A stretch of 61,421 nucleotides of DNA from Chrysochromulina tobinii (lineage: Eukaryota). Of this stretch, positions 1 through 61,421 are shown piece after piece. The notes beneath the pieces were generated by a model that did not search any database, had not been told where the DNA came from, and was given only the letters and a program-made list of their open reading frames with translations. Position 1 is the stretch's first letter. The number at the start of each line of letters is the position of its first letter. The stretch covers positions 1 through 61,421 of the forward strand of contig JWZX01002777.1 of assembly GCA_001275005.1 (NCBI GenBank), written 5' to 3'. The position numbers were made by a program, and so were the translations under genes.

Positions 1-738
1 GCGCTCGCCCGCGCCTCCGCCTGCGCCTCGCTCCATATCGAAGTACTCCCTGCGGCCGGAGCCGCGTCCCGCGTCACCGGTCCTACGTAGGTCGTCCGAG
101 CGCGGCCCTCGTGTGCGGAAGGTTCTCAGCGCGGTACCGTTATGGCGCGCCCGACCGGCACGTGCAGGTTCGTGCAGCTTATACCGCACGCGCATCGACG
201 TCCCTGCTTTTGATCAGACCAGGGGCATTCCTTCCCCCCAATTAGTTACCCAATTTGCGCGACATCGATCCCCTCAATTTAACTTGTAAGTCTCATCTAC
301 AGACTACTGTACACACCAAGACGCGAGGGAATAAATGTGTTTTGAAACGTGAATCCGCGCACATCCTTTGTGTTCGTGCACAGTGCCACAGTTGAGCCGG
401 GCCACCCCTGCACATCCAGACTGGATGTGCACCGCAACTTCCCCCCGACCTCCCGTGTTACGGTGCTGCGTGGAGAGCCGCGGTGCATCTCGGCTGACAT
501 CCTGGAGATTCGCGTCGTATCTCGGAGCATCTCGGCTGACATCTGGAGATTCGCGGCGTATCTCGGTGCATCTCGGCTGACATCTGTTGCATCGGCGATG
601 AGTTCGGTCCTCACCGCTAACACCGCTGGACCTCTCCATCGGCGGCCGCCGGGCCGCGGCGCCATACGTGTATACATGAGTACATGCCCCGCACACCCCA
701 CATTAGGTGCGCATGCTAACCGCCCACAGGTCCCCACA

Positions 739-857
739 TTGGGTGCATGCCGCTTCTGCGCATCATCCTGTGGCATGCATCGGCACCGGTAAGCGATAAT
801 TGGGTGCATGCCGCTTCTGCGCATCATCCTGTGGCATGCATCGGCACCGGTAAGCGT
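739..857. repeat. Two direct copies of a ~57-nt sequence
   Basis: TTGGGTGCATGCCGCTTCTGCGCATCATCCTGTGGCATGCATCGGCACCGGTAAGCG occurs at ~739 and ~800. Confidence 0.9.
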
Positions 858-909
858 TAGAAGGTATAAGCGATGCCCCCGAAGAGCTGAGTGTGCAGGC
901 CGCACATCA

Positions 910-1137
910 TCATCCGGGGGCCTGGAGCTTAGCCCCCTGGAGCATCTGGTTCACAGCAGCGATTTCGTCATCCGGGGGCCTGGAGCTTAGCCCCCTGGAG
1001 CATCTGGTTCACAGCAGCGATTTCGTCATCCGGGGGCCTGGAGCTTAGCCCCCTGGAGCATCTGGTTCACAGCAGCGATTTCGTCATCCGGGGGCCTGGA
1101 GCTTAGCCCCCTGGAGCATCTGGTTCGCAGCAGCGAT
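910..1137. repeat. 58-nt tandem repeat x4 (copies of the gene's last codons plus stop)
   Basis: The unit CATCCGGGGGCCTGGAGCTTAGCCCCCTGGAGCATCTGGTTCACAGCAGCGATTTCGT starts at 911, 969, 1027 and 1085, with no spacers. Confidence 0.95.
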
Positions 1138-4100
1138 CGCAGCAGCGATTTCGTCCTGTTTGGTGAGCTTGCAATGCATGCACCTGTGATGAGGGAGGCA
1201 ATCAGAGGTCATCGGAGGTTATCAGAAGCAATCAGATCGGCTTCAATTTGGAGCTGGTGCGAATCTCGCCCAAATCTCGCTCAAGCATATCTCGTTCATA
1301 TCTCGTTCATATCTCGTTCATATCTCGTGCATATCTCGCACCCGGCGCACTCCGCCTTGGCGCACGTATACTGATTGCACCACGACTCGCAGGTGGGCGC
1401 CTCCACAGTCACAGTCACCGGCTCAAACGGGCTGTCAATGTTAGACCCCATCTTGAGCAGAGGTACGTCGGCGGGGTTGAGGTCGTACGTCCGAAGGAAG
1501 TCGATGTGGGGGGCGAGGGTATCCGAGCTGCTCGTCACAAAGGCTTCGATTGTGCGTGGCAGATTGACGTCCCACACGTCCCCGCGTACCTGATGAGGGA
1601 GGCGATCCGACTGATGAGGGATGCAATCAGCTTCGATTGTGCGTGGCAGATTGACGTCTAATTGACGTCTAATTGACGTCCCACACGAGGGAGGCAAGGG
1701 TACACTTAAGGAAGGCCCTTTGGAAGGCACTGAAGGAAGGCAATTAGGGAAAGCGATTGGGGGAGGTAAGTCGCGTTCCACACGCCCCCGCGTACCAAAA
1801 ACTCATTGTAGATATTGTTGCGGTGGGCGCCAGCACGACGCTCGTTGGTATCCCTGAGATGAGAGGACACAATCAGAGAGGAGTGAGGTCAGAGACTCGA
1901 ATCAGGGATTCGTCCTCGTGAGATGGGATTCATCCTCGTGAGATGGGATTCATCCTCGTGACGGTCGTCGCGCGCTATGGGATTCGTCAGGTTTCGTCAC
2001 ATAGTCACCTCGCGAGGTAGACCCCAATGCTCGGCACGTCAGATTCTCAATCAGATTCGTCAGATTCTCACCTGGCGAGGTAGACCCCAATGCTCGACAC
2101 GTCCCACGTACAATCGGACGGGAGGGAGCCTGGACCGGTAGGGTCCGCGTCAGGAGGGAGCACTGGGCAGGAGCTGCGACAGTAGCCGCCGCAGTCGCCC
2201 GGGGCTGCGCATTTGATGACGGTGACGCCCGGCCGGAAAATGATCCCGCCCGGGCAACCAAATAAGGAATCGTGGAGCGTTTTGCCGTTAGGGTCGCCAG
2301 TCGGGGCGCGGTTCTGGAGGCTGAAGACCTGATGAGGGAGGCCATCAGGGGGGCAATTAGTAGGCAATTAGTAGGCAATTAGGGAATGCGATTCTATAGG
2401 CACTCTTGCTATTCGGGAGGCTAACAGACCTGCTGAGGGATGGATACGGAATCAGATGTGAGGGATGTAATCACCGGAGGATGCGATTAGGGTGCGTTCA
2501 GCCAGGTGTAAGCGAGGTATGTGTAAGCGAGGTATCAGCGAAGGAATCCGAGGTGCCATCCAAATAAGGAATCCGAGGTGCCATCCAAATAAGGAATACG
2601 AGGTGCCATGAGAGAGAGGGAATGGGGGTGGAGCGGATCCTATGCGGTTCCTCTGAAGCCGCGCACATACATCGCAATCAGATCCAATCAGATCCAATCA
2701 GTGTACAATCAGTGTGCAATCAGTGTCCAATCCGAGATGTCTCCCAATCCACACCCACCATCTCAGTGCCCAATCAGTGTACAATCAGTGTACAATCCGT
2801 GTCCAATCCGAGAGGTCTCCCAATCCACACCCACCATCTCAGTGTCCAATCAGTGTCCAATCAGTGTCCAATCAGTGTCCAATCAGTGTACAATCAGTGT
2901 ACAATCAGTGTACAATCAGTGTACAATCAGTGTACAATCAGTGTCCAATCCGAGATGTAAGAGATGTACATCTCCCAATCCACACCCACCATTGAGGCTG
3001 AGACGAGGCAGCTGCCGTGAGCAATGTCGGAGCAATCGGAGGGTGCAATGAAGGCCCGAGACGTATGGCCGTCGAAGCAGTGCACGAGCACGCCTGATGA
3101 CGCAGGCAATTAGGGAGAGGAGGCACAGAGGAGGCACTCACGGGTGAGGCAATTAGGGACCGATTGGCAAGTAGGGAGGCACTCACGGGGGAGGCCATCA
3201 GGAAACCAATGAGCAATTACCTGCATCTGGCAGGGCGCCCGAGGCCGTCCACTGCTCGTAGGGTGCCCTCTGGTAGCGTCGGTTGATTCGCTCGGCTACG
3301 CTCTGCGGACTCTCCGGGGGCGGTGAGGGGGATGGCAAGGGTGGTGGCGAGGGCAGAGGGGGTGGCGTCGGGCACGGCGGCGGCGGCGGCGGCGGTGAGG
3401 GTCGGGGTGAGGGCGGCGGAGGGGATGGTGGCGGCGAGAAGGAGGGCCAGAGTGGAGGTGGCGGCGACGGCTCCACGGCCACTGCGGCGAGCTGGTGCTC
3501 CGAGTTGGATGCCCCAGCACCAGCACCAAGCCGCCGCACCCCGAGTACGAGCCAAGGCCCGATTAGGAACACGAGGGTGAGCAGACCGAACCCAATCGAC
3601 CTCTTTCGCTCGAGGTGCTGGGGGTCTTTGCTGGAGAGCTTGCTGAAGAAGACTTCCGCAGACGATGCCACGCGATCATACTTCATGTTGGTCCGGGTCC
3701 CCTCTGCATCATCCTCGACGTCGTCGTCCTCGTCGTCGTCCCGCGCTGCAGATCCGCCTTCCTTATTTGGAGCCCATGCAGACCCGCCTTCCTCAACAGC
3801 CCCACCAGCTGCGTCCGAGGCTTCGTCCGCTTCTTGATGCCGCTTCCAGGCACGCCCTACCACGGTGTTCTCGCGCAAATTCGGCGTCAGAACATAATCG
3901 AGGTCCTGCAGGTCCGCAAGTTCGGAGGAGCGCATGAGCTCTGACGTCGCCTCGGGTCTAGCTGACGAACGACCGATCGCGCGCGCGAGCAAGGCACGCT
4001 CGCGCTCGGATAGGTTCGAGCTCTTCAGATGCTCTTGTATGAAGTCTTCGGCCATCGAGAGTCCCTCGCCAAGGGGCGGTGCGCCATCCATTTCGTGCGA

Positions 4101-4151
4101 GAACGGCGGCATGAAGCAAAGTGGCGAACCACCAGCACACGTGTATCTCAT
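1084..4151 (-). CDS. Multi-exon hypothetical membrane protein (TM helix, Pro-rich linker, Cys-containing C-terminal domain)
   Basis: The exon 1 ORF (3198-4169) has a TM segment (IGFGLLTLVFLIGPWLVLGV) and a poly-Pro stretch. Later exons (GVLVHCFDG..., GGIIFRPG...IKC, VWDVNLPRTIEAF) each follow a ...CATCAG acceptor. The last exon 1183-1084 reads CMHCKLTKQDEIAAAIAAANQMLQGAKLQAPG*. Internal exon borders are approximate. Confidence 0.7.
2676..2990. repeat. Intronic 11-nt minisatellite (CAATCAGTGTA/C)n
   Basis: Many tandem copies. On the gene strand each unit contains CTGATTG, the branch-point-like core of the intron cassette. Confidence 0.9.
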
Positions 4152-4486
4152 CTCCGATTGCGGAAGCAATTCAAGTGTGCATGCAACTTGAACTTGGAAC
4201 CGAAATTGATAAAGGGGTCAACGATTAGGTCAACGACATCTCGGCGTTCTCGATTCTTGGTGCTTTCATGCGAATGTATCCACAACACACAGCCGACCGC
4301 CTAAACTCGAGGGCGAGGCGTCTCTTCGTCTTTGAGCGCGCTCTTCAACTAAGAAACTATATCCATATACGGTGGGAGGTCTGGTACCGGTAGCCCTAGT
4401 GACGAAACATCCTTTGGAGATTTACTACCGGCTATATATATTACATATCATCTACTTTCCTAAATCACAGCTAATCTTCTCTCGAA

Positions 4487-7271
4487 CTATCGAAGCTCAT
4501 CATGCATCTCCACCTGAGGAAGCGGGCTCGTGCCTGCTGCATCTCGCGCTGTCTCGAGCGCTGCCGCGCTCTGTCTCCCTCCGATGCGTACCGGCTTCAG
4601 AGTGCCCGTCGCCACCTGTCGGTCATCCGGCGCTGCGGCTGATTGCGGTTGATTGCGTACCGGCTTCAGAGTGCCCGTCGCCACCTGTCGCTCTTCCTGA
4701 GCTGCGGCTGTGGTGGCTGTTGTTACGGTCGCTGCTGCGGCTGCCGCTCCGGCTGCGGATTCGCGCGGCCTCGCTCTCCTCGTGTGATCTCGTGTGATCT
4801 CGTGTGATCTCGCTATCCTCGCAGCTTTGGATGTTGGAGCCTTGATTGGATTTTTGATTGGAGCCTTTGACAACGACAACGACGATGATGATCCGGCCCT
4901 TGCCGCCCTTGATGATGATGATGATGATGATGATGATGACGATGATGATCCGGCCCTTGCCGCCCTTGCCGCTTTGGAGTTTGGAGCCGTCGGGTCGACG
5001 TTCTTCTCGAGCGCCTCGGCTGCCTTCGCGTCGAGTCCGAGGGCCGAGGACGCCATCGCTAAGCGCTCTTGGAGCAATGCCTCGGGCAGGCTGCCAACGC
5101 AATCAACCGCAATCAGACGCAATCAGCCGCCATCGCTAAGCGCTCTTGGAGCAATGCCTCGGGCAAGCTGCCAACGCAATCAGCCGCAATCAGCCGCACT
5201 CAGCCGCAATCAGCCGCACTCAGCCGCAATCAGCCGCACCTGCCGAGGGTGCTTGGATCGAGCTCCTTCAAGCGGGCGAGCGCGGCCAACATCTTCTCCG
5301 ACTCTTGACGAAGCTGCTTGCGACGGCGCTCGAGCGACGCGCGCTTCGCCTCGAACACCTGATTGCTTTGGTCATCAGCACCCGCTCGGTTCGCCGACGC
5401 GCTCGCGCCGTACTGAGCGTTGCTGGCCGCGCTGCCGGTGGCGGCGCGCGCCGTCGCGGGCGGAGCGCCGTCCTGAGCGCAGGCGGCCGCCGGGATGAGA
5501 ACGTCTAACGCCACGTGTTCCATCAGAAGCGCCCCGTCGAACGCGCGTCGCACCTGCATGCAATTCCCGATTCAACCCCAAATCAGGTCTGCATGCAATT
5601 CCCAATTCAACCCCGAATTGCAGACCTCATTGGACAGCTAAGGAAGCCAGCGATCATCAGTGGTCATCAGCATTCATCATCAGCATTCATCAGTGGGCAT
5701 CAGCATTCATCATCAGCATTCATCAGTGGGCATCAGCATTCATCAGTGGTCATCAGCATTCATCAGTGGACAGCTAAGGAAGCCAGCGGTCATCAGCGGT
5801 CATCATCTCACCATATGATCACATGGTGGCAATCAGCATTCATCAGTGGCCATCAGCATTCATCAGCGGTCATCATCTCACCATATGATCACATGGTGGC
5901 CATCAGCGGCACTCCGGCGCAGTCACCGTGATCACGTCGCCCGAGCGCACGCCCGTGACGAGGAGCTGATCGGTCGCGTTTGGGACGAGCGAGCCACGTG
6001 GATGGAGCGTGCCCACGCGGCGCTCGGGACGGCGCGCGCCCCAGACTGCCACGTGGGCAGCGGAGCTGCCGATGAGCTGCACCATGACTGACGAAGCACA
6101 CCGGGGAGGGTGCTCAACATCAGTGCTCATCAGGCGCAATCAGTCGCAATCAGTCGCAATCAGTCGCACCTGACGAAGCACACCGGGGAGGGTGCTCAAC
6201 ATCAGTGCTCATCAGGCGCAATCAGTCGCAATCAGTCGCACCTGACGAAGCGTTCGCGGCATCGACTCCAAAGCTAGCGTGGAGCGAGGTGCGTTGACGA
6301 AATGCGACTTCGTCACTCGCGTTGCACCGGCACGACGCGCGGGCGAACAGCGTGTTCGCGTACCAGTCGAGCAGCAATCTCCCTGAATCTGGCGCCTCAT
6401 GATCCGAGAGCATCTCGCGCGATCTCCAGCGGTGGCCTAGAAAGGAAGGTTGCTGCAGCCGGGCGCCGGGCATCACCACACCGAATGCATGCTCCACACC
6501 GAGTGCATCGACCCATAAAAGGCGCGCGGGCACCTGTGGGGAGAGTGGGGCGCCGTGGTGAGCACTCGCATGCAGACCGAGCCCATCGACCCATAAAAGG
6601 CGCGCGGGCACCTCGGCCTCGTTGATGACGGCGATTGGCGCCGGCGCGTTCGTCAGCTGCGGCAGCGTATGCCATGGTGCTGGCGCCGTCGGGCTGGCGG
6701 CGGCGGCCACAGGCATGCTATCCGCGTCGCATGCATGCTCCGCCAAGCCCGTGCACGCTCTCATGCTGCACGGCCGTTGTCGCGTCGCTTCCTCGCACGC
6801 GGCCGAGCAACTGTGCATCATGAACGCAGCATTCGCCTCGCACTCGCCCACTGCAGCCCACTTGACGCACTCGGACTCGACGGCAGGCGGCGGTGGTGGA
6901 GGCGGTGGAGGCGATCTGGTGCACGCGTCGGCGCAACCTTCAAGCATGAATGCGCTGTTGCGAGTGCACTCACCGGCATTGGCCCACGACTCGCACTGGC
7001 ATGCCGTGGAGCACGACTGGCTCATGAAGTTCCTGTTGTGGGCGCACTCGCCCGCGGCGGCCCAGGCTGCGCACGCGCTCTTCGTGTAAACTGGCAGCGG
7101 CGAAGGCGCAGGCGACGGTGGTGGCGCTGCGTTGGCTGCTTGTGCGCACTCGTCGGCGCAACGCACGCGCATGTAGTCGGGATTGCGGGTGCACTCTCCT
7201 GCGGCTGCCCAGCGGTCGCACTGGGCTGCAACCGATGTGATGGCCACGAGCGTGATCGGCAGCGCTCGCAT
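4487..7271 (-). CDS. Secreted/ER protein with four ShKT-like domains, VHL-beta-like domain, coiled coil and C-terminal HDEL-like signal; multi-exon
   Basis: Signal peptide MRALPITLVAITSVAA, then four C..WA.AGEC..N..(Y/F)M...C...C repeats and VINE...LLWVD..G.E....V.PG...Q.SF.GH.W. Introns at 6611-6534 and 6241-6088 keep the frame. The terminal exon ends EMHDELR*. Confidence 0.75.
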
Positions 7272-7438
7272 CCGCGCCGCGTGAATCGTGCGTGTGCTGT
7301 GAATGTTCTTCTCAGGAACGTCCTCGAGGCAGCGGCGCGTTCCCGTGAGAAGCCCCGCGCGCGCGACAGCACTCGAAGCATGCAGAGATTTCCTAAAACC
7401 GTTGAGTTTGGGGAATTGCTTCATTTTGAAGCGCGTCA

Positions 7439-9776
7439 ATGTCCGTCGCCGAGCGAAGGCAACGCCGCACCCTCAGTTTCCCCCGAGTTCTCAACTGGCC
7501 GAGCCATCTGCGAGCAAGGACCGAGCAGTTGAGGACCGCTTCACTGCAGGCGCAGCTCGACGAAGCTCTAGCGGAGAACATGATCTTGAGACAGAAGATC
7601 GAGGAGCTCCAGAACATGTCATGGCTGATCTCCGCGCCATCCTCATCGACTGTCGGAGCGACGACTTCCAGCAGCGACGAGGTAGTAGTAGCTGAGATAG
7701 CCGCTCGGCCGCTCGGGGAGTCGACTGCACCCTCTGCATGGCTCGCTGCTCGTCCGCTTGCGCCGCTGCCACTTGTGTCTCCGGGTATCGTGCCTGATCT
7801 CGTGCCGCCTCCGTCTGCGCCGCTGCTGCTAGCTCCAGCGCCACACGCGTTGCCGCCATCAGCACGTGAGGCGGCGGCGGAGGCGGCGGCGGCGCAGGCG
7901 GCAGCGGCGCAGGCGGCAGCGGCGCAGAAGACTGCGGAGGAGAAGGAGGCGGCGCAGAAGACTGCGGCGGAGAAGGCGGCGGCAGAGAAGGCGGCGGCGG
8001 AGAAGGCGACGGCAGAGAAGGCGGCGGCAGAGAAGGCGGCGGAGGAGAAGGCGGCGGCGGAGAAGGCGGCGGAGGAGAAGGCGGCGGCAGAAAAGGCGGC
8101 GGAGGAGAAGGCGGCGGAGGAGAAGGCGGCGGCGGAGAAGGCGGCGGAGGAGAAGGCGGCGGAGGAGGAGGCGATCCAAACAGCTCTCAGTAAGGCGACC
8201 GAGCAGAGGAAACAGGAGAGCGCCTCCGCCAACGCCGCCGCAGACGACGCCGCCGCCGATGGCGCCACCCCGAATCCACTCGGCACAAATCTCGGTGGAT
8301 TCTCGGCACTCGGTATCCGCCGAGAATCCACCCCGAATCCACCCGGCACGAATCTCGGTGGATTCTCGACACTCGGTATCCACCGAGAATCCACCGCGAA
8401 TCCACCCGGCACGGATCCACGCGTACCGCCTCGTCCACTACTGATAGCTTCGGCGCCGATGGGCCTGCCCGAGACGGCGCTCGAGACGGCGCTCGATGCA
8501 ACGCTCGGCGCGCTGCGCATGACGACGCCCTCGCTTAGCTCGTCTAGCGCTCCTCTGGTGGTCCCCTTGGCCATACGGCCGCTCAGCGCGCGCTCGGACG
8601 GGAGATCGGACGGGAGATCGGACGGGAGGTCTTCTTCGGAGCTGACGGGAGATCGAGCGGGAGATCTGGGCGGGGCGTTGGAACGGCTGCAGAGCCCGAC
8701 GATTGCCTTGTTTCGTCCCATCTCCCCGAGCTCCGTCCCCCTCTCACCCCTCTCCCCCGTCATCGCCCCATCTACCAGCATCCTTCCCACCGACTTCATC
8801 CCACCCCCCCCTCCATACCCGGTCACCCCCCCATACGCGGTCGCCCCCCTCGAAACCCCCCTCACTCGCGAACCCAGAGCACCCCGTCCTCGCCGCCGCC
8901 CGCAAATCCCTTCGCGCCGCCCGCCTCGAGTCCCGCACGCGACCCATATTAGGAAGCGGACCCTTCCCGAGCACGGCAGCAGCTGCAGCAGCTCCCTCGG
9001 AGATGAACTCGGAGATGAACTCGGAGAGATCCCCACTGGCCAACCTCAGAGCAAACCTGCGGCCAACCGCAAGCCTCGCGCGCGCACCTAGTTTGGGAGG
9101 TGGCGCGAAAACTCCCATATTAGGAAGCGCGAGCATCGGGCCGGGAGCTGCTGTGAATATGAGGCCAGCGGTGAACGGGGCTGAAGCCGTGGCGTCTTAC
9201 GAGTGGCCAGAGTGGCTCACACCCCTCGTTCATTGTCTGTGGCACGGCGCTGTCGCGAGAACGAGGCCGCCGACGACGAGTATGAGCCAAGGTGTGAACG
9301 TTGGTGTGAACGGGCAGCTGCATGCAAGCAGCGGCGGTGTGGAAGAGACGACGACGGGCGGTGCCAAGGCGACAACACCCACATTGGGCAGCAAGCACGA
9401 TCTGCCTAATATGGACGGGACGAGCAGCGAGGCCAAGACCAAGACCACTCCCATCAAGCAAGGTCTCGGCGTGAGCTCGCCTAACACAGCGCCTCCTCTA
9501 TTCACAGCCCCGACCAACACAGCGCCTCCTCTATTCACAGCTCCGCCCCAAGATCGTCGTCGAGGGCCGCCCACCGGACTGCTCAACGGCCTGCCTACCG
9601 GTTTGCCTACCGGCGGCTTGCCCACCGAAGGCCATCAATCGAGCCCGATAAAGATCAACAATGGCCTCGTGCCGACAGTTGGCGCTGCGCAGCGCACCCC
9701 ACCCAGCATGGGGAGGGTTGTTGAGGCTCCGGACTCGGGAGGCAAAGGCCATCCGCACTGGTCTCTAGATCTTTAG
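7439..9776 (+). CDS. Low-complexity hypothetical protein (short coiled coil, AAAEK repeats, Pro/Ser-rich); frameshift or intron near 8800
   Basis: ORF 7439-9091 has a coiled coil and ~16 (A/E)EKAA repeats. Overlapping ORF 8703-9776 continues with similar composition, and C homopolymers lie in the overlap. Confidence 0.55.
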
Positions 9777-10181
9777 ATTGGGCCGGGATGGTGCGACAGC
9801 CATCATGCGGCGCGAAAAAAGTGCGCGCGCGCGCTCGCGATGCCAATTGCCCGCTGCATGCTTCGCTGTTCCACTGTGACTACAGGCGAGCTGAGAGCTG
9901 AGACGCACTTGTGTCACCCGCCGGCACCCATTCAGTGTGAATCACACACTGTGCGAGAGGCCCAGGGGTTCATGGGGGTTCTAACGCTCTCTTGAACCTG
10001 TGTTAGAAGTCACACACACACACACACATTCACACCTCCATGGCGGGTACCGCGCGGCCTGTGAACGCTACCGTGTTGTGTGTATTCATAATGAACGCTA
10101 CCGCGCGTTCCCGCCGATGGTGACCATGAATGGGACGCGCGACGGCGGCACTGTGGGTGCCGCGCCCACACACACCTTATC

Positions 10182-13100
10182 ATGCTAGCCGACCCTGGCT
10201 ACCACGAACCTGACTACAAGAGCAGGGTGTCGAGAGCAGCAGTGCTCGCCGTCACGGGGCCAGGCAGGCGCACTCAGCGCTGGGCGAGGCTCGTCACGCG
10301 CTGGCTCGAGGGGAAGGGCGGCAAAGCCGACCTCTTCCAGGCGGCCGTTGAGAATCTCGCGCAGGCAGATGAACGGCCCAGCTCGCCCAGCCTTGACGGC
10401 GGCGACGAGTTCTCCACTGTCCCGCTCCATTCACATTCACTCCAAAGCTTGCTCGGTGACCTGGATGCCCATCTGATTGCAAGCATTGGCCTCCCGCATC
10501 TGATGGCATGCAATGGCCTCCCGCATCTGATGGCATGCAATGGCCTCCCTCATCAGGTGACCTGGATGCACTCATCGTCGAGGTGGACGAGCAACGGCGC
10601 ACGCTGGCACGGCGCAAGCAGCAGCCGCGCGAGCACTCGTCGGCTGAGGCTCGGTGGACGCACTCATTGGCGGCGTGGACGCACGAAGCGGACGAGCTGC
10701 GCGCGGCGCGCGATGCGGCGTGTGCCGAGGGCAACGCGGCGTGCGCGGAGCGCGATGCGGCGTGCGCGGAGCGCGACGAGGCGCGCGCCGCCGTGGACGA
10801 GGCGGACGGGCAGGTTCTGCAGCTGAGCGTCGCGACGGCCGAGCTCTCCTCCGAGCTCGCAACCTCCGAGCTCGAGATGACGGCGCTCCGTGCGCACGCC
10901 TCTGAGCTCCGACGGCAGATCGCAACCTCCGAGCTCGAGATGACGGCGCTCCGTGCGCACGCATCTGAGCTCCGACGGCAGATCGCAACCTCCGAGCTCG
11001 AGATGACGGCGCTCCGCGCGTCCGCCGGCTTCGTCAACGAGACGAACGGCGGCCTGGATGCGGCCGGGCGCCGTGAGGAGCACTTGCATGCTGGGCGCTT
11101 GGCCTCGGATGCGGCCGGGCGCCGTGAGGAGCACTTGCATGCTGGGCGCTTGGCCTCGGATGCGGCCGGGCGCCGTGAGGAGCACTTGCATGCAGGGCGC
11201 TTGGCCCTGGATGCGGCCGGGCGCCGTGATGAGCACTTGCATGCAGGGCGCTTGGCCGTTGCTCGCGAAGCCTCGGCGCAGCTCGCGACGGCGCTCGTGG
11301 CGGCCGAGGCGGCGAAGGCGGAGGCCAGGGGGGCGAGGGCGGAGGCGGAGGCGGCCAAGGCGGAGTCGCGCGCCGTGGAGAGCACTTGCATGCAGGCGAG
11401 GGCGGAGGCGGAGGCGGCCAAGGCGGAGGCGCGAGCGGCCTCCGCGGCGGCGGCGATGGCGGAGGCTAGGGCGGAGGCGATGGCGGCGGCCATGGCCAGG
11501 GCGGAGGCGGAGGCGACGGCGGTCAGGGCGGGCGCCGGTCAGGGCGGTCAGGGCGGGTGCATGGCGCCCAGCACGGCGCCCAGCCACGCGCCCAGGATGG
11601 CGCCCAAGACGGTGCCCAGCACGGCGGCGTACACGGGCGCTCAACACGACGCCCCGAGGTCGCCCGCGGCCGAGGCGGCGAGCAGACGAGCCGCGGTGCC
11701 TAATTTGGGAGAGGCGAGCTCCAACCCTAATTTGGGAGAGGCGAGCGCTAACCCTAATTTGGGAGGGGCGAGCAGACGAGCCGCGGCGCCCGAGCCACGG
11801 TGCGCCCACGACGGCGCGTCGAGTGCGGCGACCGAGGGTGAGGTGACGAACGCGTTGCGGCGGGCGCTCATGGAGAGTGAGGCGACGAACGCCCTAGTGC
11901 GCCGCTGATTGCGATTGATGGCGATTGATGGCGAATGATGATGGTTGATTGCGAGTGATGGCGATGCATCAGATTGCGATCTGGATCTTGCCGTATTTGT
12001 ATGGAGGTTCCTCGGGTGCTCACCACGGCGCGCGCCCTCGCCTCCTCCCTAATTAGGTACGCCGCTGCTATGCGACCGACAAGCTCGGCCTCGCGCTGGA
12101 TGCAAGCGCGGCGGGAGCGCTGCGGCGGGCGTGGCACTGCTGGTGGGTCTGCGCCTGCGCGCTCGAGGGCGAGATGGCCTCTGACGAAGCGGACCGGCTG
12201 CGCGCCGCGCTCACCTCCGAGCTCGAGCTGAACGCAAAGCTGCAGGAGCGGCTGACGAACCTCGAGCTCGCGCCGAGCTCGGCTGACGAACCTCGAACTA
12301 AGGACGGACGCCTTAATTTGGGTCGGGCGCCGTCTCGAGCGCCGGGCGCTCCGACCGAGCCGGCGCCGGCGGTGCCCGATACGGCGCTGGCGCCCGAGAC
12401 GGCGCGCGGTGGCGGTCTGGTGTTCAAGTCCGAGTCGGAGTGGCAATCTCGCGAGCGCGAGATTCGCGAGATGCGCCGCCAGCTCGCGGTGGCTCGTGCG
12501 CACATCGAGCAGCTTGAAAAGGTAGCTTTGATGGCGGCTTGATGGTGGCTTGATGGTGGCTGATGGTGGCTTGATGACGGCTGATGACCCCTCCGATGGC
12601 CACCCTGATGACACGTCTGAGTGCACCTGATGGCCTCCCTCATTGCACCTGATGGCCTCCCTCATCGCACCTGATGGCCTCCCTCATCGCACCTGATGGC
12701 CTCCCTCATTGCACCTGATGGCCTCCCTCATCGCACCTGATGGCCTCCCTCATCGCACCTGATGGCCTCCCTCATCAGGACTTGTCGGCGGCGCAGCGGC
12801 GCGCAGACCAGCTGGTTGCCACGTCACAACGCGAGCGATCTCGCGCGAGCTCGCACGTGGCCTCACGCGCCTCGACGCCGTGCCCTTCCGACGATGGATC
12901 CCATCCTTATTTGGGAGGGTCGAGCTCCAACCAGACCATGGCGGCGTTGCAAGAGGAGGTAACGTCCCTCCGTCGGCTCTGTGCCTTCAGGCGTAACGAG
13001 GTGTGAACAGCGCCCTCAGATTGGCGTCAGATTGCGTCAGATTGCGTCAGATTGCGTATGATTGCGCCCTCAAGCGTAACGTGGTGACCGTCTGATTGCC

Positions 13101-15844
13101 TCTCTGATTGCCTCTCTCATCAGGTGACGGCGCCACGGTTCGCGCGATGGCGCGTCCTCGTGAGCGCCATGAAGCGCAAGCGCTCGGAACAGCGCCTCGC
13201 CGTCGCACTCGCCGCCCGCCGCCCGGCCATCGCCACCGTCGATGAGGAGGCAGTGCGCCAACTCCTCCAGGTGATTGCCTGATTGCGGTCTGATTGCGCC
13301 TGATTGCGCGTGATTGCGCTTGATTGCGCCAACTCCTCCAGGCAAAAGCCACGGGCCTCGAACCTAATCTGGACACCTCACCTCGCATGCGAGTGCTCAC
13401 CACGGCGCCATACGACCTCGCCTGGCATGCGAGCGCTCACCACGGCGCCCGTCCCCTCCCCCTCGTCCCTCCGTCAGGCAAGGCTGGGCGCCGCGCGTTG
13501 CCGAGCGATCCGACCGCTCGTGATGCTCACCACGGCGCCGCGCGAGGCGTGCGCGCGCTCACTATGGCGCTGGAGAGCTGCGGTTGTGGCGAAGGCGGCC
13601 GGCGCTGCCGCACAGCTCGCCGCCGCCGCCGCCGCCGCCGCTGCCGTCGCGCCGGCGGAGGCGGAGGCGGCGGCGATGAGAATGGAGCTGGTCGAGCTTC
13701 GCACTCAACGGCAACGCGAGTCGGAGACGCAGGGGATGCTGCAGGAGGCGATCCAGGTGATTAAATACCTCATCAGTCTGATTACCTCCCTCATCAGGCT
13801 GATTGCCTCCCTCATCATGCTAATTGCGGGTGATGCCCAGACGCCTCTGATGACCTCTGATGACTTCTGAGGGCCTCTGATGACCTCTGATGACGTCATT
13901 GAGTGTCTCCCTCATCAGGCGGGCGATGCCCAGACCCGTCGCGTGCTCCAGCTGCAAAAGGCGGTGCGATCTCCCTCGATCTCCCTTGATGGCCCTTGAT
14001 TTCCACCCGCCCAACCGCTCGCGACATGCCTGCAATCAATGGATTGCGATGGATTGCGCTTGATTGCCTCCCTCATCAGGTGGGCGCCACCCGCCGAACC
14101 CTCGCGGCGTGTCTGCTCCGCGCCTCCCTCGCCGCCGCCGGCAGAGGCCGGTGTGCGCATGCATTGCACCGCTGGGCGGTCGCGGTGCATGCGCACGAGC
14201 GCATCCGAACGGTGCTCGACGTGCGCACCGCGAACAAGGCAGCCGAGGTGCGATATCCCTTGTTTGCCATTGATTGCCCTTGATTGCTCGACGTGCGCAC
14301 CGCGAACAGGGCAGCAGGCGTGCCGTTGTGTGCTGGCTGGCTGGCCCAGTAATTGGCATGCTGATTGCCTCCCTCATCAGTCTGAGTGCCTCCCTCATCA
14401 GGCTGATTGCCTCCCTCATCAGGTGGCGCGCTCCACGGCGCGCACCGCCGAGGGGATCGCCAAAGATGCGCAGTCCGCAGCGAGTCGCGAGGTCGATGTG
14501 ATCAAAGGCAAGTTGCACACGGTCGAGAAGCATCACGCTCCCTTGATTGCCTCACTCATCAGGCCGATTGCCTCCCTCATCAGGCAAGTTGCAGACGGTC
14601 GAGAAGCAACGCTCCGCACTTCGCGCCGAGGTGAGCGCGCCTTGATTGCACTTGATTGCACTTCGCGCCGAGGTGAGCGCGCCCTCGCTCCGTCAAGCGG
14701 CCGTGAATGCAAGTGCTCACCACGGCGCCCCCCCTCCTTTGCAGGTGAACGCCCTAACTGCCGAGCTCGAGGCCGAGAAGCGCCGAGCGGTGAGCCTGAT
14801 TGCGTTCTGATTGCGACTGATTGCGTTCTGATTGCACTCTGAGAGCGTTCTACATACGCATCTGATGGCATGCAATGGCCTCACTCATCAGGTGAGCGTG
14901 CAGGAGGAGCACGCGCACAAGCTAGGCCTACTCGAACGCACCGCCGCAGCGCATGAGAAGCGAGCACGGCAGCTGGACGTTGTGGTGCGCAAGCGTGTGC
15001 CCCTGATTGCACATGATTGCACCTGAATGCACCTGATTGCACCTGAGTGCACCTGAGTGCACCTGATTGCCTCCCTCATCAGGTGGGCGAGCGTGCTGAG
15101 CTCGAGGCGCAGCTCCGTGCACTCCATCGAAAGATGCGACAATCCTCCTTGCTCCTCGCCCCCCCCACGTCCCCCGGCGCTCACCACGGCGCCTCGACCG
15201 TCCCCTCGCCCGGGGGCTCCCTCCCGGGCGCTCACCACGGCGCCTCGACCGTCCCCGGCGCTCACCACGGCGCCTCGCCCGGGGGCTCCCTCCCCGGCGC
15301 TCACCACGGCGCGACCCCGACGGACGCGAGCGCCGTCGTGAGCGCCGCGGCCGCGGACGGCGTCGGCGCGCGCCGAGCGCTCAATCTCGGACAAAATCTC
15401 GGACCGAATCTCGGACCGAATCTCGGTGGCGCGCGCGTCGTCGCGAGCACCGCCTCCTCGCCCCCCCGCACGTACGTGCCCGCGTCGCCCCCACGCACCG
15501 CCGCCCAGGACGGCGCCACCGGCGCTCGAGACGACGCGCCGTCGCCCAGGACGGCGCTCGCGGCCGAGCGCACCGACAAGGAGCAAGCACTCGCGCTGCG
15601 CACGCGCGCCGTGCGCGACTTGAAGGCGTGCCGGGACGCGCTCGCGCAGGCCAACGGCCGGCTGGACGAAACCCAACGGCTCCTCGCGCAGGCCAACGGC
15701 CGGCTTGACGAAACCCAACGGCTCCTCGCGCTGGCCAAGCTGCTCTTGCATGCGCGCAGCCGCGTCGGACGTCCCGCGGCGCTGCTACGCATGCTCGGTG
15801 CGCTCCGAGACTGGGCTGCGGCGACGCGGACCGCGCCGTGGTGA
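10182..15844 (+). CDS. Large multi-exon coiled-coil protein
   Basis: Successive Ala/Glu/Arg-rich coiled-coil exons are joined by introns ending ...CTCATCAG (10556, 12778, 13123, 13918, 14079, 14422, 14891, 15082). Intron 10456-10556 joins LLG|DLDALIVEV in frame. Confidence 0.65.
12623..12778 (+). repeat. 22-nt intronic tandem repeat x7 ending in the splice acceptor
   Basis: GCACCTGATGGCCTCCCTCAT(T/C) starts at 12623, 12645, 12667, 12689, 12711, 12733 and 12755. Only the last copy is followed by AG. Confidence 0.95.
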
Positions 15845-16939
15845 GCACTTGCATGCAGCGGCGCCGCTACGCATGCTCGGCGCGCTCCGAGACTGGGCCG
15901 CGGCGACGCGGGTCGCGCCGTGGTGAGCACTTGCATGCAGGGCCGCGGCGCGCGCTTTAGGAACACGAACGAGAATCGAGAAGCGCTTGACGAGCCTCGA
16001 TCTCGATGTGTCTCAACAGGCGGTTACGCGCGATGACGGACGCCGCTGTCGGACCCTTGTTCGCTTGGGAGACCAGGCGAGAGAGCAGAGAGAGCAGAGA
16101 GAGCACAGACAGAGCGCTGTGGTGAGCACAGAGAGCGCTCCACTCTATCTACTCGAGGCTGTACGCCATTCACCGCGCCAGTGTGTGCGAATCGTTTATG
16201 AAACGTACCGAAACGGTCGCTTCGATTTTCGTTGAATTGATTTCGTTACGGTACAACTCGTTACTCTTTATTTTACACCGGCGCTACCCACACGTTCGAA
16301 CATATCTCGACTTTTCGCGCCCCCACGACGCGCCACCCTCCCGTCACACTCTCGGCCTGTAGCAAGACCCTTTCGAACGCCGACGATCGCTGCTCTCTCC
16401 TCGCGGATGCCACCGTACTGCAGACATGGATGCAAACTCATGGCAGTCCCTCGTGGCTTTTCTCGTGGCTTTCTAGCGGCGGAGACAGGGCGCCCTCTGC
16501 CCCTGCTATCGCGGCCGTTGAAGAGACGCACGGTGCATCGCCAAAGGGCAGCACGCTGCCCTGCACGATGCAGAACGCGACACTCGGTGCGCGCGGAGCC
16601 TCACCGCGTGAGGTCGCGAATGCTGAGCGGCGGTGGCGCATGCACGGCGGGAAGACACCCCCCCGGAGAGGCAGCGCCGCCGCTCATGGGGGGGAAGGCA
16701 CGCTTCTTGCGGCTGGTCCGAGGGAGGCTCGCAGCTACTTCATGCAGCTACATCTTGCAGCAGCGCCACGTCGAGCTGCCACATCTCCACTTCCAGCAAC
16801 AGACCCTGAGCATAGCGAGCCGGGTGGAGCAGGCGTGAGGGGCAGGGGGGCGCTCAGAGGTGGGAGCACACGAGGGGAGCGCGGGGCGGGGGCCGAGCCG
16901 AGCGGTGCGAAAGGCTGCGGGTTCGAATCCTTCGGGGAG

Positions 16940-19900
16940 CTACCAAAGCAGTTGTTTTCCAAAGTAGTTTTGAATGCAGCAAACCAAGAGAGTATAAACC
17001 AAAGTGCCCGAGCACAGCTGCATGCAATCCATGTCCTTATCGCCCCCCTTCGGATCGCACCCCAGCTGCGGGCACAAGGCCATGTGGAGGCACGCCGGCA
17101 GAAAGTACATCGGCTCCGTGGGCACGCAGCCAAAGATCGCCTCGCCGTCCGCCGAGACGCAGCAGCACGGCGCCAGTGGCTTACAGCAGTCGGCGCAGGG
17201 GCCGCGGAAGTGCTTGTCTACGGAACTCAAGCCCCCCTTTGGATCGCACCCCAGCTGAGGGCACAAGAACATGTGAAGGCCCAACGGCAAGTTGTAGCCG
17301 CGCTCCGTGGGCACGCAGCAAAAGATCGCCTCGCCGTCCGCCGAGACGCAGCAGCACTGCGCCAGTGGCTTGCAGTTGGCGGCGCAGGGGCCGCGGAAAT
17401 GCTTGACTGATACTTCTGCCTGAGCGCGACGCTCCTGTTTAGCGCGAAGTTGCGCGGCGCGACGCTCCTCTTTCGCGCGAACTTCTGCGGCCGCCTGCGC
17501 GGCCGACAGCTCCGCGGCGGTCGCAACGGTGCACTTAAGCGCCGGCTGCGCAGACCACGCAGAGCCCGTCCATGCTTGCCACGTCGCGGAGCTCGCATCC
17601 GGGCTGGCAGTGTCTGCGTCCGTGAGCATCAGAGCGCCCCTCTTCTGACCAAGGTCGGCCTCGGGCTGCCCACGCCAGTCAGCTCCGTCGAATGCAACCC
17701 AGCAGCGTCCGTTTGTGTGCTTCCACGCGGGCCGGCCGTTGACAAGCGTGCCGTCGAGCATGTAGAAGCCCGCGTACTGGGCCGCGGCGCCAGGCAGCGA
17801 GCCGCCCTCGAGCTTGAGTCTAGGCGGCAGAGCCGCCTCCCGCTCCATCAACATCGGCATCACGCCGCGCTTGATCGCCAGTACGTGCGTCTGTTTGGCC
17901 TCGCGCGCGGCCGCCGCCTCGCCCTCCGTCCTTGTCATCACCCCTGCTAGGGGCACCACTTTGGCGTCCGCTCGCGCCTTGGCCTCCTGGCACTCAGCCT
18001 CCGCTCGCGCCTTGGCCTCCTGGCACTCACGCTCGCCCTTCTGGAGCGCGGCCTTTGCACGTTCCACCGCCGCGGCACTCGCTGCAACCCGCTGCAGCAG
18101 CTGCGCATCGATCCTTTGGAACGCGCCTTGCACGGTCACGTTGAGCGCCTTGATCTGGGGCAGCTGCCCTTGCTTGTCGCTTAGGTTGGTTACCGTCACG
18201 TCCGGTTTGGAGAGAAAGTCGAAGGCCTGCTGAGGCGTCTTGTTGGCCCAAGTGTCGACGAGCACCTTTGTGTACAGCTCAGCATGTTCGGCAGCATTCT
18301 GGATGCACACGATGTGGTAGCGCGCGTTTTTCGTGCCAACCGCCGACTTGAGGCCGTTGGGTGTCGCAAACTGCATGCTCAGCCACGCCTCGAACTGCGT
18401 CCAGAAGCGGGACGCGTACGAGAGGTCGTAGAGGATGAGGACGGTCGTGCCCAGGAAGAGCATGTTGACCTGCGCGCAAATGAATGGTGGAAAGCAATGG
18501 CGGGATGTGGGGAAAGGGTGGCGAGGAAAGAGCGGTGTCCGAGGAAAAGTGCGGCGCAGACCTGCGACAGCATGGTCTTGAAATCGGACGTGTCCTCAAC
18601 GCTGCGAATGAGGCCGATGGAAGGCTGGTGCTGTGGCATGGAGCCGCCATCGATCCACACGAGCTCGATCCGCTTGCCAGCCGACGAAACGAGAAAGGCC
18701 TTGATGGCCTTGAGCTGTTCGCCGTCGGGGTCGGGCTGAGCAGTGACCATCCAGCGATGGGAGATGGACAGAATCTTCTCGACATGTGTCCCGCGGACCA
18801 CCTCTTCATAGCTGATGGTCACCTCGACGAACGCACTCGGGTGCTTCGCGCGCAGCTCCTGGAAAAAGGGCAGGTTCTTGCCGGAGAAGGTGCGCAGGAA
18901 GTCCGCCTTGATCATCCAGAACCTACACGAGACAGGGCCTGCTGGCCCTCGAACAGCGCTCGGTGGTGCGGCCTGTGCCAGTGCAGCACTGGGATGTAGA
19001 TCAGGGAGGCTCGGCGTGGGCTTGGAGGCAGCGGCGTTCCTCGTTTCACCCTCGCGCTCCATGACCGTCGCATCCTCGCGCTCCATGACCACGGGGTTGA
19101 CTCCGAACAAGCTCCCCACCTTGTCGCGAGCATGGTCGATGAGCTGCGAAAGCGGGCCGTCGGCCTTTCGCAGATCTTGGTCGAAGCACGTATCTAGCTC
19201 GCCGGAGCCACGCTCTCCGAACTCCACCACGTACGCGCCATTCGCCGCATCGTACGTCGTCACATGGGCGAGCCGCTTCTCTCCGTGGCCTTGATCCACG
19301 TACACGCGGCTGCCGACGGGGAAGCGCGGCCCCCTTGACGGCCCACCGGCGGGTTTGGTGGGCGGAGGCGGTTGCGGCGTGGGCGTGCTCGTGGCAAGGC
19401 TCGCCGGTGCCGGAAGATGTTTCTCGAGCTCCGCCACGATGTCTTCGAGGGCTGTGGCTCTGTTGAGCACCGTGCCGGGGTTGGGGATGTTATTGAGCGA
19501 GTTGAGCTTCTCCTGCACTCGATATTTCCGCATCTCCCAGTCCGGGTCGTCGAGGTTCGTCCACTGCTCCTCTTTGGCAGGCAAATTGTCCTCAAAGCGC
19601 ACCGGTAGGAGAGCGATCTTGTTCTTGATGGCCGTGTCAATCTCCTTCAGGCAGGGCCTTGAGTGGAACAATCCCGCGGTGAGGATGATGATGAGCACCT
19701 TGGGCTTCTCACGCTTCCCGTTCTCGCCAGTCAGGCGCAGCATAAAGGTCTCCCAGTCCACGCCCGGGGGCACTTGCAGCCCGGAGAAGCACTGCAGGCC
19801 GCGCTCGTGGAAGAACTCCATCAGCCCCATGGCGTACATCACGCCGGGTCCGGAGCCTTCGCAGTCGTCTGCAGCGTCTTTGCGATTGGTACGGCGACCC

Positions 19901-20058
19901 GATGCATACGTCACAACAATGGAGGGGTAGAAATCTCTGTACAGGACGCCTTTGGGGAGCTGCATGCGCGCTCGGCGCTTGCATCCCTCCAGCTGCTCGA
20001 TTGTGATTGCGCGCGGCACGACGAAGCGGTCCCCATGCGCCTCGGGGAGCATGTCCAT
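16940..20058 (-). CDS. TIR + SH3/Tudor-like + HET-domain protein with coiled coil and duplicated Cys-rich C-terminus; one intron 18561-18470
   Basis: TIR-like motifs SIVVTYAS, FSGLQVPPGVDW and VLIIILTAGLFHSRPCLKEIDTA. HET-like motifs ILSISHRW...PDPDG.QL, VWID..SMPQ and SRFWTQFE. A GT-AG intron joins MLSQ|VNMLFLG in frame. Confidence 0.8.
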
Positions 20059-20192
20059 GAGTGCCGCCTTGCCGTGGAGAGGTCGCCTCCCACTCACCGC
20101 GGGACCACACTCACACCACAAGTGCGCGTTCGCCCGGACCCAAAACTTCAACTTTCTGGGGGAGGCGACAATTCGGTGCCGGTAGAATCCCA

Positions 20193-20229
20193 CAGTGGCG
20201 CCGGCCCCCATTGGGGGCCGGCGCCATTG
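20193..20229. other. Perfect palindrome/hairpin
   Basis: TGGCGCCGGCCCCCA-T-TGGGGGCCGGCGCCA with 15-bp perfect arms at 20196-20210 and 20212-20226. Confidence 0.9.
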
Positions 20230-20286
20230 GCCCAGGTACTGGCGGAGCTCTCGGTTGCCGACGCGGCCATCCCACCAGCGCGAAGA

Positions 20287-20651
20287 TGGTACTCTCACCG
20301 CCGCTCGCCACTGCCGACCAAACCGTCCTTCAGCACGCCGAGCTGCTCCAAGTGCTCGCCGACGTGCACAAGCGCAACAAGGGCGGGCGCAACGATAAGC
20401 ATGACACAGCACGGGTGCGGTTTATCAAGGACTTCGCGCTGCGTGGGCTGCGCTTCGGAAAGCTTGTGCCGACCGCGGACCTCGACATGATCCGCCTCGA
20501 GCCAAAGGCGGAGCTGAGCGGGCCGAAGCTCGCGTCCATGGACGCGTGGGACAAGCGGCATCCTCCTGATCCACGCTCGGCGAGTGAGGTCGTTGCAATC
20601 GACCTGACAGTGGAGCAGCTGGCGACGCTAGGTTTCCAAGAACGCGGCTGA
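20287..20651 (+). CDS. Small hypothetical ORF (~120 aa), possibly a mobile-element fragment
   Basis: MVLSPPLATADQTVLQHAELL...LATLGFQERG* has normal globular composition, but no family is recognised. Confidence 0.35.
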
Positions 20652-20719
20652 CTGCTTTGCTCGATGGCAGCAGACAGCAATCAGGCGGCGGGATAGCTGC
20701 CGGTCGCCACGACATCGTC

Positions 20720-20771
20720 GTTACTCGACACCGTCGTCGTCATGCGACGACGGTGTCGAGTGACTTCTTTT
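20720..20771 (+). other. Long hairpin followed by T-rich tract
   Basis: ACTCGACACCGTCGTCG-TCATG-CGACGACGGTGTCGAGT forms a 17-bp perfect stem, followed by GACTTCTTTT. Confidence 0.9.
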
Positions 20772-20839
20772 GCGTTCCCTTCGGGGGGGCGCGCTAACGG
20801 GCGCGTCTGCCAATATTACTTTCAACGCCGCTAAGTCCC

Positions 20840-22800
20840 ACCGCAGCCGCCGCCCGACCTCCGCGCCAAGCTCTAGCCCCCGCCTCACCGAGCCCGCGCC
20901 CGCCTGCCGCAGCCGCCACCGGACCCGCCCGCCGAAGGCGCCGCCCGCCGCCGTACGGTAAGTAGGCTCACCTGCAGCCGCCGTACGGTACGTAGGCTCG
21001 CCGGCCCGCCGCAGGCGCTGCCGGAGACGGCCCGCCGCAGGCGCCGCCGGAGACCGCCATCCGCAGGCACCGTCCAAGACCGCCCGCCTCAGGTGCCGCC
21101 GGAGGTGCAGGCTTGCCCGCCGGAGGTGCCCGCCGCAGGCGCTGCCGAAGACAGCCCGCCGCAGGCGTCGCCGGAGCCCGCCGCAGGCGGATCATCCTGC
21201 GGTGGTTGCAGTGGCGGCGTGGGGCGCCGTGGCGGGCGACCTGACGGCTGCCGTTGCCTTACCGCGTTGCTGGTTGCCCTGGCGGATGCGCGGCCTAAGG
21301 TGATGAACTTAACGAGGAGCGAAGCTGAGATCAGGTGGCGCACCCGAACCGCGAGGAAGGAAGTGTGGGAATTCGAATCGAGTGACCGAAACGGCGCCCA
21401 CGCTTTTTTGCTGTGTAGCTCGAAGCACCTTGCTGTGTAGCTCGAAGCACTTGCTGTGTAGCTCGAAGCGGGCGGCTTCAGCGCGCCCTATGCCGTACAT
21501 ACTCGTCGATCCTGATCGCCGGCAGCACGTACTGGCCACCCATGGGCACAGTCACCACCGCTCGACCTTTCTCCGTCGCCGCTGCTGCCCACCCACCTGC
21601 CAACGCCATCGCCACCTGCCTCAGCTCCGCCAGTGAGCCCAACGTACAGCATGGACCTCTCTTCCCGGCTGCCGCCGCCTTTGCCATGGGTACGCCTGCC
21701 TTCTCATCCGGCAGTGAACTGCAAGACCGATCCAACGGCCTCCACCCGCACATTGTCAATGGCCTAGCCCTGGCCCACTGCTCAACGTCGAGTCACCATC
21801 ACGTGTGGATTGGAGCTGTCAAGCGGTCACACGTTCGACTCTCCTTGCATCCGCGCGGCCCAGGTTCGAGCCCTGGACGTGCGGAGTTCTTCTTCATCCT
21901 CGAGTTCCTCGTCGAAGGCGGCGACACAAACGGTGCGCTCCGAGGATCGAACCACTGCTGCAACTGATGAGCATGCAAGCTCTTGCTAATCTGCAGCTTG
22001 TACTGCGTGCCTTTGCATGTGATTTTGGGCCGACTGGCTTTGCGCCTAGGCCGCGTTTGATAAGTGCCATTCTCGAGCCCGTCAATTTCTCGGTGTTTTC
22101 GCTTTCCCCGTACTGAAGCGTGCGCGACTGATTCGTGTCGCTCGCAGGGACTTGAACGCGTGGAGCCTCCGAGCCGAGCGTGGTTCGCATGCGCACTGTC
22201 GCGTGCGACTCACGGCTGCATGCCTCGCGTTCGATCGTGTGGATTCCGTCCTCCTTATCGAGCTCCTCCGCGACACAATATGTGTGTTGCTCGAGCCGCT
22301 GACGCCAGCCTGCCATGCATAGATGCATTCGCGCTGCTGAGCTGCAGCCGGGCCCAAAGCTCCCTAGCCATTGCGATTTTGAGAGCTCACTTGGCGCCCG
22401 GGCCGCGTTCGGTAAGTGCTATTCTTGAGCCCGTCATTTTGGCAATATCTTCGCATTGCAACGCTTAGCCTGAAGTGACATTGTAGTGAAGCGTCTAGCG
22501 TGCGGTGAGCGGCTGAAGTTAGGCTGAAGGGCCTTGATGTGATTCATGCATATGGATTGTTACTTCTAAGCTCTAGCCATGGGCCGCAATCCCTCCCAGT
22601 ATCCGACTCGAAAAATTTTAGTATTTTCCGATGAATCCGGACCGTCCGCGTCAGAAAAAATTTCGCGGGGCTGCCGCCCCGCACCCCCCAAATTTCGCCC
22701 TCCATGGCACGACTTTCAGACACATATTCGGATTTTACCTCACCAACACGCACAAACCAAACTCAAATGCGTGAAGGGTAACACTCACAACACACCAACA
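20840..22800. mobile_element. Probable degenerate non-autonomous element / repeat-rich non-coding block
   Basis: GC-rich tandem units (CCCGCCGCAGGCGCYGCCGGAG), a 21-nt x3 repeat at ~21408-21470, a tRNA-like T-arm at ~21860 and a diverged ~46-nt direct repeat at ~22042/22394. No transposase and no clear TIR/TSD. Confidence 0.3.
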
Positions 22801-23015
22801 TTCTTCACATGAACAAAAATGGACTCGCACTGCAGTGTGGTGCGCTGGTGCCTGTGGTCGGGTCCGAGAGTAGAGGCGAGGGGTATCGGGGGCTCGCTAT
22901 ACTCGTCCACCGCCACAGCTTGTCTGTCGGTATATAATCCGCGAGGTCGACGGGCATCTCCGCGCAACACGCATTATATAGTAACACAGTGTTATATAGG
23001 TAGCGCGACGCCACG

Positions 23016-24506
23016 TCAACTCAGAGACCACCTGACGTATGCAGAGGTGCCGAAGGTTCGTAGGGGATTTCGCATCTGTAATGCCGTCCTCAGTGTGCCG
23101 ATGAACGCATCAAACGTTCGGCGGCTCTGCACAGGAACGACAACCACTACGGCGCCGCACGGGCGGCCGCCAAACGGCGGAGCGCTCTTGCGATGCGGCT
23201 GGCCAACAGGCGTCGCCGGACGGCACACGCCTGTCGGTCCATGCACCTCGCCATGCGGAAAGATCGTCTTGTAGCGCGCGCCTGGGAGGCTGAGAGCGAG
23301 CGCGTGCTGGACGGCCATCTCGACCTCGTCTCGGTATTTGCCGCGCACGACGGAGGGCTCAGTCGAGTTCGAACCAGATGGCCAGCTGCAGCTCGATCTC
23401 CCGGCCTCGAGATCGGCCGACCTTGGCGCCAGGGCGGCGCCGTGGTGGGCACCCGACGGGTATCGCTTCTCGAGGAGCAGCCTCTTCATCACATCCTCAC
23501 AGACGAAGGCTCGCGCAGAGACCCTCGACATCAGGGCGATCTTGTCTTCGGTTCTGTTCTCGTCGTGAGCTGCCATCAGCGCCAGAAGCTGCTGCGCAGC
23601 CGGCAAGACCCTCGTGTAGCATGCAGCAGCAAAGCAACGGGCGTTCTCGGGACAGCATGCTAGCGGCATGGCCGCCGGGAAGCGGCGGACGTTGAGCCCA
23701 GCGGCGTTGAGCAAGGCTTTCAAGAAGGGCTCGCTCTGCACCAGGCCACGATCGGCCACCTTGCCGCCCCTCAACTGCCGATCGATGCGCATCACGTCGC
23801 CACTGACGATGGCTTCCCAACGGCCAAAGTAGACTTTGGCGGCGTCGCGCGCGAGCACGGCGTGCCGATCATTGTACCCTCCGTAGTAGTCCTCGCCGTT
23901 CGGAATCCACACGTAGCGAGGGTCGAACATCTCGAGCGGCGGGTGCGGCCTCAGCCACACGGCCTCCAGGCGCGAGTGCACCAGCCATTCATACGGTCGG
24001 TTACGTTGCGTCTCTTGTGGCCCGATAAGGTCGCTCAGGCATCGTTGAAATCCCACGAACTCGTGCAGGCTCGACGTGGTGCCGAGCACAGGCGAGAATA
24101 TCGTATTGCCCATGTACAAGCCGGTGCAATCGTACCGAGGCCCATCAGCGATAGTGACGTTACGCACACAGCGCTTGCCGAAGGCATGCACGATGGCTGG
24201 CCAGTGCGGAAGTGCCTCCATGGCGGCCACAAGTTCCGGGGTCGACGGCAGGCGAAAGACGGAGACCCGATTAAAGGGTTTCAGCCCATGTAGCCGCTCC
24301 CCAATACGGCATGAGCTCTCGCTATCGCAGTTGTCACTTGCGAGGTAGCCGAGGGCCAAGTGCACATCCGCACCTATGGCATCGACCAACTCACGGCGTA
24401 TGCTCGCACCGCCGTCTGCTACCTCCCGACCGAGCCAGCCAGATAAGCACACGGCTGCGGCTGCTGGTCCGAGTGCGCTGCTCGGTGACCGAGCTTTCTT
24501 GGGCAT
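23016..24506 (-). CDS. Hypothetical glycosyltransferase-like protein
   Basis: 496-aa ORF with AVCLSG, YEWLVHSRLE..W..PHPPL and VWIPNGEDYYGGYNDRHAV motifs, typical of an algal GT-A-like family. Confidence 0.7.
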   Translation of the reverse strand: MPKKARSPSSALGPAAAAVCLSGWLGREVADGGASIRRELVDAIGADVHLALGYLASDNCDSESSCRIGERLHGLKPFNRVSVFRLPSTPELVAAMEALPHWPAIVHAFGKRCVRNVTIADGPRYDCTGLYMGNTIFSPVLGTTSSLHEFVGFQRCLSDLIGPQETQRNRPYEWLVHSRLEAVWLRPHPPLEMFDPRYVWIPNGEDYYGGYNDRHAVLARDAAKVYFGRWEAIVSGDVMRIDRQLRGGKVADRGLVQSEPFLKALLNAAGLNVRRFPAAMPLACCPENARCFAAACYTRVLPAAQQLLALMAAHDENRTEDKIALMSRVSARAFVCEDVMKRLLLEKRYPSGAHHGAALAPRSADLEAGRSSCSWPSGSNSTEPSVVRGKYRDEVEMAVQHALALSLPGARYKTIFPHGEVHGPTGVCRPATPVGQPHRKSAPPFGGRPCGAVVVVVPVQSRRTFDAFIGTLRTALQMRNPLRTFGTSAYVRWSLS

Positions 24507-24681
24507 ATGGAGGGGGCCGTCGCCGCATGCCGAGAGCTTCTGTATTGACGAAAACGCGTGCGAGTTTCACGAGGACAGGACTGTGAATAAATAGCTCCGC
24601 GTGCGGTTATTCATGCCGAAGGCGCCTTGAGTTCACGCGTTTTTGTCGTACATGTACGTCGAGGAGCATCTTCAACATACG

Positions 24682-25269
24682 ATGGCGGACCAGACCGGTG
24701 ACAGACAGCCCATCTCTCCACAGGGGCGTGAGCTTCAGGCTGTGCGGGAAAGTATAAAGCTGGCTCACCTCAAAAAAGCGTCTTTGGATCAGCGTCTTTG
24801 GACTTACCTTCGTGGCAAAATGGCCACGGCCGGCACTGCTGAGGAGGCTGCCGCACCGCTCACGAGTCTGAGTCCGAAACTTACGAGCGGCGGTAGCGGC
24901 AGCGACGATGATTGGATGGTCATCAGCTCCGGGAGCAGCAGCAGTGTTCAGACAGCGCCGCGAAGTGAGGGAGTTAGGGAAGATGCCTCTCTCACCGGAT
25001 CCGATGACGATGAGCTCGAGCAGGAGCAGATCCGTGCCGATGACAATGACGATGACGGTCTCGTGCTCGAGGAGAATGATAGCGAAGGCGAGGACGGTCT
25101 GTGCCTCGAGGACAACCCAAATGAGGAGGACGCAGCTCTCGAGGACAATCTCACGTCCGATGGCGACGACGGCCTCTGCTTGGAGGAGAACGAGGACGAG
25201 GATGAGGGCAGTGTCGGTCCTCTGAGCTCAATCATGCCGCCGACGAGCGCGGTAAGGGGAAAATTTTAA
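24682..25269 (+). CDS. Acidic low-complexity hypothetical protein
   Basis: ORF with repeated DGL(V/C)LE(E/D)N acidic motifs. Confidence 0.6.
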   Translation: MADQTGDRQPISPQGRELQAVRESIKLAHLKKASLDQRLWTYLRGKMATAGTAEEAAAPLTSLSPKLTSGGSGSDDDWMVISSGSSSSVQTAPRSEGVREDASLTGSDDDELEQEQIRADDNDDDGLVLEENDSEGEDGLCLEDNPNEEDAALEDNLTSDGDDGLCLEENEDEDEGSVGPLSSIMPPTSAVRGKF

Positions 25270-25337
25270 GTTTCATGAGCTCTGTGCGCTTGTACGCCTA
25301 CTGCTGAACACCGTGCACCGATCTGCGATCACACCAC

Positions 25338-26942
25338 TTACGTCAGTAATCTTACGTCACTTGAGTCCTCACGAGGTCGCTTCGATGCGGCCATAGCGGA
25401 GCAGTCTTCCTGGAGCAAGGCGAGCGCCCCTGAGAAGCGCCCAATGTCGTCCTGGAGCGCCCACGTACCATGCGCACACGACGGCGCGAGTCGCGACCCT
25501 TTGGGGGTCAGTCCGGCATGGAAGAAGGCGCCTTCATGGCACACGTCGTAGGAGCGCTCGCGCGTGACGACGTTGGCCAGCCGGGCTGCGGCCGCGAGGG
25601 CAGCGCGCACGCTTGCCGAGGCGTTGATGAAGCCCGTGAGGATGGGCGTGAGCTTGCCGTCCTTCCACGCGTAATGCACGCCAGTCCCTTGAGGGCAGCA
25701 GCGCCATGGCGAGGATTCCAAATCCCATCGAATACATACGCGACCATCCGTGCGCCTTTCGAAGCCGTGCGGATCCTCGATCACCTGGCGCACGTCCGCA
25801 AGCCAGCGCGTCGCGTTCTGCACTAGCAGCGGCGGCCGGCCTGGCCGCGTGAGCGGTTGCTTCGCGCAGCGCCACACCTTGCCTTCATGCCAGTAATGGT
25901 CGAAGGGTACCCATGTGAGCCACTGCGCCTTATAATCGAATTGGGCGGCCATGTGAAAGAGGATGGCGTAGCTGGGTCGGTGGCGCAGCGTCTCACGCAG
26001 TAGTACGCGCTCCTCCCAGCCGCTTTGCCGTTGCTCGCCCGCGCCAGTCTTGAAGCCAAGCTCAAGATGGTTTGGTACCACCGTGTAGAGCGCCCGGCTC
26101 GGCGCGTCGTTACGCAAAATGGAGAGCTGGCCGGCCCATGCGAAACCGAGGGTCGCCCCCGGGAACGTGAGCGCGTCATATTCCCACAGCGATCTCTCGG
26201 GCACAACGGCGCTTAAGTCGCCGAGCAGCAGATCCCAATCCGCCCATCCCCAGTGCGTGTACGTGCGCTCGTCGAGCAGCTCCTCGAAGACGTGCCCATA
26301 AAAGGGCTTGAGATCGCTCAGGCCCTTGGCGCTCGCAAACTTGGCCTCCACCCGTGCGGGCGTCGCGCCCAGCTTCTGCACGAAGCGCGCCTGCAGCGCC
26401 GAGAGAGGCACGTACTCATAGCGCACGTTACGACCCTTGCTAGGCAAGCCGCTGTCCTCGGCGGAGAGCGCGCTGGTGTGCACCACGATGAGCGTGTAGG
26501 TTGGTGCGTTGCGCTCGTACGACGCCACGAGGAACGGCCACCAAGAAGGGAAGCGCGAGCCCACGACTAGCATGATGAGTGCAACGCGTGCCGGTCGCGC
26601 GGTGGTGGTGGCAGCAGGAGCGGCCGTCGCCACAGCGATGGGTGGATCCGCCGTGCGGGGAGCTTCAGTCGCCGTGAATGCTGCTGCAGGCATCGGCGTC
26701 GTGTGAGCGGTTGTCGTCGCGGCGAGTGTCAATGCGCTCACCGCGCCCACAGGTCGTGGCAGTTGTCCCGTCAGGACTTGAATGCTCGGCGTCGAGGCCT
26801 TGGCCAGCAGCAACAAAAGGACGCTTGCTCCGAGCAGAGTGATGAAGGTACTCATGCGCAGCGTTCCGCTTCGTGGCTTTGCCTCGTCGGACAGGCGCGT
26901 GTCGCCCGATTGTGCGGCCTCGCGGTGCTGCCGTGCGCGCAT
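25338..26942 (-). CDS. DUF6625-like type II membrane glycosyltransferase
   Basis: N-terminal TM helix. DLKPFYGHVF...YTHWGWADWDLLLGDL matches the DUF6625-type DxD region as recalled. Confidence 0.7.
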   Translation of the reverse strand: MRARQHREAAQSGDTRLSDEAKPRSGTLRMSTFITLLGASVLLLLLAKASTPSIQVLTGQLPRPVGAVSALTLAATTTAHTTPMPAAAFTATEAPRTADPPIAVATAAPAATTTARPARVALIMLVVGSRFPSWWPFLVASYERNAPTYTLIVVHTSALSAEDSGLPSKGRNVRYEYVPLSALQARFVQKLGATPARVEAKFASAKGLSDLKPFYGHVFEELLDERTYTHWGWADWDLLLGDLSAVVPERSLWEYDALTFPGATLGFAWAGQLSILRNDAPSRALYTVVPNHLELGFKTGAGEQRQSGWEERVLLRETLRHRPSYAILFHMAAQFDYKAQWLTWVPFDHYWHEGKVWRCAKQPLTRPGRPPLLVQNATRWLADVRQVIEDPHGFERRTDGRVCIRWDLESSPWRCCPQGTGVHYAWKDGKLTPILTGFINASASVRAALAAAARLANVVTRERSYDVCHEGAFFHAGLTPKGSRLAPSCAHGTWALQDDIGRFSGALALLQEDCSAMAASKRPREDSSDVRLLT

Positions 26943-27039
26943 TGGTGTACTGTGAACAACGGTTCAAATTTTAGAAGCTGTTTGTGTTGTCAAGTTTGTA
27001 TGAACGTGTAGGTGTGTCGTACCTTTGATTTCCTTTTTC

Positions 27040-29511
27040 ATGAAAGGTAAGCGCGCGAAGCGTCGCTGGATGACCACGGGCGAGAGGAAAGATGAAAAAA
27101 CAAGAATGCCCGGGCAAGTGATGCGTAAATCGCCTGGCGGCCCGTACGAAGCGACTCCGGACGGCAAACGCTTCAAGGTGTTGGAGGCGTTCTCCGGACG
27201 GCAAAGATTACTAGGAGATGACCCCCATTCGGTCGAGTGGAGCCCAGGCGGGTACAAACGACAAGCACCGACACGCACGGGAACTGCCAGTGGAACTCGC
27301 AGCTCTGGGGATCACTTGTCGCTCTCAGTTCAGCATTTCTGCCAAGCTCTGTCGTCGGCCGTGTGCGGGCCTTCGGAACCATCAGATCCTGACGAGGACC
27401 AGGCAGCGGAGGTGAAACGCGCGCGCACGGACGGCATCTTCCTGCCCACGGACAAATGGAAGGAGTCGTGGGACCTTATCGTGCTGAACTTGATCATCTA
27501 CTCGGCGGTCATGGTGCCGTACAGGATCTGCTTCAACGCGCCTGCAACAGGATGGCTCGATAAGTTCGAGATTTCCCTGTCCCTACTCTTCTTCGTCGAC
27601 GTCATCTTCAATTTCAATACCGCTTACGCTGAGGGAGATAAGTGGGTCGTCGACCGTCCTTCGATCGCCTTGCGCTACCTGCAGGGATGGTTCTGGATCG
27701 ATTTTCCATCGTGTATACCTGTAGGATTAATCGACTCACTCTTCGCGGGCGAGCAGGATGAGCTGGGCATGCTTCGCTTCTTGCGCCTCTTTCGGCTTCT
27801 CCGCCTGCTCAAGCTGCTTCGGCTCGCCACCATCGTCGCTGAGCTCGAGGACCGCTTCGATCTCAACCTTTGCTTCTTGCGGATCATGCAGATGCTCCTC
27901 GCGCTCATCTTCCTGGCGCATATCTTAGCGTGCTTCTGGTTCTACATGGCGACCATTGTCGGCATAGATCCCGATATCGTCACGTGGGTCAGCACGTACA
28001 AGGATGGGTACCTCCTCGAGGAGCCGCCGGAAGCGCAGTACCTCGCCTCCATGTATTGGGCACTGACCACACTGACCACGGTCGGCTACGGCGACATCGT
28101 CGCCACGAACGATGTCGAGCGCAGCTATGCCGTGTTTGCACTGCTCATGGGCGCGCTTGTCTTCGGCTACATGATCTCATCGATCGCGTCGCTCGTCAAG
28201 GCGCTCGATCGGCAAGGCGGCCTAACGGAAGAGCGGATGGACGAGATCAAGGAGTACATGCGCTGGCGCAAGCTGCCTCGTGAGCTGATGGTCCGAATGC
28301 GCAAGTACTATGAGAACTACTACGACACGTGCACGGCCTTTGACGAGCATGCCATCCTCGGCAATCTTACGCCGTCGATGCGACTGGAGGTTGTCGAGCA
28401 CATCCTAAAGGATACGATTGGCAAGATCCCGCTGTTCGCGAGGACGCTCGATCGCCAGATGCAGGTCGATATCTTCGCGCTGTGCAAGCCGCTTTTCGCG
28501 GTGGCAAAAGATATCATCTACACGCGCGGCGACCTGCCGCTCGGCCTGTACATCCTCATGAAGGGGCAAGCGGAGGCAGTATCTTCCATGGACGGTCGGT
28601 CCCTCTACCGAGTCAGCCACTTAAAATTCTTTGGCACCTCCGTGCTCACAGGGCGGCGCTATTCCGCGACGCATCGCGCGATCACGCCGTGCGAGATGGC
28701 GACCATCGCCGCGGACGATCTCCGGAAGCTCTTCCACAGCTTCTCGGTCGAGGGTAAGGTGCTCTACCAGTCACTTTTGCGCTCTCATCAGCAGAAGGAG
28801 ACTGTGCGCCGCGTGCAGATGCGCATGTACGTCATCGTGAGTTTGGCAGAATACGACGGGACGCTGGTGGAGTTGGAGGCCAAGAAAAACATCTACGCGT
28901 TGCGTTTGCAGCTTGCTTGGGAGAGGAAGTTTGAGTCCGCCTCGTTACAGCTTATGCCTGGCTTTACGGGATCTCTTGTCTCTATGTTAGAGAAGAAGAG
29001 AGGCCGCGTTGTGGCCCCGCTGGTCGAGGAAAGCAAAACAATTGCTAAGCTGGAGATCCCAGCTCTTGGCGCGACGTTGCCAAAGGCGGATGCATCGACT
29101 ACGCGTCTGGATGACCTGCATTCGGACATGCAGGGTCTGCAACGCGACATGAGGGTGCTGATCGAGCATGTCGCCAGCCTGAGTGCAAAGGTGATCGAGG
29201 CCGATCTTCGCACTCAGACCACTGACCTGCTCCTCGCCCAGGGCGGGGATCATGGCTCCACGGTGGCGCTTGAGCCGATGCCAACGTCGGCAACGGCCTG
29301 CATGTCACCATGGCCCATGGGGGCCACGTGCTGCGGCCAGGCATTGCCTACCGAAGGCTCGTTGAATACCGAGGTACGAGCTGCCGAGTCGTCGATGCCC
29401 TCGCTCCATTCACCAAGGTGCACCTCGCCACGGATGTATATGGCGCGGGTCGCACAGGAGCGTGCGGGGGCGGGGGCGGGCCCGACCCCAAACCGCTCTG
29501 CGCGAGGATGA
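27040..29511 (+). CDS. Voltage-gated K+ channel of the CNBD (EAG/HCN/CNG-like) superfamily
   Basis: Six TM segments, S4 LRFLRLFRLLRLLKLLR, pore TTLTTVGYGD, C-linker and cyclic-nucleotide-binding-like domain. Intronless. Confidence 0.95.
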   Translation: MKGKRAKRRWMTTGERKDEKTRMPGQVMRKSPGGPYEATPDGKRFKVLEAFSGRQRLLGDDPHSVEWSPGGYKRQAPTRTGTASGTRSSGDHLSLSVQHFCQALSSAVCGPSEPSDPDEDQAAEVKRARTDGIFLPTDKWKESWDLIVLNLIIYSAVMVPYRICFNAPATGWLDKFEISLSLLFFVDVIFNFNTAYAEGDKWVVDRPSIALRYLQGWFWIDFPSCIPVGLIDSLFAGEQDELGMLRFLRLFRLLRLLKLLRLATIVAELEDRFDLNLCFLRIMQMLLALIFLAHILACFWFYMATIVGIDPDIVTWVSTYKDGYLLEEPPEAQYLASMYWALTTLTTVGYGDIVATNDVERSYAVFALLMGALVFGYMISSIASLVKALDRQGGLTEERMDEIKEYMRWRKLPRELMVRMRKYYENYYDTCTAFDEHAILGNLTPSMRLEVVEHILKDTIGKIPLFARTLDRQMQVDIFALCKPLFAVAKDIIYTRGDLPLGLYILMKGQAEAVSSMDGRSLYRVSHLKFFGTSVLTGRRYSATHRAITPCEMATIAADDLRKLFHSFSVEGKVLYQSLLRSHQQKETVRRVQMRMYVIVSLAEYDGTLVELEAKKNIYALRLQLAWERKFESASLQLMPGFTGSLVSMLEKKRGRVVAPLVEESKTIAKLEIPALGATLPKADASTTRLDDLHSDMQGLQRDMRVLIEHVASLSAKVIEADLRTQTTDLLLAQGGDHGSTVALEPMPTSATACMSPWPMGATCCGQALPTEGSLNTEVRAAESSMPSLHSPRCTSPRMYMARVAQERAGAGAGPTPNRSARG

Positions 29512-29921
29512 GGTGCATCAACTCCATACCTCTACAATAACCCTACAAGAACAGCTGGAGCGTGAAGACAGGAGGCACTGCGCGTCGATGGGGAGTAGTG
29601 ATAGCAGACAATGCGCGTCGATCGGGGAATGCCACGTGGACACCCCGATGGCGATGCACGGATAGGGCATGTGGGGCGTGGACAGATGTATAGATTTCGC
29701 GGTGTCCCGGTGACTGCGCCCCGGCGTGCAGCCGCACGTCGGTCCGTCTCCTGCCGGGAACGACGAAGTCGAGATCGCGTCGGAAGATAGACACCTCCGA
29801 TTGGATGTGGGGCGAGTTGGGGCGACTTTCAAAGCTTCTAACGCATTATCTGTCGAGTTTTGGGTGTGTGTCTCGTTACGTTCGACGGTATCACAACCAT
29901 ATATGTTATATCGATTCTTTC

Positions 29922-31734
29922 TTACCCCCGTGGGAGTGGAGAGGCGGCAGCGTCAATCGGCTGCCCGTTGGCGCCCGCCGCGACCGGCGCCGGCGCCGCC
30001 AACTGTTCGATCCGGTTGATGAGCTTCGCGAGGGCCTCGGCCTGCGCGTGGTGCATCTCGCGCAGCGCTTGCATATCGGCGGCCACGCGCTGCTCGAGTG
30101 CGTCCATCCGGCGCACCATCGTCGACATCGTCCCCGGGTCCGACAGGGATTCCAAATTGAGGAGGCGTCGCTGCTCGCGCTGCCGCTGCACGCGGTGCAG
30201 CAGCATGAGGCGCACATGGCGCGTATTGAGCGCTGTGGTGGACGCCGCAAGCGCTGACGAGGCAGTGCGCCGCATCACGCGGCGACCCCGGAATGACGGA
30301 GCGGCGGGCGCCGTCGCGGGCGCCGTCGCGGGCGCCGTCGCGGGCGCCGTCGTGGGTGCGTCGCCCGAGGTCAGGCAAAGGTCACCGACGAGAGGTGGCA
30401 CACGCTCCACACTCAGCGCTCGACGCGTCAAGGCGCCTCGCACGCGCCACACTTGCTGCACGAGTAGGGCGGCGGCCTCCATCTCGACCTTCTCGAGCTC
30501 GTTGTCGAGGACGCGTCGTAGTAAGGTCGTTTCGAAGTTGCTCAGTGAGAGACTGTCAGTGACCACCATCGACGTCAGTGCGAGCAGCACGATGCCGCAC
30601 ACGCATGCGAAGGAAGACACCACACGCCCAATCGGATCGTTCGGCGTGTAGTCGCCGTAGCCGACGGTGGTCATCGTGCCAATCATGAACCTGATGAGGG
30701 AGGCGATCAGGGAGGCGATCAGCGGGCACGTCCCAAACTCATCAGTGCGACGAAACGCATCAGTGCGACGAAACTCATCAGTGCGACGAAACGCATCAGT
30801 GCGACGAAACTCATCAGTGCGACGAAACTCATCAGTGCGACGGGTCGGAGCATGCGAGCACGAACCATGCCGAGTTGCCGATCTTGCTGAATTCAGGGTT
30901 GCAGTCGCGCTCGATCACGTGGACCCAATACGTGAGCGTCAGGTATGCATAGAAGAACATAACGCAGATGAACTTGAGAGAGTGCCTCGCGTACACGAGC
31001 CGAACGGTCGTACCCCAAGTGAGAAACGGCAGACCGGCCTCACGTCGCAGCATCTCTCGATACTGAAAAATGGTGCTAAAGTCGCGCACGATGCGCAGCG
31101 CCAGGTACGGCAGGCGCAGGTTGATCGCAAACGCGAGCTGCTCGTACCAGAGCGCCGAGACCCACGGTACAGGCTGCACCGCCAGCAAGATCGCCTCGAT
31201 TAGGAAGACCTTGAGCGTGGGACCTCGCCACAAAGACGGCGGGCGCATGGCGACCTGGCTCCCGGGCTGCGCGCGGTACACGTGCGCCAGAGGGTCGCGC
31301 GGCACGAGCGACACGCTGCAGTATGCCTTGTACTTGACATCGTAGTACGAGTACAGGACCAGCCACAAGAGCACCGTTAATCCAAAGTTGACGAAGCACA
31401 GCGGCCGCGTGTACGTTTGATTGAAGGTGACGCCGGGATCGCACTCCAACGGGTCGACCGCAATGCCATCCTTCGTGTAGTTAGTCGGTATCTCCTCGAA
31501 ACTGAGCTCGAGCGAGGTGTACGCGAGTGCGAGCTGTAGCGCCGAAAGAGCAAACAGCGCCAGGTTGCGGCGCCGGAGCGGCTTCTCAAAGCGGGCCGCA
31601 TTGGCAATCGACTCGAACTTCCGAGGATGGCGCGGGTAATCACCCACAAAGGAGGTCCCAGCATCGAGCAACGGCGCTTCCAGGAAGCCCTGCATTGCTT
31701 TCCACGTCCAGACCCTAGAGCCAAGAAACAACAA
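29922..31734 (-). CDS. K+ channel, SK/KCNN-like; intron 30865-30691; start uncertain
   Basis: TM helices. Splicing joins NSAW|FMIGTMTTVGYGDYTP..PIGR. An IQ-like AALLVQQVWR motif and a C-terminal coiled coil follow. Confidence 0.85.
30736..30842. repeat. Intronic 18-nt tandem repeat x6
   Basis: Tandem units of (T/G)CATCAGTGCGACGAAAC. Confidence 0.9.
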
Positions 31735-32055
31735 GCTCCGAGTCGACCCAATCGGTGCTTTGCGGACGGGTCCTCCGATGTGAACGTGAACAGGCGCGTA
31801 TCGTGATGCGGCTTCGCCCCTCGCCAGGAGGAAGTTCTAGCCGCCCGATGGTCACCCCCTCCTTGGGAACTGCGCGCGGTCCAAAATAAGACAAAAGACA
31901 ACTCTCCTCTCTCGTAGCGCTCCGCCCCGCTCCCGCGTCCCGGCTCCCGCGGTCCAACATTGTGGTATTACTGTAGTACAGAGTACTCGCTCCCGCCGGG
32001 CTAATCAACGCGGCTATTTTTCTCTCTAACTCTATCTCTAGCAGGTGCCTACACC

Positions 32056-35000
32056 CTACAGGCCGTAGTGCCATTCGCTCGGCGCGCTCTCGCACAAGCA
32101 GCGCCTAGGCTCCACGCGCTCCTCGGCGGCCAGCCTCCGATTGGCGAGGATGCGCATCAATGTGGGGACAACGCCCGTCTGGTGCGCGCGCTGCGCGGCG
32201 GGCGCACACGAGGCGGGCGGTACCTCCTCCCCCCAGCTCATGTGCGTCGCCGCGCACGCCATCTCGCAGCGCATGCGCGTCACGTCAGCGTCAGAGACCT
32301 CAGCGAGGGCACGTCGTAGGCGCTCCCCGAGGGTACCTGATGAGGGATGCAATCAGAGCCCATCAGGGAGGCACTCAGAGGCCATCAGAGCCCATCAGAA
32401 TGGCACTCAGAGTGGCACTCGGAGGCCATCAGGGAGGCACTCAGGGAGGCCATCCGATGTACCGAGTGGCGCGTCGGCGACAAAGAGGGAGAAGTTTCGC
32501 CACGGTACGAAGGGTTCGAGAGCGCGGACGGAGCCCTCGGGAGCGATCGAGATCGGGATGCACCCCTGGCGTACTGCACTCGCCGAGCGACCTTCCCAAC
32601 CGTTGCCACGTCCATAGGGTGCAAGGCAGAAGGTGGACGGTGTGGGCATGTGGGGCGAGAGGAAGCCGTAGCGCGGGTGCTCGGGTTCGGTCGAGACGAG
32701 CGCCTCTTCGGGCAAGAGCCTCACATTACGCTTCCGGTGGTCCATGTTATTTGTGTCTGTCACGAGGGAGCCGAGGGGAAGCTCAACGTCAGGTCATCAA
32801 GGATGATTAAGGATGATGAAGGATGATGAAGGATGATGAAGGTTCGTCAGGTTCGTTGATGACCTGTCACGAGGGAGCCGAGGGGAAGCTCGGCGTCGGA
32901 GGCGGTCGAAAGCCAGCGGCGAACGCGCACGCCGCTGCCGCCGTGCCGCCCCATGCCGCCGCCCGACGCCTGCCCCGCCCAGGTGACGACGAAACTACGA
33001 TTGTTCACAGCGGGCCCCCAGGGCGAGCTCGCGAGCGAGATCGGGACGAGCTTGCAATCTGGCTGGCTGGATGGTCGTCGTCGCCGCCGCCGCGCCGCCG
33101 CCGCCGCGCCGCAGCAGCGATCATGCGCCGACGGCCCTCCCTTGAGATCATGTGTCGGTGGGAGGACTACGTCTTTGCCAGGTACGAAGCCGACCTCCGG
33201 ATTACCCGTAAGTGTGAGCGCGACAAAGTGTCGTGAGGATCCCTGCGCTTAGCATGCATCGGGTTCGAATCAGAGGTCATCCACGGCCGTCCGAGGCCAT
33301 CAGAGGCACGCACCTGCGACGCATCGACCTCGGGCGAAAGGGGCGGCTGCATGCGCGGCCTCGGCAAGTCCATGGCCATGTCTCCCGGAAAGAGCAGCAG
33401 ATGATTAGGCTGCGCCCGCCGGAGCGAGGCATTGAAGTACGGCCACGTGGCGCGTACGTAGCCAAGCAACGCTGCCACGCCCATTCGGCCGCGCCCACCT
33501 GATGAGGGGTGCAATCAGTTGTCATCAACGTTCATCAACCGACGCAATCACGTCCATTCGGCCGCGCCCACCTGATGAGGGGGGCAATCAGTGGCCATCA
33601 GCGTTCTCATCAGCCGTCTCAATCAGAGGGGCACATTCGAGCGCCCACCCCAATGAAACGGCAGCGGCAAGTAGTAAAAGTCCGCAAGCTCCGGATTGGA
33701 CGACCGGTGTGGGGAATTGAGGAGCGCTCGGCCGAGGACCTGATGAGGGGGGCAATCAGTGGCACTCAAGTAGAAGCGCTCGGCCGAGGACCTGATGAGG
33801 GGGGCAATCAGTGGCACTCAAGTAGAAGCGCTCGGCCGAGGACCTGCGCGAGGATCTCTTGGCCCGTGATCGCCGTGTGCATGCGGACGAGCTCCGCAGG
33901 TAACTCATAGACGTATACGGTAGGGCGGGGTGGCGCGGCTGCAATGCGCGGCGCGGGGGCTGCGGACAACGCTCTAGATGCCCAGGACAACGCTCTAGAT
34001 GCCCCCTCTGCACGCGTGAGATTTCGGACCTCCGGCGTCGCGTGCGCCAGCGGGGCCACCTGCCCTACCGGCCTCCACTCTGCCGTCGTCGGCATCATCA
34101 TCTGGCGTAGCCGCCGTCTTGAGCGCCGTCTTGAGCGCCGATCGGAGTCTGGCTGGCTGGTATACACGATGCCAGACGTCCAGAGCCGACGCAGGTACGC
34201 ACGCAGGTAGCCACGATCCGAGTTGCGAACCTCGAGGATACCCTCGAGCACCTGATGAGGGATGCAATCAGCATGCAATCAGCATGCAATCAGCATGCAA
34301 TCATCGATCCGAGTTGCGAACTTGGAGGATGCCCTCGAGCAACTGATGAGGGTGCCCATCAGCATGCACTCAGAGACCTATCACTGATGAGGGAGCCCAT
34401 CAGCATGCACTCAGAGACGCAATCGGAGGCACTCAGTGGACGGATGCCGGCACAAGCGCCGTCCTGAGCACCTGCCGCAGAGTGCTCCACGGCAGCGTGA
34501 CCGCGTGATCTCGCGCGTCCCACACCGACACATCATCCTTCGGACGCGGTACTGAGAGCTTGGCACCGCCTGACGAGACTTGCCAATAGAGGATTGCCTG
34601 CTCGAGCGACGTGAGCGCGCGAAAGTACTTATCCGGCCACACGCCCTCGAAGCGATACGGGCGCACCTGATGAGGGATGCAATCAGCATGCAATCAGCAT
34701 GCAATCAGCATGCAATCAGCCCGTACTCATTCGGCCACACGCCCTCGAAGCGATACGGGCGCACTTGATGAGGGAGGCAATCAGCATGCGCTCATCTGTC
34801 AGACAACCTTCGGGGGGCACTTGATGAGGGAGGCAATCAGCATGCGCTCATCTGTCAGACAACCTTCGGGGCGCACCTCAACCAACGAGGCGCCACGCAG
34901 CATGAAGAAGGCGTTTGCCAGACCCGCACCGTGAGTGCCGACAAGCACGTCGGCGACCCGCGCGGCATGCACATCGCTGCGCAAGCTGCCTAATTTAGAA

Positions 35001-36542
35001 GGCGACCCAAACTCGTGAGCACTACACAAGACGCGCGTGCGGTGCGGCCACTTGGAGGGCGGCGTATGCTCACCTGATGAGGGTGGCCATCAAGGGTGAT
35101 CAAGGGTGATCAAGGTTAATAAGTGTTAATCAAGGTTAATCAAAGGTTAATCAGTGTGTGTGCACATAGCGGTGCAGCAGCTCGTGAAAGGTTCGTCAAA
35201 CCAGAGAAATCAAGGGTACTCAATGGTAATCAATGGTACTCGAAGGTAATCAAGGGAACTCGATGGTCATCAAGGGAACTCGATGCTCACAGCGGTGCAG
35301 CAGCTGGTGCAGGTTCGTCAAGCTTCGCGAGAATTGGGTCCGCGTGCGATTGACGAACACGACGCGCAGCACGGGCGGTCCCGTGGAGGCAGGCTGTGGA
35401 AGGCGGGCTGTGGAAGGCAGGCTGTGGAAGGCGGGCTGTGAAGGCGAGCTGTGGAAGGCGGGCGCCGCCGCGGGCGCGGGCTCGCCGAGCGCCGTTGCCA
35501 CCGGAACCAACGGGCCGTTGGCTGTGAAGGCCCGTTGGCTGTGAAGGCGGGCTGTGGAAGGCGGGCTCGCCGTTGCCACCGGAACGGGCCGCCCGCCTTC
35601 CACAGCCCGAGCGACGCGTTGGCCTGCTCGCCACGGCGCCATTGGCGGCCCGTATGGGTCAAAGGTGGATCTGAAGTTACACACGAGCACGCGCTCGTAG
35701 CAGGTAGAAGCACAGGGCTGCTCTAATGGACGCCGGCGCCGGCGTGCACCGCCCTCCGAGTCGCGGCGGCGTCGGGTGCGTTTCTCACCCATCTCGTCGA
35801 GCCTCCGGCGAGCGGCAGCGTCGTCGCGGGCACTGGGTAGGCGGCTCTCACCCATCTTGTCGAGCCTCCGGCGAGCGGCAGCGTCGTCGCGGGCACTGGG
35901 AAGGCGGCTCTCACCCATCTCCTCGAGCCCCCGGCGAGCGGCAGCGTCGTCGCGGGCACTGGGAAGGCGGCTCTCACCCATCTCGTCGAGCCTCCGGCGA
36001 GCGGCAGCGTCGTCGCATTTCGGAGCGACCTCGCGAACGGTACGAATGGGCTGCGTGCTCAGGCTGCCGATCATACGATAGATCGGATTCTTGGAACGCG
36101 GCCATGCGACCAGGTCCGGGCGCAGCTGCACGTGCTCGTTGATCAAGCCCGCCGACAGTAACTCATCGATCGGCACCAGCGACGACACGAATGAGTCGGC
36201 GAAGCTGAACGCCCATACCGGTATCCAGACGAGAGGCACGCATCGCGACAGCTGCTCCGCCTGGCGCAATAGGAGCGAGGCCGCAGTGGATCCGGTCGCG
36301 GGTGGCCGCATCGGATGAAGCTGCGCGAGCGGAAACGTGGCGTGCGAGCCAAACTGCGAGCGCACGATCATCGAGGTTGCGATGCGCAACGCTGCATTCG
36401 CGTCCGGACCAGGTTCGTACGGCAGGATCGTGCCGTTGAAGAAGCATAGACGCCGAAGCACCTCGCAGCGGTGACGATGCCGAGACGAATTCACCAGCCC
36501 GGCGACATCAATCGCGGCGGCGGCGCACGATGAGTCGGCCAT
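32056..36542 (-). CDS. Fused glycosyltransferase: GT61 (DUF563) domain + exostosin GT47 domain; multi-exon
   Basis: GT61 motifs RVVFVNR and ADVLVGTHGAGLANAFFM..GASLVEVRPY. GT47 motifs VYVYELP, LLNSPHRSSNPELADFYYLP, WPYFN and FCLAPYG.G.GW.GR..SAVRQGCIP. Exons join in frame across introns 34876-34667, 34471-34252, 33843-33740 and 33648-33499. Confidence 0.8.
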
Positions 36543-36606
36543 CGGGAGAGGTGTGAAAGTTCTCAGTCCAAACACGGGTGGGACCGTCAGAAAACAAACA
36601 TGAACA

Positions 36607-36716
36607 TACCGGTAAAAGACACCGGGGGGAGCCGGGACACACACGGGACACACGGGACACGCGGGCGCACATACCGGTACCGGTACCGGTAAAAGACACC
36701 GGGGGGAGCCGGGACA
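36607..36716 (-). promoter_or_regulatory. Upstream dispersed element (two copies of TGTCCCGGCTCCCCCCGGTGTCTTTTACCGGTA)
   Basis: The same motif recurs at 38416, 45228, 47982 and 50068, each 5' of a gene start. The regulatory role is inferred. Confidence 0.55.
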
Positions 36717-37093
36717 CACTCACGGTACCGGTACGTGCAGGTACCGGTACAAGAAGACACGGGGGAGCAATTTGCGGGGGAGCCGGAGGAATTCAAATCA
36801 GATTGACTGTCAGTTTAGTTCTATTCAGTTCTTTCTCGGGCGCTAGTAAACCGAACAATACCACTCACGCCTCACGGCTACACGGCTGTACATATCGATA
36901 GAGCGGAACCGGGTGCGCGCCGTGCTCGACTGTGTATCAAGTATACGCTTTTCTTGATAACCTCTCCACGACCGGGACCGCGGGGACCGGACGGGACGCT
37001 GCATTCGCCCAGACACACAAATTTTACACGGGGGGGAATGGCAGTAACCTAGATTCTCTCAGCTCCTAGACTAGACTGATCTCAGTCGGCACG

Positions 37094-38350
37094 TCAGCGG
37101 GCAGGAATGGGGGCGCGCGAGAGCGACGAGGGCGGCAGTGAGGGCGCCACCGAGTCAGACTCGTCGGCATGTGAGCTGGCCGTAGCATTCCCCCAATCGC
37201 ATCGCTCTGTCAAGCGGTGGCCTGTGCGTCGGACGAGAGAGCAGCGCAGGCCGTCCCCGACGTCGGTCCAGGCACTCTCGTTCGGCAGCACACGGCACAA
37301 GCTTACGTGGCCACTCTCCGGGTTAGTTGGAGGCCATCTGAAACGGGCTCCAGCCCGCACCCCTTCACGGCGCCGGTTCACAAGACCACTTCGGTTCTGC
37401 AGCAATAAACCTGACCCATACCTGGCGCCCGTTGTGTCGTTCCCAATCAGCCCGCCGCCCACCACCCACATCTCCGACGTCCATCCAGGGTAGGAGCTTG
37501 GATACTTGAGCTTGTCATCCGAGAAGCGGAAGAAGGAACGCATGGCGTAGTCAAACGCGCAACTCCGCCGGTAACACTTTTCAGCGCAAATCAGGTTATT
37601 GGCCTCGTCCGTTGAGCAGACCAGGTCGTGGTAAAAGGTGCGTGCGTGCGTCCTCGTCACGGCATACGCAAGTGTGCATAAGGCGTTGCAGCGTGGCCCG
37701 CGCAGCAATCCACTCGACATCCCGCCGAACCGAGATTGGGATTGGTTGCTGGCGCAACCCGGGCCGCAATGGCCAATGTACAGGCCTATTCGGCGCTCCT
37801 TGACTGCTATAACCGTGGCCGCAGCCCGCCGGATGATATGCGAGGCCTGTGCGGGCGAGACAGCAAAGTGGAGCATGACGTCGTCCTCGAGAATGAGGCC
37901 CCACTCATACTTGCTGAGCGCCAGCATTCTGAGCGCACGCTCGTGACTGAGCCCGAGCGCAACTTCAAACGGGGTTGTTCCGAGCATCGTGGATCCAGTC
38001 TCGTTAACCCGTTGGCATCCAAACGCAGCGGCAATCTGATCTTCTTTGGTGGCGAAGTTCAGCGGCCGCGAGGCTTGGACAGGCACCACATCCATGCCCA
38101 GCGCCTTTGCAACGGCTACCGTCCTGGCAAACATACCGCCGTTGCTGCCGGTTGTGATGATGAAGGCTGCCCAACTGTCCGTCTGTTCGTCTTTGTGTGG
38201 CAGCAGCTCAAGTTCTGCGAGCGACGCGATGGTTTCGTCAAGCGATGGAAATGCTCTTCGTTCCCTCTCAACCTCTCCCTCACGAGTCGCATTCCAGTCA
38301 CGACGATGGTAACCAAGTATGGCAGTCAGCGTCAGCATGCCCGCCACCAC
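37094..38350 (-). CDS. Glycosyltransferase family 25-like protein
   Basis: EVALGLSH..AL......YEWGLILEDDV and LCTLAYAVTR motifs. Intronless. Confidence 0.8.
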   Translation of the reverse strand: MVAGMLTLTAILGYHRRDWNATREGEVERERRAFPSLDETIASLAELELLPHKDEQTDSWAAFIITTGSNGGMFARTVAVAKALGMDVVPVQASRPLNFATKEDQIAAAFGCQRVNETGSTMLGTTPFEVALGLSHERALRMLALSKYEWGLILEDDVMLHFAVSPAQASHIIRRAAATVIAVKERRIGLYIGHCGPGCASNQSQSRFGGMSSGLLRGPRCNALCTLAYAVTRTHARTFYHDLVCSTDEANNLICAEKCYRRSCAFDYAMRSFFRFSDDKLKYPSSYPGWTSEMWVVGGGLIGNDTTGARYGSGLLLQNRSGLVNRRREGVRAGARFRWPPTNPESGHVSLCRVLPNESAWTDVGDGLRCSLVRRTGHRLTERCDWGNATASSHADESDSVAPSLPPSSLSRAPIPAR

Positions 38351-38526
38351 GAACAGCGAGCCCTCGCCCGGGCGCGCGCAGAGCGCGGTCAGCGGGCGTT
38401 TCAGTCAAATACCGGTACCGGTAAAAAGACACCGGTATCTCAAAAACCTGCCCGACGCGCAACGCCCTCTCCGCTCCGCTGAGCCTCGATCCTCTGACCG
38501 ACCTCACCTTTCGGACACCATTCAGC

Positions 38527-40491
38527 ATGGAAGCCATGGCGGCTCATAATTCGGGCTGTGTCGCCTTGTTTCCAGAACCGCCACAGTTTGTGACACTGCC
38601 GGAGTGTCCCACAGGGAAGCCGCGTTGTGTCATCCGTAACGTCGACGGCACTTGGTCGCGACCAGATAGGCTGGTGCACAAAGAAAACCTAATCGACTTC
38701 CCAAAACTGATCGACGTGCTCACCCCGTTTGGCATGCGGTACGTCGTGGACGCGGGTTCCAACGACGGCTTCTCCACATGGCTATTTGCACGCGCTTGGA
38801 GCAACGCAACGGTGTTGGCAATTGAGCCCAGCTTGGACAATTATGGGATGACATCGCTGAACACGCGATCGCTACCCAACGTTCGGGCCGTGCGCGCAGC
38901 ACTGTGGAACAACAGCTCGCGCCAGCTGCAACTGGCCGGGCAGCGCATGGGGGATTGGGCCATCATGGCGTTGGAACCGGGCTCAGTTCGCGGGAGGCAA
39001 CCACCAGTCATGGAGATGACACCGACGGTAGAGCTGGGCTCACTCATGCGAGCGGCTTGCTTCCCGCGCTTAGACTTTCTCAAGATGGATGTGGAGGGCG
39101 CTGAGAAGCACGTGTTAGCAGACAACCCCAATTGGCTGCGCTCCGTGCGCTTCTTCCAAGCAGAGTTCCACCCGAACGACTTACTTTTCTTGCCGGCCGT
39201 TCTTGGAGCTCTGCTGCGCGCGAACATGACCGTGCTCACGAATCCAACCCTCCAGCACCCCACCGCGCGCGGTGTCCGTGAGTGGGTCTTCTTCGGATGC
39301 GGCCACAGCGTGGCGAGTTTTGACTGCTTGGATGTGTGCACAAAATGGCGGAGCGGCACCGGTTTGCATTGCACTGTTGTTCTCCATCCGACAGACTACT
39401 GGGGCACGCCGCACCGTCGATCCGATTGCAGCCTGAGAGCGCCGTATGTGCGTGACGCACTCACCGCGTGCCTCGTTACGGCCGCAGACAACACGACCTC
39501 GCAGACGGCTGTAGAGGACACGGCCTTGCAGAACTGTTCTCTCCTGATCGTGGCGAGCGTGAGCAACCGCACGAATATCACATTGCACGATCGGAACCTG
39601 AGGAAGTTTGGGCCCGAGTGGAAGTGCGTCATGCTCACGTACTCGGAGCGCACCGATTTTCCGGAGAGGTGCGACGTCATCCGTCACTACAACACCTTCT
39701 GGGGTCAGATCCTCCACATGAGCCTAGGACAGATCTCCAACTACGGCTGTGGTACAAAGCTGCTCATGTTGGACGACGTCGACATTCTTGATCTCGACGT
39801 GCCACGTCTGCAGACTTTTGCGTCGCAGCACCGTCTTGATGTGGCTTCGCCGACAGTGTTGGGCGCAACTCAGCAATTGATGAGATTCACAAAGGATGGG
39901 CGAAGCCTTGAAACAGAACATCAATCGCGAAACAATACAGAAGCTGATGCTTACGAAGCGAGGTTGTCCTCGTTGCCTCGTGGCCAGTTCGTGGAACTCT
40001 ATGCGACCCTGCTTTCTCCACTGGCGTGGCTGACATTCTCGAAGCTGCTGGACTTGATGCCCAATGGCAAAGGGTGGGGTTACGACAAATGTCTCGGTAG
40101 GCATCTCGCCTCCGGAGTGGACACGAGCCAACATGTGTTGCACACAGGGTCTCGCGTGTTAGCATTTGCTAGTGGCAGGTTCGCGGCTTCGCTCAGGAGA
40201 GAGCGCGACGAGCTCTCGAGGACGTGCACTATGGAGTGGTTCAAGCGCATCCAGCCCGCGGCGCTCATGGCGGCGGCGGCGAGCACCAGCAACGCAAAGA
40301 GCGCGTCGAAGGACAGCTTGCCCACGGAAGCGCTCGCTGATGCGGAGCTGACTCGGTGGGTTGTCACGCCGGGGCAGACTGTCCCAAAGGTCACGACTCG
40401 GGGGGCCCACGGCACCTTTGAGCGGTACGAGTCCAGCGACATGGAGCTGACGTGGTTGACAGGCGACATCGCAAAAGGCAATAAGTTGTGA
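38527..40491 (+). CDS. FkbM-family methyltransferase fused to DUF707-like GT domain
   Basis: VVDAGSNDG, VLAIEP..DNY and LDFLKMDVEGAE (FkbM). LLMLDDVDI...LDVASP...FVELYA...GWGYD (DUF707-like). Confidence 0.85.
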   Translation: MEAMAAHNSGCVALFPEPPQFVTLPECPTGKPRCVIRNVDGTWSRPDRLVHKENLIDFPKLIDVLTPFGMRYVVDAGSNDGFSTWLFARAWSNATVLAIEPSLDNYGMTSLNTRSLPNVRAVRAALWNNSSRQLQLAGQRMGDWAIMALEPGSVRGRQPPVMEMTPTVELGSLMRAACFPRLDFLKMDVEGAEKHVLADNPNWLRSVRFFQAEFHPNDLLFLPAVLGALLRANMTVLTNPTLQHPTARGVREWVFFGCGHSVASFDCLDVCTKWRSGTGLHCTVVLHPTDYWGTPHRRSDCSLRAPYVRDALTACLVTAADNTTSQTAVEDTALQNCSLLIVASVSNRTNITLHDRNLRKFGPEWKCVMLTYSERTDFPERCDVIRHYNTFWGQILHMSLGQISNYGCGTKLLMLDDVDILDLDVPRLQTFASQHRLDVASPTVLGATQQLMRFTKDGRSLETEHQSRNNTEADAYEARLSSLPRGQFVELYATLLSPLAWLTFSKLLDLMPNGKGWGYDKCLGRHLASGVDTSQHVLHTGSRVLAFASGRFAASLRRERDELSRTCTMEWFKRIQPAALMAAAASTSNAKSASKDSLPTEALADAELTRWVVTPGQTVPKVTTRGAHGTFERYESSDMELTWLTGDIAKGNKL

Positions 40492-41448
40492 GAGCACGCC
40501 AAGAAGCCTGCGATCGTCGCGGCAGCTCAAACTTGGGTGAATTTCACAAGTCACATACCTGCCGGGCGTCCGGCACCGTCGCCAACGCAGCATCAAGACA
40601 AGGTGCTCTCGCACTTTCTCGTGCAAGGGCACATGGAGCCCATCGAACCGCTGCATGGCGTGGCGCGCCACCCGTTTGGGGTACCTGCTTGCGCAAAGAA
40701 CGCCACCGGCCACTCAACAGGCTTGTACGACATCACTTACTTGCTGCTTCACAACGACTGCAGCCATCAAAAAGGGATCAATGGGTGCTGCCAAAGCTTT
40801 GGGCCAAGGCCTCAGGGTTGCGTATGCCTACCAAAGCCTCGGGTACTGCTATTCGACATGGGTGCTTCGTCTGGGTTCAAAGGCATTCCGAGTGGGATAC
40901 TGACGTCGGTGGTTGAAGGTGGGGACTTATCCCCCTCGCTGCCGCTGTTCTGGAAGCTGTACAAGGACAGGTGCTTGGAGCCTGACGCTGTGTTTTGCTG
41001 GGAAACTGAGTTGGCTGGGAAACGGCGCCGGCGTGCTGCAGTGACGCATTCCGAATGGTGGGGTAACTTGGGTCCAGAGTTCCGGCACAAGGTCCGTTTC
41101 TTCGAAGTGCCCGTGATGGAGGGGGAGCTGCACGAGGCCATGGCAGGCATACACAACCCCAACTCGTTCCTTCAGATGCTTCAGTCCGTGGCCAGACCGG
41201 AAGACTTTGTCGCAGTGAAGCTCGACAGTGACACGCCGGCGATCGAGCAGACGATCATCGGGACCCTCACCCAACGCCCTGACCTCGCCGCGCTGATCGA
41301 CGAGCTATTCTTTGAGTACCACTTTCACTTCGACGCAAACATAGACTTCGGTTGGGGGGATGTCCCAGAGTCGATCAGCGTCGACGCGGCGCTCGCCACG
41401 ATGCACCGCCTGCGAGAGCTCGGCATCCGCGCACACTTTTGGATCTGA
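40492..41448 (+). CDS. SAM-dependent methyltransferase-like (FkbM-related) domain, in frame with the preceding ORF across one TGA
   Basis: EPIEPLHGVARHP, LLFDMGAS, FCWE, DFVAVKLDSD, LIDELFFEYH and LRELGIRAHFW motifs. The frame is open from 40492. Confidence 0.75.
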   Translation, partial: EHAKKPAIVAAAQTWVNFTSHIPAGRPAPSPTQHQDKVLSHFLVQGHMEPIEPLHGVARHPFGVPACAKNATGHSTGLYDITYLLLHNDCSHQKGINGCCQSFGPRPQGCVCLPKPRVLLFDMGASSGFKGIPSGILTSVVEGGDLSPSLPLFWKLYKDRCLEPDAVFCWETELAGKRRRRAAVTHSEWWGNLGPEFRHKVRFFEVPVMEGELHEAMAGIHNPNSFLQMLQSVARPEDFVAVKLDSDTPAIEQTIIGTLTQRPDLAALIDELFFEYHFHFDANIDFGWGDVPESISVDAALATMHRLRELGIRAHFWI

Positions 41449-41600
41449 TTTCTGAGCCCAACAGATCCGTGACTCACTCGAATGAGCTATAGTGTACGTT
41501 ACTTTACATTTAGGATGGACGGCTTTCTCTCTACAGTACTCTGTTGTAATTTTCTCGGCTACAGAGTACAGTATTTTCACCATTCTGCATACTGCATTCA

Positions 41601-44600
41601 TCAGTGCTTCTTTCCATTCTTCTGGTTCTTTTTCTTCTGACGTCCTCCGCCATCCCCGAGATCATTGCTCACTCCAAGCAGCGCTGGCCCGGATTCTTGC
41701 CGCACTTTCCCGCCCAGCAGAATCTCATCCAACGCCTGCTCATGTTTGTTGAGATCGGCCATGATATTCCGGGTCGCGCGCTGGCTCGAAGGAGTTTTCG
41801 AAATCACAGTCGTTTGTCGCACACCGTTCTTCATCCGCTTGAAGACGTAATGTTTCTTTGCTCGCACCATCTGCCAGCCTAGCTCCTCGAGTAAGTGCAT
41901 GACCGTGCGCACATCCTTCGGCTTGTGGCCGTCCCGGCCGGTGTGAGCCGGGTCCTCTCTTGGCACATCCGCGTAGCGAGGCGGCTCGGAACCAAAGGAG
42001 TGGTCTTCAAGCCGGTGGTGACCGTCGGCGGTGTCGAATGGGAATGTGAATGCTCGGAGAAACTGAGAAAGCAGGCGAGAGGTGAGAGGCATCACGATCA
42101 ATGGTCGCCAGTGGGCACGTCTTGGCATCGGCGGTCGGCGGTGGTCGTCGGGGGTTCGATGCTTGCGTGCGGCGCACGTCAATATTTGCAGGCTCCTCGT
42201 CCGCCCCCTCATCGTACACGGGAAGGCTGAGGAAGGCCTCTGCCTCCTGCAGCGTGCCCGGTAGTCGCACACTTTCCGCGTTGACAGTGTCGTCATTATC
42301 ATTGTCGTCGTTCCCCTCTTCTTCCTCAGCTTTCAAGAGCTCCTTCAGACGTTGGCGCGCGCGGGGCAGAGCCTCGGCGAACATTGTGCACTCGCGATAT
42401 TTCACAGCATCTAGCAGTGCCTCGCGCAGGCTTGTCGACGACGTCGCTGTCTCCAACGCCTTGAGCGCTGACAATTTTGGCATCTCTTCGTTCACGTGGG
42501 GCGCTTTCTCCTCCTGCCGCTGCTTCCGCCGCTGCGACAGCGGCGATTTCGGCTGGTGCTGCGTTCTGCCCGTGCCGCTCTGGCGGGTGGCGGTGTACCG
42601 CGAGCTCCTATGCTTCCAAAAGAAGAGGCCGCTCGAGGATCGGCCCTTCTTCGCAGCCTTGCGTGCCTGCTCGTTTGCCGTGAAGAGATCCTCGAGCAGG
42701 GCGGCCACCTCGTGCCTTCCGATGCGTTTGCGGTGCACGGCCTCAAAGTAGCGCCGTCGTGCTAGGCGTGCAAGCCAGACGTGCAGAGTGGCCTGGCATC
42801 GGACCTCTAGAGGCTCGAGCACACGCTCGAGCGCCGTCCGCCAGCCCAACCGCCGGCCGATCCAGCGCCGCCCGAGTGCAGCGTAGGACGCCGAGAGGAG
42901 CCGGTTGGCGGCTTCGGTGTCCGAATCCCCCTTCGCCAGGTCGCAGAAGCCGTTGCCGCAGGTGATACGCATGGTGCCATGGTGCGTCCAAGCTGCAAAA
43001 GCGAGGGCCAGGAGGCAGAGGAGCCTGAGACTCGCTGTGCCCAGGAATCTTGTGAACAAGGCATGCAATATGCCGTAGCACATGGATATAAGGAGCAGCC
43101 CATAGGTGACTGTGACGGTGATCGTGTAGGAGAGCGGGAGCGTGCCCAGTTTACGCATCTCGACTTCCCTAAGATGCTCATCAGCGCGCAGAAGGTCGGC
43201 TGCGCGGCGCGCTTGAGGTGCGGTGGGCACGCCCAAGTAGTGGCCTTTTGCCTCGACTATCAAGGGAGTGGGCGCGACCACCTCGTGCGGGTAAGAGCCG
43301 TCGCTGAGGCGCGGGACATGAGAGAGCCGAATGCGGAGCAGCTCGACATACGATGGCACGAAGGCGTCGATCTGGGCGATCACGGTCTCACGCGGCTCCT
43401 CGACCAACGACCGAGCCGTCCGCGGAGTACCGTTGAAGGGCACGGGCGCTTCGTAAGGTGCAAGGAGCACCTTACGTAGCCCGGCCGCGAGCTGCGCTGT
43501 GATCTCCTCCCGCCGTTTGATGACGAGGTCCATGTCGACGGTGCGCAGGGACTGAAGCAGCCCCGCCTCCATCGTGTCGAGATCGCCGGAAATGGCCAGT
43601 AGGTGCTCGAGAGAGACACCTCTCGCGCTCAGGACACGCTGCGGCTCGTCTGACGGCTCGTCTTCGGTCGACGCACGCTTCGCCAGCTCACGCAGTCGGC
43701 GAGCTCCCACCTTGGTGAGGCAGAACACATTGAGCTGCGCGAGGAAGAGGGAGCCCTTCGCCACATCACGTGGGAACAACGCAAGCGCTGACAGCTCCTC
43801 GTGCTGATGACGACGCCGTTGCGTGGCAGCACTCCGCAGTGGGAGCGGCTCGCCTACCCGGTACCTACAGCCCCCTCCTGCGGTCCACTCGTCGATGCGG
43901 AAGCTGAAGCCATTACATGGATCGAAGTTGAACAGAGCAAGGCCCTGATCGATGCCTCCTAAGCTGGAGTACGCGGAGCTCGCGTCCAGCGATGCGAATC
44001 CATCCCTCAGACCTAGCATAGTGTGGGAGTCGTACACCTTAGAGCGGACCGGGCGAAAACTGATGAACTCATCTTGCGGGCCCACCGTCGCCGGCTCGAA
44101 CCAAGCCCAAGGCAAAGCGAGCACCCCGAGGTGAGAAGCCAGATCGCGAATACCTATGACCTTGGTCGCGGTGTAGCACTTGAGTCTGAGTATCACTGGC
44201 CTGGTGGAACTGGATGCGTCGAAGACCAGGCTCAGGAATGCGCTGATGCTCTCCTTGTCCAGCGCTGCCAGATATTGCTTAGGTACGCCGAGAGCAACAG
44301 GACCAGCCTCCAGCGCTTCAGCGCAAGCAACGAGACTTTTGCACGTGAGGTGACCTGCACCAAGCCAGCGGAGGGAGCACTTGGACAGGTCCTCGACAAC
44401 ACGTTCCACGTGATCTGATTCCATGCCGAGCAGTAGGCCGACACCAAGTGCAGCCTCCGCTGGGCTGTCTGGGCTGTCAGGCAGCCGCAGCAACGGCAGG
44501 TTCACAGATGGACGCGACTCGCGACTCCGTGCGACCGCATCATATACGTCATGCAGGAGATCTTCGAGAAGCAAACTTTCTTTCGTGTGCACCATCTTGT

Positions 44601-44805
44601 AGCCCACATTCGACCGCTGCTCGGCCTCAATGCCCTCCTTCTGCCGCCGCTGCTCCGCCCGCTCTCGGTAGTCCTGCGCTAATTTATCGCGCTCTTTTCG
44701 AGCTTCCTCTTCCTCGCGTGCAATGGCCTTCTTCTGATAGACGTGCCACGCCGCGACACCGACCCCCAAGGAAACAGCACCTAGAAAAGCTTGAGGAGCG
44801 GGCAT
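41601..44805 (-). CDS. Large membrane protein with C-terminal HicA-like domain; intron 42177-42063
   Basis: 932-aa ORF with an N-terminal TM, a coiled coil and two more TMs. A phase-0 GT-AG intron joins ANID|FLRAF to an exon encoding LLEELGWQMVRAKKHYVFKR...TTVISKTPSS.RATRNIMADL. Confidence 0.7.
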
Positions 44806-44980
44806 TGGTAAGGGGTAGGTCAGGTCAATAGGTCAGTGACCTACCCCCTTAGCATGGGTGTGGTGGCGGTCCTAGTTTACCAAATATGGTACAAAGGTTC
44901 AGAATCCCTCTGCTGAGACTGGGGGGAGCTGTGGGGAGCGGTCGGCTCCGGGGTTGCGGCCGTTGAGTCGGCCGCTGATG

Positions 44981-45268
44981 CGGTCGTCGGCTCGTCGCAC
45001 GCACGGCCGTGCGTGTGGGTGCGTTGGTGGGTCGGGATGGTCGTGAGGTTCGTCTGTGTGAGTGCTGTCGAGTAAACACCTCTCTTTCCCCACAGCACGC
45101 TGTGACGCTCGGGCAATGCCGCTTCGCTTGTCTCTTCACTTGTGAACGAGAGGAGAGGTGTTTACTCGACAGGTGTGAGTGTGTCTTTTTACCCCGGTGT
45201 ATTTTAAACGGAACTGTACCGGTACAATGTCCCGGCTCCCCCCGGTGTCTTTTTACCGGTACCGGTAC
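44981..45268 (+). repeat. Modular upstream element (module 1 at ~45005-45056, ACCGGT module at 45228-45268)
   Basis: Both modules also occur, inverted and in the same order, at 48128-47982. Confidence 0.8.
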
Positions 45269-45291
45269 TTCACACCTCTTGTGCCCTTCAT

Positions 45292-46211
45292 ATGCTTGTT
45301 CTCTTGCCTTTGCTGTCACGTCGCTGACTGCCCACCGCCTTGACGCGGCAGCACGCGTACGCTCATGGCTCGAGTCGTCATCGGATCGCTCTATGCTCCC
45401 GCCTGAAGCGCTCTGCAAGGACGTCTGCTTCCGCGGAGATTTGGAAATTTCAAAGCTGCAGGGTCGTGACGCGTATGTGGCGGCTGCAACGCAGTGGCAC
45501 GCCGACTGCACGCGCGAGCTCGCATATTACCACACGGAGCTGCTGCGTTGCGACACACTTTCGACTACGTCCGACGAACTTGTGAGCTATCGCTGGCGCG
45601 CGCAATGGCACTCTGAGGCACAGCGGCCACTTCGCACATTGGCACGGCTTGTTGGCTGGCGCATAATCGAGTTCGATCTCGATCCTCAGGCGGTGAGCAC
45701 CTTCAGCTGGGCTGCGGTCTTCCAGCTGCTCTGGGCGGCGGCGCGCTCGGGCGAGCTCAAGCTCCCAGCCTCTGCTGTCGAGGGGCGTGCGGAGGTGCAC
45801 CTGGACACGGTGAGCGGTGTGGTGATCGCACACACCGAGACCCTGGACGGTGTTCGTGCTGCGGATGGCCGGCGCCTGCTCAACCGCAAGGTCGCTCAGG
45901 ATGTGGCCACTCTGCTTGATTTTCGGCGGCGGCCGGGCAGCGTGCCGAGCCCAGATGAGTGGGCTTCGGCCGTGTCCGCACGCGTCTTGCGCAGCGTGCC
46001 AGGCGCCGGGGTGCTCGACGTGGACCCAAACGAAGATCCCCGTGCCGTCGTAGCCTTCGCGACGCTCGTCGCCTCGGTCCTCGTCGTCTCAATAGCGGGC
46101 ATCGGAGACGAAACCGGCGTCTTTGGGCGCACAGCGTGCGACGAGGTGGTGGTGGCGGCCAGCGAGCTGGGCTTTGATCAGTGCGTGAGCGATCTCTTTC
46201 ATCGCGGATGA
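45292..46211 (+). CDS. DUF2358/SnoaL (NTF2-like) domain protein with C-terminal TM; 5' end apparently frameshifted
   Basis: DVCFRGDL...LQGRDAYV...YRWRAQW...EGRAEVHLD..SGVVIAHTE. The ATG at 45292 is one base out of frame with the hydrophobic leader. Confidence 0.6.
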
Positions 46212-46625
46212 CGATTGACGGTGACGATGAGCGGAGCGTCCAGCTCGCTCTGGCTGTGCTCAGTGCTGGTAATGAGTCATGAGTGATGTGGAAATTCTAT
46301 ATTGTAACCGGCCGTCTATCTCGGAAACATGCGTTCGTTCGTCGTTGGTCGTTCTGGACCGGAGCGGGTCCGGACCGCGGCACCCGCCCTCCCGCCGGCG
46401 GGATGCCCGCGGGACGCGTTCCCCGCGCTTGGCCAATTCACTTCGCCTCGGAAACAGTCCGTGCGGTGCGCGGGCCGCGGGGCCGCGCCGCGCGGGCGGA
46501 GGGGTGCGGGTGGCTGCGGAGGGTGTGTATTTCCTCAAGTTACGTCTGACGTCGCGATCGCCCCGCTCGGACCTCGGTCCAAAACATGCGCGACCGAAAA
46601 GCGCGGTACACGCGTACGCTGCGCA

Positions 46626-47771
46626 TCATGTTGGGCGCCTTACCCGCCTCAAGAGCACCACCTCAAACTCAGACTCACCGCTCCATCGCGACGTCATCCC
46701 ATACCGCGGCGCTCCGGGCACGCGCTCGACCTCCACGAAGGCCACGGACAGTGGCGGGCTTTGGATGGCGCCGATCGTGTGCGAGAGAGCGACCAGCGAG
46801 CCTGCATGGTCGCCGCCTCGACTGCCGCCCTCCGCGCACGACTCGTCACCGGCGTCGGGCGCTGTACTGGGCGCGATGGTCAGCCGCTCGAGTACTGACC
46901 ATAAGTGCTCCTGCCACTGTTCAAATTGCAACGCTGCGCCCAGGACCAGGTCAAACGGCCCAGGCCCGCCGTCGGCGATGGCGGCGGCGATGGACGCGTC
47001 GTCGTACCAGTCCAGCGGCTGCACGAGCACGTTGGTCAAACCCGCGAGCGCCGCGTTCGCGACAGCCAAAGCGAGAGAACGATTGGCCACATCGGTGGCG
47101 ACGGCAGAGATGCGATGGCGCCCGTCTGTCGCCCCGACGGCCGCCGCCGCAATGGCCACCGCACCGGTGCCCGTGCCCAGTTCGAGCACTCGAGTCAGCC
47201 CGTGTGGACGCGCCCACTTGGATCGCTGGCTCGGGTCGGCCACCCAGAGGCTCAGCAGGTAGCCTGCGGGCCAGAGGACGGTCGGCACGTCGAAGGGGCG
47301 CAGTAGACCATCCTGTTCGATGGACAGGAAACGTCCGGAAGGGAGTCGCACCTGCACAGCGATCTCGCGTAAAGCAGGCAGCCGCAGGTAGCTTCGAGAG
47401 CCGTTGCCCATGGCGCACGCGCAGTCGCACGAGCTGCGGTCGATCAGGCTTGAGCAGCAGAATTCCCACTGCTCATCTTGACACAAGACTCGTTTAGGCG
47501 TGGCTGCAATTCTATTTGCATACGTGCGGTGCGCTGAGGCTATGAGTGCCATAGCTTCGGGCCGTTCAAGCAGCGTATCGACGGCCGCACGCCACGCGGC
47601 AGCGCACTCGCTCGCGTCCACGTCGCCAGCCTCAGCCACGTTCGAGGACAATGGGCTGTGGAACCGAGCCGGCCGTGACGAGTGTGCTACGGCAGCCCTG
47701 CGTGCAGCGTAGAGGTCACCTCGCGCGATGTCCGCGGCAATGATGGTCGCGCACGACAGGGTCAGGGGCAT
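46626..47771 (-). CDS. Methyltransferase family 16 (METTL21/22-like seven-beta-strand methyltransferase)
   Basis: VLWPAGYLLSLW, RVLELGTGTG, VATD, LDW and FDLVLGA motifs. Confidence 0.85.
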   Translation of the reverse strand: MPLTLSCATIIAADIARGDLYAARRAAVAHSSRPARFHSPLSSNVAEAGDVDASECAAAWRAAVDTLLERPEAMALIASAHRTYANRIAATPKRVLCQDEQWEFCCSSLIDRSSCDCACAMGNGSRSYLRLPALREIAVQVRLPSGRFLSIEQDGLLRPFDVPTVLWPAGYLLSLWVADPSQRSKWARPHGLTRVLELGTGTGAVAIAAAAVGATDGRHRISAVATDVANRSLALAVANAALAGLTNVLVQPLDWYDDASIAAAIADGGPGPFDLVLGAALQFEQWQEHLWSVLERLTIAPSTAPDAGDESCAEGGSRGGDHAGSLVALSHTIGAIQSPPLSVAFVEVERVPGAPRYGMTSRWSGESEFEVVLLRRVRRPT

Positions 47772-47778
47772 TTGCGTA

Positions 47779-48141
47779 CTGCTGCTGCTGTGAAACATGT
47801 GTGAAACACACAACGCGCGCGCTCTCCGGACCCCCAAGCTGACGTCGTGGCCGACACAGCCTGCTATTACACAGGCCGTTAATCGCGTTACTGTAGATGG
47901 TACCCGTATACAGCACAGTGCCACGATCAAGTTCGTTAAATTGCCCACATGGTACCGGGTAAGACGCACAGCCTATGAACAGTACCGGTAAAAAGACACC
48001 GGTGGAGCCGGGACTAACACGGGACACACACGGGGCGCACACGGGCAGTGGGATCACACTATAGACGAAACCTCACAACCATCCCATGCAACCATCCGGA
48101 ACCCACCAACGCACCCACACGCACGACCGGCACGACGACCG
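47779..48141 (-). repeat. Modular upstream element (modules 1, 2 and 3)
   Basis: 48128-48062 matches 45005-45056. 48046-47976 matches 36672-36601. 47839-47779 matches 61385-61334. Confidence 0.85.
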
Positions 48142-49819
48142 AAACCGGTACTGTAATCCTGCGTTGCGTGCCCCACCGACGCTCCGAAGCACTCCATCGG
48201 TTCCGACGCATCCCGATGACCAGACTGAGTGCATCCCGGTGACCACTGAGTCCCGGTGACCCACTGAGTGCATCCCGCTGACCACTGAGTGCATCCTGAC
48301 ATGATCTATCACTGAGTGCTCTTCTCTGACTGACTGTCTCTCTGAGTGCTACTCGCTGACTGCCTGTCTCTGAGCTCAAGGTACGCGCCGTCCCAGCAGC
48401 GCGTATTTCGCAATTGACGCAGGTATGCGTCTCGCAGTACTTATGGGTGGCGTGGCGGTGGGTGGGGTTGCGGTGAATGCTGGAGGGGCGGTACCGGTGG
48501 GTGGAGTGGCGACGGCGAAGATGGCGTGTTCGTTGCTCGGGTAAGCAGCTGTGCGAGTAGCGTCGGCCGGTTTCCGTTGTAGATCCTGAGAGCACATACA
48601 TGATCGGATGGCGTGCGCGCATCAAGTCAGAGCAAAGTGAGCGCGGCCTATGAGTGCTGCGGAGTCCATGGGGGTCACTACTCTCCGGCGGAGCCGTGCC
48701 GCATTCATCAAGCACACACCTAATAAACTTGGCATCTGTGCCAAGGTCGAGAGCTCGGACCATCCCGCCGTGGAACTTGAGCAGCGGTGTGTGGAGCGCG
48801 ATGGAGCTGAGTGGAAGATCGGTGCGGAGCATCTGATCGCGCATGCAAATCAGCTTTTTGTTGTTGTTGTGGTGGTATTTGCACAGCTGGTCGATGTGGT
48901 AGTATGAGGTTTCGTTGGAGTTCTGTAGGTAGGCGTGGTCCATCCAACTCAGATGTTGGGCATCTTCATAAAGCGCTTGGACGCGAAGGAAGCAAACATG
49001 GATGCTCCAGTACTCGACCCTGAGCTTGCCCCATGCAATCATGCCCTGCATCTCTGGCCAACGCGACAGCATCGAGAAGAGGTTGTGGTTCCTGATGCCC
49101 GATGCTACGGTGCGCGTTTGCCAGTACGTTAGGAAAATGCCATGCCACTGCGCGATCAAGGACGAGCTCTTCTGCGCCATGATAAAGTAGGAATCGACCA
49201 GGTGCGGGCCAACATCGTTCCATACGAATGCCCTCATTGACTTGCCGGCCGCCACCATCTCGTCCCACATCGTATCGAGTGCATTTTGCCTTGTAAAGAG
49301 TGTTGTGATGTCCACCCAGACCCCGCCAAACATCTTGAGCGCGGCGAGACGCACAGCATCAGACTGAAGCTGCGGCGCCATCTTCAGCCAGGTGGGTGGT
49401 AAATTGCTTGCGCCCACGATGCTCGGTGCCGTAGCCACTGACAGCAGTCGCAAGGTCCATGTTGGGTTGAATCTCCTCCAGTTATCGAGGCATCGCATTT
49501 GAAACATGGGCACGTTCTCGGTGTTCCAAAAGGCGAAGATCATGCGTGTGGGTGCTGGTAATTGAACGCAGCAGTGCGCTTCATCACAGCCGGCGTCATG
49601 CGATCGGCACTCGACACTATCAGCGCTCCATCCTCGACGACAGCAGGCGCTTTCATTCAAGTTGTGCAAACCTGGGACACCGCACACACTGGGGCAATAC
49701 GTGCGTCCAGTGCTAGAAGTACTGCTCGAGACGGGGCACCTGTCAAAGCACTCTTTGACTGGAAACTGAATTTGGCTCAGCAAAGTTGCAAAGAGTGAAA
49801 CAATGAGAGTTGCGCTCAT
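48059..49819 (-). CDS. Glycosyltransferase GT32 / capsular polysaccharide synthesis family protein; 3' end uncertain
   Basis: Signal peptide, Cys-rich module, IFAFW...CLDNWRRFNPTW and SDAVRLAALKMFGGVWVDIT. Confidence 0.85.
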   Translation of the reverse strand: MSATLIVSLFATLLSQIQFPVKECFDRCPVSSSTSSTGRTYCPSVCGVPGLHNLNESACCRRGWSADSVECRSHDAGCDEAHCCVQLPAPTRMIFAFWNTENVPMFQMRCLDNWRRFNPTWTLRLLSVATAPSIVGASNLPPTWLKMAPQLQSDAVRLAALKMFGGVWVDITTLFTRQNALDTMWDEMVAAGKSMRAFVWNDVGPHLVDSYFIMAQKSSSLIAQWHGIFLTYWQTRTVASGIRNHNLFSMLSRWPEMQGMIAWGKLRVEYWSIHVCFLRVQALYEDAQHLSWMDHAYLQNSNETSYYHIDQLCKYHHNNNKKLICMRDQMLRTDLPLSSIALHTPLLKFHGGMVRALDLGTDAKFIRCVLDECGTAPPESSDPHGLRSTHRPRSLCSDLMRARHPIMYVLSGSTTETGRRYSHSCLPEQRTRHLRRRHSTHRYRPSSIHRNPTHRHATHKYCETHTCVNCEIRAAGTARTLSSETGSQRVALRETVSQRRALSDRSCQDALSGQRDALSGSPGLSGHRDALSLVIGMRRNRWSASERRWGTQRRITVPVSVVVPVVRVGALVGSGWLHGMVVRFRL

Positions 49820-50268
49820 TGGGCTCGTCGTGCAATTGTCGTCGTGGCACCTGGCGTGGCGTCGATGAAGTGGGCAGCTCGCTTGCGTGGAAGAAGCACG
49901 ACAACAACAACAATACGCGATGGCGAACGAGGTGGCCTCGTCGCTCAGCGAAGCGGACAAGTGCTTGCCCCACGTAGGACCGGTGACGCGGCCACGCGGC
50001 TCCGGCCGCAAGTAGGTGCCGAAAGGGAGGGAGAGAGAGGTGTACCGGTAACTTCCCTTACCAAGCGACCGGTAAAAGACACCGGGGGGAGCCGGTACGC
50101 CGCTGTTCTGTGTGGTCCTGTTTTCGATTCACACACACACAGACCGGTACCTACACATTGGCAGGACCCCCTGAATTGCGGTGGGGGAATTTGTAGGGAC
50201 AAAGTGGGATTGGAATTGCAATTCACACCCGACATCCCTCTGTTTTCACTCCTCGTCGCCTTGAGAAA

Positions 50269-51324
50269 ATGTTGTCGCGCTTCATCTTTATCGTCGTGGC
50301 CTTTGCGGCCTCCGCCGAGGGCCGAATGGCGCTGTCCAGTCCGCGGCGTCCCACAGGACTACCAACTCCACAGCAGCCGCAACTGATTCTTCGCGCGCTG
50401 CGCGTCCTTCGTGGCGGCGCGGATGCCAGCCAGCAGCAAAAGCACTTTGTCGTGCGCCGTGCGGCCACTGACGGCAACAGCAGCACCGCGCCAATCTTCG
50501 TGCGCTCGCTCCGTGCCTTTTGCGACGAGCACGACCTGGACGAGGAGGCGATGGTTGCCGTGGCCAGTGGCGATGCCGAGGAGCACAATGGGTGGCTCTG
50601 CGAGGAGGCACTCGAGTACGAGGCTGAGGTGGTCACCGTTGAGGACGTTCAGGCCTCAGACGAGTCCTCAGGCGAGGCGACGTCCGACAAGGCGTCCTCA
50701 GGCGAGGTGGCGTCCGACAAGGCGGCAGCAGCGCCGGCGAAGCCCGCGATGCCGCCGATGCAGATGCACAAGATGATCTTGGGCTTCATAGCGCCGATGG
50801 CTGTCATGCGAGTGCTCAAACGGTTCGATCAAACATCGGCGAGCTACATGCTCGGGCTGCGCTGCGCCTTCTTCGGAGTGATCGCGCTCAACGTGTTCGT
50901 CCAGTTCCTGCTGCAGTGGCGCATCCGCGCCGCCAACGACACCGCGTTGATGCCGGCCGCGCCGCCCAACCCTCTGGCTTCGCTCATGGGAGGAAGCAAG
51001 CCGCCTCAGTCGAAGACGGTGGCCGAGTACGACCGCGAGCAGCTCAAGTCGCTGCGCACCTCGTATCAGTTTGGGTGCCTGCTGCAGCTCTTCCTGCACT
51101 TCCAGATGAAGCTCACCCAGCCGATGGTCTACTCGTCCATCTCGAGCCTCATCGACCTCGTCTACAACCCTCTCGTCCAGATCCACCTGCTTCGGAAGCC
51201 CGCCGAGGGGCCGAACAAGCGCCCGTTCGGCAGCGGCGCTGGGCTCGGCGCGCTCTTAAACGCGGGCGCTCCGGCCGCCGATGCCGACAGCGTGCTCGGC
51301 GGCAGCGCACCGGCGTCGAAATAG
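50269..51324 (+). CDS. Pho88/SND3-family membrane protein with N-terminal extension
   Basis: TVAEYDREQL...LHFQMKLTQP...NPLVQIHLL.KPAEG..KRPF is the Pho88 signature. The extension has a signal peptide, an LRGG motif and a NUMOD1-like segment. Confidence 0.85.
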   Translation: MLSRFIFIVVAFAASAEGRMALSSPRRPTGLPTPQQPQLILRALRVLRGGADASQQQKHFVVRRAATDGNSSTAPIFVRSLRAFCDEHDLDEEAMVAVASGDAEEHNGWLCEEALEYEAEVVTVEDVQASDESSGEATSDKASSGEVASDKAAAAPAKPAMPPMQMHKMILGFIAPMAVMRVLKRFDQTSASYMLGLRCAFFGVIALNVFVQFLLQWRIRAANDTALMPAAPPNPLASLMGGSKPPQSKTVAEYDREQLKSLRTSYQFGCLLQLFLHFQMKLTQPMVYSSISSLIDLVYNPLVQIHLLRKPAEGPNKRPFGSGAGLGALLNAGAPAADADSVLGGSAPASK

Positions 51325-51893
51325 TTGGATTTTTTGTAAGCTCAACGCTCCCCGCGGCGATGTGTCTCCGTGTCGCACGACCGTTACGGTGTGTCGAACA
51401 ACGTCGACCAAGTAAGCTTGTCATACCAATGCTTGTTTGGCGCGGGCACGCGGCGTTTTCGAATCTCGACCTAAATAAAAATTATATTGTAAACAGTGAG
51501 AGGGCGGCGGACCGTCGATTGGCGTCGTACAGGTCGTCGGACCACGGGACCGAGAAGCGAGATGCACGGTCGCGCAGCACCACCACCGAGGCCTTCGTCG
51601 GTGTGTGCGCCGCTCAGTCTGCGGGGGCGCCCCGTGACTGACTTATGACTCGGGCGGTCTCGGGGGGAGGTGGTCAGGCCTCAGGCGGAGAGGGCCAACG
51701 CCCGCGGGCGGACGGCGGGGACGCGTCCAACGAGCAGCACGTCGCAAGTACAATGATCTCCCGTCCATCTATTTGTTGAGTCCGCACCCCGGAGGCGCGA
51801 GGGCGCGATCGCGGGAGTGGCAGGACCGCGGAGGTGGTATAAAGGTGGTATGGAGGTGGACCCGTTACAGCCAGCGGCGGCAGCACGCACTGG

Positions 51894-54500
51894 TCAGCGT
51901 GGCCTCACCGAGCCACGCCCCACGAGGTTGTGACCGTTGATGGCGCCCACAGGCGCCGCTACCGGTAGTCCCAGAGCACTACTTGCATGCATCTGACCAT
52001 GGGCCAGCTGCTCCATGAGACCTTTGGCGTCGCCGCCGCCTCCGTGCTGCATCGCGAGGATCCGCTGTGAGCGTTCTGAGTTGGCCGCTGCGATGGCCGC
52101 TCGCTGCGCGCCGCGCGCGATCGCCGCCTCGAGCTGACGCGCCTGACGCATCGCGTTCTGGTTGCGCGGTGGCAGGGGCGCCGGTGCGACGCCCGTTCGG
52201 TTGGCGAGCGTGCCCATGGCGACCGCCGCGATCTCACCGGCGGCCGCCGCGATCTCACCGGCGGTCGCCAGCGCAGCAGCGCGGGCAGTGGGGGCAGTGG
52301 AGGTGCTCGAGCGGACGCGGCTGCCGTCGAGGCCGGTGGCGAGGCCATCGGCCTCATAGGGCGTTTGGGGCGGCGGCTGATGTCCCAAATTTGGATGCAG
52401 CGGCGGCTGAGGAGGCGACTGAAGAGGCGGGCGTGGCGGCGCCAAGTTTTGGGCGCGCCCCTCAATAGCGACGGGCGGTGCGACCGGACCGCCGGTGGTG
52501 GAACCCCCGGTGGTGAGACTGCCCGGAGGTGCGACACGCATCTGACGCTCGATCTGACGCTCGATCTGGCTCTCGCGAGGAGCCCCCTGCTGCCCAGCCT
52601 CGAGCGACCACGGCTCCTTTGGCGGCTTGCGGCTGACGGGACCTCGCGCCATCTTCGGGCCGAGGTGGCCTGTCGCGTGAGGCAGTATAGGATGCGCAAG
52701 CGCGGCGACGGTCGCGGCGGTCGCTCCGGCGGCGGTCGCTGCGGCGGCGGTCGCTGCGGCGGCGGCCGCAATGGCTCCGGCCGTTAAGATCACTTGTGCC
52801 GTCACCGGCGTCGTGGCCGAAGGGCTGCCGAGCTCACCGGTCTGCGCCAGTCGCGCATGCCCATGTGGAGCGAAAGCGGGCGCGCGTGCGGGCGGCGCTG
52901 CCAGGCAACCGGGCGTCAAGGAATAAGAACTCCCCTTTGGTTGGATCGCCGCCGCCGCCGCTGCTCGCGCCACAGCGATCGCACCACGCGCCTCAGCGAT
53001 AAAGTGATTGGGCGGGTCAGGGGCAAAGTCTTCACAGACGGCTTCATAGCTCCCATCGGCGCCGGTCTGCTCGACGGGGGCAGACACCCGCTGCCGGTAC
53101 GACGCGCGCTTGAGCGCAGAGCACGTGGGAGGCGCGCTACGCGTGCCGCTGCCACCACCACCGCTGCCGCAGCCACCACCGCCGCAGCCACCAGCGCCGT
53201 CGCAGGCACCGACGCCGCCATCGTGAGATGCGCTGCCCGCGAGACTGCCCATGCAGTCCTTGATGATCTGCATCTGGATGCCGCCATAGCCACCAGGGTG
53301 TGAATTCAAAGCCGAGTGTGAATTCACGCCATAGCCACCCGGGTGCAACATGCGTGAGCGCAGTGGCTGGTGGGAGGCGCTCGCATCGTAGTTGGCGTTC
53401 ACATCGGCGAACGAGGTGTGGAGCGCTGTGGCGAGCGCGGGCAGCTTCAGCGTCAAACTCGTCAAATTTGAGGCCGAATGCGATGGCGTGAGAGCGCCGC
53501 CGTGCTGGGCGCCGTGCTTAGCGGCGACGTGCTTCGCGGCGCCGGGTTGGGCGGCGCCGTGTTGGGCAGCACTCAAGCGACACGCGGCGGTTGGACTGCC
53601 GGTTCTCTCGGCCTCGTCGAGGGCGGCTGCCAGCGCAAATGCCGCCTCGTCCGCCTGGGACCGTCGCTGCCGTTGCCGCGGCACTGTGTGTGTCGGAAGA
53701 TGCATCGGCAATGGCCCGGCTGGAGGCTCGCGCGGCTCGCGCGGCGGCGCGGTAGCCTTTGGGGACGCCCCCTCCCTCCCCCTTTCTCCCCTCCCCCCCT
53801 CGCACGGCGGCGCGATGGCCTTTGGTGACGCTGTGTGCGGAGGCTCGGGCTCGGCAAACACTGTCCTTGAGCGCGCACGCAGACCAAAAGGCACCTCGGG
53901 CGCCCCGGCTGTCCGGCTGTCGGGGCTGTCTGGCTGATCGCTCTGAGCCGCTGCCACGCCATCTATCTGATTCAGAAGTGTCCGAACCGCCATCAGCTCG
54001 GACTCCGTCCAGCCGTCCTCAGCCGCCGAGGCCGCCCGCGGTTTGACGGCCGTCGCCTGCACCCAAAACGCGTACTCATCGGAGGCCTCGTCGTACCAAG
54101 GATTGCAGTACACGTCGCTCGGTGGCTGGCTGGCTCCTCCGGGCTCCTCCGCGTCTGGCTCGCCAGGCTCCGCACCTGGCTCTGCGCCTGGCTCCGGGCT
54201 CTTCCGCCTTTGTCGTGAGGGCGGCGAGCTCATTAGGCCGAGCAAGATGAGCTCTGGAGGCAGCTCCTTGTCGCATTCGGCTGAGGCGACCGCCACGGGA
54301 GGCGTGCGAATGCGTCCAGGTTCCGGAACCGCTCGGGAGCGCCTCTCGATGTCCGCACCGTCCCACGGGCTGATGAACGACTGTGGAGGCGGCACGGGTG
54401 GCTGTCCCGCCTTCGAGGACGACGGGCCTGGCCTATGGCTGGCGCCAGGTTGGGGGACTACCTCGCGCTGGCGCCAGCTTGGAGGTGGCTGCGCTAGCAT
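51894..54500 (-). CDS. Hypothetical Pro/Ala/Gly-rich disordered protein
   Basis: Uninterrupted 868-aa ORF with no recognised domain. Confidence 0.6.
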   Translation of the reverse strand: MLAQPPPSWRQREVVPQPGASHRPGPSSSKAGQPPVPPPQSFISPWDGADIERRSRAVPEPGRIRTPPVAVASAECDKELPPELILLGLMSSPPSRQRRKSPEPGAEPGAEPGEPDAEEPGGASQPPSDVYCNPWYDEASDEYAFWVQATAVKPRAASAAEDGWTESELMAVRTLLNQIDGVAAAQSDQPDSPDSRTAGAPEVPFGLRARSRTVFAEPEPPHTASPKAIAPPCEGGRGERGREGASPKATAPPREPREPPAGPLPMHLPTHTVPRQRQRRSQADEAAFALAAALDEAERTGSPTAACRLSAAQHGAAQPGAAKHVAAKHGAQHGGALTPSHSASNLTSLTLKLPALATALHTSFADVNANYDASASHQPLRSRMLHPGGYGVNSHSALNSHPGGYGGIQMQIIKDCMGSLAGSASHDGGVGACDGAGGCGGGGCGSGGGGSGTRSAPPTCSALKRASYRQRVSAPVEQTGADGSYEAVCEDFAPDPPNHFIAEARGAIAVARAAAAAAIQPKGSSYSLTPGCLAAPPARAPAFAPHGHARLAQTGELGSPSATTPVTAQVILTAGAIAAAAAATAAAATAAGATAATVAALAHPILPHATGHLGPKMARGPVSRKPPKEPWSLEAGQQGAPRESQIERQIERQMRVAPPGSLTTGGSTTGGPVAPPVAIEGRAQNLAPPRPPLQSPPQPPLHPNLGHQPPPQTPYEADGLATGLDGSRVRSSTSTAPTARAAALATAGEIAAAAGEIAAVAMGTLANRTGVAPAPLPPRNQNAMRQARQLEAAIARGAQRAAIAAANSERSQRILAMQHGGGGDAKGLMEQLAHGQMHASSALGLPVAAPVGAINGHNLVGRGSVRPR

Positions 54501-54797
54501 GGGCGGTTGCGTTCACGTTCACGTTGATTTGCCCTCTCGGCAAGCAGGTCCCGCGGAGACACAGCGCGGGGACACATTGGCGGTTGCGTGATTTGCGGTT
54601 GACCAATCTTGGAAACCAAGCTGAAAGGAAAGTCCAAGTTCTACTTGTCACCGAAGACAGGGTTGGGGAGCCGGGACACGAGTCCTCCTTTTCATTCACA
54701 GGGATTTCACAGCAGGCGCCGAAGGCCGCTCTCTCGCCCCGCCCCGGCCGCCGTTCTCGTCAAGTGGCTGGCCAACCCGAATCTCGGGCCTCCCAAG

Positions 54798-55703
54798 ATG
54801 GAGCGCTTCCCGCTACTGCCTGGGGCGCATCGGCGGTCTAGCCGGCGCACCTGCAGAACGCATCTCTTGAGTTTGCTCGGCGTCGCGCTCGCATGTGCCG
54901 CCGCCGTGTATGCACAGTGGATGCCGCTGATGCAGCTTGTGCGCTGGCTGAACCCGTCGGTGGTGTGGTTTGTGGATGTTCCGCCTGGTGTGCGAGCTGC
55001 TGCGCTGACCATCGACGACTCGCCAAGAGGTGACGGCTCTTCGACCGAGGCGATCCTCGACATGCTCAGGGAGGCAGGCGTGCGAGCCACCTTCTTTGTG
55101 ATCTCTGGGCAGGTGCGCACTGAGCGGCATCGTGCGTTGCTACGGCGAATGGTGGCCGAGGGGCACGAGCTCGCCAATCACGGCCGCGCCGAGGAGCGCG
55201 CCATCCTGCTGAGCGACGATGAGTACGCTCGGTCGCTGCGCGTCTGCGACGCCTTCCTCAGACAGTACCAGCCGGCCTTACGCTGGCACCGTCCGGGCTC
55301 GGGCTTCGTCAATGCACGCATGCTGCGCAGATCGGCTGCGCTGGGGTACACAACGGTGCTGGGCAGCGTCTTCCCACACGACCCCATCGTCAAGCGCGCG
55401 TGGCACACCGCCTTCTTCCTCGAATGGCGCACGCGGCCGGGCGCCGTAGTGATCGTTCACGACCGCGCGTACACGGCCGCGGCGCTGCGAGAGGCATTGC
55501 CGGCGATCGCAAAGCGAGGCATCTCGCTTGGCACGCTCTCGCAGATGCTCGCCAGCGCGGAGAGCGGCGTGCCGCACGTCAAGTCCACAGCAGGCTCGTC
55601 GTTCTCATCGGACCCCGGGCGACCATATGACGGGCGACAGTCGGCGTCCCTAAGGCCAAGGGGCTTTGAGCTCCATGCGGACGTGTGGAGAGCCGAAGCT
55701 TAA
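54798..55703 (+). CDS. Polysaccharide deacetylase (CE4/NodB homology)
   Basis: ALTIDDSP, RATFFV, GHELANHG, WHRPGSG and VVIVHD motifs, with an N-terminal TM. Confidence 0.92.
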   Translation: MERFPLLPGAHRRSSRRTCRTHLLSLLGVALACAAAVYAQWMPLMQLVRWLNPSVVWFVDVPPGVRAAALTIDDSPRGDGSSTEAILDMLREAGVRATFFVISGQVRTERHRALLRRMVAEGHELANHGRAEERAILLSDDEYARSLRVCDAFLRQYQPALRWHRPGSGFVNARMLRRSAALGYTTVLGSVFPHDPIVKRAWHTAFFLEWRTRPGAVVIVHDRAYTAAALREALPAIAKRGISLGTLSQMLASAESGVPHVKSTAGSSFSSDPGRPYDGRQSASLRPRGFELHADVWRAEA

Positions 55704-56117
55704 AGGTACCAAGGTAGTCCGCTCGCGCTCATTAGGGCAATTTTGTAAATGAGCCCTACATAAACCAATGACTGCCAACGCGGGCAATCGCGGCCGAAAG
55801 CCGGGCCCCGCCGCCCGCGGCCCGGCCGCCGGCCCGGCGCGGCGCGGGGCGGGTCAGGTCCGCAGTCGGGAACTCGGGTCCTACTCGGGTCCGGGCGCGG
55901 GGCTCGGGTCCCTCGCCGCTCCTGATGATGTTTTATGTATTATGCATGATTGGTCGACTGCTCTATACGCTCTACACGTACAGCTGTCGGGTGTCGCGTC
56001 ACGCGCACTGGTCCATGAACCATGCCGACGTGTCGTGTGGGCGGAACGATCGCGGATGTCCGTAGATGTGGGAACTCAACTGTATACGTGTATGGTGTGT
56101 TTCTGTTTGTCCCGGTC

Positions 56118-58267
56118 TCACGCGAATCTTGGATCGCGAAGCTGCGGCTGCGGCTGCTGCGGCGGCGGCTGTGCCAAGGGCATGCCGAGAGCCGCCGCCA
56201 GGAGGCGCCTCGCCCAGTTGCGTGGCACCACGGGCCCGCCTAGGGCGTCGGCGGAGCTCCATTGGAAGCGCGCGAACGGCCCGTCCTCGGGCGGCTTATA
56301 CGCGAGCGAGTACACCTCGACGCCATCTCGGTGCAATTCGAGAAGCAGATCGTCAAACGTCTGCAGCGCATCGGCCAGCTTGCGCTCGACAGCGTCCGTG
56401 CCAAACCAGGTCTCGCCGGTCGCCACCTTGTCAATGTCGAGCTGCGGACGCTGCTCGGCGACGAATCCCTTGAAGAGCGAGAAGATCTCGTCAATCTCCG
56501 CCTTGGTCTTGGCAACGTCCTTCGGGTCGACCTTTTTGAACGGCGTGAGTGTGCGCTTGTACTCGCCCGCAGTGACCGTCTGGAACTGCACGCCTTCCTT
56601 TTGGAGCCGCTCGTAGACGTTCGGGATCTCCGTGATCACCCCAATCGAACCGAGCACTGCAAACGGCGAGGCGACGATACGGTCGGCGACGCAGGCCATC
56701 ATGTATCCGCCAGAGGCCGCCACCTGCTCGACACAGACGGTCAGGTGGATCCCGGCCGCTTTGAGCCGCAGCAGCTGCGCCATGGCCAGGCCATACCCGG
56801 TCACCGAGCCTCCTCCCGAGATCAAGCGCAGGATTACCCGCGTCTCGGCCTTGGCAGGCGAGGGCGAGGAGCAGACTGCGGCGGTGGCGTGGATCACAGC
56901 GGTCACCTCCTCGCGGAGGGTCGCTACTTGTTGGGGCTCCGTGTCGCCCACGAAATCGAGCACAAACGCGCGCCGTCCACCGTGCAACCCCCGGCGCGCC
57001 AGCGGCACGTCCATAGGATCCCACGAAGTAGGCGCCGCCACGAGCTTCGCCAACGCCTCGCGCGCCTCCCACGCCTCCGTGCCAAGCGCCTCCGAAGCCA
57101 CACGCAGAAACGAGGCCTCGAGCGCGGCACACTCACCTGATGAGGGGAAAATCAAAAGGGCACTCAAGGGCAAGGGTACGCAAGGGTCTTCAAGGATAAT
57201 GAGGCCTCGAGCGCGGCACACTCACTCAGAGCGTCCGATAAGTCGTCCTCTGCCCGCCGCATCTCCTTCATCAGCTTGCGAACCTCCTTCTTGGAGCGCG
57301 CCCCGTCGGAGCCGTCGGGCTGCCCAGCGCCGCCCATCAGGGCGCCGGCCGACGAGCCTGCGCCCCTTGACGAGACTGCGGACTTGGGCTCGCATGCCCC
57401 CCCGAGCTCGACGGAGATACTGCGCAGATCGGCGCGGGCGGCCTGGGCAGCGGCGGCCGGCTTGGCGGCTTTGGTGCGCCACTCCTTCTCAGCCGCGGCG
57501 ATGCCGGCAAGCGCCGCCTCGCCCACGTCGCCCAGCTCGTCGGAGAAGCGTCTCGAGAGACTGCTCCTCCGCTGGGTGCGCGCGGCCTCGGTCTTCGAGA
57601 TCGTGCTCGCCTCGATCGTGTACGACATGGACGAGAGCTTGTCAGAGAGCGACTCGATGCGAATGTACTCCTTGGACGGAGCAAAGCCGGCCACACCCGA
57701 GCCGCTGCCCTTCCCGAACAGCTTCCTTAGGAGCCCGCCGCCTTTGCCGTCCAGAGCCTCGTCATCCTTCTCGTCGTCGTCGCCTCCGGCAGCCACTGCA
57801 GTGGCAGCGAGGACCACGGCCGCAGGCACGCCCCAATCGATGACACGCTCGACCAGCCGGCTGCCCGTGCTCTGCGCTGCTGGGCTTGTCATCACGCTGA
57901 GCATGCCTTGGGCCACGGCCTGGAGCGCATTCAAGGCGAGCGACGAGCCCTGTCTCAAATACAGTGGCATCACCGCCAGAATCCGCCATCCATACGCAAC
58001 GACGAGCGCCGCACTAACAGCTGTGGCAGCGAGCTTGAGAAGTATCGTTGGCTTCTGGAGGTACGTGATGAGCATCTCAGCAGCCGTGGGCGTATCCTTT
58101 GCGCCAGAGTATGCTGCCCGTTGCTCCGGAGTGCGAACGCTCATGGCCACGGGCATGGGGCGACGTGCGCGATGAATGGCTGGCCTCGTCAAAGGCATGA
58201 TCGCAGTGCGCCTCAACATAAATGCGCTGCAACATGTGGCCAAACACATGAAAAAAGGCTTCATCAT
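56118..58267 (-). CDS. S49 family serine peptidase (SohB/SppA-like), probably plastid-targeted; intron 57225-57137
   Basis: LRLISGGGSVTGYGLA, VAASGGYMMACVAD.IVASPFAVLGSIGV, TAGEYKRTLT and VATGETWFG. The N-terminus looks bipartite. Confidence 0.92.
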
Positions 58268-58379
58268 GCGCGGCGTTTGGTCTGATTCACAAAGCGACAA
58301 TAAACATGTGGCACGTGATTTGTTCGGTGATTGCGTCTCAATTAACGGCCCAAGCTTCAACATGTGATCCCATCTTCCC

Positions 58380-58413
<34 letters not shown>

Positions 58414-58489
58414 GGGTATTCGGTTGCGCTTGTTTAGATACTTGTGTTGTTTCGACTAATTAGCTTGCTTGCTTCCCAGCCTCTTATCC

Positions 58490-61307
58490 CTAGCCAAACC
58501 ATCCCTTGGACACTCTCTGGCTCGCGCGCTCCTCACGAGCGCGCGCCACGGTGGTCACCTCGCTCGCCGTCAGGTGCAGAAGTGTGGCGACCACAGGGAA
58601 CATGGAGTGGTGGTCCTCCGTCTCCATGTACTTGAGGATCACGTTGCGGAGGTACAGCCAGTCGGCGTCGCCTCGAGCACTCGTGACAGCGCCGCCGGCG
58701 GCTGGCTCAGCTCGGCGCTGCTGCTGCTGCTGCTGCTTGAGGCTTGCCACTTCGGCGCGCAGAGCGCTCGCCTCGAGTTTCGTCAGGGCTTCTCCCGCCT
58801 CGAGCTCGCGCACCTGGTTCAACAAGGCGCCAAACGCGACGCCGTCGGCCAGCGCGCGCGCCTCGAGCTCCTTCAAGAGCGCCTGCTGAGACTGCTCGAG
58901 CTCGACGCGAGATTGCGGCCACTCGCTGCCCTCGGCGCCGCCCTGACGAAACACATTGAGCGAGTCCGAGCAGCCGACGTCCTCCCCCCCGAGTCCGAGC
59001 CGCATGCGCCCGTGCGACTCGGCCCACCTCGTCCTCATTCAGCTGGAGGCACGTCGCGAGCGCGGGAAAGAGGTCCGCATGGTTCTTCTCGTCCATCTGC
59101 AGCAATTGGAGCACGAGGCACTTGACGTAGTCCATCGAGGCAATCAGAGGCAATCAGACGAGGCAATCAGGAGGCAATTGACGACACTCACCTGCAGCAG
59201 TTGGAGCACGAGGCACTTGACGTAGTCCACCGAGGCGCCGCCGCGGCGCGAGCGCATCTCGAGCTCGCGCATCTCGCGCCGCAGATTCTCATACGCATCG
59301 TCCGCGCTCGCGAGCCGAGCTCGCAGCTCGGCCAGCTCGAGATGGTGATCTCGCATCTGGGCATCGCGCATCGCCTGCTGCTGCGCGAGCTGCATCAGGC
59401 CCGAAGTCGAACTGAGCCCACTCCCGATGTAACCACTCCCAATGTCGGTCTGAACTGGCGAGAGGAGTGACAGTGGCGGGGCGACGAGCAGGGAATGGGG
59501 AGGAGCCGCCCGCGCCGGCGTCTCTGGCGGTGTCGTCGCCGCCGCCGCCTCGGCCGTCGCCGCCTCGGGTGCCGCCGTCGACGACGACGCGCCTCTCGCT
59601 GCTGCCGCTCCCGCTGCTGCCGCCGCCGCTGCCGCCTGCGCCGCGTCGCTCAACGAACGCTCAGCGGCGGCGATGCGTGCGGCTGCCTGTTGATGCATCT
59701 CGATGCGCTCGACCTCGTGCCGCGTCAACGCCTCCCGTAACGCACTCTCAGCCTTCTCCGCTCGGCCCTGCGACTCAGTCAAGGTGCTCTTCAGACGCCC
59801 CAGCTCCTTCTCCTTGTCCTCCATGAGCTTACGCGCCTTCTGACGCACCTGCAAGAGCTCGCGGCGAAGCGCGCCCACTGTGCGCAGGGACCCCTCGTCC
59901 GTCGCCTCCTCCTCCTCGAACCGCGCTGTACTGGGCACCTCAACGGGCGCACCGCGTGGAAGCCCAGCGCCGGCCTCCGAGGACCGCGGGGCGCCGTACT
60001 GAGCGCCTGCCTCCGAAGGCCGCGGTGCCGCCGCCGCCGCCAGAAGCGCACTCACCGTCGCCCGACTATCGCTCCACGCCCTCTCGAGAGCGCTCACCTG
60101 ATGAGGGGTCGTCATCAGAGGTCATCAGAGGTCATCAGAGGTCATCAGCGGTCATCAGAGTCCATCAAGCGCCAATCTCGAGAGGCCAAGCACCGATGAG
60201 AGTGGCACTCAGACGCAATCAAGGGTCATCAGAGTCCATCAAGCGCCAATCTCGAGAGGCCAAGCACCGAATGAGAGAGGCACTCAGACGCAATCGAGAA
60301 CCCATATCGAGGCCACGCACCTCCGCACCGAGCACCCGCAATCGCACGTTGGCTGTCAGCAAGGCCGCGGGCTCCGCCTCGGCCGCCGCCGCCGCCGCCG
60401 TCGCCGCCTCCGTCGCCGCCGCCTTCTCCTTAAGATGCAGCCGCGCTTCTGTTAGGAGCGATTTCATCTTCGCAATCTTCTCGCGCTGAGCCGTCTCCTG
60501 CGCCTGCCAGCGCGCCGTCTCCTGCGCTCCTCCAGGGCCGCGCTTGGTCAGAGACGCAATCAGAAGAGGCAATCAGAAGAGGCAATCAGAAGAGGCAATC
60601 AGAAGAGGCAATCAGAAGAGGCAATTAGCAGCACTAACCTGCTCCGCGCGAGCTTGGGCGTCCAGACGGGCGGCCTCGGATGCGCGGCGCACCTCCGCGA
60701 GCAAGTTCCGGAGCTCGCGTGCCTCCATCTCCGCCGCCGCCTGCGCCTCGGCCGCGGCGTTGCGCTCCTCGTGGAACGTGTCCACCTGACGGGAGAGCGC
60801 GCCTAGCTCCCGCTCAAATGCTTCCTCCTGTTGCTCCTTGGCGACCTGCAGAACCTGCAGGCTCTGCGACAAGGACAGCTCGTGCTGCATCTGCAGCGAG
60901 ACCTGCGACTGCAGCGGCGCGCTCTCTTCAAGCGCCGCCCCAAGCCGCCCCGCGCTCTCTTCAAGCGCGGCTTCGAGCCTGACCACCTCCGCGCGCAGCG
61001 CATGCTCCTGCGACGTCCAGCTCGCCGCCGCTGAGGCCGCACGCTCTCGCTCACCGTCAAGCTCCGCGGTCGTGCTCTTCAATTTGTCCTCGAGGGAGCG
61101 GATCTTTTTGACTGCGCGTTGCTTCACCTGCAGGATCTCATTCTCCAGCGCCTGCACGCGGCTTCCGGCATCATCAGCGATGGCCGTGGAGGCCGCAGAG
61201 ACCGGGGCGCTCTCGTCCGCAAATGCGGGTGCGCTCGCATCTGCGGGCTCGCTCGCGACTACCAGAGGCGCGCTCGCGTCTGCCGAGACCTGGTTCGCGG
61301 TATCCAT
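58490..61307 (-). CDS. GRIP-domain golgin-like coiled-coil protein; multi-exon
   Basis: Long coiled coils. GRIP-like motifs DYVKCLVLQLL...LFPALATCLQL and LYLRNVILKYM...MFPVVATLLHLT..E. Intron 59191-59097, with an apparent 1-nt frameshift at the C7 run 58984-58990. Confidence 0.75.
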
Positions 61308-61333
61308 GTTTATGCGGCTCCCTTTTGGGCTTT

Positions 61334-61385
61334 CTGCTGCTGCTGTGAAACACACACAACGCGCGCGCTCTCCGGACCCCCAAGC
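61334..61385 (-). repeat. Upstream module 3, shared with 47779-47839
   Basis: GCTTGGGGGTCCGGAGAGCGCGCGCGTTGTGTGTGTTTCACAGCAGCAGCAG ends ~26 nt before the ATG at 61307. Confidence 0.9.
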
Positions 61386-61421
61386 ACGGGGGCCGCTATC
61401 GCAATGGACGGAGGCGTGGCC

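Follow-up and report, generated by a model that had tools for sequence, protein, structure and literature searches.

Exon-edge copies and locally shared ends in spliced introns of Chrysochromulina tobinii suggest intron gain by templated break repair

The window analysed here, the whole 61,421-nucleotide stretch of Chrysochromulina tobinii contig JWZX01002777.1, includes a peptidase S49 (SohB/SppA-like) gene, a GRIP-domain gene, an ion-channel pore region and an exostosin GT47 region. Its 33 hand-called introns all have GT/GC..AG borders, and 20 of them terminate in a stereotyped cassette with a branch-point-like CTGAT, a pyrimidine tract and AG, the 10-nt core of which is CCCTCATCAG (Table 1). 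Cassette matches with at most 3 mismatches number 34 in the window, compared with 0.01 expected from shuffles, and by inspection every one lies inside an intron in gene-sense orientation; none lies outside genes in either orientation. Antisense cassettes are present only in loci L077 and L074, which belong to a set of 132 loci (~238 kb) seeded on the cassette, selected by an exact cassette plus GT, and used together with the window as the base for our statistics. An Rfam search with the cassette gave no match, and cassette 1 was absent from the viral contigs and prokaryote genomes searched. The initial annotation stated that more than 20 introns in unrelated genes end in nearly the same 20-mer. 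AG is indeed present at all 20 of its acceptors and at 6534 (21/21), and 18 of the 20 differ from the 20-mer by 0-5 mismatches; with 8 mismatches at 57137 and 10 at 60098, the fit of these two is limited to the final 10-11 bases. The spread across genes is narrower than was claimed: the named acceptors are concentrated in about 6-7 genes and the majority of window genes have no such intron. A 22-kb gap between acceptors was matched in 0 of 20,000 random placements, a figure that overstates the clustering given random placement and some unverified acceptors.

Table 1. Introns of the window discussed in the text
Feature	Position	Strand	Structure and RNA support
Intron	10456..10556	+	donor from 13-nt exon-start copy, then filler and cassette acceptor; RNA joint X12, X15
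Intron	14790..14891	+	6-nt edge copy; local partner of 10456-10556; RNA joint X13
Intron	13757..13918	+	internal cassette repeats, internal diverged exon-start copy; RNA joint X14
Intron	14631..14744	+	second cassette family end; internal copy of upstream exon end and donor; short-sided RNA joint
Intron, peptidase S49 (SohB/SppA-like) gene	57137..57225	-	25-nt exon-start copy, drifted cassette
Intron	6534..6611	-	exact 28-nt exon-start copy and second cassette; none among RNA joints listed
Intron	33740..33843	-	52-nt unit, made of a 17-nt exon-start copy and a 35-nt cassette end, present in two identical copies
Intron	34252..34471	-	last 52 nt identical to those of 34667-34876; diverged internal exon copy
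Intron	34667..34876	-	8-nt edge copy; internal 33-nt exon-start copy
Intron, ion-channel pore region	30691..30865	-	removal gives 540-aa frame; RNA contigs end at 30686, remainders unplaced
Cassette intron, exostosin GT47 region	32337..32462	-	RNA contigs end at 32459-32462
Cassette intron	33499..33648	-	diverged donor copy, internal exon-start copy
Cassette intron	35074..35290	-	8-nt edge copy; upstream exon end copied internally
Cassette intron	1590..1795	-	22-nt diverged edge copy; 29-nt copy of exon 18-47 nt downstream
Cassette intron	13001..13123	+	internal diverged exon-exon junction copy (sequence)
Cassette intron	14248..14422	+	24-nt exact upstream-exon copy; three tandem cassettes
GC-AG cassette intron	14508..14583	+	25-nt exon-start copy (24 matches)
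Cassette intron	12522..12778	+	22-nt-period array, no edge copy
Cassette intron	14985..15082	+	diverged 13-nt edge copy
Intron, GRIP-domain gene	60098..60320	-	end is 10-nt core only
Mirror type without cassette	5091..5239	-	filler at donor, acceptor from upstream exon end, 38-nt exon copy inside; RNA joint, three runs
Mirror type	6088..6241	-	acceptor is 10-nt upstream-exon-end copy; short-sided RNA joint
Mirror type	13271..13341	+	acceptor is 17-nt upstream-exon-end copy
Mirror type	32757..32863	-	acceptor is 28-nt upstream-exon-end copy; one RNA contig ends at 32756
Mirror type	59097..59191	-	acceptor is 45-nt upstream-exon-end copy (43 matches)
Predicted intron, both-sided duplication	4616..4684	-	31 + 6 nt around antisense filler; 69 nt

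Seven predicted introns are bridged by RNA contigs, four of them with long flanks. The short side of the joint measures 46-116 letters at 5091-5239, 10456-10556, 13757-13918 and 14790-14891, and a weaker 20-26 letters at 5554-5926, 6088-6241 and 14631-14744. These seven are among the 15 RNA joints listed out of 19; the other eight listed are short-sided and resemble cross-matches between cassettes. Among the joints listed, 3 of the 12 named acceptors within 1000-16500 are covered. Additionally, the annotated protein of C. tobinii splices out 57137-57225. Most donors were called by hand, and in locus L079 the spliced protein shifted 2 of 5 such calls. The duplications are not assembly artefacts where this could be compared, as a single DNA contig spans 30813-33752 with zero differences and loci L013/L014, from another assembly, are 100% identical to 12903-16584. 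The RNA joint at 5091-5239, an intron that lacks the cassette, indicates that the cassette is dispensable for splicing. A strict acceptor consensus was rejected as the explanation of the cassette because some introns are spliced without it.

Copies of the adjacent exon edge are far more frequent than background. At 54 of 175 cassette acceptors the exon start is copied over 10 nt or more; the controls gave 0.14% for shuffled pairs and 1 of 171 for exon positions. Flank copies of 12 nt or longer are present in 17 of the 33 window introns, the controls being 0 of 998 for permuted pairs and 8 of 232 for exon pieces. This is more than background slippage would be expected to give. The four copies singled out in the initial annotation are exact (28, 25, 13 and 17 nt), but its impression that many introns begin in this way is too generous, since an exact exon copy of at least 10 nt stands at the start of only 5 of 20 cassette-ending introns. 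The 62 donor-like copies are 9-55 nt long, shorter ones falling below the test threshold; frames agree in 49 of 61, and mismatches by codon position (20/428, 13/419 and 19/416) show even decay. No anchored copy was found at 92 of 173 acceptors. Junction microhomology was 0.79 against 0.36, a difference biased upward by the way the end of a copy is defined. A snap-back model was rejected; it predicts inverted copies, and the copies here are direct.

The arrangement proposed at the outset, in which one splice site comes from a duplication of variable length and its partner from a stereotyped insert, agrees with the bases found at the borders. GT or GC immediately follows 19 of the 20 cassette introns in the window, and CAG immediately precedes 10 of the 13 non-cassette introns. 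After 72 unseeded acceptors GT was found at 53 and GC at 10, compared with backgrounds of 6.7% and 8.2% after CAG. Both splice sites derive clearly from a duplicated segment in one window intron of 33, at 4616-4684. Intron bodies, which had been described as otherwise reiterations of cassette fragments, do contain internal cassette repeats, but they also carry pieces duplicated from three other places, namely the upstream exon end, the exon-exon junction and exon stretches 18-50 nt away.

Sequence sharing between introns is limited to the last 20-60 nt and simple arrays, with no similarity of whole introns, and much of it is local. Of 124 acceptors, 28 had their best 3'-end match within their own gene or contig, where 300 permutations gave a mean of 1.3 and never more than 7; the remaining 96 had no strictly best local match. 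Within the window, the last 35 nt of 10456-10556 are nearly equal to those of 14790-14891. In locus L064, two introns that lie 200 bp from each other, at different positions, have a private 42-nt end in common, and the two junctions show matches of 3 and 6 nt. The within-gene excess was found by upstream-filler and best-match tests; a common-suffix test alone gave none (12.6 vs 13.6), because the seeds are exact by selection. Exon starts are barely more similar within than between genes (2.45 vs 2.35). Gene conversion between existing introns could also produce local sharing of ends. The number of repeats differs between alleles of one intron, which points to later slippage and argues against the suggestion that one short master template was copied reiteratively; the template, moreover, often resembles a neighbouring intron.

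At three intron sites, two in GCP3 and one at 57137-57225 in the SohB gene, we compared relatives that are 51-69% identical. All three sites are uninterrupted in relatives on long contigs (6.7-23 kb for GCP3 and 13-17 kb for the SohB site), the sizes of which suggest that these sequences are DNA, and the idea that the positions are conserved thus failed at each site tested. In the GCP3 tree, uninterrupted relatives lie on both sides of C. tobinii, so old introns there would need at least two losses per intron, and gain is the simpler reading of the three sites. The intron at 57137 is kept in relatives of 95-96% identity, and six allele or paralogue pairs revealed no presence/absence polymorphism.

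The observed anatomy is that of spliced introns with excess edge copies, locally shared ends, variable repeat number and uninterrupted sites in relatives. We think it probable that many of these introns were gained in this lineage by templated break repair, in which the end of an existing intron was copied beside a duplicated exon edge and slippage added repeats. Among the mechanisms first put forward, this one fits best. A staggered break would open in an exon, and its repair would duplicate 9-55 bases of the exon edge and insert a copy of an existing intron's end, the source apparently often being a neighbour within the same gene. A duplicate starting with GT or GC would serve as donor, the insert would provide CTGAT, pyrimidine tract and AG, and splicing would restore the mRNA; in the mirror type, a duplicate ending in CAG would become the acceptor and the insert the donor. 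Other insertion outcomes would presumably be removed by selection. Slippage could then expand units of 10-22 nt, repeated events at one site could leave extra exon and junction copies inside the intron, and new introns could become templates in turn, making the process self-feeding without an autonomous element. Polymerase theta makes templated insertions in which the insert is copied from nearby sequence; end joining of this kind would be our guess for the enzyme, and the template could be DNA or the gene's own pre-mRNA.

The alternative that survives best, which we nevertheless consider unlikely, is that staggered breaks are filled by a reverse transcriptase (telomerase, non-LTR or Penelope-type) working from a master RNA, whose fixed 3' end would become the acceptor while the target duplication would become the donor. 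Target-primed reverse transcription gives a fixed 3' end, a variable 5' extent and a variable duplication length; all three are seen here, and two end types recur genome-wide across genes. At locus L053, moreover, a telomere array comes after an 18-nt duplicate and passes in register into the last 10 bases of the cassette. Haptophyte telomeres are TTAGGG according to a portion of PMC3622300, and a haptophyte telomerase RNA was not found in excerpts of PMC8287931. This locus gives the telomerase-like option of the initial annotation one concrete foothold, but telomere arrays occur in only 1 of 132 loci and nowhere in the window, and searches for telomere-type acceptor patterns returned 0, 0 and 1 matches. 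A master RNA also fits poorly with the private ends shared by neighbours, the local exon pieces inside inserts, the confinement of all 34 window matches to introns in gene sense, the empty Rfam search and the absence of reverse transcriptase families among the 43 window frames scanned. Under templated break repair, too, telomerase may have seeded the shared 10-base core.

It is improbable that these are old introns in which tandem duplication across existing acceptors, together with gene conversion between neighbours, has rewritten the interior and made the ends uniform. Cassette or filler precedes 19 of the 81 anchored copies, so duplication across an acceptor already in place does happen, positions are shared in the six allele or paralogue pairs, and conversion would likewise yield local sharing; but the sites uninterrupted in relatives and the losses required in GCP3 speak against it, the exon copy is itself the donor at 10456 (RNA) and 57137 (annotation), and strict consensus offers no explanation for a cassette that the spliceosome does not need. 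Insertion and later decay of a classical introner, a non-autonomous DNA transposon, is very hard to credit: copy number is high, a duplicated target supplies one splice site, introners are present in other Chrysochromulina genomes (excerpts of PMC9860276) and the cassette has a 5-bp inverted repeat, the only one noted, with intron ends checked by inspection. But the hairpin of the cassette does not stand out from shuffles (z -0.83), the duplications (62 copies, 9-55 nt) are not a fixed 3-9 bp, and introns with perfect duplications share no common body, in keeping with the original view that these are not classical introners.

Templated break repair can be extended, tentatively and at lower confidence, to a self-feeding, element-free mass gain in which intron ends (as DNA or pre-mRNA) are copied to fresh sites in the exons of their own gene, telomerase wrote the founding acceptor from template-adjacent bases, and most introns of the genome arose in this way. 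The bulk origin of introns is a long-standing question, to which introner transposons are the main genome-scale answer to date. Many of the introns described here keep a readable birth record, in which the target copy and the insert can be recognised and frequently also the probable source intron, and searches for whole-intron similarity would overlook them. Local self-templating, if true, would also explain intron-rich genes beside intronless ones. Because the alga grows in culture, has been sequenced and occurs in wild populations, the mechanism is open to direct testing. The locally shared intron ends and the locus with a telomere array running into the cassette are two new results, and the literature searched, mostly open-access, contained no description of these C. 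tobinii introns.

Several known systems resemble these introns in part. Polymerase-theta insertions are alike in that inserts are copied from nearby sequence, here local ends and exon pieces. Non-LTR target-primed retrotransposition shares the variable duplication, fixed 3' end and truncated 5' end, but the window holds no copies outside genes in both orientations. Mammalian telomerase insertions at breaks, ITS and TERC-ITS, resemble the telomere array of L053 in having the target duplicated and a few additional bases ahead of the repeats, but they are not described as making introns in excerpts of PMC2246262, and the likeness here concerns one locus. In tandem genomic duplication of an AGGT site (part of PMC3443670), duplicated exon gives the splice sites and the mRNA is unchanged, as fits both sides of 4616-4684, whereas most introns here take one site from the duplicate and the other from the insert. 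Introners, as presented in parts of PMC9860276, are likewise numerous new introns with shared sequence that carry one splice site and take the other from the target duplication, as in a Symbiodinium example, but the introns here have neither whole-body similarity nor a fixed short duplication; in the Chrysochromulina example of that source the duplication is 4 bp and the 5' site is the one carried, and C. tobinii, which was screened there, is named once among the supplement rows seen, in the genome list. In Daphnia pulex, introns were gained through repair of staggered double-strand breaks (excerpts of PMC4202315 and of the review PMC3443670). In both, the exon edge next to the intron is directly repeated more often than background would give, and sites are empty in relatives (3/3 here, in relatives 51-69% identical, with DNA origin judged from contig sizes). 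Segregating intronless alleles are a further mark of the Daphnia type; none appeared among our six pairs, a sample too small to weigh either way. The Daphnia repeats are 4-12 bp with no shared insert named in those excerpts; in C. tobinii the repeats reach 55 nt, and the insert is a stereotyped intron end, often common to a neighbouring intron.

The analysis covered the window, at least 132 loci from a metagenome scan seeded with the cassette plus GT, public RNA and DNA contigs, and protein relatives; donors were mostly called by hand. All 21 acceptors named in the initial annotation were present at their positions, and the window held 34 matches to the cassette, the near-identical ~20-mer that ends many introns, against 0.01 expected. 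These introns had been described as lying in unrelated genes and were instead grouped in about six or seven, with none called between 35074 and 57137, a clustering that a random-placement test overstates. RNA contigs bridged four introns with long flanks and three more with short flanks, and the RNA-joined introns showed the cassette to be dispensable for splicing. The intron in the peptidase S49 (SohB/SppA-like) gene was removed in the annotated C. tobinii protein KOO26992.1, which was identical to our spliced translation across the aligned part, and homologues aligned without gaps over the junction. A spliced protein for locus L079 confirmed our joins except for two of five donors, which were shifted, one because a natural exon repeat had been mistaken for a 6-nt "copy"; copies shorter than about 10 nt are unreliable.

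Many introns had been reported to open by exactly repeating the beginning of the exon that follows. An exact repeat of that exon beginning, at least 10 nt long, lay no more than 300 nt upstream of 54 of 175 terminal cassette acceptors, and independent DNA contigs reproduced the duplications. Copies of this length occurred in 0.14% of shuffled pairs and at 8/173, 1/171 and 4/169 exon positions displaced by +30, +60 and +90 nt. After removal of 20 redundant loci, 81 of the 173 acceptors left had an anchored copy, of which 62 were donor-like (9-55 nt, in introns of 50-299 nt); reading frames agreed at 49 of 61 donor-like copies. Copy mismatches were spread evenly over codon positions, matching the expectation for neutral decay. 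GT or GC directly followed 19 of 20 cassette introns in the window, and among 72 acceptors outside the seed choice GT came next in 53 and GC in 10. In a mirror type, lacking the cassette, the end of the upstream exon is copied (up to 45 nt) and the copy supplies the acceptor; CAG preceded 10 of 13 non-cassette window introns. Internal copies came from either exon, from an exon-exon junction or from exonic stretches within 50 nt.

The cassette's first 10 bases, repeated in degenerate form, made up most of the filler, or repeated intron body, which had two common types. The 25 bases before the cassette were more alike among introns of one gene or contig than among others (0 of 1000 permutations). 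When 188 acceptors were compared, the best match lay in the same gene or contig for 28 of the 124 with a neighbor, 1.3 being expected. Examples include the acceptor pairs 10556/14891 and 34252/34667 and loci L017 and L064, the latter with a private 42-nt end common to two introns at different positions, each adjoining its own exon copy. This local sharing of intron ends is the main addition to the earlier reading, in which a duplication gave one splice site and a short template the remainder; the duplication stands, while the template now often appears to be a neighboring intron end. We consider staggered-break repair with a templated insert the probable origin of these introns. An exon would suffer a staggered break and repair would insert a copy of an existing intron end, often from nearby; the duplicate would provide the other splice site, selection would retain outcomes that restore the mRNA, and slippage would lengthen the intron body. 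Copying of a master RNA by reverse transcriptase seems rather unlikely; no reverse transcriptase family was found in the 43 window frames scanned.

One intron of L053 combines an exon copy with a telomere-repeat array and the cassette core (its last 10 bases), and the next intron has the same kind of ending. L053 was the one locus with such an array among the 132 loci analysed, whose seed selects against introns of this kind. The haptophyte telomere repeat is reported as TTAGGG (PMC3622300; PMC11347835), and rodent telomerase insertions reportedly can include template-adjacent bases, with target duplications in 4.6-16% (PMC2246262). The L053 array makes a telomerase origin of the cassette core plausible. 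Antisense cassette copies occurred in L077 and L074. The second cassette, marking another acceptor family, was found on either strand of the window's 10-16 kb gene, and in the loci listed at least 93 copies had the sense of the first cassette and at least 8 the opposite.

Coordinates of introns, repeats and other features in the window and in outside loci (L numbers)
Sequence	Position	Strand	Feature
Window	5091-5239; 10456-10556; 13757-13918; 14790-14891		Introns bridged by RNA contigs, long flanks
Window	57137-57225	-	Intron, SohB/SppA-like gene
Window	13001-13123		Internal copy of exon-exon junction (also L098/L102)
Window	18470-18561		Pyrimidine-rich intron of ordinary appearance, lacking both filler and cassette, TIR-domain gene; possibly an older class
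Window	11334-11429; 11061-11260; 15830-15945		Antisense second cassette, flanked by duplicated 33-nt blocks, also in tandem arrays; reads donor and acceptor on that strand, kept in frame or spliced as GC-AG intron
Window	1261-1340; 4786-4815; 8280-8410; 8592-8670; 15385-15425		Further repeated filler, ATCTCG/CGAGAT units, in exons and introns
Window	36600-36760; 38400-38440; 45170-45270; 47980-48040; 50020-50100		ACCGGT-rich intergenic motif, very high-copy, upstream of genes, both orientations
Window	36442-36708		Summed DNA depth about 27,000 (ACCGGT-rich motif region)
Window	8946; 9115; 9406; 11699-11760; 12047; 12313; 12906		Scattered palindromic motif family, like telomere repeat joined to its own inverse (CCTAATTAGG and variants); sometimes acceptor, sometimes apparently exonic (also L002, L026, L058, L076, L079)
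L053	1069-1179	-	Intron: 18-nt exon copy (one mismatch), telomere-repeat array, core
L134	1044-1155		Small circular-virus-like contig (putative Rep-like gene); predicted intron with internal ~16-nt copy of downstream exon start, then telomere repeats, then AG; L053-like anatomy, unrelated replicon
L133	2700-3058		Phage-like contig ending in Chrysochromulina-type filler and second cassette; possibly chimeric assembly or integration
L079	468-1817		Lon protease C-terminal domain, six introns within short coding stretch; near-identical spliced protein fixes five junctions
L033-L035			Intron-dense gene, family A DNA polymerase domain

That these are old introns, since remodelled, is improbable. The SohB/SppA-like site was uninterrupted in the protein relatives P0146 and P0148 (contigs reaching 13 and 17 kb), as were both cassette-intron sites of the gamma-tubulin complex gene GCP3 (L051) in the P0174 (6.7-23 kb contigs) and P0178 (12-14 kb) clusters; P0176 breaks five codons from the second site. 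The long contigs, and other calls in the collection that read into introns, suggest that these relatives are of DNA origin. In a midpoint-rooted GCP3 tree, uninterrupted relatives branched to either side of C. tobinii. Telling against gain, intron positions were common to both members in six pairs of alleles or paralogues, which differed only in repeat number, and relatives at 95-96% identity retained the 57137 intron; what is left is therefore an age series, with segregation not caught.

The C. tobinii genome is reported to hold about one intron per gene (PMC4580454). The accessible part of that paper contained nothing on intron structure, such introns are not described in the accessible parts of PMC4028052, PMC12480563, PMC8287931 and PMC8469720, and no description was found in the literature searched, the coverage of which was incomplete. 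Repair from existing intron ends might, though less probably than not, be self-feeding and so bring about intron gain on a mass scale. Descent from a decayed introner, an intron-making transposon, is very improbable: some introners also borrow one splice site, as here (PMC9860276), but unlike them the C. tobinii introns have neither whole-body similarity nor a short fixed duplication. Intron gain at staggered breaks in Daphnia, as reported, works alike (PMC4202315; PMC3443670).

What the first reader, a model, noticed from the sequence alone, without database searches (positions are those of the whole stretch)
16940..20058. TIR-SH3-HET fusion: candidate algal immune/cell-death NADase
Seen: a TIR-like domain (~19930-19415, with Glu in CLKEI at the usual catalytic position), an SH3/Tudor-like barrel (~19325-19160) and a HET-like domain (~18930-18150, SHRW, WID, RFWTQFE). 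These are followed by a coiled coil, a beta-rich domain and two ~60-aa Cys-rich repeats. Established: TIR domains are NAD+-cleaving immune effectors in bacteria, plants and animals, and fungal HET domains are TIR-related cell-death effectors. Inference: two TIR-fold effectors in one chain with a possible sensor or membrane-anchoring tail is an unusual architecture, plausibly antiviral in a giant-virus host lineage.
Basis: partly seen in the sequence, partly recalled or inferred. Interest (0 to 1): 0.7.

Follow-up and report, generated by a model that had tools for sequence, protein, structure and literature searches.

The report
Algal protein with two TIR-fold domains
A gene of a Chrysochromulina-type alga joins two different domains, both predicted to have the fold of TIR immune enzymes and both keeping the key glutamate; it is one product of a heavily reshuffled gene family and likely acts as an NAD-cutting defence protein, though neither activity nor a link to viruses has been shown.

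The parts
18562..20058 (-). Exon 1 (aa 1-499)
   Evidence: Open frame from an ATG conserved in paralogues; RNA contig cover reaches the 19967-20087 bin and is zero at 20088-20300 in 3 of 3 RNA runs
19933..20058 (-). Conserved 42-aa N-terminal extension of the TIR
   Evidence: Found before the TIR in most full-length paralogues; low confidence in the model
19411..19932 (-). TIR domain
19642..19644 (-). Glu139, putative catalytic residue of the TIR, three residues after an invariant Cys
   Evidence: On helix 134-145 after the third strand; Glu and Cys each in 42 of 42 covering rows
19159..19332 (-). Tudor/SH3-like barrel
18931..19158 (-). Short helix and Pro/Ala linker with two copies of the 'VMER' linker motif (19086, 19062)
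   Evidence: RNA contigs 18958-19164 with 0 differences (X11, X13) and 18896-19022 with 2 differences (X16)
18152..18930 (-). HET-like domain (predicted TIR/deoxyribosyltransferase-type fold), split by intron 1
18470..18561 (-). Intron 1, 92 nt, GT..AG
   Evidence: skipped in RNA contigs of X11, X12, X14 and X13, not X16, X1, X2; same site holds an intron in 12 of 18 loci tested, none in 3, undetermined in 3
18389..18391 (-). Glu526, putative catalytic residue of the HET-like domain (RFWTQFE motif)
   Evidence: Glu in 169 of 169 covering rows; helix after the third strand
16940..18469 (-). Exon 2 (to 16944 if intron 2 is spliced)
17830..18150 (-). Ala/Glu/Lys-rich probable coiled coil ending in a third 'MER' motif (17848)
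   Evidence: Composition of the sequence; not modelled
17519..17827 (-). Unnamed ~105-aa beta-rich domain, 1-6 tandem copies in paralogues; candidate sensor
   Evidence: No Pfam family for 7 of 7 copies; Atlas models TM 0.74-0.92, also within TSP1, EGF and LDL-receptor proteins; dN/dS 0.68
17231..17407 (-). Cys-rich repeat 1
   Evidence: no Pfam family for 8 of 8 copies
17042..17215 (-). Cys-rich repeat 2 (86% identical in DNA to repeat 1), followed by a moderately hydrophobic Cys-containing tail
   Evidence: best 19-residue hydropathy 1.53; 28 of the protein's 39 Cys lie in the last 175 aa
16806..16943 (-). Probable intron 2, 138 nt, GT..AG, 67% pyrimidine
   Evidence: RNA-only joints ending at 16806 in X14, from paralogue tails; gene model P0048 has the junction; RNA contigs also cover it, so not shown for this copy
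16748..16805 (-). Probable exon 3 (18 further Cys/Trp-rich residues and stop)
   Evidence: comparable frame in L001/L002, L007/L009, L013; shifted in L027/L028 and in the first L001 copy

Best explanation
The gene encodes a likely cytosolic, predicted NAD+/nucleotide-cleaving defence effector with two different TIR-fold domains, and it is one arrangement of a modular gene family that this algal lineage reshuffles. Shown: the spliced frame, the order of domains, the invariant glutamates, purifying selection on the HET-like domain, and many alternative module orders in paralogues. Predicted: both folds. Inferred mechanism: the Cys-rich tail would hold the protein at a membrane (lipidation or metal binding). 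A ligand met by the variable beta domain or the Tudor barrel would cluster chains through the coiled coil. Clustering would bring TIR domains together, as TIR NADases require, and they would cleave NAD+ to deplete it or make a signal. The HET-like domain would be a second glutamate-dependent N-glycosidase switched on by the same clustering. The trigger (virus, bacterium, parasite or non-self cell) is unknown.
For: TIR: Pfam TIR_2, structural matches to NAD-cleaving TIRs RPS4, RPP1, ROQ1, Cat1, C-x-x-E in 42 of 42 rows; the Glu and proximity of two TIRs are the stated requirements (PMC9153377, section 14). HET-like: the 15 top VIA rows are 9 TIR/SEFIR chains, 5 named deoxyribosyltransferases and 1 unnamed protein; Glu in 169 of 169 rows; dN/dS 0.27 and 0.31; Pfam HET is the most frequent weak family; a 65%-identical Emiliania relative is named 'Heterokaryon incompa...' by UniRef; an Atlas model of an ascomycete TPR/ankyrin protein aligns at TM 0.60. 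Context: this TIR is fused to PARP, AIG1 GTPase, ankyrin, Hint, FHA; the HET-like domain to GBP and Roc GTPases, PARP, ART, WD40, LRR, ankyrin, SAM, SPRY, kinase and a second TIR subfamily; 11 of 267 HET-like entries carry two catalytic motifs. In G. huxleyi, 15 TIR genes and 5 HET-annotated rows respond to virus infection or recovery (PMC12489294).
Confidence: 0.55

Rival explanations
1. The double-TIR-fold chain is a passing product of frequent domain shuffling in an expanding family; each module keeps its own role and the pairing itself is not selected.
For: 16 module orders among 48 TIR-bearing entries; TIR-fused HET-like rows are scattered on the tree, no more clustered than shuffled labels (82 of 500 as low); a near-identical paralogue has lost the TIR (L013/L014); a shared linker motif sits at many module borders.
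Against: The pairing recurs about seven times, in both orders and with two TIR subfamilies, and both Glu residues are intact in every fused copy that covers them. No background rate of fusion was computed, so enrichment is not shown either way.
Confidence: 0.22
2. The protein is a signalling scaffold or a non-NAD N-glycosidase in ordinary stress or membrane signalling, not an immune or death effector.
Against: Rapid paralogue turnover, repeat-domain partners and PARP/ART/GBP fusions fit conflict systems better; characterised HET domains cause cell death (PMC12881547, passages).
Confidence: 0.2
3. The fusion is an assembly or annotation artefact of two neighbouring paralogues.
For: Multi-copy family; no single RNA contig spans TIR to HET-like domain.
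Against: One stop-free exon holds the TIR and the first half of the HET-like domain; two other assemblies are identical; diverged fusions P0004 and P0005 (90%, 85%) exist; RNA contigs of X11 cover 30 of 30 bins of 18400-19500 at 98% likeness.
Confidence: 0.03

Closest known systems
Enzymatic TIR domains (plant RPS4, RPP1, ROQ1; SARM1; bacterial SpbK, ThsB, Cat1); Pfam TIR_2 PF13676
   Same: Fold, Glu on helix C, plant-like C-x-x-E.
   Different: No NB-ARC/LRR, SAM or STING partner; long insertion after the first strand; second TIR-fold domain in the same chain; activity untested.
Fungal HET domain, Pfam PF06985 (HET-E, TOL, BH)
   Same: Three motif blocks ending in R-x-W-T-x-x-E (HET spacing recalled, not from a call); weak Pfam match; HET homologues in Haptophyceae were already reported (PMC4986451, section 16).
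   Different: Below Pfam's threshold in all 84 proteins scanned at E up to 0.001; a conserved C-terminal block with invariant R, D, T-N and D-K; no NACHT; internal, not N-terminal.
Gephyrocapsa (Emiliania) huxleyi TIR genes regulated during EhV infection (PMC12489294)
   Same: Haptophyte TIR/HET-type domains with the Glu, no NBS or LRR; four supplement rows show SH-W / W-D-C-Q / RLWCV-E blocks like the HET-like domain (by eye).
   Different: Mostly transmembrane receptors or TIR-only; none of the 13 Table S9 rows seen lists two such domains; this TIR subfamily was not recognised among them.
Nucleoside 2'-deoxyribosyltransferase family
   Different: 5-10% identity; multidomain eukaryotic context; no test of its other catalytic residues.
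Paired plant TIRs RRS1/RPS4
   Same: Two unlike TIR-fold domains in one system (structure 4c6t among hits).
   Different: There they are on two proteins and one lacks the Glu role (recalled); here both are in one chain and both keep Glu.

Membership tests
TIR domain (PF13676) | Profile match at the curated cut-off (28 bits) | tested here: inconclusive
   26.5 bits, E 9.5e-6; close paralogues reach 28-33.5 bits
TIR domain (PF13676) | Five-strand flavodoxin-like beta/alpha fold | tested here: met
Enzymatic TIR NADases | Glu on helix C | tested here: met
   E139, 42 of 42 rows
Enzymatic TIR NADases | NAD+ cleavage on self-association | not testable with these tools
   Needs an assay; the complex predictor was not available
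HET domain (PF06985) | Profile match at Pfam's threshold | tested here: not met
   No hit for the two halves, for spliced paralogues P0040 and P0048, or for 84 of 84 relatives at E up to 0.001; 11 of 107 at E up to 10, best 7.5e-4
HET domain (PF06985) | TIR-like fold with conserved Glu | tested here: inconclusive
HET domain (PF06985) | Induces cell death when expressed | not testable with these tools
   Needs expression
NLR/STAND receptors | Central NACHT or NB-ARC ATPase | tested here: not met
   No such family in either half at E up to 1
Tudor (Royal family) readers | Tudor/SH3-like barrel | tested here: met
Tudor (Royal family) readers | Aromatic cage for methyl-lysine or methyl-arginine | tested here: inconclusive
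   No sequence alignment to a Tudor was obtained; the barrel has no Trp
Antiviral effectors | Induced by, or restricting, a virus | not testable with these tools
   Only contigs from runs without known infection were available

The most novel reading that the evidence does not exclude
Haptophytes build a combinatorial, ATPase-free immune repertoire by recombining effector modules (TIR, HET-like, PARP, GTPase) and sensor or anchor modules at shared short linker sequences, and selection has repeatedly put a TIR and a HET-like domain into one chain because the two unlike folds cooperate (shared active site, or signal maker plus executioner). The algal HET-like family would then be a new class of TIR-fold N-glycosidases and a first biochemical handle on HET domains.
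Probability: 0.2. Interest if true: 0.82.

Novelty: new variant of a known kind. Interest (0 to 1): 0.55.

Why it matters
How HET domains kill cells is stated to be unknown (PMC10890737), with no biochemistry or structure listed (PMC12881547), and TIR-based antiviral systems are stated to be undescribed in microalgae (PMC12489294). This gene offers a confidently modelled HET-like domain with an invariant Glu, from a family of thousands of clusters, next to a conventional TIR in the same chain. Both can be tested with simple Glu mutants. A positive result would extend NAD-based immunity to a bloom-forming algal group and show repertoire building by domain shuffling without an NLR switch.

Tried and rejected
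No whole genome is held, so paralogue counts come from database hits only. Sequence search of solved structures gave nothing useful for exon 1, the HET-like profile, the barrel or the beta domain. PADLOC: 0 of 7 proteins at a useful level, one weak ThsB hit (E 0.012) in P0162. The A4-A3 profile comparison (probability 98) was rejected because A3 holds the HET-like part of P0058; with trimmed domains the probability is 0.2. Integrase and NanR hits were rejected (rmsd over 17 A). Pattern scans found no TIR or HET-like relatives in viral contigs or prokaryote genomes; these scans see close relatives only. Four viral hits to the beta domain are short motif matches in phage tail-type proteins, at most 15.6 bits, and were rejected; the Atlas row naming Nucleocytoviricota rests on 2 members with a known phylum. 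The complex predictor was not available, so TIR/HET-like binding is untested. The viral fold library was not searched. The beta and Cys domains were modelled below pLDDT 50, so their folds were not searched with my own model. dN/dS for the TIR and barrel could not be computed (no paralogue DNA). A frame test of intron 2 on the first Cys copy of L001 did not read into the second copy. No tRNA gene or Rfam family at threshold near the gene. Literature: 'TIR-HET' 0 papers; 'Chrysochromulina' + 'TIR domain' 3; 'heterokaryon incompatibility' + 'haptophyte' 3, none on this family by title; searches listed none either. Subscription papers, including the Chrysochromulina parva genome paper (recalled), were not searched; supplements of the bioRxiv preprints were not read.

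Full report
Source and gene. The window is eukaryotic nuclear DNA of about 62% GC. Named relatives of the protein come from Chrysochromulina parva and C. tobinii, up to 92% identical, so the host is a Chrysochromulina-type haptophyte. The gene is on the minus strand. Exon 1 runs 20058-18562, a 92-nt GT..AG intron follows, and exon 2 starts at 18469. The joined frame has 1008 aa and no internal stop. Neighbouring genes are unrelated: an ion channel, methyltransferases, DUF6625 and DUF7796 (5 of 10 ORFs scanned had a family).

Splicing and transcription. The 92-nt skip appears in contigs of RNA runs X11, X12 and X14 at 90% likeness and X13 at 98%, not in X16 and not in DNA runs X1 or X2. Limits: at 90% the contigs may be paralogues, the 98% joint has only 22 letters on its short side, and unspliced contigs with 0 differences also occur in X11 and X13 at lower depth (2.9 and 3.4). 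RNA cover is zero at 20088-20300 in 3 of 3 RNA runs, where DNA depth is 887-1008, which serves as a silent control. X11 covers 30 of 30 bins between 18400 and 19500, and an X16 contig (18896-19022) bridges the linker into the HET-like domain, but no single contig spans TIR to HET-like. Loci L031 and L032 from other assemblies are identical over 3400 nt; they may be the same culture. A second intron at 16943-16806 is probable: it has GT..AG ends and is pyrimidine-rich, its acceptor is used in RNA-only joints of X14, and gene model P0048 has the junction. It is not shown for this copy, RNA contigs also cover it, and one frame test failed.

The tail. The beta domain and the Cys repeats match no Pfam family (7 of 7 and 8 of 8 copies). 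Atlas models place the beta domain with small stand-alone proteins and with parts of TSP1, EGF, LDL-receptor and EF-hand proteins (TM 0.74-0.92), which suggests a binding module. It occurs in 1-6 tandem copies in paralogues. The last 175 residues hold 28 of 39 Cys and one moderately hydrophobic stretch (1.53). Membrane anchoring by lipidation is an inference.

The family. Local HMMs give 16 module orders among 48 TIR-bearing entries, 13 of which also carry the HET-like domain. That count includes the window's own protein twice and near-duplicates, and the query favoured such fusions. This TIR is otherwise joined to PARP, an AIG1 GTPase, ankyrin, Hint, FHA, zinc-ribbon and decapeptide repeats. 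The HET-like domain is joined to GBP and Roc GTPases, PARP, ART, WD40, LRR with a trypsin-like domain, SAM, SPRY, kinase, HEAT, and in P0162 and P0191 to a different TIR subfamily. On a quick tree of 146 HET-like rows, the 10 TIR-fused rows need 9 changes, at least 7 forced by starred branches. Holding the 7 full-length fused rows together against 28 of 136 others is rejected (p-AU 3.7e-72; partial rows P0004, P0005, P0008 left out). So the pairing arose about seven times, in both orders. P0026 and P0191 are single-member clusters; P0162, P0019 and P0058 have 4, 5 and 3 members. Whether this recurrence exceeds random shuffling was not tested. A short 'MER' linker motif occurs 41 times in 37 of 67 family proteins, against a mean of 3.5 in 50 shuffles, in 13 different pairs of flanking modules and never inside a defined module under the stricter pattern. 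Many copies are inherited, so a role as recombination joint is a hypothesis.

Mechanism. [quoted passage not shown] I infer a membrane-tethered cytosolic protein that clusters on meeting a ligand and then cleaves NAD+ or a related nucleotide at one or both domains (0.55). Rivals: an unselected product of shuffling (0.22), a non-immune scaffold or non-NAD glycosidase (0.20), an artefact (0.03).

Comparison with what is known. HET homologues in Haptophyceae and the HET-TIR relation were reported in 2014 (PMC4986451, passages and section 16). How HET kills is unknown (PMC10890737, passages), and no biochemistry or structure is listed (PMC12881547, passages). PMC9815663 (passages) describes other TIR-like fungal effectors. 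In G. huxleyi, 15 TIR genes change during EhV infection, and the authors say TIR antiviral systems are undescribed in microalgae (PMC12489294, passages). Its supplement has 5 HET-annotated rows in clusters 2, 2, 3, 3 and 4, none in the down-regulated cluster 1, which chance alone allows; one gene is labelled both HET and TIR_2 (supplement rows seen). A 2026 preprint (10.64898/2026.10.11.758280, abstract and passages) reports a giant-virus TIR-nuclease; another (10.64898/2026.09.21.753143, passages) does not mention HET domains. No paper on a TIR plus HET chain or on this family was found in eight searches.

Verdict. Real gene, domains as described, effector reading plausible but untested, antiviral reading unsupported for this gene. 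The more interesting object is the shuffled family and its unnamed HET-like domain. New variant of a known kind; interest 0.55.

Noticed in passing
window 16945-16907: The start of probable intron 2 reads, on the + strand, like the 3' end of a tRNA (T-loop and CCA end); tandem B-box-like copies replace it in L007/L009. No ARAGORN or Rfam hit.
   Followed up: partly
window 16946-16320: A ~620-nt 3' segment is shared at 85-95% by paralogues that end in the Cys repeat, with a sharp border at 16946 and a variable coding tail just before it.
   Followed up: partly
window 20088-20300, hairpins 20195-20226 and 20722-20761: Upstream DNA is multi-copy in a DNA run (depth 887-1008 against about 45 for single-copy pieces), silent in RNA, and carries strong palindromes; possible mobile element. 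L031 diverges from the window beyond 21319.
   Followed up: partly
L013/L014 3480-6770; L009; L007; L060; L048: Paralogue layouts: a 5'-truncated copy without TIR but with three beta domains; a tandem pair; a convergent pair; three HET-like domains plus the barrel.
   Followed up: partly
L004, L006, L017 against L001, L007, L013 and others: Intron 1 is present in 12 of 18 loci (94-136 nt), absent in 3 and undetermined in 3; intronless copies are fused to a helicase-like region in P0068-P0070.
   Followed up: partly
P0292: A C-type lectin plus HET-like protein, the same domain pair as a virus-induced G. huxleyi gene in PMC12489294 Table S2; identity not checked.
   Followed up: no
window 27004-31836: A cyclic-nucleotide-binding cation channel gene (+) and a probable two-exon potassium channel gene (-) lie tail to tail.
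   Followed up: no
window 23016-26963, 35250-41448, 46626-47972: Cluster of probable Golgi-type enzymes: DUF7796, DUF6625, FkbM and lysine methyltransferase-like genes.
   Followed up: no
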